From the IMG/VR virus record IMGVR_UViG_3300025000_000078, positions 1 through 64,000 of that record: a stretch of 64,000 nt of DNA. One strand, given 5' to 3'. Positions 1-64,000 of the stretch are shown piece after piece. Under the pieces are notes generated by a model. The model was not told the DNA's origin. It made no database searches and saw only the letters and a program-made list of their open reading frames with translations. The stretch is from a virus. The translations under genes were made by a program, and so were the position numbers. The first letter of the stretch is position 1; each line of letters opens with the position of its first letter.

Positions 1-910
1 AAGTATAAAGATTTCTAATTTCCCTTTTTGATAAATTATTTAAACCTAGTTTATCAATTATCTTTTTATGTTTTAATCCTTGTTTCATAAACTTAATTAT
101 ATTTTTTATTAATTCTTCATCATATCTTTTTTGTTTACATTTATTCAAATCAATATTTTTGGTTAAATAAATTCGTGTTCTTTTAGCTCTTAAATCATTT
201 ATAAATGTACGTATATTTTTTTTATTTTCTAAATTTAATTTATAAATTATAGTATCAGTACTTTTATTTTCCTCCAATAAAGATACTATTTGTTTAGATA
301 ATTTATCCGAGAATTTACTTAAAGGATGTTTTTCTCCAATAGGTTTATTTCCTTCTTTATATGAATAAGCAATATTTTCTTTCTGAGTACATTTTTCTAA
401 AAGATTTAATTTATTAAATTTATTTATACTATCTTTATGATGAATTATCATTGATTTATCAAATATATCAAAATCTGGCATAAAATAATAAGCTAATAAT
501 CTATGAATTAAAAAATTTCTAAATTTACCATCTATACATGCTAATTGAATATATTCATATCCTTTAGTATTTTTAGAATTTTTTAAAATCCTATTAAATT
601 TATCATTTCTAATAAATCCATCAAAATTTATAGAATAATTCTTTTTAACTTGAGGTAAATCTATTTTTATCCAATCTTCTTTTTTCATATCTTTCTCTTT
701 TCTTTATTATTTTTTTACTTTTCTTGGAAATTATATCTTATAAAGGTTATTAGCTGCGGATTGTCCAATCCTTACTGTTATTACTATACCAGGTTAATTA
801 CTCCTGCCACTATAATATTACTATTATAGATTAGTAAGTAAGGCTCTAAGGGGTTCCCCGACAATTAAAGAAGATTCTTTACAATATTACTACTGTAAAG
901 GACAGTATCT
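1..910 (-). mobile_element. Group I intron (3' part outside window) in the RNAP beta N-terminal subunit gene, carrying an HNH endonuclease
   Basis: On the minus strand: P1 GAU|AG-AUA-CUGUC with a U-G pair at the splice site after ...LLRFD, then a P2 hairpin, P element AATTGTCGGGGAA and Q element AATCCGCAGC. Confidence 0.85.
2..688 (-). CDS. Intron-encoded NUMOD4/HNH homing endonuclease (runs off window start; absent from ORF track)
   Basis: Manual translation: MKKEDWIKIDLPQVKKNYSINFDG...KGYEYIQL...IHRLLAYYF...IIHHKDS...LEKCTQKENI. Confidence 0.85.
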   Translation of the reverse strand, partial: MKKEDWIKIDLPQVKKNYSINFDGFIRNDKFNRILKNSKNTKGYEYIQLACIDGKFRNFLIHRLLAYYFMPDFDIFDKSMIIHHKDSINKFNKLNLLEKCTQKENIAYSYKEGNKPIGEKHPLSKFSDKLSKQIVSLLEENKSTDTIIYKLNLENKKNIRTFINDLRAKRTRIYLTKNIDLNKCKQKRYDEELIKNIIKFMKQGLKHKKIIDKLGLNNLSKREIRNLYT

Positions 911-2158
911 ATCAAATCTCAATAATCCAGAGTCGTGTAAATTTTGAATTAGTATATCACCAGGAAATTTAAATATCTCTTCAATATTTTCTAAAGTCAT
1001 TTTCTTACCTAAACTTATAACTCTATTCATTCTTTTACTAAATGCTTTAGTTAATAAAGAAGCGATATATTCATTACATCTTAAACGTTTATTATCTATA
1101 GATAAATTGTCTTTCTTTCTTAATTCATCATAATTCTGAATTAACCATCTTATAGCTGAATAAACATTCTTTCGATGTTCATAATCTATCTTTAATATAT
1201 CTTTAGTTGTTTCATCTATTAATCTATCAAAGAAGATTAATGTATTTAATCCTTTCTCATAATAATTATATGCCATAGTAGCACTTAAACTACCAATACG
1301 ACTAACCCAATACTCTAAATCATTTAAAACTTCAAAAGTTGCTCTGTTGTTAAAAATATTTAAAATCATGAAAACTATACTCTGCACATATAGATATTTG
1401 TTAAAGAAGAATCTATTTACTTTTATTAATATTTTCTTATTAACACGAAAATATATATATTTATCTAAATCTGTTTCATTTTCAGTGAATTCCATTATAG
1501 AATCAACTGAAAAATATTTAAGTGTTTTATCAACACCCATTTTAGCAAAATAAAATAAAAGTACATCGACTTCTTTTCTAAACACAAATACCCCATAAGT
1601 ATTAGCAGTATAAGTTTCTCCTTGAATATCAGGATATTCTTTTTTGTTTCTTTTTAAAGATAGTGGCATTAAAGATTTGAGAATTAAATTCTGTTTAGTT
1701 GTATAAGTAGAACTATCAACAAGTTGATATATTAAGAAATATTTTTTACCTTTAATAGTATAATAACCATTTTCATCAGGAATCGGTATTAATAATTTCT
1801 TAGTATATATTTTACTCTTATTTTTACAACTTAAATTAAATTTTAATTTAAGCTCACCATATCTACTATCTTGTAGGTACATATACTTTTCTGAAACTTT
1901 CTTATTATCACTGTCTTTGGTTTGTTTAACTTTTTGTCTTGTAGATATATAATCATTGATGTCAATCTTAGATTCATCATCAATAAATTCATACCCAAGA
2001 AATTTAATATTCTTAAGAATCTCTAATGACTTACAACTATTAGCGATGTAATGAATTAAATCATCGTCATAACTATGATTAATTATATCATAGTTAATTC
2101 TTTCTTCATTAGGATTTTTATAGTGTTTTATAAATTTCTTCATAATATGTTTTTTCAA
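911..2158 (-). CDS. rpoB: Phage multisubunit RNA polymerase beta subunit, N-terminal part (exon 1; probably non-virion RNAP)
   Basis: IPIPDENGYYTIKGKKYFLIYQL resembles the beta motif GxFxINGxERVxxxQL; DNLSIDNKRLR resembles DHLGNRRIR; ORF stops just inside an intron. Confidence 0.75.
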
Positions 2159-2194
2159 CCCTTTCTAGAAAAATATAATACTATAAACAATATA

Positions 2195-2232
2195 TATCCA
2201 ATAGGAAACCAATTAAGGTTTCCTATTGGATA
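2195..2232. terminator. Intrinsic terminator-like hairpin
   Basis: TATCCAATAGGAAACC-aattaa-GGTTTCCTATTGGATA, intergenic. Confidence 0.6.
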
Positions 2233-2243
2233 ATGTATATTTT

Positions 2244-2609
2244 TTATTCTTCCTCGTCCTCAGTTTCACCGTCATCCTTAACCATGAGTTTATACTCTTG
2301 GCCAGGAATCATATAAGGTGTAAAGTTACCTGTTTTCTCACCTTCATCATTTTCCCTGTAAGAAATACCCATGTCAAATAATTGCATCACATTGACAGAA
2401 ATATCTTCTCCTGGAGTTTTCTTTTCATTTAAATAAGCAATTGTTTGTTGTAAAAAACGATAAGCAATCGTTGCAATTGCCGGTGCATGTGTAACATTAA
2501 TGTTGTGCTCACTGATAAGAGCTTTATGAGCTCTTTCACAAATTTTATTAATTTCCTTTTGATTCTCTCTGATTTCCAAAAATACTGCATCTTCTTTGTT
2601 ACTTGCCAT
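2244..2609 (-). CDS. Hypothetical protein (acidic C-terminus)
   Basis: 121-aa ORF with RBS and AACA-N6-TA motif at 2641-2652. Confidence 0.7.
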   Translation of the reverse strand: MASNKEDAVFLEIRENQKEINKICERAHKALISEHNINVTHAPAIATIAYRFLQQTIAYLNEKKTPGEDISVNVMQLFDMGISYRENDEGEKTGNFTPYMIPGQEYKLMVKDDGETEDEEE

Positions 2610-2668
2610 AATAAATAACCCCCTCTTATTTTTTTAATACTAATATTTTGTTATTAGCATATTAGTTT

Positions 2669-4819
2669 TTAATTATTTTTTTCATACTTAAATATTTTAT
2701 ATGCTTCTTCTAATGTAACAATAGATATATCATCTTTTTTAGCTTTATCAACTTTAGATGATTTAATACCTAAAGTTTTTACAATTACTAAAGAAACATC
2801 CTTACTATAGTTATCTACAATAAGTATATTTTTGTTATCTAAGAATTTTTCAAATTCCCTATCACGGATTTTTGTAAAACATACTTTAGCAACATATTTA
2901 CGTAAATCTTGCTTTATAGTTAACTCGGAACATAAAAAATCTATAAGTTCAAGATTACTATTTACTCCTTTAATTATCTTATTGGCCGTTTTATTTTTTA
3001 TTCCTCCTATCTTAGTTAATTTTTTTACATCATTATTTAAACATATATCTTTTAATTCACTCAAATAATATATATTTAAAATACGTTTAAATATTTTTCT
3101 CCCTATATCAGGTATTCCCAGAGAACCTAATAACTCATAATTATAAACAGTTTTACGACTGTTTATACTATCAATTATTTTATTAAACAATTTCTCTCCA
3201 AATCCTTTAAATAATAAAATTTCATCTTTATGTTTCTTAATAAAATATAAATCTTTAATTGATTTTACAACACTTAGTTCATATAATAATGTAATAATAC
3301 CACTAGAGATATTAGGTATAGACATTTTTACTGCGTAGTTTACTATCTTACCAATTTGTCTAGAATCACAGCTTTCATTAACACATTTCAATACAGGGTC
3401 TTTAACTAATAACTGTTTACAGTATCTACATGTAGTTGGTGTTTTAAACAATTTACCTTTTTCATTTCTTTTACAAGTTTCATCTATAATTAAATATGGT
3501 ATCACATCATATTTAATTATAACTTCATCACCTTGTCTTATACCAAGTTCTTCAAATCTATCTATTGAGCCTAATGATATATTATTTATAGTATTACCAT
3601 TTATTTTAACTGGTTTAATTATAGCAACAGGTGTTATTGAACCAAGAATACCAGTTGACATTATAATATCTTTAATTATAGTTTTTTTCTTTTCAGGTGG
3701 TAATTTATATGCAACTTCAAATTTATTAATACTATTCTCTCTACCAAGTTTTTCTTTTAATTTTTCATTATTAAGAGTTATAACTATACCATCTATTAAA
3801 ATATCTTTTTTATTAACATGTTTTGTTAATGCATCTATATGTAATTGAACTTCTTTAAAATTAGTTATATCATTTATTATACTAAATCCATAATTTAAAT
3901 TTGTTATAGTTATACTAAATTTATCATTTTTCTCTTGATACTGAAGAGGTATAATTGTTAAATATTCTAAATGTTTTTTATCAAAATCTCTAGTTTTATT
4001 TAGAATTGATATAACCGCACTTCTTGGATGTTTTAATACTTTTATATCTTTACAAAATCTTTCAAAATCAGAAATCTTCATAACAATTTCAGTTTTAACA
4101 GCATATTCATTATCAAATATTTTAGTTTCATATTTTTCTCCTATCATCACTTCTTTATAATATTTAGAATCTATAATTTCAAAATCTAATTTAATTTCAT
4201 TAAATAGTTCTGTTATATCTACAGCTTCATTATTACTAACATCACCTCTAGTTAATACTTTATTAGCTATTTTATTATTAGGTTTAAATTCAAAAATAGT
4301 GGATATTCCATCCCATTTAGGTGTCATTACTGCTTTCTTTTCATTCTCATATAAAAGTCTCCCTAATTTATTTTCAATTCCTTTAATCCATTCCTCTAAA
4401 GATTTTCTAATATCTTTTCCTTTATCTTTCTTTCTAATAAAATGAACTTTATCTAAAGTTCCTCTTAAAGCTGGATAACTATGATAACCTATTTTTCTAT
4501 CTTTAACTTTATTAATTGGTGCACCAACAATTTCTTTCATTTGTAAATCTCTATTCAATTCATATAGTCTGTCATAATCTTCATCAGTAACTGGAGAATC
4601 AACTTCACTATTATTATAAATATCTTGTAAAATTCTTATTATTAATTCAATGATATTTAAATCATCAGAATCATAATTTTCAGTTCCACTTAATAAAATA
4701 TTAGTAATTTTATTAATTCCAATTTCATTTAACTTTTCAACAATTACTTCATAATCATCAATTAACATATCAACAAGAATAACTGATAACGAATCAACAA
4801 TACTTCTTTTATCTAACAT
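2669..4819 (-). CDS. ligA: NAD-dependent DNA ligase
   Basis: PKWDG adenylation motif, TRGD, DGIVI, VAYK, Cys4 zinc finger, HhH region and C-terminal BRCT-like region. Confidence 0.95.
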   Translation of the reverse strand: MLDKRSIVDSLSVILVDMLIDDYEVIVEKLNEIGINKITNILLSGTENYDSDDLNIIELIIRILQDIYNNSEVDSPVTDEDYDRLYELNRDLQMKEIVGAPINKVKDRKIGYHSYPALRGTLDKVHFIRKKDKGKDIRKSLEEWIKGIENKLGRLLYENEKKAVMTPKWDGISTIFEFKPNNKIANKVLTRGDVSNNEAVDITELFNEIKLDFEIIDSKYYKEVMIGEKYETKIFDNEYAVKTEIVMKISDFERFCKDIKVLKHPRSAVISILNKTRDFDKKHLEYLTIIPLQYQEKNDKFSITITNLNYGFSIINDITNFKEVQLHIDALTKHVNKKDILIDGIVITLNNEKLKEKLGRENSINKFEVAYKLPPEKKKTIIKDIIMSTGILGSITPVAIIKPVKINGNTINNISLGSIDRFEELGIRQGDEVIIKYDVIPYLIIDETCKRNEKGKLFKTPTTCRYCKQLLVKDPVLKCVNESCDSRQIGKIVNYAVKMSIPNISSGIITLLYELSVVKSIKDLYFIKKHKDEILLFKGFGEKLFNKIIDSINSRKTVYNYELLGSLGIPDIGRKIFKRILNIYYLSELKDICLNNDVKKLTKIGGIKNKTANKIIKGVNSNLELIDFLCSELTIKQDLRKYVAKVCFTKIRDREFEKFLDNKNILIVDNYSKDVSLVIVKTLGIKSSKVDKAKKDDISIVTLEEAYKIFKYEKNN

Positions 4820-4910
4820 CTTATTATTCCCCCTAAGATTTTTTATTATGATAAGTATATAATATATAAATAAAAAAATAAAAGGTTAAATTAATAACCC
4901 TTTAAAATGT

Positions 4911-5918
4911 TTAAAAGTTATCATATCCATCTTCAATTTTTTCTATGAAACTCATTTCATAATTATTAAGTTTAAAAGTCCGAATTCCTGAATAAGATGA
5001 ATAAACTGGATAAATAAATCCGTTATTTTGCATTGCAGGAAAAATAAATCCAGATTTAGTTGTAACTCTTACCAGTCTTTTATTTCTTTTATTAATTATT
5101 TCTTTTTTAATATTATCCCCAAATCCTTTAAATACTGAATAACCATCTACAACAATATAATCTTTATAATCGAGTTGTTTTCTAGTGTAATAAATTCTCA
5201 TTAACTGACCATATTTTTTATTTCTCAAATATCTAAATTCACAATCTTGTGTCTTTCTATGAAGAATGAGTTTTTTCCCATTATCCATATATGATATATA
5301 ATCATCATTTTCTAATACAAACAATCTAATATCATATTTTCTGGTATTATTAACAGTAAATCTTGGTGTTGACCCTACTGTAATATTAGTATTTATAATT
5401 CTTTTATTAATAAAATCTAATACAAAATTATATTTACCATAATTTTTATTATGATTATATTCAAATTTTTCAATATTAGTAAAAGTAACTTTACATGTTT
5501 TATTATCATAGAACATAAATCTATCAATAATATTGTCAACAGATTCTATTCTATGGATAAAAATCTGTGGAGGTAATGTATAATCACATCTTGGATGAAA
5601 CCCTTGGTTTAATTGATATTTAAAAATTACTATGTGATAGCCAGGTTTGATCATAACTATAGCCTGTTCAAATAATTTACCTCCATCAATATATCCATCA
5701 TTAGTTATACCTATTGGCCTGTTAAATTTTTCATCAGTTATTACCATAACATATTCTGTAGGTATTACATATTCAGACAAGAAACAACCTTCTGATTTAT
5801 TTTTAAAATACATAATATATTTTTTATCAACTTCAGTATTATCTAATTCATAATGTTCAAAATCAGTAGGTTCATAAGAGTCAACCTCTCCTCTAATTAA
5901 ATGCATAGTAAAAATCAT
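4911..5918 (-). CDS. Hypothetical protein
   Basis: 335-aa ORF with RBS and upstream TATATATTAT motifs. Confidence 0.65.
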   Translation of the reverse strand: MIFTMHLIRGEVDSYEPTDFEHYELDNTEVDKKYIMYFKNKSEGCFLSEYVIPTEYVMVITDEKFNRPIGITNDGYIDGGKLFEQAIVMIKPGYHIVIFKYQLNQGFHPRCDYTLPPQIFIHRIESVDNIIDRFMFYDNKTCKVTFTNIEKFEYNHNKNYGKYNFVLDFINKRIINTNITVGSTPRFTVNNTRKYDIRLFVLENDDYISYMDNGKKLILHRKTQDCEFRYLRNKKYGQLMRIYYTRKQLDYKDYIVVDGYSVFKGFGDNIKKEIINKRNKRLVRVTTKSGFIFPAMQNNGFIYPVYSSYSGIRTFKLNNYEMSFIEKIEDGYDNF

Positions 5919-6041
5919 CTCCCCTTAATTAGTGTAATTAATTTTATAATATATAAACTTTTCAACAATGTTTATTTAATAATATAATAATATATAAATG
6001 AAAAAAATGAGATGACTACCATCTCATTTTTTTCATTTAAT

Positions 6042-6920
6042 TTATATCACTCCTCTAAATAATTTTTTAATATATTCATCAGAAACCTGTAAAGGTCCTG
6101 ATAATATTCTTTTCTCCTTTTTATCAGCATCAACAACAACAGGGTCAGGCTCGGTTTGTTCTGGCTGAGTTGCGATAACTTTTTTACATTCATTAATGAA
6201 TAGTTCAGGTAATGCTGATATACATGTCTGGTCTTTAGCAAAAGTAGAAAATATGAATAGATATGTTGATAATGCTTTAGTGGTTAGTACATTTAAATCA
6301 TCTTTCTTGATGTTGAAGAGATTTTTATTACTTTCAAAAAAGTTAACTAAACTTACAATATCTTGGATATTGGTTATTTTAATTATATCCGAGATACTTT
6401 GTTTCAATAATTTTATCATACCTTTTTCTCTGTTTATTGTTACAGGTATAATATCCTCATTTCGAAGTTCAATAAGAACCTCCATCATTGTTTCCGGAAC
6501 GTTTTGTGATTTTTTATCAGATGGGGTAATAACTTCAATGGTATCTTGGGCAGAAGTTATCGTTCTCTGCTTGTTATTGTTAATTCTTGTTAATAAAAAC
6601 TCATTTGAAAGATCATTGATACTATTATCAGTATCAATAATAAGAGTGCCACCAGTGTGCTCATTAACTAAGTCACACATATTTTTAAAATCATCGATAA
6701 CATTATTGTTAGTGTTTTCTTCATCTGAAAAATTTTCTTTCAGGAATTCTATAACGTTATCTTTTTCCCAAATACCCCCAGGAACATGAATATCATTAGG
6801 ATAATTTTCATGTTCCTCGACAAATTTTTTAAATTCATCTTTCGTGTTTACGTTAGTTGGTAAATTATCAAATAAGTCTTTCAAAATTTCCATTTTTTTC
6901 TTACCTAAATCACCAGCCAA
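6042..6920 (-). CDS. Hypothetical protein
   Basis: 292-aa ORF with GGAGG RBS. Confidence 0.65.
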   Translation of the reverse strand: MAGDLGKKKMEILKDLFDNLPTNVNTKDEFKKFVEEHENYPNDIHVPGGIWEKDNVIEFLKENFSDEENTNNNVIDDFKNMCDLVNEHTGGTLIIDTDNSINDLSNEFLLTRINNNKQRTITSAQDTIEVITPSDKKSQNVPETMMEVLIELRNEDIIPVTINREKGMIKLLKQSISDIIKITNIQDIVSLVNFFESNKNLFNIKKDDLNVLTTKALSTYLFIFSTFAKDQTCISALPELFINECKKVIATQPEQTEPDPVVVDADKKEKRILSGPLQVSDEYIKKLFRGVI

Positions 6921-7086
6921 AAATATCTACCTCCCTTAAATTTATATATTTTATCTTTCTATTATTTCATGGAACATAAATAAATATTATATTTTTTATT
7001 ATCTACCATAATAATATATATTTATAATATTAAAAATACGGAAAAAGAATATACTGATATAATTTATTATATCAGTATATTTTATT

Positions 7087-10000
7087 TTATATTTTAATAT
7101 CAATAGTAAACATCTTTCTCTTCCGAACCTCCTCATCTATTAGTTTTTCAAATTCTTTATTAGTTCCAACGAATACTTTATTTTCTTTATATTCGTTAGT
7201 AATATCTATCCTTCTTTTAATATCTTTAAATTCTTGATTAGTACTTATAAATAATTTACCATCATAGAACTTTCCTTCAAGAAAACTTGTATTAATTTCT
7301 ATATCGAATAATTGATTATTAAATTCTATTTCTAAACCCATTGACTTTAAAAATGCTTCCAATATTTCAATATTTCTATTTTTGAAATTTGGTTTATATT
7401 TAAAATCTTTTATAGGATTTAATCGTGTCAATAAGTTTTCACCTAAATCACGCCTACCCACAACAGATGATCTATAAAATAAATGTAATTGTGCTATTAA
7501 TTCCGTTGGAACACCTATATTAGTATTAAGATTTTCATCAATACCAATTCTTATAGGAGTCTTAGAATATAATTCCTGATGGGTTTTAGCTTTATTTGAT
7601 TTTTCAGGTAAACCTTTTCTTGATAAAGACCCAGTTGATCTTGCTGAGAAACCTTTTTTAGCTGTTTGCATTAATTTCATTACATACATATCACCTACAA
7701 CTAACTTCTTCATCATTTTAATCTTTCTTCCAAATCTATTTACATAAACATCATATTGCTCAATCCAATCATGTTCTTCATACAACTTAATGAGTTTATC
7801 GAATAAAAACTCACTATTTTCCCATAGAGGAGGAATATGAATAAATATACCTTCTTCAACTAAATTATTAAAAAACTCTTCTTTACCAATAATACTTAAT
7901 TTTCTTAAATATTCTCTTAATTTCTCTTCCTGTTCTTTATTAAAATAACTTATTATATTAAGAAATAATTCTTCTTTTTCTTTCATATTATTTAATGTTT
8001 GAATGCGTTCTATAGTTCTATTACAAATAAAGGTAATAGAACTCTCGAATAACTGGTATGAGTTTACAATTGTTTTAGACCATATCTTCAGTCCTATAAA
8101 GAACTGCCTCCCGTTTGGGGTTTCCCCTACTCTACTCGCTTCTTCAGTTATAAATAAATTATAACCTATGCTTTCGATGGTCGTTGAGCACATTTCAGGT
8201 AATGGTAAAAGGTTTTTAATATTGTAAGAAAATCACATATATCCCTTTATTTAAAAATTGATCTAATGTTTGATAAATATTTTTATTTTGGATATGTGAT
8301 TGATTTAATCGTATTAAATTAATATTATTATCTATACAAAATTGAGTTTTTATATTATCATATAAATGAATTCTTTCATATTTTTCTTCATTAAAAATAT
8401 TAGTAATTCTAGTATCAAAATGTTGTTTACCATCAAATTCTATCATTAAATTAAGATCAGGGATATGAAAATCAAATCTTAATTTTCTACCAGTTATATT
8501 TGACCGTAAATTATCAAATGTTTTTTCCTGTTTAAAATATAATCTATTTTTTTTCAACCAACCTTTAATTATTTTTACACCAACCGAATCTTTAAACCCT
8601 ATTAAATTTTTTGGTTTAATTGTACATCTGGGACATCTTTTTTTATTTTTAGAAAAGAAATTATGAGGTATACAATTAAAAATAGTTCCACATGTAATAT
8701 GTTGTATTGAAACGTGATCTTTCAATATCCTAATAAATTCCTTCTGAGGTGCTTTATATAATCTGTATTCTTGATCAGTTTTTATAATACGTTCAGCCAA
8801 AATATCTTTAGTATGTCTATAATAATATCTACCATAATTACATACACATTTACTCTGCCCATCATATAAAAGTTCAACAGGTTTAACATCGTAAATATTA
8901 CCACATTTTTTATGTCTTACTTTAATTTTTTCATTCATTTTTAAAAATTCAGTGATGAATTCATATTCATGAGAATCATCTCTTTTATTAAATTTTTCAA
9001 TAAAGGCTTGATGATCAAATGATTTACCGTTACAATATTTACATTGTTTTCTCGTTTTAAAATTATGAAAAATTATAGGTATTTCTCTATTACATACCTT
9101 ATGTTTAACTAAAATCACACTCTCAAGTATAGATTTCCTAAATTCATAAATATCTATAAATTCAAATTCATCATTTATTAAAGGTATTTCTTTTTGTAAC
9201 CTTTGTCTAATATTTTCAATATCTGTAACTAACAGAATCATTCACCCCCTTATTATTTAAAATCTAATTATTTTTTATCACCATTACCATTACCTGAAAC
9301 TTCGCTGCGGATTACTCAATTTTAAACCTTTTTACCATATCTGAGTAATTAGTTCAGCCCTTATCTATGTCACCATGATAAGTTGGTAGTTTAAAATTAT
9401 CGAACTTTCCCGCAATTAGAGAGGTTTTAAATCGCCTAAACCTTACCAGTCCAGCGATTGACTACAGAAAGAGAATTAAAGATCAGGTCAACTCTTTCAC
9501 CAGTCTCTAAAAATGGCATTTTATCATCAGGTCGTATTTCAGATATAACACCTTTATTACCATATCTACCCGTTACCTTTTGACCTACTTCTAAATAAGC
9601 ATTTTTTTCAACTAAAAATTCTATTACTATATTGGAAAATACTGAATTATTTTCTTCTCTCCATTTATATCTTTCATCCAATATGTTTTTTGCTTTTCTC
9701 ATATAGAAACTTACTTCTCTAGAATATTTAGAGCCAGAGTCAATTATTTGTTTACATCTTTTAAATATCCTCTCATAGTAAACTAATTGCATTTTATAAT
9801 ATTTCATTATCTGTCTATTGAAATCATTTTCTTCTAATTCATCTAAAGTTTTATTACAATAGATATCTATATCAATAATCTTACCTTTACCTTCGATAAA
9901 GAATAATATATCAGAAGTAAAATCAATCCTTCTAAGATTAGATTTTTTTAAATCATATAACAATTGATTATTATGAATTCTTCTCTTAGCACAAATTATT

Positions 10001-10716
10001 TTATCTTTAACATATTCATTTATATCAGGAAAAGTTTTATAATTATTTGCATTACCATAGATATTACAAAAAATATCATTATCATTTAATGATACCTTAA
10101 CTCTTTCAACCTCTGTTGAAACCATTCTTTTTGATAATGATTCTGAACATACAATAGCATCCTCTATTGTATGATTTTCTAGAAGATACATGAATTTAAC
10201 ATTAGTACCATAGCAATAATTCATATCTTCATCATAAGATGCACTCTTATAAAGAACTTCTCCCTTATTTATTAAATTTCCAACTTCTTTACTATCAATA
10301 TTCTGATTATTATATTTAAACCCGTATCGTTCTGTTAAATCTTCAACTCCTTTTTTCTCTATAATATCATAATAATCATTTTCTTTATCATATGTGAATA
10401 ATAAATATAATTGTTCATCATTTACTCCATCTGTAAATTTACTAATTTTATCAATAATAACACAACTATTTTTAACTTTTTTATAACCAGTTGAATTTTT
10501 ACCAACTATATTTTCATAATTAGTAAATATTCTTGGAAACTCCGGTTTATTTAAAGTAACACATTGTTTCAAATGAGCCGTAAACATAATATTTCTTGAC
10601 GAACTAATATAACCTGGATTTGTTAAAAGGGTCATTCCAAATACATCATCTTTACCTTGAAATTCTTTTTCCTTCTGTTCTAATATTTCTTTCAATGACA
10701 TTGTGTTTTTAGACAA
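7087..10716 (-). CDS. rpoB: RNA polymerase beta subunit, C-terminal half; spliced (exons 10716-9453 and 8066-7087, about 747 aa); probably non-virion RNAP
   Basis: GQKVTGRYGNKGVIS...DKMPF...VDLIFN; splicing gives NRLNSYQLFE (cf. SRMNIGQILE); VGDMYVMKL...ARSTG. Confidence 0.92.
8067..9452 (-). mobile_element. Group I intron with endonuclease ORF
   Basis: P1 AAUCGCU/GGCGAUU with U-G; P10 GGUUUA/UAAACU; P AATTGCGGGAAA; Q AATCCGCAGC; P7 GACCA/TGGTC (compensatory change relative to the other introns); terminal G at 8067. Confidence 0.92.
8216..9241 (-). CDS. Intron-encoded homing endonuclease: zinc-ribbon repeats plus C-terminal PD-(D/E)xK/Vsr-like domain
   Basis: Repeated HxxC/CxxC units; LRFDFHIPDLNLMIEFDGKQHF...DNIKTQFCIDNNINLIRL. 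Confidence 0.8.
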   Translation of the reverse strand: MILLVTDIENIRQRLQKEIPLINDEFEFIDIYEFRKSILESVILVKHKVCNREIPIIFHNFKTRKQCKYCNGKSFDHQAFIEKFNKRDDSHEYEFITEFLKMNEKIKVRHKKCGNIYDVKPVELLYDGQSKCVCNYGRYYYRHTKDILAERIIKTDQEYRLYKAPQKEFIRILKDHVSIQHITCGTIFNCIPHNFFSKNKKRCPRCTIKPKNLIGFKDSVGVKIIKGWLKKNRLYFKQEKTFDNLRSNITGRKLRFDFHIPDLNLMIEFDGKQHFDTRITNIFNEEKYERIHLYDNIKTQFCIDNNINLIRLNQSHIQNKNIYQTLDQFLNKGIYVIFLQY

Positions 10717-10803
10717 ATCAAAACCTCCTATTTAAAAGATTATTATTGAGAATGTATACACATATATAATATATACATACACATTCTCTAGTTTTTTTCT
10801 AAT

Positions 10804-12851
10804 TTATACAGCTTCTTTAAATTGTTTTTCTTGTGATTTTTCTAATCTGTCACATAATTCAAAGATATTTAATAATTGCCCATTTTCATCTGGTTCAACA
10901 TGTGATAATTGTTTTTCTAATATAGGTAATGATTTATTAAATAATTCATATCTTAATTTTTCATTTGTAAGAAACTCTTTTCTAAACTTTCTAGTATCAA
11001 ATTTAATATCTTTTAAACCTTCAATATATTTATAAGGGTTACGACCAGCAATTAATTCATTATCTTCAGCAAATCTTAATTGAGTTAAAATAGGATCAAA
11101 TCCAGTAGACTGGTCATAAATAAGATTTACAAATTGACCAGCTTTATTAGTTCTAGATTTTAAAAATTCAGCTCTTACACCAAAACCATCAAAACCATGT
11201 TCCTCTTTTTTAAACTTTTCTGAACCTAAAGCAATAAAATTTATTAATAAATTAGCATAATAGATCGATATATTCACATTGGTCGTCAGTCAATGCAGTT
11301 CTCTTATGAACTTCCCTAATTTTCACTAGGATACTAGACTATATCTTCATCCTTAATACAATAATGTATTAAGGAGTTACCCATTTCGTAAAGAACTCTG
11401 AAAAGTTCACCTCACCATTATTGACTTGTGAGTCTACTCCTACTCTACTAAAAGTAGCGTCATCAGATAGTCGTTGAACTTTATTCTAATAATATTAATA
11501 TATTAGAATCTTAGCTGCGGATTACCTAATTTCTTACCTTGTTACCATACCTAAGGCATTACCCTTCGCCACTATAATATTGCTATTATAGTTTGGTAGT
11601 AAGAGATTTAAAGGGCTTCCCCGACAATTAAAGTAGTATTAACATAATATTACTATTATGCCACCCTAAATTTAGGTGCATTCCCACCCGTAATGTTCAC
11701 ACTATTCGTTAGATAGTGCAGTTCTCCTATGAACTTCCCTAGAATTTCCCTAGGATACCAGACTATATCATCATCTCTATATTTTCATATATAGATGCTT
11801 CCTATTTCGATTTAAGGGAATCTCACCCACTCACTTGAGCCCTACTCCTATTGCTTATTTCAAAGCCAAGGGATAGTCGTTGAACCTTTCTCTAATAAAT
11901 TAGAGGCTTGGCTGCGGATCACTCAATCCTAAAACATTATTACTATACCTTAGATAGTTAATCTAAGCCATTAATACATTACTATATTAATTTAGTAGTT
12001 TTAGGCTCTAAGAGATTCCCCGACAATTAAAGAAGTTATTCAACATACATTACTGTATGAGGACCCACAAATCTCGAAGGTATCGACTGGTCCATCTTCA
12101 TATATAATAACTGTGGTTGTGTTTTATTCATTGGAGAAATTTCTATTTTTTGATTAATATGATTTATTGCAATAACATTTATATTATATGCTTTTATAAT
12201 TGGCATCAGTCTCTTATAGAATTGAGCTAATGCTTTAGCAACTCTATTAGCATATGTTCCACCTTCCATTTCATTAGAAGTATCTTTTGAAGCAACAGTT
12301 GGGATTGAGTCAATAATCATAATCGTTGGAACAAAAGCTTTAATCGGTCTATTAAATTCATCGAATAATCCAGTATTATAAGTATAGTCTTTTCTATTAG
12401 CTTCTTTTTCCTGAGCTATTTCAACTATACTATTAAATATATCTTCAATATAATTTTTTTCTTGTTTTAATATATATTTATCATCAAGTTCTTGTTGTGT
12501 CATAGATGTTACATTTTTTATTCTGGTGTACGATAAAACTTGTTCTAAATCAAAATGTTGAACAAATGCATTATCATCAAATCTTCTAACAATATTAGCG
12601 GCAATTTGAATAGCAAAAGTAGTTTTAGCGGTACCAGATTTACCTATGATTGTCATAAAAGTACCACCGACTATACCAATAGAAGAATATGTTGTTATTA
12701 AAGTTTCATCTAAACCTCTAACTTCAACCATATACCCATTCCTATAATCAAATGGTACAAAACCTGTTGGATAACAAATCGATGTTTGTGTTGGATTAAA
12801 TAAACCTTTTTTATCCTTTTCTCTTAATCTTGAAAGCATTTTATTAGCCAT
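10804..12851 (-). CDS. recA: RecA/UvsX-like recombinase; spliced from three exons (12851-12078, 11688-11674, 11265-10804; about 416 aa)
   Basis: Walker A GKSGTAKTT, Walker B IIDSI, IAINHI; splicing gives DQSIP-GGNAP-IYYAN (cf. RecA TTGGNALKFYA). Confidence 0.9.
11266..11673 (-). ncRNA. ORF-less group I intron 2 of recA (408 nt)
   Basis: P1 CACCU/GGGUG; P, Q, R (GTTCAACGACTA) and S (AAGATATAGTCT) elements; terminal G at 11266. Confidence 0.9.
11689..12077 (-). ncRNA. ORF-less group I intron 1 of recA (389 nt)
   Basis: P1 ACCU/GGGU; P, Q, R and S elements; terminal G at 11689. Confidence 0.9.
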
Positions 12852-12980
12852 TTTTCTTTAACAATCCCCCTTTTTATTATTTACCCTTATATGATAGTTG
12901 TTCTAAATATAAAATTCTAAAAATATAAAAAAATAAAGAATGGAATTTAACCATTCTTTATTTTTAATAAATTAGATAAT

Positions 12981-13913
12981 TTAATATTTTTGTTTTAAAA
13001 TATTTCCGTTATTCAACATAATGAAGAATATCTTAAAATCATGTTCCAACAGAGATAACGCATTGGAGTAAAACTTTTTAACCCTATTGTTATAATACTC
13101 AGAGTCAACAAATAGAGTTACTGCATTAAATCTCTGTGCTTTTATTTCTTTAATAATATACGGTAATTCAATATTGTTAAATTCCACAATATTGAAAGCA
13201 GAAGTATTACTGAATTTTGGATGTAATTCACGTAATTTATTAACATCCGACTTAAGTGCAAAAATGGTATGAGTAGGTCTACTTGGTCTGAAATTAGATA
13301 TGATATACGGTCTATATTCTTTTTCATTCTTAGAATCTAGAATTTTTTTAGAATATACAACCTTGCCGACAACTTCCGTGATAATTTCAGTACCTTCAAC
13401 AACGTCTTTAATCTCTTCATCATTAATGGTGACAGTATATACTACATCTGATTTGGTGTATTTGTCATACAGTCTAATTTCTAGTGGTTTAGATCTTTTA
13501 TTAACAGCTACAATAAGGGTTAGTTCACCATCAAGTAGATAATGTTCTAACACAGAGATGAAATCTTTACTAATACTGACAATCATCCTCTTACCAACAT
13601 TCAAAGTGATTAACAAAATGTCGGTATTATGGTTATTTTTACTCTGAATTATAAACGGATTAAAATCCTTTTTCCCATGTATAAGACTTGTCAATTTTTC
13701 ACTATCACCAAGAATAACAGGCTCTTTCATTTTAACAAGTTTTGATACAGTGTCACTATCCAGTGGTGTAACTATTTCTTTCATACAACGAATGAAACAA
13801 TGCATGTCATTTACAGGCGAATCTTTTCTTTTAAAGAATGAACCAGTTCTCTCATTAAAATCATTATTATTTATCTCCCAAGGTCTCGGACTTTCGTTAA
13901 AAAGTAATATCAT
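12981..13913 (-). CDS. Hypothetical protein (paralogue of 13963-14874)
   Basis: Shared motifs LFN..PWEI, KDFNPFI, RPxRPT, NAxTLF, C-terminal KY. Confidence 0.7.
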   Translation of the reverse strand: MILLFNESPRPWEINNNDFNERTGSFFKRKDSPVNDMHCFIRCMKEIVTPLDSDTVSKLVKMKEPVILGDSEKLTSLIHGKKDFNPFIIQSKNNHNTDILLITLNVGKRMIVSISKDFISVLEHYLLDGELTLIVAVNKRSKPLEIRLYDKYTKSDVVYTVTINDEEIKDVVEGTEIITEVVGKVVYSKKILDSKNEKEYRPYIISNFRPSRPTHTIFALKSDVNKLRELHPKFSNTSAFNIVEFNNIELPYIIKEIKAQRFNAVTLFVDSEYYNNRVKKFYSNALSLLEHDFKIFFIMLNNGNILKQKY

Positions 13914-13962
13914 GTTTATCTCTCCCCTATTTTATTATTTTTTATCTTTTAATTACATTTTT

Positions 13963-14874
13963 TTAATATTTATATTGTACTATGGAACCAGTGTTTAATA
14001 AAATAAACACTACTCTGAACTTTGATGTGAGTTCTTTTAGTATTACCTTATATCTATCTTCTTCTTCATAATGATCAGCATCAATAAATAAAGTTATAGC
14101 ATTATATTGTTTATCTTTTATTTCTTCTATTATGTCTCTGACATTTTCAAGTTTTTCATCCCAAAAAGTATACATATTATGATATTGTAAACTATTTCTG
14201 TAAAATTTTTCAATTACATTTTCCAATCTCGGATATATATCAACGGAACATATAATTATCTGTGTAGGTCTCTTCGGTCTATTGTTTTTTATTTTTATAG
14301 GTGTTGGTACATAAGATAGATTTAATCTCTGTATATTTTTCATACAGGTTAAATCAAGATTTTGATTATAAAATATAATATATTCTATAATTTCTTTCTC
14401 TTTTTTATCATAAAGAGAAATTATAAATTCAGAATCTATTGTATCCTCCATTGATAACACTATACTTAGGTGATGTCTATTGAGAATATGTTCAATAATA
14501 AAATTTCTACCCATTTCCATATCAAAAGCAATTTTACCATTAATTTCTAAACTTAATAATAAAACATTTCTGTTTTTACCGTCGTATATCGAATGTTTAA
14601 TAAATGGATTAAAATCTTTATGACCAAATACAACGCTGGTATTGTCATCACAAATTTTAACAACATCTTCAGTTTTAGAAAAATTATTAACATGTGTTTT
14701 TATTTTTTCTAAAAAATCTCTCTCATATGACGTTATTGATATACCACAATTATAATGAGGCTTTATATTATCTTTGTTTTTGACTATTCCATAATCCTTA
14801 GAAATTCTTAAATGTTTTTCCCCTTCTCTGGATATTTCCCAAGGGGTTTTTGTATTATTAAACAAATAAATCAT
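13963..14874 (-). CDS. Hypothetical protein (paralogue of 12981-13913)
   Basis: Same motifs as the neighbouring gene. Confidence 0.7.
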   Translation of the reverse strand: MIYLFNNTKTPWEISREGEKHLRISKDYGIVKNKDNIKPHYNCGISITSYERDFLEKIKTHVNNFSKTEDVVKICDDNTSVVFGHKDFNPFIKHSIYDGKNRNVLLLSLEINGKIAFDMEMGRNFIIEHILNRHHLSIVLSMEDTIDSEFIISLYDKKEKEIIEYIIFYNQNLDLTCMKNIQRLNLSYVPTPIKIKNNRPKRPTQIIICSVDIYPRLENVIEKFYRNSLQYHNMYTFWDEKLENVRDIIEEIKDKQYNAITLFIDADHYEEEDRYKVILKELTSKFRVVFILLNTGSIVQYKY

Positions 14875-14942
14875 TATACTCCGCCTTCTCTCTATTTTAT
14901 TTTACCAATCTTTTCTATTTAATAATTTTGTTTATTTACAAA

Positions 14943-15299
14943 TTATTTTTTAATTGAAACTTCATCATAAAAATGAATAAATATTTTGTATTTACCAATA
15001 CATAAGACATTATCTGATGGAAGTTTATTCCAATCAGAACAAATCTCTCTAATTATATTTTTTATTTTATAAAACACTTCAACATTTTCTTGTATTAATA
15101 CATTAATAAAACCATAAGCAGAACTATTATTTTCCTCAATAATACAAGATTCATAATGACTAAAAAACAATTCATTTATTTCTTCTGTAAGTTTTAAGTA
15201 TTGTAATAATCTTTTATATACTGATAATTTTAAACCTTCTCCTAGTCTATTAAAATAAAAAGCACCATCGTATTTACCTTCATTTAACATATTTATCAT
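14943..15299 (-). CDS. Hypothetical protein
   Basis: 118-aa ORF with AGAAAGGA RBS. Confidence 0.6.
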   Translation of the reverse strand: MINMLNEGKYDGAFYFNRLGEGLKLSVYKRLLQYLKLTEEINELFFSHYESCIIEENNSSAYGFINVLIQENVEVFYKIKNIIREICSDWNKLPSDNVLCIGKYKIFIHFYDEVSIKK

Positions 15300-15317
15300 T
15301 TATCCTTTCTAAAATAA

Positions 15318-15355
15318 ATTTAATATAAGGTTGATTAATCAACCTTATATTAAAT
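15318..15355. terminator. 38-bp perfect palindrome, probable terminator
   Basis: ATTTAATATAAGGTTGATT|AATCAACCTTATATTAAAT. Confidence 0.6.
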
Positions 15356-15363
15356 ATTATTTT

Positions 15364-16218
15364 TTATAGAAATTTCTTATTTTTCATATTAGAAATAACG
15401 TCTGATACTTTCGGATATGTTTCAGAACTTATCTGTGTAAATTGAATCCGACGAGCACTATCTTTACCTCGTTTATCATCTCTTTCACGGCGGTCAATAA
15501 AATAGGTAAGCCTTTCTTTAATTTCTTTCTTTTTACATTCTTCAAGATAAGAAAGAATAAAGTTAGTTAAAATATTCCACGTTACCATCTGCTTATCATC
15601 CAAATGACGGATAATATCTTTACGCTCTAAAGATATCTCCATCACAACAATATTAAGAAATTCTTCATTGAATAACAACATGAAGAGTTTCTTCAATATT
15701 TTATTGTCAAGTTTCAATTCAACATCTTTACTCATAGCGTACATTTTACGAATTAATCGCTGTACGTATATGCCGACAACCCTTTCATTTTCAACCATAT
15801 CCCTAGATGGTAAAATAGCCAGTAATTCCTTAATTGTACTTTCATCTAAATCAACTTTCTTCTTTATCTTTTTAACTTTCTTTTTAAGTAAATCATCAAT
15901 TATACTACAATAAATTTCATTTACATCATTTTCAACTTTCCCATGGTTTCTCTCCAGGAAGTTATAAATTAATACAACTACCGCCAAGTCCTGGTCATTG
16001 TCTTTATTATCTTTAATGACCTTCTTCAAAGTTTTAGCAAATTTTAAATCCATCATTTTCTCAAATATGACGGATACTATGTCCTGCTCTTTAAAACCTC
16101 TTTTAATATAAAAGCTTGTGAGGTCTGAAAGGTTATCGGAGATAACACGAATCCTCTCATCTTTATTCATTTTCTTAGGTTTCCATTCTTTCAATAAATC
16201 TTTTACTGACATTATCAT
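15364..16218 (-). CDS. Hypothetical helical protein
   Basis: 284-aa ORF, AGGAGG RBS, AACA-N6-TA at 16253-16264. Confidence 0.7.
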   Translation of the reverse strand: MIMSVKDLLKEWKPKKMNKDERIRVISDNLSDLTSFYIKRGFKEQDIVSVIFEKMMDLKFAKTLKKVIKDNKDNDQDLAVVVLIYNFLERNHGKVENDVNEIYCSIIDDLLKKKVKKIKKKVDLDESTIKELLAILPSRDMVENERVVGIYVQRLIRKMYAMSKDVELKLDNKILKKLFMLLFNEEFLNIVVMEISLERKDIIRHLDDKQMVTWNILTNFILSYLEECKKKEIKERLTYFIDRRERDDKRGKDSARRIQFTQISSETYPKVSDVISNMKNKKFL

Positions 16219-16422
16219 ATTCCTCCTTTTAAATTTTACAATAAGTTTCTAATATTAATTTGTTGTTTATTTACAAATTAATTTTTAAAATATCCACTCC
16301 TTAAAAATTTATTCCGTATACTTAAAAATAATATATATTTATAAATTAAATATAATTTTTATGTAATAATAAAAAAATAGATATTGGATTATTATTACCC
16401 ATATCTATTTTATATAACTAAT

Positions 16423-17121
16423 TTAAATAGCAGTTTCTAAAGTATAAATCACATCTTTATCTGGAGAATTAAATAATAATGGAATATCATTCGATATATT
16501 TAAAGCTGGACGAACACCATGAAACATATTACTACTAGAATCATATAAATATCCTAAATGATTGATATAAAGTAGTCCCTCTGAAGAGCAACGTAACCAC
16601 CACGCCCAACCATCATCTTTTTTTATTTTTATTTTATTAATTGTGCAATTACTTTCTTTAAAACATTGTTCAGATAAAGGTGTTATAAAACTTTTTGATC
16701 CATCAAAGATAGGTAAACGAACACCTTTTTTAATAAGTCCTATTTCTACTAATGATAAAAGAAATACTTTATCTATCAGTTCATCATATTTATATTTACA
16801 AGGATCATCATCTGATATGATTTCAACATTAGTATCTAAAATTTTAGAAAATTCTTCGGTAGTAAAATGACTTAAAAATCCTGAAACAGTATTCAACCAA
16901 TTACGTATATCAGAATTAGTGTATGAAGTTAATTTATCTTTTGAAAAAGGACGTAAATCAATGATTCTATCTGTTAATAAAGTAACTGAATTTTCAGGAT
17001 AACCAGGATGGTTCTTAGCAGCAATTCTCCAAATAATAGGTGAAACCTCATTATCACCAACTTTATAACTACCAAATCTAATCTTATCACCAATACCTAA
17101 TTCATTAACTAATTTAGACAT
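16423..17121 (-). CDS. DUF6273-like protein
   Basis: GDKIRFGSY..PIIWRI, SDIRNWLN, DKVFLLS, WWLR and GVRPAL motifs. Confidence 0.65.
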   Translation of the reverse strand: MSKLVNELGIGDKIRFGSYKVGDNEVSPIIWRIAAKNHPGYPENSVTLLTDRIIDLRPFSKDKLTSYTNSDIRNWLNTVSGFLSHFTTEEFSKILDTNVEIISDDDPCKYKYDELIDKVFLLSLVEIGLIKKGVRLPIFDGSKSFITPLSEQCFKESNCTINKIKIKKDDGWAWWLRCSSEGLLYINHLGYLYDSSSNMFHGVRPALNISNDIPLLFNSPDKDVIYTLETAI

Positions 17122-17213
17122 TGATATACCTCCTATTTTTTATTTTTAAATAATTTTATTCGGTATAAATTAGATTATAAAATTTACACCGAATAAAATA
17201 TAATAGTATTATA

Positions 17214-17654
17214 TTATAATGTTAATGAAGTTATTTGTACAAAATCAGCTGATTCTGAATAATAACCATTAGATGTACCATACCAACTAATTGTCACATA
17301 TCCTTTTATTGTTGCAAGTTTATAGAATGTCCAACTATAACTTGTTTCCCCATCATCTTTATTACCAGAATCACTTGTTTCTTCGGCCATTAAGATAGGT
17401 GAATCAATCAAATCTTCAATATTTCCAATTATATCATGCATATCAACTGATTCACAACACAACTGACAATGAAACATAGAATAAATTGCACCATCCGAAC
17501 AGTAGAAATTTATTTTTTCACTACTTTTATCGATATCAATTTTAGTTAAGGTTTTTCCAATAAGTTCATTGAAGGGTAATGTAATAAAGTATTCTTCACA
17601 GTTAACAACTATTTTTTTCAATTTTTTATTTTTTTTCTTTTTCAATAGTTTCAC
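17214..17654 (-). CDS. Hypothetical phage protein
   Basis: [11 protein letters not shown]...[27 protein letters not shown], resembling a widespread small phage family. Confidence 0.65.
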
Positions 17655-17772
17655 CCCTAATATAAAATTTTAATTTCTTTAATTATAATATATATTTATA
17701 TTCTCTTTTTATATGTTCCTAAAAATATAAAAAATAATAAGATGTGTCTTTTAAACACATCTTATTATAAAA

Positions 17773-17934
17773 TTATTTACTTAGATTTTCTAAATTAGTT
17801 TTTACAGATGATTCAATTAAAGTCTCTAGTTCATCTTTTTTCTTAACTTTTTTCTTTGTTGGATCTTTAATATCAAGTCCAGCAAAGACACCAACTTCAG
17901 TTATTATACATAAATCTTCTTCCTTATTTAACAT
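17773..17934 (-). CDS. Small hypothetical protein (53 aa, not in ORF track)
   Basis: AAGGAGGTGA RBS followed by MLNKEEDLCIITEVGVFAGLDIKD... Confidence 0.6.
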   Translation of the reverse strand: MLNKEEDLCIITEVGVFAGLDIKDPTKKKVKKKDELETLIESSVKTNLENLSK

Positions 17935-17950
17935 TTTATTCACCTCCTTA

Positions 17951-19651
17951 TTATTTTAAAGATTTCTTAACTAACAAACCTTTTGTAACTAGGTCAGACA
18001 AAATTCCCATTGATATTAAGTGAACATCAATTAAATTTAAAGTCACTTTATTTTCAACGTTATTAGTTAAACTATTTAAAGAAACAAAACCTTTTTGTGC
18101 TATTTGTGCATACATTTCATTTTTCATGACCATATCATCTGATCTAGGCGATATATTCACATAGGTCGTTAATCTATGCAGTTCTCTTATGAACTTCCTT
18201 ATCTTTCGATAAGATACTAGACTATATCATTAACCTAATAACTTTCATTAGGTTACTTCCCATTTCGATTTAAGGGATTTTCACCCACTCACTTGAGCCC
18301 TACTCCTATTGTGTATTTTAACACTAGGATAGTCGTTGAACTTTATTCTTATTTTCAATTTTATAATTTTTCGAAATATGATCCCATTTACCATATTTTA
18401 TCCCATCTATTAAACTATAAAAACTATTATTATCTTTTCTTTTTTTATAGCCATAGATATGCATTATTTGCATTTGAGTAAGTCCTTTCTCAAGATATTT
18501 ACAAATATCTTCTACTATCTCTTCCGAATATTTAGCATAATAATTTAAACTACCTTTACAACCAAATCTACTTTTACTATGAATTAAACTAAATTCATTA
18601 TTTTCTTTGGTTGTAACCCATTCAAGATTCTCATAATAATTATTAAATGTGCATGTGTCTTTATGATTTACATTCGTTCTTTTTTGTTCTTTATTATAAC
18701 CATTAACAAATTCCCATGCAACAAGTCTATGGGTTCCAACAATTTTTACTTTTTTAGTTTCACCAATTAAAACTGAGTATAAATATCCTTTTTTATCAGA
18801 ATATGGATTTATTATTTTATTGATGTGTATATCTTTAACTTTACCAAAATTACTTATTAAGTAGCTATTTTTTTTAATAAATGGGTATGTGATAATTCGA
18901 AAAATTTCTTTATCTTTTTTAATAATTATATACATTTATTATCATCCTTTTTAAAATAAATTAAATAAATGTATAATAATATATTAAAAAAAATACTTAA
19001 TTAATAAATAAGAATCTTAGCTGCGGATTACTCAATCTTTTTATTATATAATAAAAAGCTCTAAGAGCTTCCCCGACAATTAAAGAAGTTTTCTATATAT
19101 GTTACCATATATAGGGGCTAAGCTATGTAACCCATAAATTCACGTAATGCATCAATAGCATCAACAGATAATAATGAAAAATTTTCTTGATCGGATTCTC
19201 TAGCATTTTTATCTTCCCCAACAACTTGACCTGTCATTGCAGAACGACTTGAACTTTTCAATGATAAAGTATTTTTTTTACTTAATAGTTGTTGCATTCT
19301 TTTAACATGAACATACCCAACAGGTACTTCATATTTAATAACAATAGGATTTTCTATACTATTATTAACAAAAGGCACTACTACTTTTTCAAATAAAGGT
19401 ATGTCTAAGATTTTAGCTGCTTTTTCTATATTTTCGATAGTTAGATCTCTTTCATAATCAACCATATCTAGAATAAGATATTGTTCATCATCTTTAAAAA
19501 ATTCTTTAAAGAAAATATTAAATTGTATATCACTCATTGGTTGAAATAATTCTTTATATTTTTTAGTATTAATACCTGTTGGGTCTAATTCATTAAATGT
19601 TTCATAGATTACTTTTTCCATTTTTTTTCTCTTATCTTTATTTATAGTCAT
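17951..19651 (-). CDS. rpoB: Second RNAP beta C-terminal fragment (probably virion RNAP); spliced (exons 19651-19130 and 18148-17951, about 239 aa)
   Basis: PVGYVHVKRMQQ...TGQV...ENFSLLSVDAIDALREFMG-PRSDDM resembles VGYMYMLKL...[24 protein letters not shown]; late-type motif upstream at 19686-19697. Confidence 0.8.
18149..19129 (-). mobile_element. Group I intron with HNH ORF
   Basis: P1 GGGU/GCCC; P, Q, R and S elements; terminal G at 18149. Confidence 0.9.
18324..18935 (-). CDS. Intron-encoded HNH homing endonuclease
   Basis: YLISNFGKV, HRLVAWEF, VNHKD...NNYYENLEWVTTKENN; its 3' end reads through the intron R element. Confidence 0.9.
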   Translation of the reverse strand: MYIIIKKDKEIFRIITYPFIKKNSYLISNFGKVKDIHINKIINPYSDKKGYLYSVLIGETKKVKIVGTHRLVAWEFVNGYNKEQKRTNVNHKDTCTFNNYYENLEWVTTKENNEFSLIHSKSRFGCKGSLNYYAKYSEEIVEDICKYLEKGLTQMQIMHIYGYKKRKDNNSFYSLIDGIKYGKWDHISKNYKIENKNKVQRLS

Positions 19652-19685
19652 CTTCCCCCTTACTATAAAAATACATATACATCTT

Positions 19686-19724
19686 TAAAAATTTGTTCTG
19701 TAAATATGAAAAAACAATTATTTA
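19686..19724. promoter_or_regulatory. Divergent pair of AACA-N6-TA late-type phage promoters
   Basis: Minus strand 19686-19697, plus strand 19713-19724; motif recurs upstream of many genes. Confidence 0.6.
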
Positions 19725-19750
19725 AAATAAAAAAGGGGTGAGATTTTATA

Positions 19751-20188
19751 ATGAAAAAAAATATTCTTATTATTAAAAGAGAACTTAATATAATAAAATT
19801 AGATTACTTAGATGAAAATAAAAATATTATTGATAAAATATCGTATCAAATAAAAAATATGGGTTATGAAGCATTTGATGATTTCAAAAACACAATAGTA
19901 CCTTTTTTTAAAAAATATTTCAAAGATTCTGAAATAATATTTTTAAATGAACGACATTTATTAACTTTATTTGTAAAATTATTAAAAATCTGTATTAAAG
20001 ATGATAAAATACCTCCAATGAAAGCTAATATTGATGAAAGAAAAAGACATTATTTTGTAAATATTTATAAAGAAAAAGATATTAATGAGACAATTATTGA
20101 ATCAAATAGAAATATGACATTTAATTTATTTAGATATTTTGATTATCTAGTATTAAAATACTGCTGGTTTGATATAGGGAAAAGATAA
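19751..20188 (+). CDS. Hypothetical protein
   Basis: 145-aa ORF with RBS. Confidence 0.65.
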   Translation: MKKNILIIKRELNIIKLDYLDENKNIIDKISYQIKNMGYEAFDDFKNTIVPFFKKYFKDSEIIFLNERHLLTLFVKLLKICIKDDKIPPMKANIDERKRHYFVNIYKEKDINETIIESNRNMTFNLFRYFDYLVLKYCWFDIGKR

Positions 20189-20251
20189 ATGAAATTACTA
20201 ATGTGATATTATATCACATTAGTAATTTATATTTTTTCATTAAAAATATTA

Positions 20252-20470
20252 CTAACTAACAAGAGGAATATATGCTATTGTTTCATCATACTCCTGTTGA
20301 GTTATCCAGCCTTTATTCAAGGCACAATCAATTTGTAATCTACTATAAGTAATAGCAGCATATTCTTTTACTGGTTCAACATATTCTACGGGGATTTCTG
20401 TAAAAAGTGTATTCCCATAAAGGTAAATATTTCTTGTAAAGGTAGATGTCCTAAAAGGTAAAACTGGCAT
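20252..20470 (-). CDS. Small tail-fibre-associated protein (XkdX-like position)
   Basis: KGWITQQEYDE ending; lies downstream of the fibre gene. Confidence 0.5.
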   Translation of the reverse strand: MPVLPFRTSTFTRNIYLYGNTLFTEIPVEYVEPVKEYAAITYSRLQIDCALNKGWITQQEYDETIAYIPLVS

Positions 20471-20482
20471 ATTTATTCTCCT

Positions 20483-20869
20483 TTATACCACTGGGTTTTC
20501 TGAAAAATAAAAATTCATAAATTCTTGAAAATCTGCATTTGTTTGTGCTAATTGTGTTTCTAACATAGCAATTTTTTCTTCCTGGGTTATTTGTTGTGGT
20601 TCAACCGGAGGTTTTAAATTAATAATATAGTTAGCTGTTATTTGAGTTGTTTCAACTACATAATTTGGTCCTTGCAATACCTCAGTTTCATTATTATATT
20701 GTGGGATATTTTCAATTAAAGGAAGCCAACCTTCCTCTATAAGAATTCCTTCTGGTAACAAGTTGTATCCAGAAACACTATTACCATTTTTTAAAGTACC
20801 AATAGAAGGTAAACCTACTACAACATTTCCATTTTCTACACGTCCGTACTTCATAAAGTACCCTCCCAA
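20483..20869 (-). CDS. Putative tail fibre assembly/chaperone protein
   Basis: GWLPL..P.YN.ETE motif and C-terminal coiled coil; follows the fibre gene. Confidence 0.5.
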   Translation of the reverse strand: MGGYFMKYGRVENGNVVVGLPSIGTLKNGNSVSGYNLLPEGILIEEGWLPLIENIPQYNNETEVLQGPNYVVETTQITANYIINLKPPVEPQQITQEEKIAMLETQLAQTNADFQEFMNFYFSENPVV

Positions 20870-20904
20870 AGTAATATTTAAATTATATAATATAAATTAA
20901 TATT

Positions 20905-22677
20905 CTAAGTTGCTAATGCACCTCCAGCAAGGAAACCATACCATCTAGTACCACCATTTACAGTAACTAGTGTTAAGATATAAGTACTATTAATTGTACT
21001 GATATCAGGTATAGTATCAGAAGGCCATTTTACAGAAGCTGGCCATGTGACTGCTTGTGCAGTTGCACCCTGATGAATAATTAAAGTAAGACTACACGCT
21101 TCTCCGGTTGTAGCAGGGTTTGAAAATACTAAAGTAGTTGCCCCAGTCAAGGTTAATTCATGTATATTACCTAAAGCAATATCTAAAGTCACTGAACCCG
21201 TAGCATTAGAATTTGGTGCAACAACTTCAGAATAGTCTTTAATTTTAGGCTGTTGAACTTCATTACGAGCATGAGATGTATTACCAGTAAATGCACCACC
21301 AGATTTATTCATTTTATTAACATCTTCTGGTATTGCTTTCCACTCAGTATCCAATTCAGTATCACTTTTTTTAAACAATGCTTGACCAGTAGTTCCTCCA
21401 GCTGCTACTCCTGGACCTGCCGGTCCTACATCTCCAGTAAGACCTTGTATTCCTTGAGGACCTTGAGGTCCGGTAGCTCCAGCAGGTCCAACCTCACCTT
21501 GAGCACCTGTCGGTCCTACATCTCCAGTAAGACCTTGTATTCCTTGAGGACCTACATCTCCAGTATCCCCTTTAACACCTGCCGGTCCTACATCTCCAGT
21601 AAGACCTTGTATTCCTTGAGGACCTACATCTCCAGTATCCCCTTTAACACCTGCCGGTCCTACATCTCCAGTAAGACCTTGTATTCCTTGAGGACCTACA
21701 TCTCCAGTAAGACCTTGTATTCCTTGAGGACCTTGAGGTCCGGTAGCTCCAGCAGGTCCAACCTCACCTTGTACACCGGCAGGCCCAGAAGGTCCTGATA
21801 CTCCTTGTGGTCCTATTTGCCCTTGTAATCCTGTAAATTGACCATAATCTTTCCAAGTAGCACCATCGTAACCTATAATATGCAAACTCTTGTCCCCTGA
21901 TATACCAGCAGGTGTATTTTGATCAACACGTATATCACCAGCTGGGTCAACTACATAGATGTATTGATTGTTTACAGTTGATCCACTACTTTGTATAAAA
22001 GTTATGGTAGCTTCATCTAATACACCATATGATGTAGGAGCAAAATTAGTTCCATTATTACCTGGAATACCCTGGGGACCAGCCTCACCTTGTAAACCAG
22101 TAGAACCTTGGGGTCCAGTAGGTCCAATCTCACCTTGTAAACCCTGAGCACCTTGAGGACCCTGGAGACCAACCTCACCTTGTAAACCAGTAGAACCTTG
22201 TGGTCCAGTTGGCCCTTCAACTCCAACCTCACCTTGTACACCCTGAGCACCTTGAGGACCTCTTAATAAAACGGGTTCAGACCAATCACTTAAATTATCA
22301 GAATTTTTAATATATAAGTTTCCAGTAACTGAGTCTAAAAAAGTAAATCCTTTTAACTCAGCATCATATGAACCCAAATCAGCAATATCTCCAATTATAT
22401 CAAAAGTAAGCCCTTCACCATTATCACCTTTAATACCTTGAGGTCCAGTTTCTCCCTGTGGACCCCTAGTTATAAAAGTTTTATCCTGCCAGATTTCACC
22501 AGTCCACATCTGATAACCTAAACCAACAGATATAAGAGTTTCTTCAACTAGTTCTGTTGGATTATTAGTAAAATATTCATCTCGAATAATATCATCATTG
22601 AAAAAATGATTATTGTTTATATTATTAATGCGTTCTTTTTTAATTTTATTAATTTTTGCTAAAAGCAAAGGGTCCAC
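20905..22677 (-). CDS. Collagen-like (Gly-X-Y) tail fibre or whisker protein
   Basis: Several GXY tracts; C-terminal phage domain ...VTWPASVKW...TRWYG. Confidence 0.8.
21410..21790. repeat. Collagen-coding tandem DNA repeats (72-bp and 27-bp units)
   Basis: Exact repeats such as cctacatctccagtaagaccttgtattccttgagga. Confidence 0.85.
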
Positions 22678-22974
22678 TTATATCAACTCCCAACTTATAC
22701 CATTGGATACTTCTACACCATCAGCATGTGGATCAGTATCAACTGACCAATAAGTTGTACCAACAACAACACTATCTGGTGAAGGTCTATTAGCAGCTAA
22801 ACCCCTTCGATTAAGATTATCACCATTACTAACAGTCTCTAATGTACCATCAATACTATGCCTTTGGGGTATTAACAAACCTGCCTGTGTTAAAACATAT
22901 GGTATTTGTTTTAATGCTAAATCATTATTATTATCTTTAAAAAAGACTTTCTTAGGTAGACCATACATTAACAT
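22678..22974 (-). CDS. Putative virion protein; N-terminus similar to 31240-31752
   Basis: Shared LPKK..KD...Q.PY.....GLL.PQ.H. Confidence 0.6.
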   Translation of the reverse strand: MLMYGLPKKVFFKDNNNDLALKQIPYVLTQAGLLIPQRHSIDGTLETVSNGDNLNRRGLAANRPSPDSVVVGTTYWSVDTDPHADGVEVSNGISWELI

Positions 22975-23003
22975 AATAATTATTCCCCTTTCCTTTATTT
23001 TAT

Positions 23004-24170
23004 TTATATGTTGTTTTTTTGAATGCTTGCAACAAAAAAAGTAAATAAAGCTCTTCTAAAATTATTTATAGTAGCCAATCTTTGTGTTTTCTTATATGTT
23101 CCTAGTTCTTCTAACCAACCATCCAGAACTTTTTTAATTTTAATAATATTCTTATCAGATGTGTTAGATTTCTTATATAATTCTAAGCAATATACTAAAA
23201 ACTCATTACTACCTATTTGTTGAATAGTATTATGTGAATCGAATAAAAATAAAAATAATATACTATCAACAATAGTTCTTATTTCTTCCCTTTTTTCTTG
23301 CACTAATAAAGTTTCTATATAATTTCTTAATTCACTTACACTAACTTGACATAATTTAGCTGATAATGTAATTGAATTTATATTAGGACCATTTACTATT
23401 AATTTAAGAACTACTGCATTGGTAATTCTTTCTATAGCATAAATGTTACTATCAGATTCATGATAATTACCTTCTTCAAAACTGTCACTTTCTAAATTCA
23501 TATATTTTTTATCATTATGATTATCATAAAACTCATTAGCGATCTTTCTCATTAACATATTCAAACGAGTTTTTATAGCCTGAACATAATCAACTATTTC
23601 TTTATCACTACCATGAATTAATTCATCAGTATACTTTCTATCACTAACAAATGATGTATCTATTAATGCATTATGAATAGTACCAGTTTGCTTGATTTTA
23701 AATTTATTAGATAAGTTGTTGATGGTATAATTCATAATATTTTCATTAGGTTCAAATTCAAAATATTTATGATGTAAAGATGGATACATTGATAATGTTA
23801 AATATATTAAAACTATGTCTGCCATATCATTCATTTTTTTTATTTTAAAATACCTAATAGCTAAACAACATGCTGAATTAAATGGATTATTCATTATTTG
23901 CCACTGAGTTTTAATTGTAGGTGAATTTTTAATAATTTCTTTAATTTTTAAAGGTTCAACCTCAATTGCTTTATACATTTCATTCATATCATCTTCTGAA
24001 AATATAGTTCTATGAATAGGACCAATAGTAGATAATTTATTACTATTTATATCTATATATCTTCCAACTGCTTTTTTTAAATTTAAAACATTTTCTTTTT
24101 TCGATAATCCTTTTTCTATTAAAGGATATAGTTGGGTAATTAGTACTTTATCATTAGGCAAATTTATCAC
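23004..24170 (-). CDS. Hypothetical, probably virion structural protein
   Basis: 388-aa ORF heading the fibre operon; AACA-N6-TA at 24192-24203. Confidence 0.6.
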   Translation of the reverse strand: MINLPNDKVLITQLYPLIEKGLSKKENVLNLKKAVGRYIDINSNKLSTIGPIHRTIFSEDDMNEMYKAIEVEPLKIKEIIKNSPTIKTQWQIMNNPFNSACCLAIRYFKIKKMNDMADIVLIYLTLSMYPSLHHKYFEFEPNENIMNYTINNLSNKFKIKQTGTIHNALIDTSFVSDRKYTDELIHGSDKEIVDYVQAIKTRLNMLMRKIANEFYDNHNDKKYMNLESDSFEEGNYHESDSNIYAIERITNAVVLKLIVNGPNINSITLSAKLCQVSVSELRNYIETLLVQEKREEIRTIVDSILFLFLFDSHNTIQQIGSNEFLVYCLELYKKSNTSDKNIIKIKKVLDGWLEELGTYKKTQRLATINNFRRALFTFFVASIQKNNI

Positions 24171-24191
24171 AACCTTTTATATTTTTATCGT

Positions 24192-24219
24192 TATTATTAT
24201 GTTAAAGAACAAAGTTATA
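24192..24219. promoter_or_regulatory. Back-to-back AACA-N6-TA promoters
   Basis: Minus strand 24192-24203, plus strand 24208-24219. Confidence 0.6.
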
Positions 24220-24251
24220 ATAGGAAAAAGAAAGAGTGGTGTATATAAAAC

Positions 24252-25442
24252 ATGAGTGTTTTATTATGTAATAAAAGTATTAAACAATTTATACCTGTTA
24301 AAGAAACTTATTATGGTAAATCTAAAGAATTTATTAAGATTGAAAATGAATTAAAAAAAATAATAGACATAGTAAAACAGGAAGAAAATAAAAGTATATT
24401 CACAGCTAGAACTGATTTAGATAATTCTAGTGCTAATAAAAATATAGAGAAAATACTTACCGATTTTTTTAAAGTTAAATATATTAGAATTAATTGGTCT
24501 GATAATTCACCCAATGCTTATACTAGAGTGACATCATTACCATTAATGTATTTAACTAATAATAAAAATTTAAAAGAAAATAAAAAATTTATAAATAATG
24601 AATTAAAAATTTATATTTTTTTAACAACAACATTAATTAGTTTTTGTGATTTAGATGAAAAAGAAATATTAGCAATTATTCTACATGAAATAGGACACAA
24701 TTTTACAATAACACCTTTTTATCTTATGTCATTATTACCTCTATTAGTTATAGCTCCATTTTCTTATTTTTTTTTACCCTCTTTACAAATTGCTTTATCT
24801 GAATTTACAATATTTACAAATAATTTATTTAAAAATTTTTTACCATCACTATATAATATGACATCATCAATAAGAAAATTTTTAAACAATACGTCTGGAT
24901 TGAGAATAGTATCCCCTAATGAATTAATGACATTGATTATATTAATTCCAAGTTATTTATTTCAAATGGGTACAGGATATTATGAAGAAAAATTTTCAGA
25001 TACATTTGCAGCTTCCTTTGGATATGGTAAAGATTTATCATCAGCTTTATATAAGTTAACTAATCAAAAAAAATCACTATATAATAAAATTATAGTAGAA
25101 ACTCCTATTATAAATTTAGTTGCTGATTTTTATAAAATTATGATTGATTGTGTTATATCTTTTATAGATCCGCATCCAAATGTTCAAACAAGAATTGTTG
25201 TAATGATAGATAAACTAAAAAGAGACTTAGATGACCCTAATATACCTAAAGATTTAAAAATAGAATTAAAAAATAATATTAAATATATTGAAGAATATTA
25301 TAATAAATTTTATTTAAATGATCCATATACTAAAAAACATAAAATATTTACTCAAATGACATTAGAATTATATGATAAAATATTAGGAACTAAAGATTGG
25401 CGAGCTGGAATGAGTAGTTTATTTAAAAATTATGAAGCTTAA
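24252..25442 (+). CDS. Zincin (M48-like) metallopeptidase
   Basis: EILAIILHEIGH, EKFSDTFAASFGYG, HP...R motifs. Confidence 0.8.
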   Translation: MSVLLCNKSIKQFIPVKETYYGKSKEFIKIENELKKIIDIVKQEENKSIFTARTDLDNSSANKNIEKILTDFFKVKYIRINWSDNSPNAYTRVTSLPLMYLTNNKNLKENKKFINNELKIYIFLTTTLISFCDLDEKEILAIILHEIGHNFTITPFYLMSLLPLLVIAPFSYFFLPSLQIALSEFTIFTNNLFKNFLPSLYNMTSSIRKFLNNTSGLRIVSPNELMTLIILIPSYLFQMGTGYYEEKFSDTFAASFGYGKDLSSALYKLTNQKKSLYNKIIVETPIINLVADFYKIMIDCVISFIDPHPNVQTRIVVMIDKLKRDLDDPNIPKDLKIELKNNIKYIEEYYNKFYLNDPYTKKHKIFTQMTLELYDKILGTKDWRAGMSSLFKNYEA

Positions 25443-25547
25443 CAAAAAAAATAAAACCATGTCATAAATAAATAGATATAGTTTTATTTTTTATATATTA
25501 AATTTATGATAATAAACTATCACAATTATATCTATTATATACAAATA

Positions 25548-25880
25548 TTATTGAATTATAAAATTAATAATATAGTCTATTATATCATTATAGTTATCAC
25601 ACTTAAAAAGCATTTTACTATCCCAAAATTCATTTGAATATCCAAAAGATACATGTTCATATTTATTACTTTTATAAACGACTACATCATCACTAATACT
25701 ATGTTCTGAAAATGCAACCGTTTTAACTTCCCCATTGTCCAACCATTGAATAATTCTATATCCCTGCTCCCTATAATTCTCAAATGCTTCTAATGTTAAA
25801 TCAATTTTTTTTAATCTATTTTCCACTAACAATAAATTTTTAATATTTTCTGCAACTTTCATTTTACTTAATTTTAACAT
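25548..25880 (-). CDS. Hypothetical protein
   Basis: ORF with AGGAGG RBS. Confidence 0.6.
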   Translation of the reverse strand: MLKLSKMKVAENIKNLLLVENRLKKIDLTLEAFENYREQGYRIIQWLDNGEVKTVAFSEHSISDDVVVYKSNKYEHVSFGYSNEFWDSKMLFKCDNYNDIIDYIINFIIQ

Positions 25881-25986
25881 TTATAACCCTCCTTTAAATT
25901 TATTTATCTATTTAAATGATATATATTTGAATATTTATATAATACTAAAAAAATAAAGTTATGTGTATTATCACATAACTTTATTT

Positions 25987-26250
25987 TTATAATTCATAAA
26001 TAGGAATAAATACTAACCACCATCCACCACCAGTGATTGATTTTTCACCAACCACAGATTTTGTGGTTTTAACATAGATTAATTCTAACTTAAAACCACA
26101 TTCCTTTATTTTTTCAACAACTTCATTTTCTGTCATTTTTTCATCTATTTCTTTACATAATTTATATATAAAACAATCAGAAGTGTTACATGAATCTTGG
26201 AATTGACGACAGGATCTACTAATACAAGTATTAATAGTATTTAAAAACAT
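25987..26250 (-). CDS. Small Cys-rich protein
   Basis: C-x6-C-x4-C-x5-C pattern, also in 56178-56435. Confidence 0.55.
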   Translation of the reverse strand: MFLNTINTCISRSCRQFQDSCNTSDCFIYKLCKEIDEKMTENEVVEKIKECGFKLELIYVKTTKSVVGEKSITGGGWWLVFIPIYEL

Positions 26251-26276
26251 AAATAAAAACCCCCCTGTGTATATAT

Positions 26277-26726
26277 TTATTGTTTTATAAATCTTATAAA
26301 AGATTCAATAAACTCCTTAGACATTAATATTCTGTATATTCCGTTTATAGTAATAAATGTATTCTCATTAACATCAAACCAACAGCCACGTATACTTGTA
26401 CCCCAATTAATCCAATCATTCATATGTAAAATATTACATACAATAATAAACTTTTTGTAATTATCTTTATTTTCAGTATATTCAAAATTTTTTTTATTAT
26501 AAATAACCTCAATGATATTAAATATATCTCTACCAAATTCAATATCCAAATCTAAATCATATGTTACTAAATCAAATATAGAACTAGCTAAAAATGCAAA
26601 TTTTTTATCTTGATTAGATATATTTTCATCAAATTTTTCTTGTTCTTGTTCATCACCCCAACTTTCTTTTTCACATTGATACCAATCACTATATAATTTT
26701 TGAATTATTTCCATCATATTAAACAC
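26277..26726 (-). CDS. Hypothetical protein
   Basis: 149-aa ORF, INWGTSIRGCW motif. Confidence 0.6.
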   Translation of the reverse strand: MFNMMEIIQKLYSDWYQCEKESWGDEQEQEKFDENISNQDKKFAFLASSIFDLVTYDLDLDIEFGRDIFNIIEVIYNKKNFEYTENKDNYKKFIIVCNILHMNDWINWGTSIRGCWFDVNENTFITINGIYRILMSKEFIESFIRFIKQ

Positions 26727-26789
26727 CCCTTTTCCTTAATAAAAATAAAGGTTATGTTGATTATTTCACATAACCCTTTATTTTATAAT

Positions 26790-27245
26790 TTAAAAATTAT
26801 ACATTTTATCAAAATCTTCATCCATGTCTCTTGCAACATCCTTCCAATATTCTTTTGAATATTCTTCATTACTTTTCTTTTCATATTTCAATCGATTCTG
26901 TTCTTTTCTTGTTATATTTTTTACTTTTACAAATATCATATCACCTTCACCATTAACTTTTACCTTTATTTCCGAATTGGTTTCCCATTCAAATTTATCA
27001 CCTTCATAAAATACTATTCCGTAAGAACCACCATAAGTAACAAGTATTAGTGGTCTCTTTTTATTCGAATATAACTTACTATTTATTAAATGGTGTTTTG
27101 ATACCTTCGCCGGTAATTCATTTCCTAAAAACACTTTTTTTCCATTATAAACCTTATATCTAGCAAAATATGATACTTCAATTACACTTCTTAATGCATT
27201 TAAAACAGAATTTAAGGTTAGTATATTTAATGTTAATTTATTCAT
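26790..27245 (-). CDS. Hypothetical protein
   Basis: 151-aa ORF, AGGAGG RBS, early-type motif at 27321-27330. Confidence 0.6.
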   Translation of the reverse strand: MNKLTLNILTLNSVLNALRSVIEVSYFARYKVYNGKKVFLGNELPAKVSKHHLINSKLYSNKKRPLILVTYGGSYGIVFYEGDKFEWETNSEIKVKVNGEGDMIFVKVKNITRKEQNRLKYEKKSNEEYSKEYWKDVARDMDEDFDKMYNF

Positions 27246-27392
27246 ATTAAAACCTCCTTAAAACCCAATAAGTATATTTATTTCCCCTTTATTGGTGGGA
27301 ATAATATTTAATCTATTATAATAATATATATTTATTATTAATAAAAATACTAAAATAAAATACTAGTAATATACTAGTATTTTATTTATAAT

Positions 27393-27865
27393 TTAAGTTC
27401 TTTTATATATAGTTATAAAAGGTGTTGTCTGATAAGCCATAGCTAAATAATTACCATCTGGTGAAAAAGAACATCCTCTACCAATACCTGTAGGTAATAT
27501 ACTAGGATCAGATAATTTAGTAAATGTATCACCACTTCTTTTATATATAGTTATAAAAGGTGATGTATCACACGCTACAGCTAAATAATTATTATCTAGT
27601 GAGAAATAACAATCAAAACCAGTATATGGAGGTAATATACTTGGATCAGTTAATTTAGTAAAAGTATCACCATTTCTTTTATATATAGTTATATAAGGTG
27701 ATGTACCATGTCCTATAGCTAGATAATTATTATCTGGTGAGAAAGAACAACTATAAGCAGTACCTGTAGGTAATATATCTGGATCAGATAATTTGGTAGA
27801 TGTATCACCCCTCCATTATTAATAATATTTTTAAAACTACTCATTATCATTAAATTAATTAACAT
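27393..27865 (-). pseudogene. Frameshifted three-blade copy of the adjacent beta-propeller gene
   Basis: Similar N-terminus (MLINLMIMSSF), then out of frame at about 27810; three 46-aa blades open in another frame to TAA at 27393; flanks also duplicated. Confidence 0.8.
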
Positions 27866-27991
27866 ATTTATCAACCTTTCTTTTTAAGTATTTTATACTA
27901 ATGTTGAAAGTATAGATATGGATGAATATACTTATTATTAATATAAATACTAAAATAAAATACTAGTATATACTAGTATTTTATTAATAAG

Positions 27992-29008
27992 TTAACCTCT
28001 TTTATATATAGTTATATAAGGTGATGTATCATGCGCTACAGCTAAATAATTACCATCTGGTGAGAAAGAACAACCATAACCATTACCTGTAGGTAATATA
28101 CTTGGATTAGATAATTTAGTAAAGGTATCACCATTTCTTTTATATATAATTATATAAGGTGTTGTGTAATGTGCTACAGCTAAATAATTACCATCTGGTG
28201 AGAAATAACAACCTCTACCAGTACTTGTAGGTAATATACTTGGATTATCTAATTTAGTAAATGTATCTCCACTTCTTTTATATATAGTTATATTAGGTGT
28301 TGTGTAATGTGCTACAACTAAATAATTATTATCTGGTGAGAAAGAACAACCATAAGCACCACCTGTAGGTAATATACTAGGATTAGATAATTTAGTAAAT
28401 GTATCTCCACTTCTTTTATATATAGTAATATAAGGTGATGTATTATGTGATACAGCTAAATAATTATTATCTAATGAAAAAGAACAACCTGTACTATAAT
28501 TTGTAGGTAATATACTAGGATCAGGTAATTTAGTAAATGTATCACCACTTCTTTTATATATAGTTATATAAGGTGATGTATTATGTGATACAGCTAAATA
28601 ATTACCATCTGGTGAGAAATAACACCCATAACCATTACCTGTAGGTAATGTACCAGGATTATCTAATTTAGTAAATGTATCTCCACTTCTTTTATATATA
28701 GTTATATAAGGTGATGTATCATGTGCTACAGCTAAATAATTATTATCTGGTGAGAAAGAACATCCATAACCAGTACCTGTAGGTAATATACTAGGATTAG
28801 GTAATTTAGTAAAGGTATCACCTTCCCTTTTATATATAGTTATATAAGGTGAAGAACTATGTGCTACAGCTAAATAATTATTATCTGGTGAGAAATAACA
28901 ACCATAACTAATACCTGTGGGTAATATATTAGATTCATCTAATTTAGTTAATATACTATTATTATTATTATTATTAAAACTACTCATTAACATTAAGTTA
29001 CTTAACAT
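27992..29008 (-). CDS. Seven-bladed WD40-like beta-propeller (putative adhesin); likely start at 29008
   Basis: 7 x 46-aa (138-bp) near-identical repeats TKLxxPSILPT..GCxFSPDxNYLAVAH..PYITIYKR. Confidence 0.8.
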   Translation of the reverse strand: MLSNLMLMSSFNNNNNNSILTKLDESNILPTGISYGCYFSPDNNYLAVAHSSSPYITIYKREGDTFTKLPNPSILPTGTGYGCSFSPDNNYLAVAHDTSPYITIYKRSGDTFTKLDNPGTLPTGNGYGCYFSPDGNYLAVSHNTSPYITIYKRSGDTFTKLPDPSILPTNYSTGCSFSLDNNYLAVSHNTSPYITIYKRSGDTFTKLSNPSILPTGGAYGCSFSPDNNYLVVAHYTTPNITIYKRSGDTFTKLDNPSILPTSTGRGCYFSPDGNYLAVAHYTTPYIIIYKRNGDTFTKLSNPSILPTGNGYGCSFSPDGNYLAVAHDTSPYITIYKRG

Positions 29009-29142
29009 AATAATCAACCTTTCTTTATAAGTATTTTATATCAATGTTGAAAATATATAAAATATTTATACTTTAAACTATAATAAATAAAAATTTATAG
29101 ATAAGGTAATTCTCTCTCACCTTATCTATAAATTTAAATAAT

Positions 29143-29454
29143 TTAGTTTATATATAGAATAAAATTAATTAGTACATGTAAAGTTTGATCAATGAATAAA
29201 TAAACTCTTGGATTCTTATGTCCATTTCTAGCTTTATCATAATCTATAATCATATGAGTAATAAATAAAACTAAAACTTTCCATACTGTATAAACACCTA
29301 AAATTTTAAAACATAAAGAAATTGTTAAAGCATATATTATACTATGTGCTAAAAGACTAGAAAAATATTTACCTTTAGTTTCTGCAAGAAATGGACCTTG
29401 TAAAGGATAATCTGCAAGATAATGTGCAAATAAAACCCATAATAAATTTTCCAT
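29143..29454 (-). CDS. DUF3307-like membrane protein
   Basis: AHYLADYPLQ, H...Y, THMIID, DQTLH motifs. Confidence 0.7.
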   Translation of the reverse strand: MENLLWVLFAHYLADYPLQGPFLAETKGKYFSSLLAHSIIYALTISLCFKILGVYTVWKVLVLFITHMIIDYDKARNGHKNPRVYLFIDQTLHVLINFILYIN

Positions 29455-29508
29455 AATTATTTAATTTTCCCTCTTTTACTATTATATGGATAAATTACCC
29501 ATATTAAT

Positions 29509-29922
29509 TTAATGAAAAAAATCTTGAAGTAATTCTTTTAATTGTTCTATAGAAATATAAATTATTTTTTGTACAGAATTATTTTTATTAGATATATTAT
29601 TTTCATCTTTTTTTAAATAATCTTCATAATTAATTAAAAACTCATCTATCCATTTTAATAATAATTCATGAGATATTTGTCCATTATGTTCAGGATGTTT
29701 CTTACATGATAAAGTATTTAAAAATTTTCTCATATTTTCATGATATGAATCAAGAATAAATTTTTTTTCACGACATTCTCGAAGTGTTCTATAATACACA
29801 GTTTTATTAGTAATATTCATATTATCACATATAATAATTCTAATATCACTAAGTTTTCTATTTTTATTTTTTAATCCATTATAAAGATTAGAAAACTCAA
29901 TGAGTTTACTTAAATCACACAT
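29509..29922 (-). CDS. Hypothetical protein
   Basis: 137-aa ORF with GGAGG RBS. Confidence 0.55.
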   Translation of the reverse strand: MCDLSKLIEFSNLYNGLKNKNRKLSDIRIIICDNMNITNKTVYYRTLRECREKKFILDSYHENMRKFLNTLSCKKHPEHNGQISHELLLKWIDEFLINYEDYLKKDENNISNKNNSVQKIIYISIEQLKELLQDFFH

Positions 29923-30079
29923 ATTTTTTAAACACCTCCAAATAATTCAATTATTAACTAATTGTTTAATTAACTGTAAAAAATTAATTTTATTACTAAA
30001 TAAGTAAATTCTTTTTACTTAAACATTTTTTAAATAAACAATTAAATAAAAAATACTTATCTAAAAGGAGGAGAATTAA

Positions 30080-30415
30080 ATGATAACTAAACCAAAAGGT
30101 ATGTATCAAGGTCAACCTGGTATCTTAGAAACAACGTTATATACTGTTCCAGAAGGAAATACAATGGTATTAAAAGAAATTATTATTACGAATACATCAG
30201 CATTGGCTGCTACAATATCATTATCTGTAGTTCCTGCTGGTAATGTCGCCGGAGTTACTAACCGTATAAAAGTTGCTGAAGAAATAGCAGCTAATAAATC
30301 TGAAACATTTGAAGTTGAAATCCCAATGAAGGTTGGAGATTTTATCAGTGGGTTACAAGGAACTGCTGATTCAATAACTTTAACTATTTCAGGTGAAGAA
30401 ATTTTAACATATTAA
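30080..30415 (+). CDS. Putative virion protein (paralogue of 30883-31215)
   Basis: Shared YTVP...TNRI...PMxVGDFISGLQGT. Confidence 0.65.
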   Translation: MITKPKGMYQGQPGILETTLYTVPEGNTMVLKEIIITNTSALAATISLSVVPAGNVAGVTNRIKVAEEIAANKSETFEVEIPMKVGDFISGLQGTADSITLTISGEEILTY

Positions 30416-30532
30416 AAATATTTTTTCATTATTATCATATAATTTATATGATAATAATGAAAAAAAATACTATTTATCTAATTTAATAAAACAAATATTT
30501 AAATAAAATATTATAATCTATTAAAAAAGGAT

Positions 30533-30883
30533 GTGATATATTTAATGAGTTATTTAGTTATAAATCAAACTGACATTGTGGTTAATTGGGAAAATGTCGA
30601 TCCTGTTTTACCCACTTCCACTATTGGAATACAGGTTGATGGTAATAATGTTAAACTTCGAATAGGAAATGGTGTTGATAAGTTTAGTGAATTAAATGTA
30701 ATGTGGTCTGGTACTAATTTAGATTTTCAAAATAGTTTTAAAAAAATAAGTCAAAGTGTACAAAATGTAATAGAAACAAATATATCCATTGATGCTGCAA
30801 TAAAAAATGTTACTGATATTTCTACACAGAAAACTTCTTTTAATGAATATAAAATAAGACAAATAATGGGGGTTGAATTATAA
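30533..30883 (+). CDS. Putative tail-fibre-related protein
   Basis: NWENVDPVL...KLRIGNGV resembles the N-terminus of 48177-50093. Confidence 0.55.
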   Translation: MIYLMSYLVINQTDIVVNWENVDPVLPTSTIGIQVDGNNVKLRIGNGVDKFSELNVMWSGTNLDFQNSFKKISQSVQNVIETNISIDAAIKNVTDISTQKTSFNEYKIRQIMGVEL

Positions 30884-31215
30884 TGGCGACTACACCTAAA
30901 GTTTTATACAGAAATTTAATAGGTACAATAGAAGAAAGTGTTTACACTGTTCCAGCTGATACTACAACTATTATAACTGGAATTGTTGTATGTAATAATA
31001 CCGCTTCAACGGCTACTTTAACACTATCAGTGGTACCTAATGAGGAAGTAGCTGACACTACAAATCGTATAATGAACACTGAAGAATTAGATGGTAATCA
31101 ATCTGCAAGTATTAAATACAATTTACCTATGCAAGTAGGAGATTTTATCAGTGGGCTACAAGGAACTGAAAATGCTTTAACTGTAACTATTTATGGTATT
31201 GAAATAACTGAATAA
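30883..31215 (+). CDS. Putative virion protein (paralogue of 30080-30415)
   Basis: Shared motifs with 30080-30415. Confidence 0.65.
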   Translation: MATTPKVLYRNLIGTIEESVYTVPADTTTIITGIVVCNNTASTATLTLSVVPNEEVADTTNRIMNTEELDGNQSASIKYNLPMQVGDFISGLQGTENALTVTIYGIEITE

Positions 31216-31239
31216 TTAATAAATGGTCTACAGGAGGAG

Positions 31240-31752
31240 ATGATAAATTTGTTAAATAAAAATTTACCTAAGAAATTATTATATAAAGATGCAAATGGTA
31301 ATACTGCTATAATGCAAGTACCATATGCAATGTTACCTTCTGGTCTATTACTACCTCAAAAACATGATAGGGAAGGTATACTGATTAATCAACCATATGG
31401 TAATAATACTGAGTTACTACCAGAGGTTACAATTACTTGGGATGGTATAAAATTATTTGATTCAGTTGAAATACCAGTAACATTAAAGGATAGTATTATG
31501 ATAAGTATTGACAATAGCGATACAGCATCAGAATTAACTGCTACTTTAGAGGTTGAGTTTACAGAAAATGAGTGGCGACAATTGTATGATACTACTGGTA
31601 CGGCTGTTTCATTTACTGTAGGTGCTAATAAGAAATTTATTTACGGTCCGTTCCAAAAATTCCCTCGATATTTAAACGGTAGAATTGTACTAACATCTGC
31701 TGTTGAACCAACTGATACTAAATTAACCAAAGTACAAGTTCAAGAAGTATAA
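31240..31752 (+). CDS. Putative virion protein
   Basis: N-terminus similar to 22678-22974. Confidence 0.6.
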   Translation: MINLLNKNLPKKLLYKDANGNTAIMQVPYAMLPSGLLLPQKHDREGILINQPYGNNTELLPEVTITWDGIKLFDSVEIPVTLKDSIMISIDNSDTASELTATLEVEFTENEWRQLYDTTGTAVSFTVGANKKFIYGPFQKFPRYLNGRIVLTSAVEPTDTKLTKVQVQEV

Positions 31753-31799
31753 AAAAATAAAATATTCATATGATATAAATATATCATATGAATATTTTT

Positions 31800-34172
31800 T
31801 TATCTTATGTCAATTATTACTTCACCTTTACGTACTGAAATTAATTTTCTCCCTTTACTCAATCTAGGTAATTCAATAACATCCTTTATTTTAATCTCCT
31901 CAACAGTATTCTTTAAATAAGCTTTAAATACTTCATTACCTCTAACAGTTTTAATCATTACAATATTTTCATCATAAATATCAAGTCTTTCGTTATTTAA
32001 TGAAATAATTCTTAACGGTTTACTATTCCTTTCCATAGTTTTAAATTCATTTAAGGTACATTTCTTACCGTTACCTTTATTAGTTAATACGAATAAATAT
32101 TTATCTTTATCATTTACAATATCCATTCCAATAACTTCTTCATCTTCAGTTAATTCAATGGCTTTAATACCAATGGACATTCTAGAAGTTTCTTTAATAT
32201 CAGATGAAGGTATTCTAACACCAAATCCTTTATTTGTATAAATAACAACATCTTTGTCACCAGCTAATAATTTAACTGATTTCAACATATCATTTTCTTT
32301 AATAATTAATCCAACTAATTCACTTTTAATATTCATATAATATTTAATTGGTGTTTTTTTAATAATACCATTCTTTGTAATCATTAAGAAATATATTGGT
32401 GTTTTAATATTAGATAATGAGTCAGTTGTAGGTTTAGGGAATATTGTATTAATATTTCCATTTATATTACAATATTTATTTAATTTCTCCCCATTACTAT
32501 TAATAATACTATTTTCTAATATGTGAACAGGTAATCTTGAAACTTTTCCACTATCATCAAAAATTAATAAATCCGTTGTATTTCGACTTTCTATTATTTC
32601 AATAGGATAATCTCCTTGAGATATATTACCTATAGAAGTAGAATTATCGGATAATTTTTTTACATAACCATTGAAGGTAAATACTATTAAATGATTAGTA
32701 TTTTGTATTTTAGTTTCACCTTCAATAGAAATAATCCTACTTTTTCTCTCCTCACCAAATAATTTTATCCCTTCTTCTAATTCACTTTTGATTATTTTAT
32801 CAATTTTTTTTACTGATTTAACAATCTTTTCATACTTTTCAATTTTCTCATTAATATCTGTCATTTCTTTCTTATATTTCTTATAAGATTCTTTAGAAAA
32901 AGCATTCATTTTCATTTCTGATATATTTTCAGCCTGTAAAGAAGTTATACCAAAAGCTGACATTAATTTATTAATAATCTCAGCTTTATTTTCAGATTTT
33001 TTAATAATTCTTAAAGTCTTTTCCCCATTCTCTTCATTTAAGATAAATAATAATATTTTCAATATATGCTGTCTTTCTCTTACTTTGGTTATCTTATGAT
33101 TATATATTCTTCTTTTAGTATCTCTTCTAAAATTAATCCAAGATAATAATAACATTCTAATATTAAAATCTCTATCTTCATAATCATCAATCAATTTAAA
33201 ATTGACTGGATATGTTTTTTCAAGATCAGTTTTTTTATATAAAGTGTGAATAATAGAAATCGGATCAACTTCTTTTTTAAAGAATAATTTTAGTTTAATA
33301 CCATTTCTTTCAGAATAATCATCTTCAATATCTTTTAAACCAGGTAATTTACCTTCACGGAACAAAGGAATTATTTGATCTTTTAATACATCTTTCAAAT
33401 GAACTCTTAATGGCGATGAAGTAATTGTAATAATATTATTATGCTCGTCTAAATCAAAACTAGCCCTCATTTTAAATTTACCTTTACCAGTTTCAGATAA
33501 CTCTTTAAAATTATTTTCATCAATTATAAGAGCACCTGTTGGTGAGTCTGGTATTAAAGTTATATCTTCATAATCAGGGTCATCTATTAATTTTAAAGTT
33601 AATTCACATACTTCTTTGAAATTATACGTTGGTAATGAACAACTTATACCATACCCTATACCAAAACTATCATTGATTAATACACTGGGATACTTAGCCG
33701 GTAAATATTCTGGTTCTAATAAATCACCACTATAATTAGGTTTCATATCAACAATGTTTTTATTAAATTCTTCAAAGAAACATTTATAAGAATAAAAACT
33801 TAAACGAGCTTCGATATAACGAGAAGCTGCAGCTGAATCACCAATAGGATTACCAAAGTTCCCACTACCTTCAATAAAACATTGTATATTATGCCATGGT
33901 TGAGCTAATTTTACTAATGTATCATAAACAGGTTTATCACCATGAGGATGATAAGCTAAAACCTGGCCTACAAGTGTTGACACTTTTTTGAATCTATCAT
34001 TATATGAGCATCCTAATTCATATAATGTATATAATATTCTTCTTTCTCCTATTTTTAGTCCGTCCTCAGCAAATGGGATATGTCTCATAAGATTTGTATT
34101 AGCCCCATAAATTTGCATATAATGAGTACAGATATCACCGATATTTTCTATTTTAACATTTTTATCAAACAT
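31800..34172 (-). CDS. gyrA: Type IIA topoisomerase subunit A (GyrA/ParC family)
   Basis: DGLKIGERRILY, YHPHGD, GNFG, AASRY catalytic Tyr, C-terminal pinwheel repeats. Confidence 0.92.
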   Translation of the reverse strand: MFDKNVKIENIGDICTHYMQIYGANTNLMRHIPFAEDGLKIGERRILYTLYELGCSYNDRFKKVSTLVGQVLAYHPHGDKPVYDTLVKLAQPWHNIQCFIEGSGNFGNPIGDSAAASRYIEARLSFYSYKCFFEEFNKNIVDMKPNYSGDLLEPEYLPAKYPSVLINDSFGIGYGISCSLPTYNFKEVCELTLKLIDDPDYEDITLIPDSPTGALIIDENNFKELSETGKGKFKMRASFDLDEHNNIITITSSPLRVHLKDVLKDQIIPLFREGKLPGLKDIEDDYSERNGIKLKLFFKKEVDPISIIHTLYKKTDLEKTYPVNFKLIDDYEDRDFNIRMLLLSWINFRRDTKRRIYNHKITKVRERQHILKILLFILNEENGEKTLRIIKKSENKAEIINKLMSAFGITSLQAENISEMKMNAFSKESYKKYKKEMTDINEKIEKYEKIVKSVKKIDKIIKSELEEGIKLFGEERKSRIISIEGETKIQNTNHLIVFTFNGYVKKLSDNSTSIGNISQGDYPIEIIESRNTTDLLIFDDSGKVSRLPVHILENSIINSNGEKLNKYCNINGNINTIFPKPTTDSLSNIKTPIYFLMITKNGIIKKTPIKYYMNIKSELVGLIIKENDMLKSVKLLAGDKDVVIYTNKGFGVRIPSSDIKETSRMSIGIKAIELTEDEEVIGMDIVNDKDKYLFVLTNKGNGKKCTLNEFKTMERNSKPLRIISLNNERLDIYDENIVMIKTVRGNEVFKAYLKNTVEEIKIKDVIELPRLSKGRKLISVRKGEVIIDIR

Positions 34173-34262
34173 AAATCTCCATCTCCCTATATTTTATTAT
34201 AGATTAATAATATATAAATAAAAAAATAAGGGTTAAATAAAACCCTTTTCCTTATACATTTT

Positions 34263-34856
34263 TTAAAAATAACCAATTTTTATTTTTGATAACTTGTGCC
34301 ATATATAATTAAAATATTTAAAAGTGAAATTATCGGCATATAGTTCACTAGAATCAAATAATCTAATTAATTCATTAGCTTCAGCATCTTCCATCTCATC
34401 AAAATTAAATAATAGATCAATTGATTGTATGTTTTGTCTATCTAAAGCAATTTTATTACTTAAAGTTTTATTATAACGGTAAATTTTATTCAATTGATCA
34501 ATATGTCCATATTCATGCAATAGACAAATAAGAAAATGAGTTTCTTTATTAAATCCAAACCCATTATATTTTAAGAATTCAATAAATCGACATTTAACCG
34601 TTTCATAAATATTAGGATTTTTTTCAAGGAAATATATAGTGTCTTCTTTAATATGTATCTCAGCAATAAATTTTTTTGTTTGTTTATTATCTTTTGAACT
34701 ATATAAAACAAAAGCAGGTTGTTGATTATAAGGATCTTTATTATAATAACTATCATTCATATCCTGGTCTTTTTTCACTAATTGTATTTTAACTTTACCG
34801 TTTTTAAAACGAAATTCATTTTTTACAACATTAATACATTCTTCATAAAATGACAT
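34263..34856 (-). CDS. Hypothetical HEXXH protein
   Basis: LLHEYGH...ELYADNF. Confidence 0.6.
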   Translation of the reverse strand: MSFYEECINVVKNEFRFKNGKVKIQLVKKDQDMNDSYYNKDPYNQQPAFVLYSSKDNKQTKKFIAEIHIKEDTIYFLEKNPNIYETVKCRFIEFLKYNGFGFNKETHFLICLLHEYGHIDQLNKIYRYNKTLSNKIALDRQNIQSIDLLFNFDEMEDAEANELIRLFDSSELYADNFTFKYFNYIWHKLSKIKIGYF

Positions 34857-34870
34857 AATGACATCTCCTT

Positions 34871-37234
34871 TTAATTATCTAAATCTTCCCTATCGATTTT
34901 AAAGTTTTTCATTAATTGTTTTCTTTCACTAATAGCATCTGTTCCATCACCATGAATAATTCTAAATTTTTCAACTTCTTTTTCAACATCTTTCATTGTC
35001 AATTTTATTAAAATTCTCTTATTTGGGTCCATTGTTGTATCCCATAAATCTTTAGATTTTAATTCCCCTAGTCCTTTAAACCTAGTTTTTATTTTAGGTT
35101 TATATTTCTGACATAATATGAAGAATTCTGCTAAAGACATAACACTACTATAATCATTCTCAACACTAACATCATAGTACATTTTTTTATTATTAACTTT
35201 ATCAATAAATACTTTTAAACTATTTATCCTCTTTCTAAATAAATCATCTATTATAACTATTTGAAACTTACCTTCAATAATCCCAGATATAACATTATCC
35301 TCAACAGACATTTCTGGGAATTTAAATTGTAAATCATTTATAAAGTTTTTATCATCACTATGAATAATAATAAATTCCATTAAAATAGGATGTATGTTAA
35401 AATGATTAGCTACTCTATATATTTCATCTAAATACATTCTATTCTTTAACAAAAATTCTTTCATTTGTTCATTAGTTAATACTTCTTTATTATCTTTAAT
35501 TCTAATCTTATCTCTAATTCTACGTTCAAATACCTCGATATATTCTTTTTTATCTAATATAAAAGGTTTTTGTTTATCATGTATCTCATAAAGTGGTGAA
35601 ACTGCTTTATATAATAAACCTTGTTTAATTATTTCAGGTAAATGCATTAAAAAGAAAGTACATACTAAAGAAACAATTCTATATCCATCAACATCTGAAT
35701 CAGCCATTATAATTATTTTTTTATAATGTAATTTTTTAATATCAAATCCATTACCAATACCACATTTTAATCTTTTAACTAATTCTTTTAGTTCAGTATT
35801 TGATAACGCTTTATCCAACTCTAAATTAAAACTATTTAAAGGTACACCAAATATTGAAAATAAAGCCTGTGTTGTAGTATTTCTACCTTGTCTAGCTGTA
35901 CCTAAAGCCGAATCTCCTTCAATAATAAATAGTTCTCTATAAGAATCACCTTTATTATTAGCTTTAACAAAATTTTTTAAAGCATGTTCAGCAAATGCTT
36001 GAGTATCACCTTTAATAACTGCATTACGAATTTTATTAGCCTGTGTTCTAGCTTTAGCTATAAGTTTAATATAGTCAGTAATTTTCTTTAATTCTTTTGA
36101 ATGAGTTTTAAAATATTCCATCAATGCCTTATATGTCATATCTTTTAATGGTTTAAAGAAACTATTATTAGTTACCTTTTCTTTTACTTGTCCACTAAAT
36201 TCTAACCTCATATCAGTACTTAAAAATAAAGTAAGAACTAAATTAGATGTAATATCATTATATACAATATCAATATTTTTTAAATCTCTCTGACTTAAAC
36301 TTTCTCTAGTCTGTTTACCTAAATATTGTATAATGCCCTGTTTAACAGCATCAACATGAACACCGTTTTCAATTGTATTAACAAAGTTACAAAAAGAGTC
36401 AACTAACATTTCATTATTAGTATTGTTAGAATCGAATGTAAATGCAACTTCTAGCCCAATAAATCTATCGTATTCATATCCTTTATCAAATTCTTTTATT
36501 TTTAATGATTGGAAGAAATGAATTGGATCTATTAAAGGTTCTTTACATAATTTTTTCATATAATCATATAAACCATTTTTATTTCTATATTTCTTTTGTA
36601 TGGTAGATTCTTTACCTTTTCTTGTAACACTGACATTAATTTTAATATCAGGTGTAACTAAATAAATTATTTTTTCAACCCAATTTAATAAATCTTCAGT
36701 TATTATATTACATTCATCCCCCATATAAAATGGTGATGGTTTAAAAATAATACATAGACCATGTTTATCTTTATTATTCACCTTTGTTATTTTTTCATCT
36801 ATTTTCTTACCATTAATAAATTTTATTGTAAGTTTTTCACCATATCTAGTTGAACTTATTTCAATTATATCAGATAATGCAGTAATAGTACACATACCAA
36901 TGCCATTTTCTCCAGCACTTTGTTTGGATTGTTCTCTAGTAAATTTACTACCAGATTGTAATGTGGTACATACTAATTCTAACTTATCAAATGAAATTCC
37001 CCTACCATTATCTAAAATCTTAATTGTATTTTCAGTTTCATCTAAATAAATATTAATTTCATTTCCTGGAGAATTAACATTAATACATTCATCTATAGAA
37101 TTATTAATAATTTCTTTGGTTAAATGTAATGAACCTTTTTGACCCAGATATCCTATATACACATTCGGTTTACATTGTACTTTGTCAATATCACTCTCTT
37201 TATGATCAATAATATCATCAATAAATTTAGACAT
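34871..37234 (-). CDS. gyrB: Type IIA topoisomerase subunit B (GyrB/ParE family)
   Basis: EIINNSIDE, DNGRGI, EGDSA, MADSDVDG, RFKGLGE. Confidence 0.93.
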   Translation of the reverse strand: MSKFIDDIIDHKESDIDKVQCKPNVYIGYLGQKGSLHLTKEIINNSIDECINVNSPGNEINIYLDETENTIKILDNGRGISFDKLELVCTTLQSGSKFTREQSKQSAGENGIGMCTITALSDIIEISSTRYGEKLTIKFINGKKIDEKITKVNNKDKHGLCIIFKPSPFYMGDECNIITEDLLNWVEKIIYLVTPDIKINVSVTRKGKESTIQKKYRNKNGLYDYMKKLCKEPLIDPIHFFQSLKIKEFDKGYEYDRFIGLEVAFTFDSNNTNNEMLVDSFCNFVNTIENGVHVDAVKQGIIQYLGKQTRESLSQRDLKNIDIVYNDITSNLVLTLFLSTDMRLEFSGQVKEKVTNNSFFKPLKDMTYKALMEYFKTHSKELKKITDYIKLIAKARTQANKIRNAVIKGDTQAFAEHALKNFVKANNKGDSYRELFIIEGDSALGTARQGRNTTTQALFSIFGVPLNSFNLELDKALSNTELKELVKRLKCGIGNGFDIKKLHYKKIIIMADSDVDGYRIVSLVCTFFLMHLPEIIKQGLLYKAVSPLYEIHDKQKPFILDKKEYIEVFERRIRDKIRIKDNKEVLTNEQMKEFLLKNRMYLDEIYRVANHFNIHPILMEFIIIHSDDKNFINDLQFKFPEMSVEDNVISGIIEGKFQIVIIDDLFRKRINSLKVFIDKVNNKKMYYDVSVENDYSSVMSLAEFFILCQKYKPKIKTRFKGLGELKSKDLWDTTMDPNKRILIKLTMKDVEKEVEKFRIIHGDGTDAISERKQLMKNFKIDREDLDN

Positions 37235-37445
37235 TTAAATCAACTCCTTATTTATTCTATGTAAATGTTCTTTTAATAATAAAAAATGATTTATTTAGTA
37301 CTTTATATATGTTTAATATAAAAAATAAAATAATATAAAATAAGATTTAATTAACCATACTCGACCCTAGAGCCTAACATGGTTAATTAAATTTTTTAAA
37401 AAAATAGACGAGATATTATTTATCTCGTCTATTTTTCATATGAAA

Positions 37446-37916
37446 TTATTTCTTTTTACCACCGATAAAAGAAATAGAACCAACACCATAAGAACCAATA
37501 TCATCTCTATCTTTTTTCTTTTTATTTCTCTTACCATATATGTCAGCATATCTTTCATATAATTCTTTAGTTTCATGCAAATTGAAATCCAGCTCACCTA
37601 GCAACATGATGATTTTCTCATCCTTATCACAATCAGCAAAACTTCTTATTTGCTGAATTGCATTGTGTAAAGTACTTAATGCATCTTTGAGTTCTTCTTT
37701 ACTAATATGATTCATATTAAAAATGGTTTTACAATATTTGCATTGATAATCACCAGTTTTACCTTTTTCATATGGGTAAATTTTTAATTTACCTTTTTCA
37801 TTTTGGTGACAACAATGAATTGCTATTTTTTTCTTTTCTTTATGGAAATCTCTTTCCATACCTTCCAGTCTTTCCAACTTACCAATAATTCTTTTTCTAT
37901 CTCTGTCCTTAGCCAT
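37446..37916 (-). CDS. Hypothetical putative zinc-binding protein
   Basis: CCH...CKYC; GGAGG RBS. Confidence 0.6.
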   Translation of the reverse strand: MAKDRDRKRIIGKLERLEGMERDFHKEKKKIAIHCCHQNEKGKLKIYPYEKGKTGDYQCKYCKTIFNMNHISKEELKDALSTLHNAIQQIRSFADCDKDEKIIMLLGELDFNLHETKELYERYADIYGKRNKKKKDRDDIGSYGVGSISFIGGKKK

Positions 37917-38085
37917 TAATTTAACCTCCTATTATTTTTTAAATTATTTTATTACATCTTGCTTAATAATATATACTTAAAAAATTAATCAATTTTAAAT
38001 TTACATTAGTGTTGACTTAGTAATAATTTTTTACACAAGATAATAATAAAGTATAAGATAAATATCTTATACTTTATTAAATACA

Positions 38086-38376
38086 TTAAGACATAATAAA
38101 TCTTTTTTCAATTCTTTCATTATCTTCTGGTTCAGGAACCATTAATATAGCCTGTATATTTTCAACATGTTTGTATACAAAGTATTTATTACCTTTAGTA
38201 TCCTCTTCTTCCATTCTAACAACCTCAGTATCATCACCTAAAGTGAGAAATACTTGATCAAAAACAAATTCACCTGTCTTAAACCATCTCTTTGCAATAT
38301 TATCAAATATAATAGCTAATAATCTATTATCTCCACCACCATGATTAATGATATTTCTTGCATCTCCAAGTCTCAT
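38086..38376 (-). CDS. Hypothetical protein
   Basis: 96-aa ORF with AGGAGG RBS. Confidence 0.65.
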   Translation of the reverse strand: MRLGDARNIINHGGGDNRLLAIIFDNIAKRWFKTGEFVFDQVFLTLGDDTEVVRMEEEDTKGNKYFVYKHVENIQAILMVPEPEDNERIEKRFIMS

Positions 38377-38548
38377 TTATTTATCCCTCCTATTTTTTTT
38401 CTTTTTTCCTTTACCATGAGATAAAGAAAAATATTCTTTAAATCTTTTAACTTTTTGTTCAATTGACTCATATTTTATTGGCTTATTATTTAAAACAGGT
38501 GCTAATAATTTTTCCATATCCTTAAGAGAAATTTTAATACCCCCTTCA

Positions 38549-39721
38549 TTAAATAGCTATAATCAATCCAGTAGTAGCCCTAGTTATAGCAGTATATAAC
38601 CATTTAAAATAATATTCTTTATTACCCATTTTTTCATCATATACTAAAACATTGTTATATTGAGAACCTTGTGATAAATGAGCCGTTATAGCATGAGCAA
38701 ATTCAAATTTATTAATATAACTTCGTTTACTTTGTTTTCTCTCTTCATAACTTTTAAATAAATAATTATGGTCCATTGGAATTCTTCTAAAAAATTCTTC
38801 TATTAAAAATTCAGGTCTGAAATCAATACATACTGATTTTTTAGTATATGTGTCTAGATGTATATCTTTAACGTAACCAACTAAACCATTAACAAGTGAT
38901 ATATTATCTAAAACAGATAATGACCAATTATTTTGTCTACAAATAATCTTATCTCCGATAATTGGAAAAGGTTTATTTATTTTATTAATACTTTCTCTCA
39001 CATATCTATTTATATTATCTCTAGTTCTATTCTTACCGCAAATAACTATATCATTATCAACTAACATGTTATCTTTAATATCCTCTTTATTAATAACATG
39101 ACATTTATCACCATATTTACCAACCCTTAATAACTTATGTTTTATTGCTTGCTGGCTTAGATATATAATAGGGTCATCTTTTTTTTGTCTTATTATTTCA
39201 GTTAATATAATATCCGGATTATTTAAGAAAAATGGTTTACCAAAAATTGGTGGTAATTGATTTAAATCACCTAATACTAAAACAGGTAGATTGAAACTTA
39301 GAATATCAGCTCCGATTTTTCCATCGACAGTTGAACCCTCATCAATAACTAAAAGTTCAATATTATCAGGTAATTTAGCTTTTTTAACAAATGTTGGTGT
39401 TGTAAGTATACGTCCATTTCTTCTTATAAAATTATTATTTTCATCCAGTATAGGTACATCAATTAAATCATAAATAACACTATGTATAGTATGTGCATTA
39501 ATACCTTGACGCATTAAAGCCATTGTCGCTTTACCAATATATGCCATAAATAAAACATTTTCCATAGGTATTCTTAATTTATTTATTAAAAAACGTACAA
39601 TAAATGTTTTTCCTGAACCAGCAGGTCCTGATATTTCGATTACTTGTTTATTTTGTCTCTTTCTCCATAAAACAATTTCATTTGAGGCATTAGCCTGTTG
39701 GGTATTTAATATATCAACCAT
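38549..39721 (-). CDS. SF1B helicase (Dda/RecD2-like)
   Basis: GPAGSGKT, IDEGS, GDLNQLPP, AITAHLSQGSQY, LYTAITRA. Confidence 0.9.
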   Translation of the reverse strand: MVDILNTQQANASNEIVLWRKRQNKQVIEISGPAGSGKTFIVRFLINKLRIPMENVLFMAYIGKATMALMRQGINAHTIHSVIYDLIDVPILDENNNFIRRNGRILTTPTFVKKAKLPDNIELLVIDEGSTVDGKIGADILSFNLPVLVLGDLNQLPPIFGKPFFLNNPDIILTEIIRQKKDDPIIYLSQQAIKHKLLRVGKYGDKCHVINKEDIKDNMLVDNDIVICGKNRTRDNINRYVRESINKINKPFPIIGDKIICRQNNWSLSVLDNISLVNGLVGYVKDIHLDTYTKKSVCIDFRPEFLIEEFFRRIPMDHNYLFKSYEERKQSKRSYINKFEFAHAITAHLSQGSQYNNVLVYDEKMGNKEYYFKWLYTAITRATTGLIIAI

Positions 39722-39856
39722 TTATTTAACATATCACCTCTTCCGTAAAATATATAGGAAGGTATTTTTATATTCATTTATATGATTGTGTGATAAATAT
39801 TTAAAATCAATTACAATTATATAAAACTTAATATAATAGATTGGAGGTAAAGATAT

Positions 39857-40504
39857 ATGATTAATAGTTTAGAAAATCTCGGAGTTAGATCAGATGAATA
39901 TTGTTTTTTATTAGAAGAATCAGATCAATATAATAAATCTTTTAAAGTTAATATACCTAAATTTATGCCAATGTTTTCAATAGACGAAACACCTAAAACT
40001 AGTAATAATGTCTTTGATAATAATATTTTTATAAATGATACTTCATGTAAACCTATTGCAAATAATGCGATAATTACACAAAATTATATTTCTTTAGAAA
40101 GATTTAGAAATACTAATTTTAGATTTCATCCTTCTAAAATACAAAAAAAAACCAGATTTATTTGTAAGATAGTTAATGGTAATCTAAGAAATATGGGTAT
40201 TACTGATGATGAGTTAAATTTAGAACAGGTTGATGGTAATAATCAAATTTTTATTAGAAATCCATCGCATGAAATAATAGATAGGATAAAATCCGGTGAT
40301 ACTGTTAAATTTGCAATTGGTAATAGTGGTCCCAATGCCGGTTTTTCTATACTAACAGGAACAGTAACTCAAATAAATGATTGGGGTATTATAGCTACAA
40401 TACCACCAGATCATGATGTTCCTTATAGTGTATTATCAAGTAATATTATAGGTGTTTATACAAGTACCGGAACATATAAAACTAATATAAGAGGTGATTA
40501 TTAA
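39857..40504 (+). CDS. Putative baseplate/virion protein
   Basis: Translationally coupled to the next gene. Confidence 0.5.
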   Translation: MINSLENLGVRSDEYCFLLEESDQYNKSFKVNIPKFMPMFSIDETPKTSNNVFDNNIFINDTSCKPIANNAIITQNYISLERFRNTNFRFHPSKIQKKTRFICKIVNGNLRNMGITDDELNLEQVDGNNQIFIRNPSHEIIDRIKSGDTVKFAIGNSGPNAGFSILTGTVTQINDWGIIATIPPDHDVPYSVLSSNIIGVYTSTGTYKTNIRGDY

Positions 40505-40935
40505 TGATTAATAGTATATATGAATGTAATACATTAGAGGATCTTATATTATACGGTAAATCTTTAGATATATCTCATGATAAACTACATTTTAAAGCTT
40601 CTTTTTTAGACAACTCTAATAATATTATAATTTTTAATTATAGTTCCTTAATTCAAAAATATAAATACTTTTTAGAAAAGTATATTAGAACTATTGAATT
40701 TAATGATGTTGAATACGAGAAATATAGATTTAAGCCAAAAAGTTTAAGTGTTGATTTATATGGAACTACTGAACTATGGTCAGCTATTTTAAGAATAAAT
40801 AATGTATTAAGTATTAATGAATTTTCATTAAAAAAAATAAAATTATTTACAACAGAAATATTATCTGCATTAAATGAAATATTAATTCTTGAAGAAAAAA
40901 ATATAAAAGAGAATAGAAGTAATAATAGTATTTAA
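40504..40935 (+). CDS. Putative baseplate wedge (T4 gp53/LysM-like) protein
   Basis: PKSLSVDLYGTTELWSAILRIN motif. Confidence 0.6.
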   Translation: MINSIYECNTLEDLILYGKSLDISHDKLHFKASFLDNSNNIIIFNYSSLIQKYKYFLEKYIRTIEFNDVEYEKYRFKPKSLSVDLYGTTELWSAILRINNVLSINEFSLKKIKLFTTEILSALNEILILEEKNIKENRSNNSI

Positions 40936-40944
40936 TTTTTTATT

Positions 40945-40954
40945 TATATATTAT
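40945..40954 (+). promoter_or_regulatory. Early-type phage promoter motif TATATATTAT (representative copy)
   Basis: Also at 41575 (+), and 4859, 5946, 5987, 7011, 10766, 16328, 17685, 27321, 34207, 37966, 59533, 61811 (-), each upstream of a co-oriented gene. Confidence 0.6.
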
Positions 40955-40986
40955 TCATATAAATAAAAAATTAAAGGGGAATAAAA

Positions 40987-41547
40987 ATGAAAAATAAACA
41001 AATTAATTTATATTTAAAAGATAATCCTATTAAATCAGCAAAAGATATGCCAATTCCATTAACTTGGAATAAAATTGATAATGAATGGAAAGAAAACCTT
41101 AAAAAAAGTAATCAGTTTTGGTTTAGTGGTTTCGCTGGAAAATTAGAAGATAGATTTTCTAATAGAATAGATGAAATAATCAAAATATTGCAGTTGCGTG
41201 ATAAATTACTAGAATTTGGTGGTGAAGAAGCATGTATGTCATTTATAGAAGAAGACTTGCAAAATATAATAAATAGGGGTGAATTTTGGTATGGTGATAA
41301 CTGTTCTTTAATTAAAGGAGAACCATCCCGTTGCCATTCGAATTGTGCATATTTATGGGAAGTTAATAAAGATAAAATTGTAATATGTACTGGATATGCC
41401 TTATCAAAAGATGGAATGTGGAGACAACATACATGGTGTATTGAAACTAGAAGCGGTAAAATAATAGAAACTACTGTAAAAAGAATTGCTTATTTCGGTT
41501 TTGTTCTTACCGTTGATGAAGCTGAAGAATTTTTATCTAATTATTAA
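40987..41547 (+). CDS. Hypothetical protein (possible transglutaminase-like Cys/His fold)
   Basis: RCHSNC...TGYALS...WRQHTW. Confidence 0.55.
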   Translation: MKNKQINLYLKDNPIKSAKDMPIPLTWNKIDNEWKENLKKSNQFWFSGFAGKLEDRFSNRIDEIIKILQLRDKLLEFGGEEACMSFIEEDLQNIINRGEFWYGDNCSLIKGEPSRCHSNCAYLWEVNKDKIVICTGYALSKDGMWRQHTWCIETRSGKIIETTVKRIAYFGFVLTVDEAEEFLSNY

Positions 41548-41621
41548 TCCATTAGTATATTAGGTAATTTTAAGTATATATTATTTAAATAGAATAACTA
41601 AAAGAAAGAAGGTAGATATAT

Positions 41622-42206
41622 TTGTTGAAAAAAACTATAAATTTAACATTTGAAAATGAGGAAAAAATATTTTTTGAAACGATTATGAGTAAAAGTGGTC
41701 TTTCATGTTTATGGGAATTGGGAGCTTGTTATAATGATAGAATAGGTCATTCGTTAATAATAACTGATGAGAAATTTAAGAAAACTGGTGCAATATTCTT
41801 AAAAAATGATCTACATGCACAGGAAGAACATGCTCTAGTTCCAGTAGCAGAAGGATTTTATGTATTTAAAAGTATTTATCATAAACCAGATTATACTATG
41901 TATATATACAGAATTAATTTTATAACCAGTATATTAATTCAAGCTGATTTAGTAGGCTGTTCTATTTTAGCAACAAATGATAGTGAATTTTTAAGTAAAA
42001 GGTATAAAAATAAAAATTTTATGTCAGCATATGAAATATCATTGGATAAGGCTGAAGGTGAGAAAATTCTGTACTGTTATCCCCCAGCACCTAAAAGTAA
42101 TAATAAATTTATCCATCACAAGAAAGATACGAAAAAAAATGATATAGTTGAATTAGAATTAATGGATAAAGTAGTAAAAGAATTTGGTGGTTATAGAGTA
42201 AAATAA
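41622..42206 (+). CDS. Hypothetical protein
   Basis: 194-aa ORF with early-type motif upstream. Confidence 0.6.
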   Translation: MLKKTINLTFENEEKIFFETIMSKSGLSCLWELGACYNDRIGHSLIITDEKFKKTGAIFLKNDLHAQEEHALVPVAEGFYVFKSIYHKPDYTMYIYRINFITSILIQADLVGCSILATNDSEFLSKRYKNKNFMSAYEISLDKAEGEKILYCYPPAPKSNNKFIHHKKDTKKNDIVELELMDKVVKEFGGYRVK

Positions 42207-42234
42207 AAAAATAATAGTGAGGATTATCTCACTA

Positions 42235-45234
42235 TTATTTTTTTTTATTTAATGCTGATGAAAAATCAAATAAATCTTCTTCTTTATCTTCTTTAATTAC
42301 TTTTCTTTCTACTGCATTTCTTTTACCTTTTTTATCTATATTTAAATCAACACCTTCAAAATCTGTTGATAAACTTTCTTCAGATAATGAATGTTCTAAA
42401 TAGATATCATCAATAAGTCTAATTCTATTACCAACTTCAAATGGATGGTTAAAATAACTTAATTCGTAAGTATCCCTATATCTTATTTTAACTCTTTTAA
42501 ATGTTAAATAATAATTATTAGTATTCTTTTTCTTTTCTATGTTAATGATAATAACAACGTCACTATTTTCAATAACTTCAAAAGCTGAGCCTACATTACC
42601 TCTACCCATGAATCTTGCTAAATCTTCTTTATTAGCCATTAGTGCACTATCTCGTTGGTTCACATAGGTCGTTAATCTATGCAGTTCTCTTAAGAACTTC
42701 CCTAGTTTTCACTAGGATACCAGACTATATCATTATCTCTCGGTATAAGAGATATTTCCCGTTTCGATTTAAGGGATTCTCACCCACTCACTTGAGCCCT
42801 ACTCCTAATGCTTATTTCAAAGCCAAAGGGATAGTCGTTGAACCTTGTTATTAAATATCGTATAAATTACTTATATGTCTCCATGATTTTTTATTTCTTA
42901 TTTTTTTAATTAAATCTATAGTTTTTGGTTTATTTCGTATATCATCATTATGTTTTATTCTATCATATATTTTACCCTGACTTAAACCTTGTTTGTGTAA
43001 TAAACATATCTGATGAACTGTTTCTTCATTATAAACATTTAATACACTATTAATCCCTCTAGGATTCCATAATCCAATTTTTATAGCATGTACATTATTT
43101 TCTGAAGGAGTTACCCATTCAAGATTTTGATAATAATTATTATTTTTAAAACCATCTTTATGATTAACAAATATTTTATATTTAGAATTAGGAAAATCTA
43201 AAAAATGTTTGGCTACTAATTTATGAATTGATTGATTTATAAAAGTAGCTTTATTTCTATATAAAGAAACTTTTAAATAACCATTTGGTCTCTTTTGAGG
43301 TTTTAAAATCTTATTTGATGTTTTAGAATAAACTCTACCATAATTACTTAAAAGATAATCTGGGAAAAGAGGCATCTGTTTCCATTCTTCATTAATAATT
43401 ATTTGTATAAGTAATTTATTCATTTTTATTTTTTCACCCCTTTATTTTATACGATTTTATTTTGAGTTTAAATATTTTTATACGATATTTAATAACCTTG
43501 GCTGCGGATCACTCAATCCTAAACATTATTACCATACCTAAGACATTATTCTTAGCCACTAAAATATTTCTATTCTAGTTTGGTAGCTTAGACTATAAGA
43601 GATTTCCCGCAATTAGAGAAATTTTCATATGATATTTCTACCATATGCCGCATATAATTTACGGCTATTGCGCCAGTTCTATTTAATTGCTTTATTTTCA
43701 TACTATTCGTTAAATAGCACAGTTCTCTTATGAACTTCCCTAAGTTTCCTTAGGATAAAAGACTATATCATTATCTCTTATTTAAAGAGATACTTTCCTT
43801 TTCGATTTAAGGGATTCTCACCCACTCACTTGAGCCCTACTCCTATTGTGTATTTCAACACCTATGGGATAGTCGTTGAACCTTTCTCTAATAGTTTATT
43901 AGAGACTTGGCTGCGGATTACTCAATCTTTTTATTGTATAATAAAAAGCTCTAAGAGCTTCCCCGACAGTTAAAAAAGTTTTTCATTATAAATCACTTTA
44001 TAATGCCACCTATAAATTGATGGGCTGTAATAACAGGTATATCTTTATCAACAGCTAAATTCTTTAATTCATTAGTTACATTTTTTAACTCTTCTTTTTC
44101 ATCTTTAGCTTTTTCATATGGTCTAATTCTTTTAATATAATCTAAAATTAAAGCTATTACTTCTTTACCATCATCAGATAATTCATCTATTATTGTATAT
44201 AAATCAGCAGTTGATATTTCTCTATTAGGATAATATTTAATGATAATGTCAATATCATTATCATCAGATAAAATTAATTCTCCATCTTCTTTTAATTTCT
44301 TTATTACCTGTTTAGCAGTAAAACTTCTAATATCATCTGAAGTTACTGTCATATTAAATAGTCTTTCAACACTCTCCTGGACTGTATTTTCAGCTGTTAC
44401 TAATAATACACAAGGTTTCTTACCAGGTTTTTTAACTTTTATACCTTTATTATATTTCTTTATATCAACTGCTGTTTTTAAAAGAATACCTGATTTAAAA
44501 CCCCCAGGTAAACCTAAATATGTATAAAGACATTTACTCATATATCCAGGAGATAATATATGATTTAATTTTTGTATACCAGTTCTTAATATACGAGCAG
44601 GGTCTTTTAACTCATTGACTATATCAGTAACAACATCTTTAAATACATCTTCTTCCAAACTAAAAGTTTGTGTATTATCAACAGTTGAAACTTTCCTTGT
44701 GTGATTTAATATTTTACTACAAATTTCAGTTAATTCATCATTAACTTCTTGAAAGCTATTATACTCCCCACTGTCAAGACGTTCAATACTTTCGTATAGT
44801 CTATCTTTATAATTAAATAAATAAGCATATTTAAGTCTATCTACAATAGCTTTATTAATATATTTAATTTCTTCATAATTTATCTTCTTATATATGATTA
44901 GAGATTTTATTATTTCTTCTATTTCTTTATTGAAAGTATCAGTTCTACAATAATTAACTATTGCATCTTCATTCTCAAATCCTCTATCTAAACGAGCTTC
45001 TAAAGCTCTTTTAATAAAGTACGTTCTTGATTCTATTTTTTCATTTCCTTCATAAATTCTTTCATCTATAATCTCAAATAAATTCTTTAAATTAGTTAAA
45101 GATTTTCTTGATACTTGTGAAGAATTCTTAAATATAAAACCTATTAACATATTTAACATACTAATATCAAATTTTAGGCTTATTTTCTTTACTTCATTCT
45201 CAACCACCTTAAATAATTTTCTTTTACTTACCAA
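42235..45234 (-). CDS. dnaB: DnaB-like replicative helicase; spliced from three exons (45234-44020, 43689-43661, 42652-42235; about 553 aa)
   Basis: GLPGGFKS, ILDYI; splicing gives IPVITAH-QLNRTGAIAV-DSALM (motif H3 xQLNR); exon 3 has SAFEVIENSD. Confidence 0.9.
42653..43660 (-). mobile_element. Group I intron 2 of dnaB, with HNH ORF
   Basis: P1 GCCGU/GCGGC; P AATTGCGGGAAA; Q, R and S elements; terminal G at 42653. Confidence 0.9.
42851..43423 (-). CDS. Intron-encoded NUMOD4/HNH homing endonuclease
   Basis: EEWK...YLLSNYGRV, HKLVAKHF, VNHKDGFKNNNYYQNLEWVTPSENN. Confidence 0.9.
   Translation of the reverse strand: MNKLLIQIIINEEWKQMPLFPDYLLSNYGRVYSKTSNKILKPQKRPNGYLKVSLYRNKATFINQSIHKLVAKHFLDFPNSKYKIFVNHKDGFKNNNYYQNLEWVTPSENNVHAIKIGLWNPRGINSVLNVYNEETVHQICLLHKQGLSQGKIYDRIKHNDDIRNKPKTIDLIKKIRNKKSWRHISNLYDI
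43690..44019 (-). ncRNA. ORF-less group I intron 1 of dnaB (330 nt)
   Basis: P1 CCAU/GUGG; Q, R and S elements; terminal G at 43690. Confidence 0.9.
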
Positions 45235-46435
45235 AGGAAGTCCTCCTCTGTATCTGTTGATATAAGTAATATCTAATTTTATCTACTGTAATGTCCTTAT
45301 TATATTTTATTTTTATAAATTTAGATATTTTTTCCTCTGGACAAATATTCTTATTAAAAATAAACCCATATTTCTCTAATAATAAATTTATTTTTTCTTC
45401 TGTTTCTTTTTTTTGTCTTAATTTATTATTATTATTAATAATAACTTTTACATTTGTATACTTATTAAATACTTCATTTACCATATTAGTGAATAATAAA
45501 GTATTAGGAAAATCTTCTGGTATATTAATTATTAACCTAATATAATCTATTAAAAAATTATTGACCAAATCTATTAAATAATCTATTTGATCTTTTTCAT
45601 TATTATTAAAAAAAGATTTATTATTATAATCTATAGTAATAGTATCATATCTTTTAGCTAGTTTATTGACTATAAATTCTGTATTATAATTTTTAGTATC
45701 AGATGAATAAGAGAATAGATAAAAACCCTTATCATTTTCTTCCCCATAACACCATCTTGAAAAAGAACCAGTATAATATATACAGTCTTTTATTATTTGT
45801 GATTCATGTATATGACCAAATATTATTAATCCATCAGTTATATTTAATAAAACATCTGAATTAAATATAGGGGCTTTACTCATAGTCATTTCACTTTCTT
45901 GTTTATTGGCAACAAATACTACTTCACCAAATAAACCATGACCAAATATCATATCATATCTAGAACTAAAATATTCTTTATAATATTCCTCTTTATTTTC
46001 TATATATTCCTCTGGTATATATAAAACTTTTAAATCATCAAATAATAATTCACTTTCAACACTATATATGATTTTAAAATCATATTTACTATTTTTAGTA
46101 TATATTTCTAAAGTCTCTAATTGTTTATTATCATGAGACTCAGTTCCTTTTATTAATCTAACTTTAATATTTTTTTTATATGAAATTTCTAATAACCTAA
46201 AAATAAATTGTAAAGCATATTTAGCATGATCTGAATTCATTGAAATCTTTGTATTAAAAAAATCCCCCACTATAATTATAAAGTCTATTACTTTTAATTT
46301 TTCAATATAATCTAAAAACCCTTCTTGTAATTCATAATATAAATCTTTTGATTTAATAGATGAACCAAAATGTATATCACCTATAGAAATTCCAACATAT
46401 AATTTATTATTCAAGTATATTCCCCCATTCATCAT
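45224..46435 (-). CDS. SbcD/Mre11-like metallophosphoesterase nuclease
   Basis: GDIHFG, VGDFF, GTESHD, GHG, GHIH, YTGSF. Confidence 0.8.
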   Translation of the reverse strand: MMNGGIYLNNKLYVGISIGDIHFGSSIKSKDLYYELQEGFLDYIEKLKVIDFIIIVGDFFNTKISMNSDHAKYALQFIFRLLEISYKKNIKVRLIKGTESHDNKQLETLEIYTKNSKYDFKIIYSVESELLFDDLKVLYIPEEYIENKEEYYKEYFSSRYDMIFGHGLFGEVVFVANKQESEMTMSKAPIFNSDVLLNITDGLIIFGHIHESQIIKDCIYYTGSFSRWCYGEENDKGFYLFSYSSDTKNYNTEFIVNKLAKRYDTITIDYNNKSFFNNNEKDQIDYLIDLVNNFLIDYIRLIINIPEDFPNTLLFTNMVNEVFNKYTNVKVIINNNNKLRQKKETEEKINLLLEKYGFIFNKNICPEEKISKFIKIKYNKDITVDKIRYYLYQQIQRRTSFGK

Positions 46436-47084
46436 TATGATTTAGATCATACCATAAATGGAATAAACTTAATAAATTTTTAAAAACTTCTATATATTTA
46501 TTTATTTTACCTCTTGTAAAAATTCTTTCCTTATATCCAGAATTATTAATAATTAAAATTCCTACATTATCAACTTCTAACCCTTTTTCTTCAATTAATA
46601 TACAATAACCAGCTAATTGTAAGAACATTGTTGAATAAAAATCTTTAGAAGTTTTAAAATCAAGTATTGTTAATTTATTATCTATTTTACCATAAAAATC
46701 TATAGTTCCTCCAAATTTCTCTGATGTTAAGGATTCTTCCAGATATATTGGTTTTATTGTATGTAATTCTCTCCATATATTAAATGCTTTAATATGTAAA
46801 AAATTAGAATTTAACACATGATATAAGTTACTATATTTTTTGTTAATTAAGTCTTTATCAATTAATTGATTAGATAAAATACAATTAATAATGTAATGAA
46901 CTAAAGTACCAATATTTGAATAATCTTGTAAAACTAATTCATAATTTTGTCTTTTAAATCCTAGATAATTAACCCATTTTAATAACTTAGGTTTATTCAA
47001 TAATTGTAAAATTGTAGTAACACTTGGTACTTCTATATTTTTATCATTTATATAAATAGTATGATTTTTATTATATTTACCCAT
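46407..47084 (-). CDS. PD-(D/E)xK exonuclease-like protein
   Basis: PSVTTIL, GTLVH, GTIDF...LDFKTS, QLAGY. Confidence 0.8.
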   Translation of the reverse strand: MGKYNKNHTIYINDKNIEVPSVTTILQLLNKPKLLKWVNYLGFKRQNYELVLQDYSNIGTLVHYIINCILSNQLIDKDLINKKYSNLYHVLNSNFLHIKAFNIWRELHTIKPIYLEESLTSEKFGGTIDFYGKIDNKLTILDFKTSKDFYSTMFLQLAGYCILIEEKGLEVDNVGILIINNSGYKERIFTRGKINKYIEVFKNLLSLFHLWYDLNHNDEWGNILE

Positions 47085-47201
47085 ATTTTAGTCAATCCTT
47101 TCTAATAATTTTCTTTATCTAATAGTTTACTTAAAAATAATTTATGAAAAAATGTATTTATAAAACATACTAATAAATATAAACGAAAAGGATGTGATTT
47201 T

Positions 47202-48149
47202 TTGGCTTTTAAATCGTTAGAAGATACCTTTATTTATAAAAATTTAAATAAAGGTGATATCATATCACATAATATTAGTAAAATTTTTAAAGAAGGTTTA
47301 ATACTTGAGCAAAGAAATTTAGAAGAAGCATTTATTATCATTAATAAAAATTTTAAGTTCCCATTAAAATATAAGGTGATTGAAGATTTTCAAAAAGGTG
47401 GATTAGTTTTAATGTATTCCCCCCCTCATGTTAAATTACCAACATCAATGCCGTTCTTTTTAACAAGAAACTCTAAAGATGAAATAGTTGCAATAATATT
47501 GGTTGATTTATATGGAAGTATGAATAAAGAAACTAGAAATGTTAATATAGATGTTAAAAAATTATATTGTATTATGGAATCAGCTTATATAGCTAAATTA
47601 TGTTTTTTAAATGCTAATACTATTAATGTATCTAGTACTGTAATGACATATGGTTCTATAATATATGCAAATATGTTTACTAGAGTTTTAAATAAAAAAT
47701 ATGCTTTAAATGTAGATAGAAATAAATTTAATAAAGTTATTTTCTTATCTAGTAAATTCTTTTTGATTAATATATTAAATAGACAGGACTCTGAAATGAT
47801 TTTCAATTATTGTTTAAAAAATTGTGTTGAAGGTAATAAATTCATTCTTAATGAAGTTAATGACATGTTTAAAGATGAATATTTTACTGATTTATCATCA
47901 TTTATTAATGGATTATCTATTATACCGGAATTAGGAATGAATTTTAAAGATTTATCTGTTAGAAATTATCTCGAAGCGTTTATTAATATGTATGACGGTT
48001 CAGCTTTACTAGCATTAGAATCTTTTCCTTATTTTATGTATAATGTATTGGCTGTAATTAATGGAGCCTATTTAAATAATCAATATATATTAGAAGATAT
48101 TGTACAAACTAATGGTACTAAGTTATATCAATATTTTTTAAATTTATAG
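47202..48149 (+). CDS. Putative virion structural protein
   Basis: AACA-N6-TA at 47164-47175; heads the structural operon. Confidence 0.55.
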   Translation: MAFKSLEDTFIYKNLNKGDIISHNISKIFKEGLILEQRNLEEAFIIINKNFKFPLKYKVIEDFQKGGLVLMYSPPHVKLPTSMPFFLTRNSKDEIVAIILVDLYGSMNKETRNVNIDVKKLYCIMESAYIAKLCFLNANTINVSSTVMTYGSIIYANMFTRVLNKKYALNVDRNKFNKVIFLSSKFFLINILNRQDSEMIFNYCLKNCVEGNKFILNEVNDMFKDEYFTDLSSFINGLSIIPELGMNFKDLSVRNYLEAFINMYDGSALLALESFPYFMYNVLAVINGAYLNNQYILEDIVQTNGTKLYQYFLNL

Positions 48150-48176
48150 AAAACTTTAATTGGAGGTTGATAAATA

Positions 48177-50093
48177 GTGTCAGTCAAAAAACGTATTCTA
48201 CATCGTAGAGACTCTACTTTAAATTGGGAAACAGTCAATCCTATATTGGATAAAGGTGAATTTGGTGTAGAGGAGATAGGAAATGATAAACTTAAAATTA
48301 AATTAGGTAACGGTGTTTCTAGTTGGGATTTATTACCGTATATTAATGATGAAGATTTGGAACAAGTTATAGAATCTTTAACTTTATTAATAAATAATCT
48401 AGCAGGTTCCGGTAGAACTACTGAAACGGTTAAACAAAATTCTACTGATTTATCAAATCATATTAATGATAATATTCCTCATGGTTCAACATCTGATGCG
48501 ACACCCGATACTATTATATTAAGGAATAGTTTGGGTAGAGCTAAAGTATCACCACCTAATGCAATAGATGACATTGCTAGGTTAGATACTGTTAATAATG
48601 CAATTTCATCATTAGTTAATTCAGCTCCCCAAGTATTAGATACATTGAATGAAATAGCTATTGCGTTAGGAAATGATCCAAATTTTAGTACAACAATGAT
48701 TAATGCGTTAGCTAATAAATTAGCAATAAGTGATTTTAATGTTCATTTATTAGATTATGTTAAACAAATCCCATATGCTGTAACTTCAGGTTCAGATAAT
48801 AATTATTCTATAAATCTTAATCCGGCCCCAATATCTTATGTAGATGGTATGGCTGTAGCAGTTAAAATAAATATCAATAGTACTGGTAGTTCTACTCTAA
48901 ATGTAAATAACTTAGGTGCAAAAACGATTAAAGATTCTTTAGGTAATGATATAATTTCAGATGGGTTAAAACAAGATATTATTTATTCCTTACGGTATAA
49001 TTTAACAAATCAGACTTTTATTGTACAGGGTAAAGGAGGTGGTGGAACAGCTAACGCCGATGATTTATATATAGGGACTACTGCAACTAATGATAGTGGA
49101 TTAATAATAGGTACTAATAAATATAAAATTGGTGCATTTATAGATATGGGTAATTTACAACAAAATATCAGAGAAATATGGTCACTTACTGATGGTAATT
49201 ATGCTCGTTCTATTGCAATTGACAGTTCTGGGAATGTATATGTTGGATATTATGATGTGATAGGTAATAAAACTGTTCGTAAATTAAATAGTTCTGGTGA
49301 AGAAATATGGTCACTTACTGATGGTAAGTATGCTACTTCTATTGCAGTTGACAGTTCTGGTAATGTATATGTGGCATATTATGATGTGATAGGTAATAAA
49401 ACTGTTCGTAAATTAAATAGTTCTGGTGAAGAAATATGGTCACTTACTGATGGTAATTATGCTCGTTCTATTGCAATTGACAGTTCTGGGAATGTATATG
49501 TGGCATATAAAGATATGGGGGGTAATAAAACTGTTCGTAAATTAAATAGTTCTGGTGAAGAAATATGGTCACTTACTGATAGTAGTTTTGCTACTTCTAT
49601 TGCAATTGACAGTTCTGAGAATGTATATGTGGCATATGATGGAAATATAACTGGTAGTGATAAGTCTGTTCGTAAATTAAATAGTTCTGGTGGAGAAATA
49701 TGGTCACTTACTGATGTTAATCATGCTCAGTCTATTGCAATTGACAGTTCTGGGAATGTATATGTTGGATATTATGAAAATTCAAGTGGTAAACAAGTTC
49801 GTAAATTAAATAGTTCTGGTGGAGAAATATGGTCACTTACTGATATTGGAGAGGTTAATCATATTCAAGTTGACAGTTCTGGAAATATATATGTGGGATA
49901 TAGTGAAATGGAGGGTAATAAAATTGTTTGTAAATTAAATAGTTCTGGTGTAGAAATATGGTCACTTACTGATGGTAATTATGCTCGTTCTATTGCAGTT
50001 GACAGTTCTGAAAATATATATGTGGCATATAGTGTTTCGGCAAGTAATAAGAATATTCGTAAATTATTCTATGGATATCAAATAATTTCTTAA
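48177..50093 (+). CDS. Tail fibre/receptor-binding protein with C-terminal seven-blade beta-propeller
   Basis: N-terminal NW...NPIL.KGE.G...K.G.G; LDTLNEIAIALGNDPNF fibre motif; 7 repeats of about 43 aa. Confidence 0.85.
   Translation: MSVKKRILHRRDSTLNWETVNPILDKGEFGVEEIGNDKLKIKLGNGVSSWDLLPYINDEDLEQVIESLTLLINNLAGSGRTTETVKQNSTDLSNHINDNIPHGSTSDATPDTIILRNSLGRAKVSPPNAIDDIARLDTVNNAISSLVNSAPQVLDTLNEIAIALGNDPNFSTTMINALANKLAISDFNVHLLDYVKQIPYAVTSGSDNNYSINLNPAPISYVDGMAVAVKININSTGSSTLNVNNLGAKTIKDSLGNDIISDGLKQDIIYSLRYNLTNQTFIVQGKGGGGTANADDLYIGTTATNDSGLIIGTNKYKIGAFIDMGNLQQNIREIWSLTDGNYARSIAIDSSGNVYVGYYDVIGNKTVRKLNSSGEEIWSLTDGKYATSIAVDSSGNVYVAYYDVIGNKTVRKLNSSGEEIWSLTDGNYARSIAIDSSGNVYVAYKDMGGNKTVRKLNSSGEEIWSLTDSSFATSIAIDSSENVYVAYDGNITGSDKSVRKLNSSGGEIWSLTDVNHAQSIAIDSSGNVYVGYYENSSGKQVRKLNSSGGEIWSLTDIGEVNHIQVDSSGNIYVGYSEMEGNKIVCKLNSSGVEIWSLTDGNYARSIAVDSSENIYVAYSVSASNKNIRKLFYGYQIIS
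49170..50065 (+). repeat. Seven near-identical repeats of about 129 bp (propeller blades)
   Basis: gaaatatggtcacttactgat recurs seven times. Confidence 0.85.
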
Positions 50094-50153
50094 TAAAACT
50101 AAATTAATTATATTAAATATTTTTTATTTAATAAAGGAGGGAATTAATAAATT

Positions 50154-50384
50154 ATGATAGGTAAAGAAATTCAAATACCATCAGTTCAAAATGTTAAATT
50201 AGATGATGGTTCATATGTAACAGTATTACCAGTTAATACTTCTAATGAAGTTCTTATTGATAATAGTTCAAATGTAATATCATTAACTCAAGCATTAGAT
50301 ATAAGGAAAACACAAATTGGAGTTGATGAAAATAATAAACCTATTTATGATATAGAGATGATTATTGACGGTGGAGGAGCTTAA
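50154..50384 (+). CDS. Small hypothetical protein
   Basis: AGGAGG RBS; ends in IDGG. Confidence 0.55.
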   Translation: MIGKEIQIPSVQNVKLDDGSYVTVLPVNTSNEVLIDNSSNVISLTQALDIRKTQIGVDENNKPIYDIEMIIDGGGA

Positions 50385-50404
50385 TTAATAACTTATGATA
50401 AGGG

Positions 50405-51187
50405 GTGTTTTGTATTATGCATATGGTAAACGATTGGTTCTTAGATGTTGGACATGGTGGAATAGATTCTGGAGCAATAAATGCATATATTAAAGAAAAA
50501 GATATAAATTTAATAGTCGGACTTGAAATTGGTAAGATACTTCAATTAAATGGTCAAAATGTTAAATATTCTAGAACTACCGATGTCTCTGTTGATTTAA
50601 ATAATAGAGCACCAATGGCTAATTCATGGGGAGCTGATTATTTTGTTTCAATACATCATAATGCGGGTGGTGGTAATGGCTTAGAAATAATCCATTCCAT
50701 TCATGGTGGAGTTGGAAAAAATTTAGCTGAGTTCATGGCTCCTATTGTATCAAAAGGAACTGGACAAAATATTCGTAGGGTATATTCAAAAAAAGGTAAT
50801 AGTGGAAATGATTATTATGCTGTTATTCGGGATTCAAAAATGCCCGCAATTATTATCGAATATGGTTTTATAGATAATCCTGAAGATTATAAATTATTTG
50901 ATACTAAACCAGAATTATTACTTGAAGCTAAATATATAGCTACTGCTTGTCTTAATTTCATCGGAATTACTAATATTAAATATGGTGATGAAATTCCAAT
51001 ACCCGAAGTAATTAAAAAGAGTAAATATTTTTCAGATATTCCGGATAATCATTGGTCTATTGACAATCTTGATAGAGCTAAAGAAATCGGTCTTATTTTT
51101 GGAACAGGTAGTGGTAAGATTGGTTTTTCCGAAGAATTAGCAAGAACAATAACATTTATACTTAGAGGAATTGATCTCAAAAAATAA
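50405..51187 (+). CDS. N-acetylmuramoyl-L-alanine amidase (Amidase_3) endolysin with SLH-like C-terminus
   Basis: LDVGHGGIDSGA, EKDINL, VSIHHNA, IIIEYGFIDN; FSDIPDNHW...GLIFG. Confidence 0.88.
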   Translation: MFCIMHMVNDWFLDVGHGGIDSGAINAYIKEKDINLIVGLEIGKILQLNGQNVKYSRTTDVSVDLNNRAPMANSWGADYFVSIHHNAGGGNGLEIIHSIHGGVGKNLAEFMAPIVSKGTGQNIRRVYSKKGNSGNDYYAVIRDSKMPAIIIEYGFIDNPEDYKLFDTKPELLLEAKYIATACLNFIGITNIKYGDEIPIPEVIKKSKYFSDIPDNHWSIDNLDRAKEIGLIFGTGSGKIGFSEELARTITFILRGIDLKK

Positions 51188-51288
51188 TAAATATAATAGG
51201 TTGATTTTTTGTTATCAACCTATTATATTTTTTTATCATACAATCAAAAACTATTATATAAAGAGTTTTTAAAAGGAGTGATATATAG

Positions 51289-53907
51289 ATGATGGATACA
51301 TTACAATTAATTTATAATAAAAATACTATAAATTTACAAGCTATTGAAAAAACTTTAATTGAAATAAAACAAAATTCTTTTAATTATTTATATAAAATGC
51401 AATTAGATTTAACCGGTTATAAAAGATTTAATTTAAAGATGAATGATTTAAAATTAATAAATAATATTAATAAAACACTTAGTTATTATCCTAAAAAATA
51501 TGTTGCTTTTATTAAAGAAGATTTTATTGATGAAAAAAATAAATTAATGTATAAAAGGTCTCAATACTTTAATAAAGAATTATCAATTTTTGATGTATCT
51601 AATAATTCAAAACTTTTTACTAAATCATTCATGGTATTTATTGATGGTAAATTTTTTGATACTATTAATATTTTATGTAAAGGAGATACAACATATATTA
51701 TTTTTGATATAGTTTCAGATAATAACTTAACAGGTATACCATATGACTATTTTAACCAATTAATGAGTTTAAATGCTGATATAAGTGTTATATTTATGCC
51801 TAATTGTGAATATGGAATATATAATACAAATATTAATGTTTTACAAAAATATTCAAATCAATTATCGTTAGATAGATTTAATTTAGTTAATAATTTGGAT
51901 AGTGAAATTAATTATATTACTTTTATTAATGATAATTCTTTATTATTCTCATCTGTTATAACTGATACTGAAAATTCTGAAGGTCTTTTAAAATTTTATG
52001 ATAATACAATTAATGATGTTGAAAATAAGTTAATTCATATTAACGTATTTGGATTTAGACATTTATTAGATCAAATAGATATAATTGGTACTGAAAGATA
52101 CTTTCAGATCCCAATTCAAGATATGCCACTTCCAATAGAAAATATAATGATTTTTAGAAATATTGATGGTAAAAAATATTTTGCTCATGATATTCAATTG
52201 AAAATGTATTATCCAAATATATATGAAGTTATTAATAATATTAATGATGATAATTTAACATTTTATATATTTTATTCAAATGATACTTTCATTGTAAATG
52301 AAAAATATGAAAATGAGTTGGAGATTTATTATAAATATGTAACTAATATTTTGGAAAAATACAATGATTTATCTATTCCTGAAATTATTAAAACATATGA
52401 ACCTCTTGAATATATATATAGTATAAATGATTTTAAAATAACAGGATTAGATAGTCCTATAGAATATAAAATAAAAACCTTAGAAGATTGGATAAAAATG
52501 AATAATAATATATTTAAATATTATTTAATTAATCAAGTTATGAAATATGATGGATATTATTTAGATGTCTCAAAAATTGATTTGTCCTCTAGATACAGAG
52601 AAAATAATCATACTGAAATCGTTGATGAACTTTTAAGAGAAGAATTTATTGAACCAAGATATGTATTTATCTTTAGAAATGAATTTAGTTCAGAATATTA
52701 TAATCTAAGATTTTTTATTGATGGTAAATTATATTTACAGGATAAGTTTTATAAAACAGAAAAATTTGAATATTTCTATATTCCAGTTTCACTTATTAGT
52801 CAAAATTCTTTAATAGAAGTAGAAAAATTAAATAAATTTTCTTTAATAAAACAAATAGACATAAACTCAATAGATGATTTTATTTTAGTGGAAATACCTT
52901 TACTTAATTCATTAGAAATTTCAGCCAATGATATATTTATAACTAATGATAATAATGAATATATTAGTAGAGATTTGTTTTCTATATATGTTAAAAATGG
53001 TGATAATGATTATGTTGAAATAATAAATAATTCATTTATATCGACAAATATTTTTTTTATTAAATTAAAAGATGATATTTTATTATCACAAAATATGTCA
53101 TTATATATAATGAAAACAAATATGATGTTTTCATGGGATATAATAACTGAAGAAAATAGAACTGAATCTTTTACAATAAATTCTAAATTAATAAATGATA
53201 AACGTCACTTTAGGATATTTAAGAACGGGTTTTTATTACCTTTTTATATATATGATATAGATTTTAGTATTTTTAATACAACTAAAGTTAATCTTTTTAT
53301 GACAAAAAATATCGGTGATAATTTTATAATAGATATCACACCATATAAGTATAAATCAGTATATGAACAAAGTGAGATTGATAATAATGGATTTGTCGAT
53401 TTAATAGGAATTCTTGATAAACCACTAGATTTTAAATGGTATGATATTTATTTAAATGGAATAAAATTAAATAAAAATAATGTTCAATTTCTTTCAGCAA
53501 CAAAAATGATTATTAAAAATATACAAACAACTAAAAATCTAGTTATATTAGAGAAAGATAGAGATAATGAAATATTTTCAATAAAAGAAACACCACCGCC
53601 ATTAATAGATAAAGTATTAGGAATAATAGAATTTCGAAACATGATTACTAGTGAAAATGATGATATAATAGATTTACTACCAGATATTATGCAAGATGTA
53701 TTTAGTTTATTTGATGTTGATTTATATAATTTTTACAATCTATATTTAAAATTTATGTTTATAAATCCAGATATTGAACAAATTACTATTGAAATGAAAG
53801 AGCAATTTATAAATCTTTTTAAAGATTCAGATATACTTTTATTAAATCCAGATATTTATTCTAATTCAGAAACTTATTTAGAACTTAATCCTGATATTAT
53901 ATTATAG
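51289..53907 (+). CDS. Large putative virion/baseplate protein
   Basis: 872 aa; repeated VFIDGK/IFKNG/IYLNG beta motifs; structural operon context. Confidence 0.6.
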   Translation: MMDTLQLIYNKNTINLQAIEKTLIEIKQNSFNYLYKMQLDLTGYKRFNLKMNDLKLINNINKTLSYYPKKYVAFIKEDFIDEKNKLMYKRSQYFNKELSIFDVSNNSKLFTKSFMVFIDGKFFDTINILCKGDTTYIIFDIVSDNNLTGIPYDYFNQLMSLNADISVIFMPNCEYGIYNTNINVLQKYSNQLSLDRFNLVNNLDSEINYITFINDNSLLFSSVITDTENSEGLLKFYDNTINDVENKLIHINVFGFRHLLDQIDIIGTERYFQIPIQDMPLPIENIMIFRNIDGKKYFAHDIQLKMYYPNIYEVINNINDDNLTFYIFYSNDTFIVNEKYENELEIYYKYVTNILEKYNDLSIPEIIKTYEPLEYIYSINDFKITGLDSPIEYKIKTLEDWIKMNNNIFKYYLINQVMKYDGYYLDVSKIDLSSRYRENNHTEIVDELLREEFIEPRYVFIFRNEFSSEYYNLRFFIDGKLYLQDKFYKTEKFEYFYIPVSLISQNSLIEVEKLNKFSLIKQIDINSIDDFILVEIPLLNSLEISANDIFITNDNNEYISRDLFSIYVKNGDNDYVEIINNSFISTNIFFIKLKDDILLSQNMSLYIMKTNMMFSWDIITEENRTESFTINSKLINDKRHFRIFKNGFLLPFYIYDIDFSIFNTTKVNLFMTKNIGDNFIIDITPYKYKSVYEQSEIDNNGFVDLIGILDKPLDFKWYDIYLNGIKLNKNNVQFLSATKMIIKNIQTTKNLVILEKDRDNEIFSIKETPPPLIDKVLGIIEFRNMITSENDDIIDLLPDIMQDVFSLFDVDLYNFYNLYLKFMFINPDIEQITIEMKEQFINLFKDSDILLLNPDIYSNSETYLELNPDIIL

Positions 53908-53964
53908 AATAATTTTATCATTCAAAACATTAATATAAAAAAATAAAAAAGAGGTGATTGATTA

Positions 53965-54588
53965 ATGCCTAATCGTGTTGGGATATCTTTATTATCCCGT
54001 GAAAATAAAGCATTAGCTTTACCGGAAGAGGTAATGATTCATAAATCTACAGGGCAAATTTTAGTTAAAAATACATCTGGAGATACCATTTCATTTGACT
54101 TTCTAGCACGAATAAAAAATCATATAAATACAACTATTCTCAGATGTTCTAATTTAAATATTGGTGGAAATATATTTATATTAGAATTAGATAATATTGA
54201 ATTACCTAATATGATTGTATATGATGTAAATATTTTATCAGCACCATTAATAATTCATGAAAATAAGGGTTCTGCTAAAACATTAATATCAATTGATTTA
54301 GATTGTGTTGAATTATCTGACATAACAACTTTAACAGGATATGAACCTACTGTATCTATACAATTTATATTTAAAGATAATATTAATCCAGATAAAATAT
54401 TTAATGTACATTATTCTATAACAGATTTAAACAATACTGTTATAAATCATAATGATTTTCTAACTATTAATGAAAATTTAGAAGACTATACTATCTCATT
54501 AAATGGTATTACTATAAGTAACAATATTTTAGATATAGGAGATAAAGTTATAAACATTCTATACAGTATTTTAATTGTAAATGAATAA
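53965..54588 (+). CDS. Putative virion protein
   Basis: AACA-N6-TA at 53926-53937. Confidence 0.55.
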   Translation: MPNRVGISLLSRENKALALPEEVMIHKSTGQILVKNTSGDTISFDFLARIKNHINTTILRCSNLNIGGNIFILELDNIELPNMIVYDVNILSAPLIIHENKGSAKTLISIDLDCVELSDITTLTGYEPTVSIQFIFKDNINPDKIFNVHYSITDLNNTVINHNDFLTINENLEDYTISLNGITISNNILDIGDKVINILYSILIVNE

Positions 54589-54613
54589 AATAAAAAGGAG
54601 TTGAATATAATAT

Positions 54614-54949
54614 ATGCCCCCAATACTTAAACAAATAGGGGTTTTACAAAATATTAATGCTAGTTTAATTGATATTTTAAAAGCATTTGTTTTTGCTGGT
54701 ATTGATGTAAAAGAACACAACCCTAATACTAATTATATGAAAGGTGATTTAATTATTAAAATAAATTCATCAACATTAAAATATGAAGTACTACAGTGTA
54801 AAAATGATAACATTATAGGTGAATTTAATACTATTAATTGGGGTATAGCAGATGTTAATCATAATCTTTCTATAAATAATATTGCTGTTCTTTCAAATGA
54901 ACAACCTACTGATGAAAATAATCAAATTTGGTTCCAACCACTTGTTTAA
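54614..54949 (+). CDS. Putative virion protein
   Basis: 111-aa ORF with RBS. Confidence 0.55.
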   Translation: MPPILKQIGVLQNINASLIDILKAFVFAGIDVKEHNPNTNYMKGDLIIKINSSTLKYEVLQCKNDNIIGEFNTINWGIADVNHNLSINNIAVLSNEQPTDENNQIWFQPLV

Positions 54950-55081
54950 AGAATAAAATAATTTGAAAATATAAAGACTGTTGTTAATAAATTAACAACA
55001 GTCTTTATATTATATTTTTTATATACTAATTAAAAACAATTATATAATAAATTTATTAACAAGGGGGTATTGAATTAAATT

Positions 55082-55615
55082 ATGTTTAATTTTTTTAAAA
55101 AAGAGCCATGTGACCTAATGGAACATATATTTTTTTATAACATTAACTATTGGGTTAATATTGGTATTGACAAAATTCCCATTACCAATCCTATAAAAAA
55201 AAGAGTCGTTAGTAAATTTTTAAAAATTAAATTTTTATCATATGATAGACATCTAAAGCATTTTATTAATAATAAAATAGGTAATAATACAAGAGAGTGT
55301 GATATAGTTGAAATGCAAAATTTATTGATTGAAATCGTCAAAGATTATGAAGATGAAATTAAAAAGAAAGGTATCCCTGAAATATTTATAGAAAAATTTA
55401 AAAAACTTCATGAAAGTAATCTCCAGATAATATTTGATGCAATTGGTTCTATTTGTACAAGTAAATTTTATGATTCATTACAAGAAAAAATGGCAGCTAT
55501 ATTAGATGTATTATTATTTTCATTTAGGGTTACGTTTACAGATGTTGAACAAACTATTAATGAATTAAATGGGGAAATAGAAAGTGTATTAAAAGGTTCT
55601 ATTTTTGATATTTAA
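55082..55615 (+). CDS. Hypothetical protein
   Basis: AACA-N6-TA at 55035-55046. Confidence 0.6.
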   Translation: MFNFFKKEPCDLMEHIFFYNINYWVNIGIDKIPITNPIKKRVVSKFLKIKFLSYDRHLKHFINNKIGNNTRECDIVEMQNLLIEIVKDYEDEIKKKGIPEIFIEKFKKLHESNLQIIFDAIGSICTSKFYDSLQEKMAAILDVLLFSFRVTFTDVEQTINELNGEIESVLKGSIFDI

Positions 55616-55625
55616 AAATTAAACC

Positions 55626-56135
55626 TTGGAGGTTTTTATGGAAAATTTTAGTATTGATGTATTTTTACAGTATGGAGTTCTTGGGATTATAGCTTGGGTT
55701 TTTCTACAAATGGTTAGTAAACTTTTTAACTCCCAATTAGAACAATTTAAAATGTTACTTGATACTATAATTGAAAAAAATGATAAACCAGTAAAAGACA
55801 TTGAAGACAGTATTTCATTAATACAACAGATGATGAATAATCATCAAAAATACCTAATGGAAAATATACATAATTTGACAGATAAGATTAATAGTTCTAT
55901 AAATGAAAAAGACGATATTTGGAAATTATTTATGAATCATGAACAACAAACAATACAACATACACAAGATATCAATGAACGTTTAAATGAATTTAGAATA
56001 CTTTTAAGTAATATTGAAAAAAGATATAATAATAAAATATCATGTGAAAAGTTAGAATTTTTATTAACTGAAAAAACATCATTAACACAATCTAACATAA
56101 GAGATATAATTGATAATGTTAAAAATAATGAATAA
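55626..56135 (+). CDS. Putative holin-like membrane protein
   Basis: N-terminal TM segment FLQYGVLGIIAWVFL followed by coiled coil. Confidence 0.45.
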   Translation: MEVFMENFSIDVFLQYGVLGIIAWVFLQMVSKLFNSQLEQFKMLLDTIIEKNDKPVKDIEDSISLIQQMMNNHQKYLMENIHNLTDKINSSINEKDDIWKLFMNHEQQTIQHTQDINERLNEFRILLSNIEKRYNNKISCEKLEFLLTEKTSLTQSNIRDIIDNVKNNE

Positions 56136-56177
56136 AAAAATATGATAAGATGGATAAAATACCATCTTATCATATTT

Positions 56178-56435
56178 TTATTTTTTAATTAAAATGAGCC
56201 TATTATTTAAAAGTGATTTTTCTTTACAATTTTCAAGATTGTATTGAGTTACAACTAAACTAGTTTTATCTAATAAATGTTGTATTTCATTTGATATATT
56301 TTCATCTGGTATCTCTTTATAATCTAGTGATTTCATACATAAATCATAAATCCTACATTCTTCAGGATGACAACTTTCATCCCATATTAAACAACTTGAC
56401 ATAATAGCTTGTCTTAATTGACCATTTGTAATCAA
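56178..56435 (-). CDS. Small Cys-rich protein
   Basis: SCLIWDESCHPEECRIYDLC. Confidence 0.55.
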   Translation of the reverse strand: MITNGQLRQAIMSSCLIWDESCHPEECRIYDLCMKSLDYKEIPDENISNEIQHLLDKTSLVVTQYNLENCKEKSLLNNRLILIKK

Positions 56436-56465
56436 TTAAACATACCTCCTCTCTTTTATGTAATT

Positions 56466-56681
56466 TTAGTATTTTGAATAAAAATCATTTTTATCCCAAT
56501 ATTTAATAATATCATCTCGATTGTATATTTTTTCACCATCGATTATTTCATAAACATAAGACGTATTATTTTCACTTTCAAAATAAGCTGTTAACATTGC
56601 TTGATTTAAATTGTCACTCTCTATTTCACCTTTAACATAATATCTTTTATATTTAATAGTTATTTTTTTCATAAAAATCAC
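56466..56681 (-). CDS. Hypothetical protein
   Basis: Short ORF with RBS. Confidence 0.5.
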   Translation of the reverse strand: MIFMKKITIKYKRYYVKGEIESDNLNQAMLTAYFESENNTSYVYEIIDGEKIYNRDDIIKYWDKNDFYSKY

Positions 56682-56704
56682 CCCTATAAAAATATTTACT
56701 TTAA

Positions 56705-56979
56705 TTATTTAATACTAGAAATCCATGCCATACTGGAACTTGCTTCTTTAGTATCCCACTCATATCTTACTATAATTATAGAAGTCTTAGTCTTAATTAT
56801 ATAAATTTCAGTATAAAATTCCCAGTATAAATATTCATTAAATCCCTGTTTTTCTTTATGTTTAGTTACTGATAAAACTTCTAAAGGAACATGATTATAT
56901 CTATTTAGAAGTTCTTTTACTTTAGTTGGTAAAAAGTATATTCTTATTTTTTTATATAAATCTTTTAAAAACTTACCAT
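56705..56979 (-). pseudogene. Frameshifted (or non-canonically initiated) gene of about 90 aa
   Basis: AGGAGG RBS then ATG GTA AGT TTT TAA; the -1 frame is open for about 90 codons (FLKDLYKKIRIYFLPTK...). Confidence 0.45.
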
Positions 56980-56982
56980 TTT

Positions 56983-57342
56983 CTAATATTCCTCCTTTAA
57001 ATGTGGATATTCAATATCAAATACATCTTTATTATACAAATCCTTTTTAGCACAATCTTTACAAAAAGGATACTCTTTTTTAGTAACCTTATGTATTAAT
57101 CTTATATCAGTCGCAACTTTACATACAACACATTCTTCAAATAACAAAATATTTTTACTTTCTATTTTTGTTATATCAATTTCTTCCCGACAAGTAAAAT
57201 ATTTAGTATCAAATAAACTAATATGTTTCTCTTTCCCATTTATTAATTTCATACTTAGAATGTGATTAGGTGAATTAAATTCAGTTACTAAAAATGTTTG
57301 TATTAAACCATTTTTCCAATAAATCGTTAACATTTTTCTCAT
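56983..57342 (-). CDS. Hypothetical protein with CxxC...CxxC zinc ribbon
   Basis: CVVC...CKDC. Confidence 0.6.
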   Translation of the reverse strand: MRKMLTIYWKNGLIQTFLVTEFNSPNHILSMKLINGKEKHISLFDTKYFTCREEIDITKIESKNILLFEECVVCKVATDIRLIHKVTKKEYPFCKDCAKKDLYNKDVFDIEYPHLKEEY

Positions 57343-57357
57343 AATTATTTTCTCCTA

Positions 57358-59484
57358 TTATTTCTTAGTATGTTTTAATGACATCTTAGGAATTGTTCTT
57401 AACTTATAATTTTTAACTGCTTCTTCCATAAAATAATTATGGATATTAAACCCGTTATTTACATTATTCTTCAATAAAGAATATTTCCCTTCTTTATCCA
57501 TAATATATGTATTTATATTATCTTTAAAATAATATGTTAATATAGATAAAGCCTTTATTTTTATGTTTTCTTCCTCTAAAGGAATTAAAATTTCTACTCT
57601 TCTATCTAAATTTCTAGTAAGTAAATCAGCACTTGACATATAAATACCTGTATTATGAAAATAATACATACGACTATGTTCTAAATATCTACCTATTATA
57701 CTTCTAATAGTTATATTCTTATTAATAGGTTTCATAGAACAAATTCCTCTACAAATAATATTAATCTTTACTCCATTCTCAGATGCAAAATATAATTTCT
57801 TTATTATATCTTTGTCAGATAAGGAATTTAATTTTAATGTAATACATGTTTTCTTTTTATTTTTAGCTTGTTTAATTTCATTATCTATCAAGTTATGTAT
57901 TTGTTTTCTTAAATTATACGGAGCAAAATATAATTTATTAACTGATGTAGAAGGTTCTGAAAACCCTGATAATATATTAAAAATATATAACAAATCTTCA
58001 CCTATTTTTTGACTAGAAGTAAAATATGATAAATCTGTATAAATTTTACATGTTCTATCATTATAATTACCTGTACCTAAATGAGAATATATTTTTAAAC
58101 CTTTTTTAGTTCTTTTAACAACAACTATAAACTTACAGTGAGTCTTCAATTCGTCTATACCATAAATTAATCTACACCCAGCTAATTTTAATTTCTCTAT
58201 TAGTGATATATTTCTATCCTCATCAAATCTAGCTTTTATTTCTAATAATACACTAACTTGTTTACCATTTTTAGATGCTTTACATAATGCTTCAACTATA
58301 GGTGAATCTATTGATGAAACTCTATATAAAGTTTGTTTAATAGCAACGATATTATCATCAATAGAAGCATGTTCAATAAATTTTACTATTGGATCAAAAC
58401 TTTCATATGGGTGGTGTAATAAAATATCATTACTATCAATAGCTGTAAACATATCGTGTTCACCTATTAATTCTTGTGGATATTGAGATTTAAATTCATC
58501 ATATTGTAAAATCTGATTTTTAATTGGCATATCTATAAGAAATGAATAGTCTAATATGTTTTCACTTTTAAATAAATGACTTTTATTTACTCTAAACATT
58601 TTTACTAATATTTTTATCACTTGTTTAGATAAATTGTTTGTTACTTCCATAAATACTGGCTCACTATTATATTCTCTTAATAAAAGAGTTGATTTCATTC
58701 TATCCACAATATAAATATCTCTATCATGTTCCATTTCAATATTAGCTTCTTTTAGAATCCTCATACATCCTTTATTCAAAATATTTTTATTAACAAATAT
58801 TTTATTTAAAAATGTAAAAATAATATCTTCAAGAAGTATATATTTATCACATTCATCATCATTTTCAACTTTATACAATCTTTCAAGATGTTCTATTGGT
58901 ATTATAGAAATAACTTGAAGATTTGTATTATATTTATCTTCTAATGATACAATTATATTTAGTTGTTTAGATTTAATTGGAGGAAATTCTTTAGTTGTAT
59001 CATATGACATTGGTGTTAAAAGAGGATATATGTTTTTATTAAATAAATTTTCTATATACTCTTTCTCCTTCTTTGTTAAGTTATCATATTTACAAATATG
59101 GATATTATTTTTATTTATATTTTTTAATAAATCTTTATAAGTAATATTTTGTAATACTTGATAATCCTTTATAACATCTAGAACTTTTTCATACTCTTTT
59201 TCATGACTTAATCCAGATATGTCATTATTTTTTTCATTAATAAGATTATTAATTAAAGATGAGAATCGGACCATAATAAAGTCATCTAAATTACTAGAAG
59301 ATATACCTAAAAACTTTAATCTTTCTAATAACGGTATTTCATTTCTAATACTTTGGTGTAAAACTCTTTTGTTAAAATCTAACCAACTTAATTCTCTATT
59401 AATATAAAAATTAGGTTTATTGAAAGAATTGAATTGTTTTATTTCATTATTTAAAAAGGTTGTAAAATTATTATAAATATTCAA
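57358..59484 (-). CDS. ppk1: Polyphosphate kinase 1
   Basis: YINRELSWLDFNKRVL, DILLHHPYESF, IKQTLYR, KARFDE, LKTHCK, HLGTGNYN, GRYLEHSR, SSAD..RNLDRRVE. Confidence 0.95.
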   Translation of the reverse strand: MNIYNNFTTFLNNEIKQFNSFNKPNFYINRELSWLDFNKRVLHQSIRNEIPLLERLKFLGISSSNLDDFIMVRFSSLINNLINEKNNDISGLSHEKEYEKVLDVIKDYQVLQNITYKDLLKNINKNNIHICKYDNLTKKEKEYIENLFNKNIYPLLTPMSYDTTKEFPPIKSKQLNIIVSLEDKYNTNLQVISIIPIEHLERLYKVENDDECDKYILLEDIIFTFLNKIFVNKNILNKGCMRILKEANIEMEHDRDIYIVDRMKSTLLLREYNSEPVFMEVTNNLSKQVIKILVKMFRVNKSHLFKSENILDYSFLIDMPIKNQILQYDEFKSQYPQELIGEHDMFTAIDSNDILLHHPYESFDPIVKFIEHASIDDNIVAIKQTLYRVSSIDSPIVEALCKASKNGKQVSVLLEIKARFDEDRNISLIEKLKLAGCRLIYGIDELKTHCKFIVVVKRTKKGLKIYSHLGTGNYNDRTCKIYTDLSYFTSSQKIGEDLLYIFNILSGFSEPSTSVNKLYFAPYNLRKQIHNLIDNEIKQAKNKKKTCITLKLNSLSDKDIIKKLYFASENGVKINIICRGICSMKPINKNITIRSIIGRYLEHSRMYYFHNTGIYMSSADLLTRNLDRRVEILIPLEEENIKIKALSILTYYFKDNINTYIMDKEGKYSLLKNNVNNGFNIHNYFMEEAVKNYKLRTIPKMSLKHTKK

Positions 59485-59597
59485 ATTAATTACCTCCTAA
59501 TAATTTTATTTATATATTAATACTTCATTGTTATAATATATAAATAAAAAGAAGATAACTAATATTAGTTATCTTCTTTTATAAAATAATCATTTAA

Positions 59598-59975
59598 CTA
59601 TTTTTTATGTATTTCTAGTATGTGGCACCATTTAAAAAATCTATCACCATAATTTGTTGATATATTTACACCTCTCCAAGTAATAGCTTTTACAATACCA
59701 TGACTTAAAATATTATTATATTTATAAATAATTATGTCACCTAAATTTACTTTTTTTCGAATTAAATCACCTCCTCGATCCGTAATATAATCACAATAAA
59801 TGTTTTTAATTATTTCATATTCTGCATATTTTATTAAATCTATTTTGTCTTCTTTTAAATTAATATAAAATTGTTTTGGTATACTTAAATGTGTTTTCTC
59901 ATTAACTTTAACTTTTTCAATCAAATCAGTAAATTTTTCACCATATACAACTTCTATTAATATCAATATAAACAT
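59598..59975 (-). CDS. Hypothetical protein
   Basis: 125-aa ORF. Confidence 0.55.
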   Translation of the reverse strand: MFILILIEVVYGEKFTDLIEKVKVNEKTHLSIPKQFYINLKEDKIDLIKYAEYEIIKNIYCDYITDRGGDLIRKKVNLGDIIIYKYNNILSHGIVKAITWRGVNISTNYGDRFFKWCHILEIHKK

Positions 59976-60020
59976 CCCCCTTATACAAAATTAATCTATT
60001 GTATATAATCAAATAAATTT

Positions 60021-61265
60021 CTAGTTTTCTTCATTAAATCCATATACATCAAACATTAATGTATTTATATACAAGACATTTACATATATTATTAATCTAT
60101 ATGTTGAATATATATTAACATTTTTTGTTATTAAAATCAATGTATTAAAATCAATATCATATTCCCCTATATCTTTATTTAACATTTTATTATCCATCAT
60201 AACAGAAAACTTTAATATTGTTTCTAATGGAACTCCATGGGTTAAACAATATTCAATAGATGTTAATATACTTTTATTTAATACTTGTTTTATATCCATT
60301 AAATCTGGTTGAATATCACTCTCAACTTTATACAAAGGATATGCATATAGAGTCCATCCAGTAGGAATTTGTTCAGTAAATAAATTACTAATTGTAAACA
60401 TAGGTATTATTTGATTTTTATTATCAATTATGGACATATCTGTTTGAGTTATAACTCCTGAACTTTGTGTTACATAGTAATACAATCCTGCACCATTAAA
60501 TTCTGTTGAAATTGTAAATGTTGTTGCATAAGAATCTGAAACCATTCCTTTTTTACTTCCATCATCAATAGTTAAACTAGAAAAAGTTGTATCTATATTA
60601 ACAGGATAAAATCTAAAAAATTCATCATTAGATGAAGCATTTTTTACTTTATATGTCACTGGAAATATAGACACTCCGTTCATATAATCTAAAAAAGTTT
60701 TAACACTTCCATCTGGAGTATATAGTTCAATTCCTATATCTTTAGCTAAAAGTTCCATAAGACCTCTAGGAATATAACTTTCTAAACATGTTTCTAAAAA
60801 AAATGGTTTATCTTGTCTTATCCTATTTTTTAAATAATTAGCTTGATTCAATTGTTGTATCTGTGTATCTGTTATTATTGTTACATCAAAATACATTTTT
60901 ATACGATTTAATAAATACTTTATATACACACCTTTTTTTCTATCTTCAATAAATGGTTGTAAATTACTAAAATCAATATCAAAAAAATTATCTGTAATTC
61001 TAGTAGTTAAGTATGTTCCGTAAAGAAATGTATCACTATCATCTAATTCTATTCTTGGTTTAATTATTAATATAGGTTTATTCTTTTTTATAAATTCTTT
61101 ATTTGAATTTTGAAATATATTAAATTGTTTATAAGCTATAGATGAACTAATATGAATTGTTTTAAAATAATTTGGAGTAAATAAACTTCTAACAAACTCT
61201 GTCATAAAAGAAGTAATATTACCAAAAGTGTGCGCTAATGATGTTTGAGCCATAGCGTATTCCAT
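60021..61265 (-). CDS. Putative virion structural protein
   Basis: 414 aa; AACA-N6-TA at 61294-61305. Confidence 0.55.
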   Translation of the reverse strand: MEYAMAQTSLAHTFGNITSFMTEFVRSLFTPNYFKTIHISSSIAYKQFNIFQNSNKEFIKKNKPILIIKPRIELDDSDTFLYGTYLTTRITDNFFDIDFSNLQPFIEDRKKGVYIKYLLNRIKMYFDVTIITDTQIQQLNQANYLKNRIRQDKPFFLETCLESYIPRGLMELLAKDIGIELYTPDGSVKTFLDYMNGVSIFPVTYKVKNASSNDEFFRFYPVNIDTTFSSLTIDDGSKKGMVSDSYATTFTISTEFNGAGLYYYVTQSSGVITQTDMSIIDNKNQIIPMFTISNLFTEQIPTGWTLYAYPLYKVESDIQPDLMDIKQVLNKSILTSIEYCLTHGVPLETILKFSVMMDNKMLNKDIGEYDIDFNTLILITKNVNIYSTYRLIIYVNVLYINTLMFDVYGFNEEN

Positions 61266-61357
61266 AAATTAACCCCATTTCTTTATAATATATTAACTGA
61301 TTGTTTTTGATAAAAATTAAATGAAAAAAATAAAGGTGAAATAAATCTCACCTTTAT

Positions 61358-61735
61358 TTATCTCAAATTTTTAATATTAAAGTTTTTCTTAATATAATCG
61401 ACTTCTGGTGAAGGTTGGAATTCCCCTTTAGGGATATATATTGCTATCATATCTCTACCATTTGGGTCCTTAGAAGAAATAGTAACAACATACTTCATAT
61501 TAACATCAAAGTTTGTTTTACCATCCTTCTTATAAATAATACTACCGTTTTTGGGTATGATTAATGTTACTTTGTCCCTAACTAATAGATACTTATTAAA
61601 TCTCATAGGGTCATTAGTAACTCTAATTAAATACTGATTATCTATATCAATATTGTTGATTACATGCTCTAATTCATCCTTACTTAATTCGGGTGCCCTT
61701 TTCCCGATTATTCCAATCAGTCGGGCGACCCTCAC
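61358..61735 (-). CDS. Hypothetical protein (start uncertain; possibly ATA at about 61771)
   Basis: Frame is open back to an ATA that follows AAGGAGGAG. Confidence 0.55.
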   Translation of the reverse strand: MRVARLIGIIGKRAPELSKDELEHVINNIDIDNQYLIRVTNDPMRFNKYLLVRDKVTLIIPKNGSIIYKKDGKTNFDVNMKYVVTISSKDPNGRDMIAIYIPKGEFQPSPEVDYIKKNFNIKNLR

Positions 61736-61846
61736 CTCCAGTCGAATCTTCCTAAAGTATCCTCGCTTTATTGGTATCTCCTCCTTAAATTTTTCTTACT
61801 TATTACGCAAATAATATATAAATATAATGTTAGAATATACGATTTT

Positions 61847-63220
61847 TTAGATATTATTAAATTCATATAGACCAATGATTTGATCTTTTAATAGATTAAA
61901 GTCATCATTAAATAAACCATCATTTCTAGAAATAAACATGGATGTCACTGGGTTAAATGTCTTATTGAAGGCTTTTATATGTTTTTTAGACTTCAAGGAT
62001 ATGATATTTAGGATATCTCCGTCAAACCTAGAGTAATGTATTTTCATACATTAGAGACTATATTTTCATCCTATTATAATTTATAATAGGAGCTATGCGC
62101 TTCCCAGCTAACCCACAAATTAGCCAGTACTCCACTTATTCATATTTAATATATTCTATTATATATGAATTTGGGATAGTCGTTATACCTTCTTCTATTA
62201 ATCTATAAAGTTTTTTATAATTTTCATTAATTGCTTTATCATAGATTTCTTTACGTTTATTTTCATCTAAGTAAAACACATAATGTTCCTTTATTTTACA
62301 TGGCATTCGTAAAGCATTTTTTACTTTATCTTTATTCATATCAATAAAATCACCAAATAATTTAGCACTATCACAGATATAAAATTTATCATCTTTGATT
62401 GCTATTATTTTATTAGATTTTTTTCTTTTAGTTTCAGCAGTTTCTTTTAAACCCTTATGAGATTCAGACATCTCTTTCTAACATCATTATTGAATATTCT
62501 TCTTTTATCTAAATTTGAATTGTATCCTTTATTATAGTCAAGTGAATCATATTCTTTTATATAATTGATTTCTTTTTCAGATAATTCAATTTCACTAAAA
62601 CAATATTCAAGAATCTCATATTCAAAGTTTTCAAACCCATATTCTTCAATAGCTCGGGCTATTGGATAATTGGCCTCTTTCCAACTATTTCTATGCTTAC
62701 TTATTCTTTTTCTAAAATTAGTGGTTCGTCCAATATAGATTTTATCATTAATCTTATTTCTTAAAAGATAGACCACACCATATGGTTTAATTTTAATATC
62801 TATTGTTAACAATTTTATAACCTCCTTTCTTTTATGTTGTTTTAGCAATTAAATTATAGATTATAGATTAATAGAAGCTTGGCACGGTATTACCTGCTAT
62901 CCATATTCCAGGACCGTAGGTTCTCTTAGAAAGTGTATTCGCTTATGGACATGTCACATAGACAAGGCTTGTAATTGTCATACAAGCAATCTTATTTAAC
63001 TTTTACCGTTAGCAAGTAATAATAAAATATTACTTACACCGCTTGTTAGGCGTTCACATAGAACTCGCTATATCATTACTGATACGCCGGACCTCGACTT
63101 AGATTGATCCGCATTTAAAACCTTCAATATTTGTATGGGTAAACTCATTGTATATTCATCAGTAATACTATTTTTAATATCAACTATCTTCATTAAAAGC
63201 ATACTTCCGAAATTAATTGT
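61847..63220 (-). CDS. rpoC: RNA polymerase beta' N-terminal-half subunit, last two exons (63220-63107 and 62026-61847); 5' part outside window
   Basis: Exon TINFGSM...LKVLNAD joins FDGDILN to give catalytic NADFDGD; the gene ends about 55 aa later, as in split jumbo-phage beta' subunits. Confidence 0.92.
62027..63106 (-). mobile_element. Group I intron inside NADFDGD, with GIY-YIG ORF; core differs from the other introns
   Basis: P1 CGGAU/GUCCG; AATACCGTG, TATAACGACTA, AAAATATAGTCT; terminal G at 62027. Confidence 0.88.
62136..62848 (-). pseudogene. GIY-YIG homing endonuclease split by a 1-nt frameshift (62447-62848 plus 62136-62471)
   Basis: GVVYLLRNKINDKIYIGRT catalytic domain; NUMOD3-like MSESHKG...ETKRKKS in the overlapping frame. 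Confidence 0.75.
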
Positions 63221-64000
63221 CTAAAGGTTCACATAGGTCGTTACTCTATGCAGTTCTCTTATGAACTTCCCTAACTCTCATTAGGATACCAGACTATATT
63301 ATCATCTTTATATAAGTTATAAAGAGACACCTATTTCGATTTAAGGGAATTTCACCCACTCACTTGAGCCCTACTCCTGTTGTACATTTCAGTACTTAAA
63401 GGATAGTCGTTGAACTTTTCTTATACTGTTCAGTATTTATATTTGTTTGTAATATGTGACCATCTTTCCTTTCTTTTAATTTTACCAATAAAATTTTTTA
63501 ACAGAATATCTGATTTTTTATCATATTCTGTAAAATTTAATCTAATTAATTTAAGTATTTTATCAACAGATTCATTACACACTAATAATTTACAAATAAA
63601 TTTAACAAGCTTTTCAGTATAAATTGAAGCAAAATGTGCTTCACCCTTATATTGCCAATGTAACCCCATTTTAACTGCATGTCTGATATTATCACCATGA
63701 GTTGACCATTCTAGATTTTTATAATAATTATTTCTTTTAATTCCATTTTTATGATTCACTTCTATTTTGTTTAAATCATCATTTTTTACAAATTCATAAC
63801 AAACCAGTCTATGAATACTAAATTGTCTTTCTTTAATAATTTCTTCCCCTGTTTGTAATGCAAGTCTATAGTATCCAGCTGAACCTAATTGTTGTGATAA
63901 AATATGGTCCCAATTTTTATTTTTTATTCTACCATGATCTGATATTTGATAAAGATTATTTTTAACACCTGGATAGGTAACATCTTTCCATACTTCAGTT
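63221..64000 (-). mobile_element. Group I intron (5' part outside window) in the beta' gene, with HNH ORF
   Basis: R, S and 3' domain nearly identical to the recA, dnaB and beta introns; terminal G at 63221. Confidence 0.88.
63430..63999 (-). CDS. Intron-encoded NUMOD4/HNH endonuclease (5' end outside window)
   Basis: EVWKDVTYPG..YQISDHGRI...IHRLVCYEF...VNHKNGIKRNNYYKNLEWST. Confidence 0.88.
   Translation of the reverse strand, partial: TEVWKDVTYPGVKNNLYQISDHGRIKNKNWDHILSQQLGSAGYYRLALQTGEEIIKERQFSIHRLVCYEFVKNDDLNKIEVNHKNGIKRNNYYKNLEWSTHGDNIRHAVKMGLHWQYKGEAHFASIYTEKLVKFICKLLVCNESVDKILKLIRLNFTEYDKKSDILLKNFIGKIKRKERWSHITNKYKY

Follow-up and report, generated by a model that had tools for sequence, protein, structure and literature searches.

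Exon skipping has been reported for phage Twort, whose group I introns resemble one another (Landthaler and Shub 1999, as recounted in PMC3073962). The recA gene of Bacillus phage 0305phi8-36 carries a group I intron that encodes the endonuclease I-Bth0305I, and the L2 loop of the recombinase is also an insertion site for inteins (PMC3239194). In the phages AR9, MarsHill, Madawaska, and Machias, many essential genes are cut by at least one intron, and intron positions differ among relatives; the recombinase is absent from the categories of intron-disrupted genes given in that study (bioRxiv 10.1101/2020.12.14.422802). Mini-exons located between group I or group II introns are known in mitochondrial genes such as cox1 (PMC10352661). 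A full-text literature search returned no relevant paper on a phage micro-exon between group I introns.

Here, we describe a recombinase gene encoded at positions 1 to 64,000 of an IMG/VR virus record of 74,946 bases, which is estimated to be ~31% complete; this stretch of 64 kb is referred to below as the window. The gene very probably contains two independent ORF-less group I introns of the same family that lie 15 nt apart and would both be removed to give a recombinase of 416 aa. The reconstructed gene consists of the following parts.

12851-12078, minus strand: exon 1, 774 nt, 258 codons, with ATG at 12849-12851
12077-11689, minus strand: intron 1, 389 nt, ORF-less group I, after U12078 and with G11689 as its last base
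11688-11674, minus strand: micro-exon, 15 nt, GGU GGG AAU GCA CCU, encoding GGNAP
11673-11266, minus strand: intron 2, 408 nt, ORF-less group I, after U11674 and with G11266 as its last base
11265-10804, minus strand: exon 3, 462 nt, 153 codons and TAA at 10804-10806

The recombinase gene and its exons

Exon 1 encodes the Walker A motif GKSGTAKT and matches the Pfam family of KaiC/RecA-type ATPases, PF06745, above the cut-off (38.1 bits). The RecA family PF00154 scores 20.7 bits on exon 1 alone, below its cut-off of 27, and many of the full-length homologues carry both PF00154 and the JGI name 'RecA/RadA recombinase'. The Pfam search with the ORF at 11277-10804 alone gave no match. In tblastn searches, exon 1 is 35% identical to the gene annotated as 'UvsX-like recombinase' in phages of the AR9/MarsHill group (E 2e-29 to 2e-35), and both fragments of the window gene match one gene in the Bacillus phages AR9, PBS1, Goe21, and BpSp, and the same gene in Listeria phage LPJP1 and in the Staphylococcus jumbo phages around MarsHill. 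The gene for the beta subunit of the non-virion RNA polymerase lies directly downstream of the recombinase, as in the AR9-group phages; the neighboring ORF (10716-9436, minus strand) matches PF00562. We assign the locus to an uncultured AR9/PBS1/MarsHill-like jumbo phage, as its single gene for a recombinase of the RecA/UvsX family.

The neighboring gene shows a peculiarity of its own. The RNA polymerase beta fragment (PF00562; 9436-10716, minus strand) ends abruptly in ..NSLSVVNRWTGKV followed by a stop, which suggests a further intron just downstream of the recombinase gene. The corresponding RNA polymerase gene contains Rfam group I matches in three related contigs (L010, L013, and L051).

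As the original prediction stated, gene callers represent the recombinase by two fragments only, 12036-12851 and 10804-11277. The frame of exon 1 runs into a stop 13 codons inside intron 1 (12036-12038), and an in-frame stop is found 5 codons inside intron 2 (11656-11658). The splice boundaries were set by the usual rules, with U before the 5' splice site and G as the last base of the intron. For intron 1, no alternative placement yields an identical mRNA; for intron 2, a one-base shift keeps the mRNA but breaks both boundary rules (U and G). Exon 1 ends with CAG TCG ATA CCT (..QSIP), the coding strand of the micro-exon is GGTGGGAATGCACCT, and exon 3 starts with AUC UAU UAU (IYY..). All three exons (774, 15, and 462 nt) are in frame, and their joining gives a product of 416 aa that reads ...DQSIP-GGNAP-IYYANLL... 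across the junctions, which agrees with the earlier claim that removal of both introns restores IP-GGNAP-IYY.

The alignment of this product with intron-less jumbo-phage recombinases, which had been proposed as a check, revealed no gap relative to the proteins of AR9, MarsHill, BpSp, and LPJP1. At the junctions, MKMDQSIP-GGNAP-IYYANLL of the window is aligned with FKQDESIPGGTSCIYLANTL of AR9, and BpSp, MarsHill, and LPJP1 behave likewise. In AR9, PBS1, and Goe21, exactly 15 nt separate the tblastn matches of exon 1 and exon 3. The same spacing of exactly 15 nt was observed in intron-less genes of 13 of the 15 IMG/VR relatives and at 14 JGI metagenome loci, although these 13 and 14 records include copies of one contig, and about two dozen of them are distinct. 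Several intron-less relatives encode GGNAP itself, and GG is nearly invariant among all of them. One such relative, L011, is 80% identical to the window in exon 1 and reads IPGGNAPIYY. With L011 as the query standing in for the spliced window protein, we obtained E-values of 2e-15 against E. coli RecA (3cmu) and 1.4e-4 against T4 UvsX (3io5), and the GGNA of L011 was aligned on that of E. coli RecA, in the segment that follows loop L2. The assignment of GGNAP to the conserved GGNA segment of RecA by L2, as given in the original prediction, is borne out by the alignment. At the level of the predicted protein, the junctions 12078/11688 and 11674/11265 are the sole model that restores colinearity with the intron-less homologues.

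A search of IMG/VR with the 20 nt of the spliced junction gave no match, and no full-length homologue more than 80% identical was present among those listed from a collection of 5.8 billion proteins, the best full-length homologue being 80% identical. Thus, these searches contain no very recent intron-less allele and no record resembling a spliced cDNA.

Ribozymes and their conservation in related genomes

The search with a group I model, Rfam RF00028, gave a divided answer at the gathering score of 50. Intron 2 (match 11314-11684) scores 60.8 bits and exceeds it, whereas intron 1 (match 11738-12080) scores 46.7 bits and falls 3.3 bits short, with E-values of 1.6e-10 in the local search and 9.5e-09 in the search of the whole window. 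The orthologues of intron 1 in the relatives L010 and L051 score 68.3 and 73.4 bits, respectively, and those of intron 2 score 67.9 and 62 bits. The coordinates and the RF00028 matches agree with the two predicted ribozymes at 11689-12077 and 11266-11673 with 15 nt between them. Both introns are called ORF-less because neither strand contains a stop-free stretch of more than 40 aa, the longest being 40 aa in intron 1 and 38 aa in intron 2. The following elements were identified in the two introns.

12063-12066, minus strand: internal guide sequence GGGU of intron 1, which pairs with the exon 1 end ACCU at 12078-12081
11872-11884, minus strand: core of intron 1, UUCAACGACUAUC, containing the P7 5' strand GACUA
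11760-11769, minus strand: GAUAUAGUCU of intron 1, J8/7 and the P7 3' strand, partner of GACUA
11662-11666, minus strand: internal guide sequence GGGUG of intron 2, which pairs with the micro-exon end CACCU at 11674-11678
11466-11478, minus strand: core of intron 2, UUCAACGACUAUC, the P7 5' strand
11336-11345, minus strand: GAUAUAGUCU of intron 2, partner of the P7 5' strand

The P1 helix of each intron has a U.G wobble at the splice site. In intron 1, P1 consists of only four exon-guide pairs (-3.2 kcal/mol), and the P1 duplex of intron 2 has -6.8 kcal/mol. The core motifs UUCAACGACUAUC and GAUAUAGUCU, with the P7 strands GACUA/UAGUC, are invariant across 10 related introns, namely three orthologues of intron 1, three orthologues of intron 2, the dnaB intron of the window, and three distant members of the family. 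RNAalifold applied to these 10 introns gave 39 consensus pairs, 27 of which are changed on both sides, and the covariation spans P2, P3, P6, P8, and P9; for the five closer introns, 30 of 89 pairs have changes on both sides. Five exon/guide combinations occur in the family, each of them self-consistent: ACCU/GGGU, CCCU/GGGG, CACCU/GGGUG, CCAU/GUGG, and CUGCCU/GGGCAG. Both introns contain 60-90 nt inserted between P7 and P3', the place where phage introns of the IA type carry P7.1/P7.2. The Rfam alignment points to an IA-type layout of both introns, with extra hairpins between P7 and P3'.

Both introns are present at the same two sites in L010 and L051, and the micro-exon is identical in all 15 positions in the window and these two relatives. 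The exon 1 protein of L010 is 96% identical to that of the window (DNA ~90%), and that of L051 is 94% identical; a further contig, L077, represents a strain of L010 at 99.4% identity. Directly ahead of the intron 1 site, L010 and L051 encode Ile by ATC and the window by ATA; the exon of these two relatives therefore ends in CCCU, and their intron 1 guide is GGGG instead of GGGU. This is a compensatory change in P1 (C-G versus A-U), and it implies selection for pairing. Between the window and L010, dS is 0.53 in exon 1 and 0.34 in exon 3, and the respective dN/dS ratios are 0.061 and 0.064. Since dN/dS in exon 3 is as low as in exon 1, exon 3 has been translated in frame while both introns persisted. 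Equal protein-level selection on exons 1 and 3 in the presence of the introns is difficult to account for without joining of the exons.

These data bear on whether the gene is spliced at all. A dead or split gene, which would produce a truncated 271-aa ATPase and leave exon 3 untranslated or separate, would be in line with the fragments obtained from gene callers (the exon 1 ORF has 271 aa), with the position of intron 1 under the Rfam cut-off, and with an in-frame GTG found 12 nt upstream of exon 3. However, a Shine-Dalgarno-like motif is not visible ahead of this GTG, the ribozyme cores are intact and covarying, the compensatory change in P1 of intron 1 implies that its pairing is under selection, and exon 3 is under the same constraint as exon 1 (dN/dS of 0.064). 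We consider a dead or split gene extremely improbable.

The origin of the intron pair was assessed by comparison with another intron of the window.

43690-44019, window: dnaB intron, Rfam group I match of 86.6 bits (match 43738-44029)

Intron 1 shares 86% identity with the dnaB intron but 77% with intron 2; pairwise identities of orthologous introns are 88-89%. Some homologues end exactly after ..P and others exactly after ..PGGNAP, which indicates that each of the two sites is occupied singly elsewhere. A local tandem duplication was considered as the origin of the pair and rejected, since intron 1 is closer to the dnaB intron and the sites are singly occupied in other genomes. Most likely, the two introns entered a hot spot separately, each by an insertion of its own.

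Several further observations concern the members of this intron family. Near the dnaB intron, a second group I match of 29.2 bits (Rfam) is located at 42700-42894 on the minus strand of the window, and this region of two matches (42700-44029, minus strand) has an HNH-like ORF at ~42854-43423. In L051 (3775-4495), the P6 hairpins of both neighboring introns are nearly identical, whereas those of the window are different, a pattern suggestive of gene conversion between adjacent intron copies in L051. The introns of L010 appear mosaic with the dnaB intron, and segments look to have been exchanged between intron copies.

Proposed intron removal, its order, and possible exon skipping

We infer splicing and its self-catalysed nature from the sequence. 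In the proposed mechanism, each intron would fold as its own ribozyme, with the guide paired to the end of the preceding exon; guanosine would attack behind the wobble U and thereby release the exon, whose end would in turn attack behind the terminal G of the intron. Ordinary group I splicing would thereby occur twice per transcript and join 774, 15, and 462 nt into the mRNA of the 416-aa protein. The stops lying 13 codons inside intron 1 and 5 codons inside intron 2 would make ribosomes leave unspliced RNA short of the ribozyme cores.

By definition, the micro-exon serves intron 1 as its 3' exon and intron 2 as its 5' exon. The original prediction described it as 3' exon of intron 1 and P1 strand of intron 2, and proposed that this may impose a splicing order. 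The first part stands, as CACCU of the micro-exon pairs with GGGUG of intron 2; the second part does not follow from the pairings. The P1 of intron 2 uses positions 11-15 of the micro-exon, which leaves the 3' splice site of intron 1 untouched. Inspection revealed no convincing P10 pairing for either intron. Since both the overlap and a P10 of intron 1 are absent, base pairing provides no order of removal.

An obligatory order or an interdependence of the two ribozymes could instead be forced by the 15-nt spacing of two real introns. The active sites of the two ribozymes have to be accommodated within 10-15 nt of each other; the micro-exon is able to form a GGUG/CACC hairpin (-5.6 kcal/mol) that would be a competitor of intron 2 P1; and transcription reaches intron 1 before intron 2, making a 5'-to-3' kinetic order plausible. 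However, the GGUG/CACC fold stems from the codons, because intron-less alleles have the same hairpin potential, the bases of intron 2 P1 are clear of the intron 1 3' splice site, and mini-exons of less than about four codons between organellar introns 'occur regularly' (PMC10352661). We consider an obligatory order or interdependence improbable.

The similarity of the two guide regions raises the matter of exon choice. Joining of the 5' site of intron 1 to the 3' site of intron 2 would remove 812 nt and leave an in-frame protein lacking GGNAP, the frame being kept by the 15-nt length of the exon. The two 5' exons share the ending ACCU, and the two guides share GGGU; the guide of intron 2 pairs with the end of exon 1 at -4.4 kcal/mol, compared with -3.2 for the guide of intron 1 itself, and in simple duplex calculations the cross-pairings and the cognate pairings of the window have about the same stability. 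It is therefore chemically plausible that the 15 nt are skipped in frame, and skipping is reported for the similar group I introns of Twort (cited in PMC3073962). As the main or a regulated outcome, however, skipping is very improbable: (i) the five codons are retained in all intron-less relatives, with GG almost invariant, (ii) the micro-exon is kept in 15 of 15 positions in three genomes, (iii) the P1 helices of L010 and L051 differ by one pair (CCCU/GGGG versus CACCU/GGGUG), which lowers cross-recognition, and (iv) formation of P1 presumably favors the cis-proximal site. The strict conservation of the five codons argues that the delta-GGNAP protein would not be the intended product.

An insertion hot spot and comparison with known systems

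Of the 120 homologues listed, 37 end prematurely in the region of the micro-exon. Across the clade, at least six insertion sites are located within ~20 nt, in the codons of DES-PGGNAP-I, and one more site follows KIEINP; the sites tallied from shortened homologues are the points where protein colinearity stops. The insertions are listed below by their position in the protein.

After KIEINP: insertion
After DESL: insertion in L018:4778-6044, with an HNH/NUMOD4 ORF
After P: insertion at site 1, the site of intron 1 of the window
After PG: insertion in L061:1948-2015
After PGG: insertion in L057:3769-4828, with an HNH ORF
After PGGNAP: insertion at site 2, the site of intron 2 of the window
2 nt past PGGNAP: insertion in L042 and L043 (from 4343), ORF-less, and in L040 and L049 (L049:4343-5454), with an ORF

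HNH-type ORFs were found in three of the relatives' introns (L018, L057, and L049). The HNH/NUMOD4 intron after DESL (L018:4740-6080) has an 8-bp P1, GAGUCCCU/GGGGACUC. No 3' splice site ending in G gives a protein colinear with the relatives; a single G-terminal choice is available, and it would place three extra residues, YLH, ahead of PGG. The introns of L042, L043, and L049 had no match in the Rfam E-value search, though their core motifs are visible, and they carry a compensatory P4 variant, CUGG/CAGC instead of CGGG/CCGC. As these introns went unreported, intron counts based on Rfam alone are too low in these phages.

An independent pair of twin introns was observed at 1088-1546 of L063 (JGI contig Ga0079226_10145197), whose recombinase is 49% identical. 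Its first intron occupies site 1, after ..LP, and scores 98 bits in Rfam. The exon between the introns has 17 nt and encodes GGNAP and two bases of Ile; the second intron, within which the contig terminates, starts two bases past site 2.

The window itself encodes four HNH paralogues on the minus strand (248-679, 18339-18908, 42854-43423, and 63403-63996), and a search of the window for a homing endonuclease close to the enzymes at the recA sites of the relatives revealed only paralogues that are 27-36% identical. At least three different HNH introns of the relatives target the same ~20 nt: one follows DESL, another follows PGG, and a third lies 2 nt past GGNAP. It is conceivable, though rather unlikely, that the twin ORF-less introns flanking GGNAP are a selected passive immunity against these HNH endonucleases during co-infection. 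The target would be split into three pieces, and the recombinase gene could not be cleaved by those endonucleases; the twin introns would then be kept by selection despite encoding no endonuclease themselves.

The reconstruction corrects the annotation of this locus to one recombinase of 416 aa in place of two fragments, and automatic gene calling systematically truncates the gene in many uncultured jumbo phages. The locus offers a compact natural substrate, with the splice sites of two group I ribozymes separated by 15 nt, suitable for studies of order, skipping, and interference, and natural controls are at hand in the form of three diverged variants and the independent 17-nt version. The clustering of at least six insertion sites within ~20 nt clearly illustrates how mobile introns and homing endonucleases compete for the DNA that is most conserved in a phage genome.

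The case of twin introns is real, but it stays within the known habit of mobile introns, as comparison with the described systems illustrates. Like Twort, the window has several similar group I introns in one phage protein gene, and their guide sequences are similar, so that exon skipping is possible in principle. Unlike in Twort, the introns reside in another gene of another phage group and only 15 nt apart, and splicing is deduced here from sequence. As in 0305phi8-36, a phage gene of the RecA family is interrupted by group I introns at the DNA-binding loop L2 (PMC3239194). The intron of 0305phi8-36 is single, encodes a Vsr-like homing endonuclease, and lies in the FGNPE part of L2 (PMC3239194), whereas the window has two ORF-less introns that flank GGNAP just after L2.

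In the AR9-like phages, the homologous recombinase gene likewise adjoins the nvRNAP beta gene; in contrast to the window, the recombinase gene of the AR9/MarsHill-type phages is uninterrupted. Finally, the micro-exon resembles the mini-exons of cox1 in being an intron-flanked exon of a few codons that encodes conserved residues and is missed by standard gene callers (PMC10352661). The cox1 mini-exons are organellar and their splicing often depends on proteins, whereas the micro-exon of the window belongs to a bacteriophage gene and lies between ORF-less introns of the apparent phage IA type.

Follow-up and report, generated by a model that had tools for sequence, protein, structure and literature searches.

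The window, a stretch of 64,000 nucleotides, carries a multi-copy family of IA-type group I introns. In our overall account, which we regard as probably correct, the introns of this AR9/PBS1-like phage exchange modules across loci, the sites that they occupy turn over, and new sites are occasionally gained. The window comes from a 74.9-kb fragment (25% GC) of an uncultured AT-rich jumbo phage related to AR9 and PBS1. A megablast comparison of 11 kb of window sequence with the phage collection gave no near-identical cultured phage. Gene order is the same as in a relative, G001, over the 72 kb that the two have in common. DNA common to the compared phages, all of which are represented by metagenome assemblies, is 79-90% identical, and the exons of the compared genomes are 79-92% identical. 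A circular contig, with the introns at its two ends (X750 and J74) forming one intron across the junction, was ruled out, since the ends map to non-adjacent positions of G001 (74.5k and 146.4k) and completeness estimated by CheckV was 31%.

The intron family and its predicted splicing

We identified nine pieces of the family on the 74.9-kb contig, together with two more divergent introns. The features are as follows.

1..924, minus strand: intron X750, 5' part (P1-P6), 5' splice site at 924
688..2, minus strand: HNH-like ORF of X750, running past the contig start
upstream of X750, minus strand: its host gene, with a match to phrog_2943 'polymerase'
8000..9434, minus strand: divergent intron X9297 in an RNA polymerase beta gene, 5' splice site near 9434, 3' splice site provisionally within 8000-8060
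9241..8216, minus strand: endonuclease ORF of X9297, 341 aa
9567..9568, minus strand: empty target site AACGGGT/AGATATGG (slash, insertion point), filled in G001 and at locus L126
11266..11673, minus strand: intron uvsX2, 408 nt, no ORF, variant type of P7.1/P7.2
11674..11688, minus strand: 15-nt micro-exon (GGNAP) of the UvsX-like recombinase gene, with a uvsX intron on each side
11689..12077, minus strand: intron uvsX1, 389 nt, no ORF
18149..19129, minus strand: intron E18 in an RNA polymerase beta-piece gene (phrog_3233), short P5 type
18935..18324, minus strand: HNH/NUMOD4 ORF of E18
42653..43660, minus strand: intron dnaB2, with an HNH/NUMOD4 ORF at 43423..42851
43661..43689, minus strand: 29-nt micro-exon of the DnaB-like helicase gene
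43690..44019, minus strand: intron dnaB1, 330 nt, no ORF, short P5 type
62027..63106, minus strand: intron of a different family (GIY62) in an RNA polymerase beta'-like gene, with a GIY-YIG ORF in two pieces
63221..64000, minus strand: intron H63, continuing to contig position 64257 outside the window, with an HNH/NUMOD4 ORF
64490-65895 of the contig, outside the window: intron I64, a further copy
74751-74946, at the contig end, outside the window: intron J74, a further copy

X9297 has a family-like 5' core and a 3' half unlike that of the family. The introns interrupt essential genes at conserved motifs. In phages of this kind, gene calls and contigs are fragmented by micro-exons and repeated introns, which annotation and assembly pipelines should therefore expect.

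A preliminary description of this DNA had proposed a single intron lineage in several genes on the strength of two repeated motifs. The family was indeed found in the genes of a UvsX-like recombinase, a DnaB-like helicase and RNA polymerase subunits. The first motif, CAGTTCTCTTATGAACTTCC, occurs with at most one mismatch at 11296, 11719, 18179, 42682, 43720 and 63251 (0 expected in shuffles), and the longer block has an exact 26-nt core at 11824, 18282, 42781, 43819 and 63353 (0 expected by chance). The 26-nt core is present in 17 IMG/VR contigs. These positions held, but the quoted strand did not: introns and host genes lie on the minus strand, and the motifs as quoted are thus the reverse complements of P9.1 and P7.2.

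Comparison with Rfam RF00028 (gathering score 50 bits) gave 86.6 bits for dnaB1, the best match, and 60.8 bits for uvsX2, while uvsX1 (46.7 bits) and dnaB2 (29.2 bits, with a 658-nt ORF-bearing insert in P6) fell under the cut-off; G001 has 14 matches above it. The U at the exon end is paired with a guide G in all eight members whose 5' end lies on the contig, and all eight members that have a 3' end terminate in G. Exact junctions of six members are backed by intronless alleles or collinear homologues, the empty alleles agreeing exactly with the predicted junctions, and joining the predicted exons gives a UvsX-like product of 417 aa and a DnaB-like one of 554 aa, both collinear with homologues that lack introns. 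Splice sites outside this backing come from an automatic P1 finder and are provisional, and the 5' splice sites of the G001 introns at 178k and 228k were set by the motif DYDG/DQV. In the cases checked, the ribozymes appear intact and precise excision at the predicted sites restores the reading frames.

RNAalifold analysis of 32 family 3' halves showed an invariant P7 and compensatory changes in P7.1, P7.2, P9 and P9.2 (16 of 38 predicted pairs). An insert of ~75 nt with two covarying hairpins lies at the P7.1/P7.2 position, between P7 and P3'. This anatomy, and similarity to the introns of Twort, K and AR9, suggest an IA2-like subgroup.

Endonuclease ORFs of the HNH/NUMOD4 type are found in P6 of five family members, those of E18, dnaB2 and H63 all being located in the P6 loop. 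The Pfam cut-off for HNH_3 (24.8 bits) was exceeded by the ORFs of E18 (29.7) and H63 (26.7), with dnaB2 below it (23.1); that for NUMOD4 (23.4 bits) was exceeded by dnaB2 (37.4) and H63 (32.3), with E18 below it (16.5). The family ORFs are predicted to be I-HmuI-like HNH/NUMOD4 homing endonucleases.

Exchange of modules between loci

Mosaic sharing between introns of different genes had been pointed out in the preliminary description, and alignment of the segments bore this out. Positions 19008-19092 (E18) and 43898-43982 (dnaB1) are 91.8% identical over 85 nt, and 11717-11888 (uvsX1) is 87% identical to 42680-42846 (dnaB2). Triplet breakpoint tests, in which gap columns inflate the counts of informative sites, showed that J74 is uvsX1-like through P7-P7.2 and then I64-like through P8-P9 (informative sites 55:1 versus 2:30, permutation p=2e-4); the corresponding counts for E18 were 55:6 versus 4:19. 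The PHI test on the 3' half gave p<=0.001, a value that RNA covariation can inflate, and per-module identity matrices were mutually discordant. Clustering of modules (single linkage at 90% identity) showed uneven merging and splitting with few four-gamete squares, which alone is weak evidence.

Comparison across genomes gave a similar picture. Positions 11489-11633 of uvsX2 are 100% identical over 145 nt to positions 227135-227279 of G001, a different locus, and the exons of this relative are 85-92% identical. Both partners had the same-site intron as their closest match in only 3 of the 15 half-by-pair comparisons. In L044, the same-site uvsX introns have kept P1-P2 and have had other modules swapped in, and a change of the exon end from ACCT to CCCT is paralleled by a change of the guide from GGGT to GGGG.

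Could such similarity simply reflect structural constraint within one intron subgroup, with neither recent common history nor exchange? Introns of AR9, PBS1 and Staphylococcus phages match the 3' half of the family at 73-80% identity, and an AR9 intron has the same layout of P7.1/P7.2, P9.1 and P9.2, as this explanation would predict. Against it, non-allelic introns have exact tracts of 85-168 nt in common that include peripheral loops and linkers, in genomes with exons that are 79-92% identical, and alternative module types distinguished by indels are reassorted among copies. We consider constraint extremely improbable as the sole explanation.

The same exact tracts raise the question of assembly artefacts, in which the assembler switched among repeated intron copies or co-occurring strains: some of them exceed common k-mer sizes, and introns lie at both contig ends. 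However, correct exons flank every intron and the G001 gene order is kept throughout the common DNA, and an artefact would thus require two compensating path switches around each mosaic intron. The same pattern is also present in separately listed IMG/VR contigs, helices are still paired across module junctions, and the contig broke within the repeats at its ends instead of being joined across them. An artefactual origin of the mosaics is therefore very unlikely.

We also compared introns within and between genomes. One module allele, of P7.2, was enriched in a single genome: with two compensatory pair changes, it was seen in 8 of 10 typed introns of G002 and in 1 of 20 in G000 plus G001 (p=6e-5). 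Non-orthologous introns gave no sign of concerted evolution in either the 3' half (mean identity 72.6 within versus 71.3 between genomes, p=0.16) or the 5' core (62.8 versus 64.1, p=0.72). Strict genome-wide concerted evolution is not supported by these values, and, as identity is not higher within genomes, exchange appears to use a module pool common to the phage population.

Taken together, these comparisons show, at the level of sequence, that internal modules (the P5 extension, P7.1/P7.2, P8, P9, P9.2 and sometimes P2) have been repeatedly swapped across loci, and that a site tends to retain its 5' guide and endonuclease gene. We infer that the exchange takes place in DNA, as non-crossover gene conversion or template switching, and it may be seeded in invariant core tracts of 20-50 nt during recombination-dependent replication or co-infection. 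All copies in the window are direct repeats, so that crossovers would delete essential genes and be lost.

Site occupancy and the proposed gain of new sites

The dnaB gene is without introns in G001, and in G002 it has introns at two other sites. Each of the I64, H63, GIY62 and 83k introns is present in some genomes and absent from others: the GIY-YIG-bearing intron at 62027..63106 is present in G002 and absent from G001, and H63 is absent from G002 and is present without its ORF in G001. These filled and empty alleles show a fast turnover of occupied sites among phages whose common DNA is 79-90% identical.

The preliminary description had stated that all guides differ. We found instead that both uvsX introns pair the exon end ACCU with the guide GGGU, and that guides fall into families: GCCC serves at least five GGU-ending sites, GGGC two GCCU-ending ones, GGGG three with CCCU at their end, and GGGU two with ACCU. 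The AACGGGT site, which has no intron in the window or in outgroup phages, is occupied in G001 and L126 by a 331-nt intron without an ORF, whose guide, P1 loop and P2 are the same as those of E18. In G001 this is the 83k intron, which has the exon end GGGT and the guide GCCC in common with E18. Reverse splicing would leave such a pattern, and so would selection for splicing after insertion or conversion at the DNA level. Of the two processes originally proposed, exchange among introns of different loci is thus upheld, and ectopic spread to new sites receives indirect support, from the recurrence of a guide-plus-P2 module at at least five GGU-ending sites.

Recurring guides at several sites with the same short target, and ORF-less copies at sites where close relatives and outgroup phages have no intron, are also what a recent burst would leave behind, in which a master intron spread by RNA-guided reverse splicing with little later exchange. 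Such a burst is at odds with the endonuclease proteins of different sites, which are merely 27-54% identical, and with breakpoints that lie inside introns. Relatives' same-site introns differ by whole modules with P1-P2 kept, which is not a product of reverse splicing, and G000, G001, G002 and G004 gave no match to a reverse transcriptase domain (RVT_1, PF00078), although a host enzyme might take this role. We therefore think a recent burst improbable.

In the account that we prefer, with module exchange and turnover of sites, new sites would occasionally be gained at short GC-rich, U-ending targets that already pair with an existing guide. The route would be either reverse splicing or an illegitimate repair of DNA after which splicing was selected for. 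A bolder proposal, which we think less likely than not, is that the introns of this clade still colonise new genes by guide-matched integration that resembles reverse splicing, at GC-rich sites of four bases with U as the last, and that rampant module exchange keeps the ribozyme pool uniform. If this were true, the filled and empty sites of closely related genomes, with donors that can be identified, would make this the first natural system in which to reconstruct and test the long-debated ectopic route of group I mobility.

Comparison with known systems

The suggestion that these introns form an undescribed system was not sustained, since they are IA-type group I introns with HNH endonucleases and intron-dense jumbo phages have been published (PMC12880540). 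AR9 and PBS1 (Takahashivirus) represent a related phage lineage, with UvsX-like and DnaB-like proteins that are 30-34% identical to those described here. Their introns lie in the same kinds of host genes (the AR9 RNA polymerase beta gene, AR9_g189, is annotated as six joined pieces), and the architecture is the same, including P7.1/P7.2, P9.1 GTTCATAAGAGAAC and HNH endonuclease genes. The introns of AR9 and PBS1 have about 73-80% identity to the family in the 3' half, and AR9 has 5 matching places compared with 17-19 family hits in G001. We know of no published analysis of module exchange in AR9.

Staphylococcus phages Twort and K also carry several IA-type introns per genome, sometimes several per gene, with 73-77% identity to the family in the 3' half and HNH endonucleases such as I-KsaI. 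In contrast to the family described here, their copies are fewer and their hosts different, and to our knowledge mosaicism between loci is not a described feature of these phages.

Phage T4 has three homologous IA2 introns, in td, nrdB and sunY, and spontaneous domain shuffling among them was reportedly described by Bryk and Belfort in Nature in 1990. As in the present family, related group I introns lie in different genes of a recombination-proficient phage, and chimeras arise via common core sequences. However, the T4 case involves three copies and a crossover in the laboratory that deleted the intervening DNA, whereas each genome here has about 10 to 20 copies or more. Exchange among these occurs naturally and repeatedly, with the flanks left intact, and is seen as reassortment of modules across related genomes.

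Group I introns average 18.5 per genome in Jug phages, and crAss-like phages are also intron-dense (PMC12880540). There, as here, many group I introns and homing endonucleases interrupt essential genes of large uncultured phages. These are different phage groups, however, with introns averaging about 206 nt, and as far as the accessible text of that study goes, neither inter-locus exchange nor sharing of guides is described (PMC12880540).

Ectopic mobility of group I introns has been proposed to occur via reverse splicing or relaxed endonuclease specificity, the former route being, according to a review, without direct experimental support (PMC3984707). As in these proposals, related introns are found here at different sites, with targets of 4-6 nt that pair with the guide; the evidence here is comparative. 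It is acknowledged that the way in which group I introns arrive at new sites is still an open question. The present clade offers dozens of near-identical ribozymes at many sites, filled and empty alleles, recurring guide families and donor-like copies, a combination that makes this question approachable by comparison, and by experiment in a cultured relative.

The contig and its introns

The record is a single virus contig of 74,946 nt (25% G+C), of which the window covers the first 64 kb, with a CheckV completeness of 31%. It is collinear with positions 74.5k-146.4k of G001, a 250-kb IMG/VR genome, at 79-90% nucleotide identity; all sequences compared are metagenome assemblies. Both contig ends lie inside introns and map to non-adjacent places in G001, which rules out a circle and identifies the contig as a fragment broken at repeats. 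A UvsX-like recombinase is the product of the recA-like gene, and the dnaB-like gene codes for a divergent helicase of DnaB type. The closest cultured relatives of these proteins, at 29-37% identity, come from jumbo phages (BpSp, AR9/PBS1, Listeria phage LPJP1, Staphylococcus jumbo phages and Yersinia phage phiR1-37). Further interrupted genes match phage RNA polymerase subunit families (phrog_3295, 3233, 2987, 2962 and Pfam Rpb2_6), and one matches phrog_2943, labelled 'polymerase'.

The Rfam matches to group I introns are on the minus strand, and the motifs quoted in the preliminary description are therefore reverse complements of helix P9.1 and the P7.2 region. The recurrence claimed for them was confirmed: the 20-mer has six copies when one mismatch is allowed, the long block has five exact copies of its 26-nt core, and neither is expected in shuffled sequence. 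Every family member lies on the minus strand.

Introns of the contig (contig numbering, 5' splice site to 3' splice site)
X750: 924 to beyond contig start, minus strand, HNH-like ORF running off the end
uvsX1: 12077..11689, minus strand, no endonuclease ORF
uvsX2: 11673..11266, minus strand, no endonuclease ORF
E18: 19129..18149, minus strand, HNH ORF
dnaB1: 44019..43690, minus strand, no endonuclease ORF
dnaB2: 43660..42653, minus strand, HNH ORF
H63: 64257..63221, minus strand, HNH ORF
I64: 65895..64490, minus strand, 314-aa ORF
J74: 3' part only, ending at 74751, minus strand, ORF portion outside the contig
X9297, divergent intron: ~9434..8000 (3' end approximate), minus strand, 341-aa endonuclease ORF
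Second divergent intron: 63106..62027, minus strand, GIY-YIG ORF

The spliced UvsX-like (417 aa) and DnaB-like (554 aa) products align collinearly with homologues from other IMG/VR phages whose genes are uninterrupted, and at the dnaB1, dnaB2, I64 and H63 sites the predicted junctions equal the empty alleles of relatives base for base. We infer splicing, cleavage and conversion in these introns. In each member P1 has a U.G pair at the splice site and the intron ends in G. P7 is invariant, and P7.1, P7.2, P9 and P9.2 carry compensatory changes (16 of 38 pairs, 32 copies). Subgroup IA is suggested by the anatomy, in that a 75-nt insert with two hairpins separates P7 from P3'. HNH_3 and NUMOD4 domains are encoded by the endonuclease ORFs, which are located in the P6 loop.

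The GIY-YIG frame (window 62136-62848) is divided between two overlapping ORFs (62447-62848 and 62136-62471), which points to either a frameshift or decay of the homing endonuclease gene. A 133-nt repeat in the 5' part of this intron (window 62884-63016) recurs with 99.2% identity at contig 71814-71946, beyond the window, where it probably marks another intron of the GIY-YIG family. In a more distant relative (L052), whose UvsX-like protein is 61% identical, uvsX is interrupted at a nearly identical position by one intron of 1.2 kb (3801-5027) that contains an HNH-like ORF; the 3' half of this intron is like the divergent X9297 type, unlike the main family.

The window also holds two tandem arrays. 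The first (27326-29057; period ~138 nt, copies 81-88% identical) overlaps ORF 27992-29017 on the minus strand, and its sole G001 counterpart, at 231.6-232.7 kb, is outside the otherwise collinear block; the second (49171-50066; period ~129 nt, 82-85% identity) is within ORF 48177-50093 on the plus strand. The gene that hosts E18 has a short second exon, and just downstream of it lies ORF 17214-17654, with a DUF7448 domain (E=1e-28).

Exchange of ribozyme modules

The ribozyme modules have alternative forms, which are combined differently from copy to copy. For the P5 extension, uvsX1, H63 and I64 share long form a; X750, uvsX2 and dnaB2 share long form b; and E18 and dnaB1 have a short form. 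P7.1/P7.2 is of type 1 in six members and of type 2 in uvsX2 and I64. J74 matches I64 at 91% in the P8 module and 100% in the P7'-P9 module, and its P7-P7.2 is 92-100% identical to uvsX1 but just 48-49% to I64. Informative sites for J74 against uvsX1 and I64 divide 55:1 before column 131 and 2:30 after it (permutation p=2e-4), and those for E18 divide 55:6 versus 4:19; gap columns inflate these counts, with the direction of the result unaffected. The PHI test, which RNA covariation can bias, gave p<=0.001 for the 3' halves and p=0.02 for the 5' cores. Self-comparison recovered both shared segments named earlier, that of the beta-C and dnaB-1 introns (19008-19092 versus 43898-43982, 91.8% identity) and that of recA-1 and dnaB-2 (11717-11888 versus 42680-42846, 87%).

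Profile searches found 17-19 family matches in G001, 11-13 in a 187-kb relative (G002) and 12-22 in a 100-kb fragment (G004), and none or one in two further complete relatives. The uvsX2-internal stretch 11489-11633 is 100% identical over 145 nt to G001 227135-227279, in an intron at another locus; the intron that G001 has at the uvsX2 site retains P1-P2 but has the short P5 module. Exact tracts of 85-168 nt are common to non-allelic introns (10 of the 15 longest within one genome), in comparisons where exon identity is only 79-92%. With the module forms and breakpoint tests, these tracts uphold the mosaic sharing between loci proposed earlier. For ten same-site pairs, 15 half-by-pair comparisons were made, and in only 3 of them was the same-site intron closest for both partners; endonuclease proteins are 27-54% identical from site to site. 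In this picture the ends and the endonuclease genes stay with the site, and the ribozyme interiors are drawn from a common pool.

A P7.2 allele with two compensatory pair changes is present in 8 of 10 typed G002 introns versus 1 of 20 in the window's genome and G001 combined (p=6e-5). Non-orthologous copies showed no within-genome excess of identity, their mean being not above the between-genome mean, which limits a concerted-evolution reading. The module pool is common to the phage population, and both co-infection and recombination inside a single genome could account for such exchange.

Site turnover and guides

Occupied sites differ among relatives. The dnaB gene of G001 is without introns, and that of G002 has them at residues 286 and 439 versus 405 and 414 in the window's genome. 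I64 is found in the window's genome only, H63 is missing in G002 and ORF-less in G001, and the GIY-YIG intron is missing in G001. The guide, the intron strand that pairs with the 5' exon end, recurs too: GCCC, its P1 loop and the P2 hairpin form one module at at least five non-orthologous sites ending GGU, GGGC serves two sites ending GCCU, GGGG three ending CCCU, and GGGU both uvsX sites, ending ACCU.

A GCCC copy interrupts the RNA polymerase beta gene of G001, and locus L126, at AACGGGT/AGATATGG. This site is empty in the window (9568/9567), and two outgroup lineages have it uninterrupted, with GGA as the codon. A gain in the G001 lineage is the more parsimonious explanation. The intron may have arrived by reverse splicing, which would predict this pattern; DNA-level insertion, or a conversion tract through P1, followed by selection for splicing would leave an identical one. 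A search of the window's genome, G001, G002 and G004 found no reverse transcriptase gene.

At the dnaB2 site (42620-43689 compared with G001 113800-113895) the flanking exon reads GCA ATA GCC GT/A (AIAV), and intronless relatives have GCA ATT TCA GTG or GCA ATA AGT GTA (AISV). In the occupied allele the exon thus pairs with the guide GCGGC, as would result if it had been co-converted with the intron or had adapted later.

A possible route of exchange and known relatives

Invariant 20-50-nt tracts in P3-P4, P4'-P6, P7, P7.2, J8/7-P7' and P9.1 could supply homology for strand invasion or template switching. The phage encodes a UvsX-type recombinase, and its HNH endonucleases would make breaks beside the introns. 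The window copies are all direct repeats and lie among essential genes, so that non-crossover products alone would be viable, which would account for mosaic interiors within intact synteny.

The suggestion of an undescribed system did not hold. An AR9 intron has the family architecture, including the P9.1 hairpin GTTCATAAGAGAAC, and introns of AR9, PBS1 and Staphylococcus phages of K and Twort type are 73-80% identical to the 3' half of the family, which makes its members part of a broad known phage intron family. They are new copies in a family from phages mostly of Gram-positive hosts, and the kind of element is already known. Multi-intron genes are likewise on record, the AR9 RNA polymerase beta gene being annotated as six joined pieces. 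In T4, three homologous introns were reportedly found by Bryk and Belfort in 1990 to be able to recombine via core sequences, and this is the nearest precedent known to us for the exchange seen here. Intron-dense huge phages have been published, among them Jug phages with an average of 18.5 introns per genome (PMC12880540). A limited literature search found no description of natural, repeated module and guide reassortment among dozens of dispersed phage introns. We rate these as copies of a known kind of intron that show an unusually clear evolutionary pattern.

Follow-up and report, generated by a model that had tools for sequence, protein, structure and literature searches.

A DnaB-like helicase gene in three exons

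On the minus strand of the window, the whole 64,000-nt stretch of DNA analysed here, lies a gene for a DnaB-like helicase whose coding sequence is divided among three exons (45234-44020, 43689-43661 and 42652-42235). The source record comes from a groundwater metagenome, as a fragment whose G+C content is 24%. Exon lengths of 1215, 29 and 418 nt add up to 554 codons, stop included, and the predicted product of double splicing is 553 aa long. The locus comprises the following features:

44020..45234, minus strand: helicase exon 1; 405 codons, TTG start, C-terminal end ...ITAH
43690..44019, minus strand: intron 1; 330 nt, ORF-less group I intron between the codons for His405 and Gln406 (site B)
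44006..44010, minus strand: internal guide GGUGG of intron 1; pairs with exon CCAU plus intron c, with U.G at the splice site
43661..43689, minus strand: micro-exon; 29 nt, encoding QLNRTGAIA plus GT, the first two bases of the Val415 codon
42653..43660, minus strand: intron 2; 1008 nt, group I, carrying the endonuclease ORF (site C)
43647..43652, minus strand: internal guide UGCGGC of intron 2; base-pairs with the final 5 nt of the micro-exon
43477..43496, minus strand: 5′ arm of the P6a stem; inverted-repeat partner of 42847-42866
42847..42866, minus strand: 3′ arm of the P6a stem; 20-bp perfect stem, 100% complementary inverted repeat, overlapping the last ORF codons
42851..43423, minus strand: homing endonuclease ORF; 190 aa, NUMOD4/HNH, I-HmuI homologue, in the P6a loop
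42235..42652, minus strand: helicase exon 3; from the A of Val415 to the stop, gap-free against AR9, BpSp and the environmental allele L004

The gene is a DnaB-like replicative helicase of an AR9/PBS1-related jumbo phage and belongs to a divergent AR9-type branch. Its product combines a RecA-fold C-terminal domain with motifs H1, H1a, H2, H3 and H4; exon 1 contributes a Walker A-like GLPGGFKSG and an H1a-like VTAENT, and exon 3 an H4-like GSAFEVIENSD. Exon 1 matches Pfam divDNAB (70.3 bits) and DnaB_C (37 bits) as well as PHROG 19 (DnaB-like helicase), and no Pfam match to the canonical DnaB N-terminal domain was found in the helicase. The micro-exon supplies QLNR, which is invariant in four aligned helicases with mutual identity down to 32%. 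A PDB search with a single intron-free helicase sequence returned no match; a match required a profile of four sequences, which aligned QLNR to QLSR of the Aquifex and Geobacillus DnaB structures and IPVITA-QLNR to IPVxAL-QLSR of 4NMN and 2R6A. The original assignment of QLNR to DnaB motif H3 is borne out by this invariance and by the profile alignment. Every relative has the helicase as a core gene.

Removing both insertions restores an uninterrupted, conserved coding sequence. The intron-free homologues AR9 g007 and BpSp gp044 align to the spliced product with no gap across either junction, and L004, an intron-free allele that is 93% identical, reads CAT|CAA...AGT|GGAT across the two sites and matches both splice junctions base for base. 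The Val415 codon is split and is completed by the A at 42652. The first-pass annotation had proposed tandem introns around a 29-nt exon and had named mismatched junctions, or a spliced product that fails to align to DnaB H3, as grounds for abandoning the idea; the junctions are exact by alignment to AR9 and BpSp and by L004, H3 aligns, and every helicase coordinate that it gave was reproduced exactly. Skipping of the micro-exon does frameshift the gene, as had been claimed, with the skipped product reading AHR and then a stop. The intein and split-gene readings of the locus were both rejected: each insertion is a ribozyme with stop codons in all frames, and a piece of 9 codons is not viable by itself.

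Two related group I introns

By core match, P1 and terminal G, and the restored reading frame, both insertions are assigned from their sequence to the group I introns. Intron 1 matches the full Rfam model RF00028 (Intron_gpI) at 86.6 bits (E=1e-20), has a fold z-score of -4.5, ends in G and meets an in-frame stop 8 codons past the 5′ splice site. An intron at the same site in the relative L006 combines exon GCAU with guide GGUGC; relative to intron 1, C-G has become G-C in a compensatory change. For intron 2, the 3′ half alone scores 29.2 bits on RF00028; the two halves line up in order with ORF-less relatives whose Rfam scores are 55.6-64.9 bits, at 76-82% identity to the one with 64.9 bits, and they are 76-83% identical to family members and to ORF-less introns of L005. 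Its P1 is GCCGU/GCGGC with a U.G pair, and its terminal nucleotide is again G. The 20-bp stem closes the P6a loop that holds the endonuclease ORF, and ORF-less family members have a short hairpin at this position. In the T4 td intron, the 3′ end of the I-TevI ORF likewise forms part of P6a (PMC3073962).

The two introns, which break the gene where it is most highly conserved, belong to one family: their 3′ halves align closely and the P7/P3 sequence GAUAUAGUC is identical. A U.G pair in P1 and a terminal G are present in all eight family introns examined (introns 1 and 2 and six others), and each guide fits its own 5′ exon; between two introns that share a site, one change is compensatory. An insertion of ~70 nt with two hairpins follows GGUUCAACGACUA, according to Rfam alignment and folding. 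The family is phage-type and its hairpins appear to be IA-like P7.1/P7.2. Candidate P10 pairings of 1-5 bp lie in A+T-rich sequence and are indistinguishable from chance.

The ORF in intron 2 has the NUMOD4 plus HNH architecture of I-HmuI-type enzymes. NUMOD4 matches in Pfam at E=3e-9 (37.4 bits against a cut-off of 23.4), HNH_3 scores 23.1 bits, slightly below its cut-off of 24.8, and PHROG 59 matches at E=2e-34. The alignment to I-HmuI (PDB 1U3E; E=2e-14) extends over 124 residues with the His and Asn residues aligned; the His of the ORF's NHKDG falls on that of I-HmuI DHKDG, with Asn replacing Asp before the catalytic His. Because of this substitution and the HNH_3 score under the Pfam cut-off, endonuclease activity is only predicted. 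No close relatives of this endonuclease were found in IMG/VR, where the best match has 38% identity.

A haplotype breakpoint beside the introns

Haplotypes were phased through short-read metagenome assemblies of a community with 10-20x greater depth on the intron core than on the exons. One metagenome contig (L029) shows 0 mismatches to the window over 2752 nt, up to position 44039. This identity ends 19 nt upstream of intron 1, and both introns therefore lie on the same side of the breakpoint; beyond it, L029 is intron-free and ~20% divergent (12-18 mismatches per 60 nt), remains divergent to its end and has downstream genes that differ from those of the window. The mismatch profiles delimit one further feature:

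42397..44038, minus strand: tract of distinct ancestry, from mismatch profiles against L029 and L004; right boundary approximate

The tract takes in exon 1 from 19 nt before its end, the two introns with the micro-exon between them, and exon 3 up to ~130-250 nt from its start. Within it L004 differs from the window by 9-24 mismatches per 60 nt, against usually 2-8 elsewhere and 0-4 at the gene's end. Among DNA contigs of one groundwater study, intron-free alleles resembling L004 and L029 were both found in the same runs.

The breakpoint in L029 is consistent with exchange of both introns as one block, and it resembles the outcome of a crossover or a long tract more than that of a short patch of conversion. 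The pattern could equally reflect loss of the introns in the L029 lineage. An early suggestion that the HNH enzyme could carry its ORF-less neighbour along by co-conversion gains circumstantial support from the position of both introns on one side of the breakpoint; co-conversion itself is still an inference. Intron-bearing and intron-free haplotypes that are identical over 2.7 kb and come from the same aquifer community form a rare natural pair, and a direct test bed for co-homing of an endonuclease-less intron with an armed neighbour.

A proposed mobile intron pair

We favor, with a probability of roughly 0.85, an account in which a DnaB-like phage helicase gene is interrupted by two related group I introns that excise themselves and would probably be mobilized as a block by the HNH enzyme. 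Both ribozymes would self-excise from the transcript in vivo, each guide acting on its own 5′ exon, and only the doubly spliced mRNA would encode the 553-aa helicase. The micro-exon would serve both reactions, its start as the 3′ exon for intron 1 and its last 5 nt as the P1 strand for intron 2. The I-HmuI-type enzyme of intron 2 would be expected to nick, most likely cutting intron-free copies of the helicase gene in co-infecting relatives, close to site C. Repair templated by the intron-bearing genome, the presumed direction of exchange, would copy intron 2 and, because it lies only 29 nt away, intron 1 along with it, such that the pair would act as one mobile block through trans- or co-homing.

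It is possible, if somewhat doubtful, that the two introns are instead independent tenants that arrived at separate times without co-mobilization, their adjacency reflecting the attractiveness of the H3 region. In that case intron 1 might owe its arrival to an endonuclease of its own, now lost, to a free-standing one or to reverse splicing into CCAU|CA. A comparison of related phages for independent presence or absence of each intron, an approach put forward with the initial annotation, bears on this directly: in L006 only site B is occupied, L023 has an intron at site B but none at site C, and intron 1 has therefore been historically independent of intron 2, while site C is occupied in the window only, among ~20 alleles. 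Intron 1 is also without the long P5 extension common to intron 2 and the recA introns, and introns at sites E and B have a common guide (GGUGG) and a common target (CCAU|CA), as would follow if pairing of RNA guided the spread. However, the sole near-isogenic comparison, with L029, breaks upstream of intron 1 and not between the introns, and at a spacing of 29 nt co-conversion tracts, which in T4 reach up to 2 kb (PMC2790892), would nearly always take both. Independent origin and present-day co-mobility are, moreover, mutually compatible.

Much less probable is that one or both introns are splicing-dead and the helicase a pseudogene or a set of separate fragments. The P1 of intron 1, at just 4+1 bp, and the weak P10 candidates would fit such decay, but the exons, all three of them open and in phase, are conserved, down to the invariant QLNR of the micro-exon; intron 1 retains a full-model Rfam match of 86.6 bits, the guides match their own exons, a 9-codon exon cannot work as a separate protein, and a core gene of every relative is at stake. 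Least credible of all is a chimeric join through repeated intron cores that would make the tandem layout absent from any single molecule: the cores are indeed 10-20x deeper than the exons in the source community (350-860 versus 10-100), but an independent contig spans 42817-43749 with no differences, taking in the ORF and reaching across the 5′ part of intron 2 and the micro-exon into the 3′ end of intron 1, a core swap would leave the exon-intron junctions and restored frame unaltered, and recA and L023 offer further cases of tandem introns with small exons.

Introns across the clade

Introns of this family occupy seven sites in the helicases of relatives, including Walker A, H1a, H3 and H4, in agreement with the first-pass view that introns pile up in the most conserved motifs. 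One relative has five helicase introns and an exon of 7 nt; related records contain from 0 to at least 22 Rfam-detectable introns, and density in the clade reaches more than 20 introns per 100 kb. A tandem layout had likewise been proposed for recA and beta′. It is present in recA, where a 15-nt exon encoding GGNAP is restored relative to an intron-free relative; in beta′, the 114-nt exon is open and ends in NAD, and FDGD resumes at 62026. The clade is well suited to two questions, namely how minimal an exon can serve two ribozymes and how introns spread to new sites.

A broader scenario can be offered tentatively. Intron 1, the 29-nt exon and intron 2 may constitute a composite cassette with one nicking HNH driver, swapped whole among co-infecting jumbo phages of the aquifer, with the breakpoint 19 nt away as its scar; the clade may be in a runaway proliferation of one ribozyme lineage, partly by RNA-guided reverse splicing into targets like CCAU|CA.

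Comparison with known systems

The arrangement is a known kind of selfish DNA, a multi-intron gene like Twort orf142 with probable T4-like trans-homing. As summarized in PMC3073962 and PMC11878797, Twort orf142 contains a trio of group I introns resembling one another and undergoes exon skipping (Landthaler & Shub 1999), and in Bastillevirinae the Pol, TerL and rNDPL genes contain 2-3 introns and a small internal exon, and show exon skipping (PMC11878797). Like these, the helicase combines at least two sequence-related, phage-type group I introns and a short internal exon in one essential gene. Exon skipping is predicted here too, because the 3′ halves of the neighboring introns are alike. Unlike in those systems, the exon is 29 nt long and out of frame when skipped, splicing is predicted from sequence, and the interrupted gene encodes a DnaB-like helicase in an AR9-like jumbo phage; the phage core genes known to be invaded by introns are mainly DNA polymerases, terminases and ribonucleotide reductases (PMC11878797).

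In T4, the neighboring nicking HNH enzyme MobE mobilizes an nrdB intron incapable of its own mobility (PMC2790892). As there, and as in collaborative homing (PMC3984707), an endonuclease-less element lies within co-conversion distance of an HNH gene, and intron 1 is predicted to be carried along on nick repair. In contrast to MobE, the helper enzyme is intron-encoded, in a second intron 29 nt away, and its mobility is suggested by one natural breakpoint, not by crosses.

The enzyme itself recalls I-HmuI, I-HmuII and I-BasI, HNH nicking endonucleases from DNA polymerase introns of SPO1, SP82 and Bastille (PDB 1U3E), and PhiPA3 gp210, a jumbo-phage HNH nickase encoded by an intron of an RNA polymerase gene (PMC11620839). 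All place NUMOD4 plus HNH in a group I intron within a conserved motif of an essential phage gene. The intron 2 enzyme likely has a role in competition between co-infecting phages, although its match to I-HmuI is distant (E=2e-14 over 124 residues) and its target gene is another. Neighboring inteins in the haloarchaeal MCM helicase, for which co-homing is inefficient (PMC10643990), show a similar crowding of homing elements, again at adjoining conserved positions in a replicative helicase, and raise the same question of co-homing or single homing. Those elements splice as protein, however, whereas here both are RNA introns and the endonuclease is in one of the two.

Consequences for gene annotation

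Gene callers return three unrelated ORFs at this locus and miss the invariant QLNR motif. The same error appears in the published record of phiR1-37, whose entries for the homologous helicase are two hypothetical proteins plus an HNH gene. Rfam gave no match on the split helicase of phiR1-37; by eye, the start of its insertion is similar to P3-P7 of this intron family.

Two group I introns flank a 29-nt exon in motif H3

The helicase locus at 42235-45234 lies on the minus strand and consists of three ORF pieces and one internal ORF, interrupted as follows.

Features of the helicase locus
45234-44020, minus strand: exon 1, 1215 nt
44019-43690, minus strand: intron 1, ORF-less
43689-43661, minus strand: micro-exon, 29 nt
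43660-42653, minus strand: intron 2
43423-42851, minus strand: HNH endonuclease ORF within intron 2, 190 aa, with NUMOD4, HNH_3, PHROG 59 and I-HmuI matches
42652-42235, minus strand: exon 3, 418 nt

Joining the three exons by script gave an open frame of 553 codons, whose product reads ...DIPVITAH/QLNRTGAIAV/DSALMANKEDL... (slashes, junctions). The intron-free helicases AR9 g007 and BpSp gp044 aligned without gaps over both junctions, and L004, an intron-free allele 93% identical to the window, reads GCC CAT CAA TTA AAT AGG ... TCA GTG GAT AGT, fixing both splice sites to the base. Exon 1 matched Pfam divDNAB (70.3 bits), DnaB_C (37 bits) and PHROG 19, and the closest cultured relatives are helicases of the jumbo phages BpSp, AR9/PBS1, LPJP1 and phiR1-37 and of Staphylococcus jumbo phages. 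The IMG/VR record itself is a fragment of 74,946 nt (G+C ~24%), whose DNA is present in groundwater metagenomes from one study.

The first-pass annotation had assigned the QLNR of the micro-exon to DnaB motif H3, and a four-helicase profile indeed aligned it with IPVxAL-QLSR in the Aquifex and Geobacillus DnaB structures; Q406, L407, N408 and R409 are invariant among the four helicases, at pairwise identities down to 32%. Exon skipping would, as had been predicted, frameshift the gene: without the 29 nt, the product reads AHR and then stops.

Intron 1 matched Rfam RF00028 end to end (86.6 bits, E=1e-20) and folds far better than shuffled sequence (z = -4.5). Because its ORF splits the intron, intron 2 scored from its 3′ half only (29 bits), and each of its halves could be aligned to intron 1, to both recA introns of the window, and to two introns from a relative that lack an ORF (Rfam 55.6 and 64.9 bits). 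Its ORF-bearing loop is closed by a perfect 20-bp stem (43496-43477 with 42866-42847), which takes the place of the short P6a hairpin seen in introns lacking an ORF and overlaps the final ORF codons; in the T4 td intron, the 3′ end of the I-TevI ORF is likewise part of P6a (PMC3073962). In P1, the terminal U of the 5′ exon lies opposite G, with CCAU facing the guide, or exon-pairing strand, GGUGG in intron 1 and GCCGU facing GCGGC in intron 2, and both introns end in G. The terminal U.G and final G recur in six other members of this intron family at other sites, every guide fitting its own exon, and at the intron 1 site a C-to-G exon change between the window and L006 is matched by a G-to-C change in the guide. 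The Rfam match, the family alignment and the exact junctions bear out the proposed tandem architecture, and we show that introns 1 and 2 are both complete ribozymes, which carry separate guides and use opposite ends of the micro-exon; 29 nt is thus long enough for independent action.

The 190-aa ORF matched NUMOD4 (E=3e-9), PHROG 59 (E=2e-34) and I-HmuI (PDB 1U3E, E=2e-14), and scored 23.1 bits against HNH_3, slightly below the 24.8 cut-off. The catalytic His of I-HmuI is aligned and the preceding Asp is replaced by Asn. The ORF is 35-37% identical to HNH ORFs of two other family introns (window 18324-18935, and L007), and a search of IMG/VR gave no close relative.

Intron sites across helicase alleles

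We compared ~20 distinct helicase alleles from IMG/VR, JGI/ENA metagenomes and GenBank.

Intron sites in the helicase and alleles in which they are occupied
Site A: H1a, TENTV/Q; L005, L020
Site B (intron 1): H3, H/Q; window, L006, L023
Site C (intron 2): 29 nt after B; window only among ~20 alleles
Site D: H4, A-W/E; L005, L007, L023, L031
Site D′: 7 nt after D; L023
Site E: DPS/R; L023
Site F: Walker A, GLPA/GFKSG; L023, with an HNH insertion close by in phiR1-37
Intron-free alleles: L004, L008-10, L014/15, L021, L029, L032, L033, L035, L037-39, AR9, BpSp

Occupied sites at Walker A, H1a, H3 and H4 among relatives agree with the earlier suggestion that introns pile up in conserved motifs. 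Site B is filled without intron 2 in some alleles, and none of the ~20 carries intron 2 without intron 1.

The L023 helicase (L023:4100-6240, IMGVR_UViG_3300001041_000014) holds five group I introns (Rfam 56.9-89.3 bits), with an exon of just 7 nt (GGGAAGT) between the fourth and fifth. This exon must serve two ribozymes, since five of its nucleotides are the P1 strand of the intron that follows; joining the exons restores A-W-E-V-L-E-N-S-D-W, as in intron-free L014. Introns at sites B (CCCAU/CAA) and E (UCCAU/CAC) both use GGUGG as their guide (loci window 44006-44010 and L023:4125-4145) and resemble each other at the 5′ end, the pattern that RNA-pairing-guided spread between sites, by reverse splicing, would leave. 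In Yersinia phage phiR1-37 (L003:2120-5006, g335-g337), the helicase is annotated as an HNH gene between two hypothetical proteins. The start of this insertion resembles P3-P7 of family introns by eye, Rfam gives no match to it, and it is probably an unannotated intron.

A natural breakpoint adjoins the introns

Contig L029 (Ga0209319_1006967) and the window make up a naturally occurring near-isogenic pair. The contig is identical to the window at 2752/2752 positions from 46790 to 44039, then differs at 4 of the final 19 nt of exon 1 and at 12-18 positions per 60 nt (~20%) over the remaining gene; its helicase has no introns and its downstream genes are unrelated to those of the window. Judged by sequence comparison, this switch marks a sharp recombination breakpoint beside the insertion site, and both introns lie on one side of it. 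Endonuclease-stimulated exchange moving the intron pair as a block would leave such a trace, with phasing taken from short-read assemblies; the exchange may reflect either intron gain in the window or loss in L029. Against L004, the window diverges unusually, by as many as 24-25/60, from the micro-exon through the first ~130-250 nt of exon 3 and is near-identical again at the gene end. The same groundwater runs contain DNA of intron-free joints with L004-like and L029-like micro-exon letters. In these runs, intron-core bins (window 42562-42942 and 43705-44085) reached summed contig depths of 350-860, 10-20 times deeper than the flanking exons (10-100); variants of the intron 2 core that lack the ORF are present on many contigs, indicating a ribozyme lineage highly repeated in the community.

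We propose that both introns splice in vivo, that the HNH enzyme would nick intron-free alleles close to site C, and that repair would copy intron 2 together with intron 1, 29 nt away. This would parallel MobE and the nrdB intron of T4, where co-conversion extends up to 2 kb (PMC2790892). As the P7/P3 strands of introns 1 and 2 are identical, exon skipping may occur to some extent; it is reported for Twort orf142 and phage SIOphi (PMC11878797).

Phage genes with several introns, small exons and skipping (PMC11878797, PMC3073962), conserved motifs as targets of introns and homing endonucleases (PMC3984707), trans-homing (PMC2790892) and intron HNH nickases within core genes of jumbo phages (PMC11620839) are already known. 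The helicase introns belong to this documented kind, in a gene class and phage group for which our literature search found no description. The added value of the locus is its natural breakpoint.

Other introns and genes in the window

Further features of the window
10804-12851, minus strand: RecA/UvsX-like gene, split by a pair of group I introns
12077-11689 and 11673-11266, minus strand: the recA introns, both ORF-less
11688-11674, minus strand: recA micro-exon, 15 nt, GGNAP
61847-63220, minus strand: RNA polymerase beta′-like gene
20905-22677, minus strand: collagen-repeat ORF, 590 aa, triple-helix repeats (Pfam Collagen, E=1.5e-31)

The layout recurs in recA, as first claimed, with a 15-nt exon between two introns and a product gap-free at the junctions relative to intron-free L012 RecA. 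In the beta′-like gene, the 114-nt exon is open and ends in NAD, and FDGD resumes at 62026, consistent with the first-pass account and with a putative intron within the catalytic NADFDGD. Motifs of family introns lie between the two halves.

Motif scans suggest ~9-10 family introns in the window. The related records, those of L023, L004, L005, L007 and L014 (G004, G001, G002, G003, G005), differ greatly in intron load, with 0 to 22 Rfam group I matches each, counts that under-represent ORF-bearing introns. A fragment of 100 kb has 22; of two records rated complete, one has 16 and one has 8; another record has 2 weak matches, and a complete 218-kb jumbo-phage genome has none. The collagen-repeat stretch is locally richer in G+C (0.33 vs 0.24).
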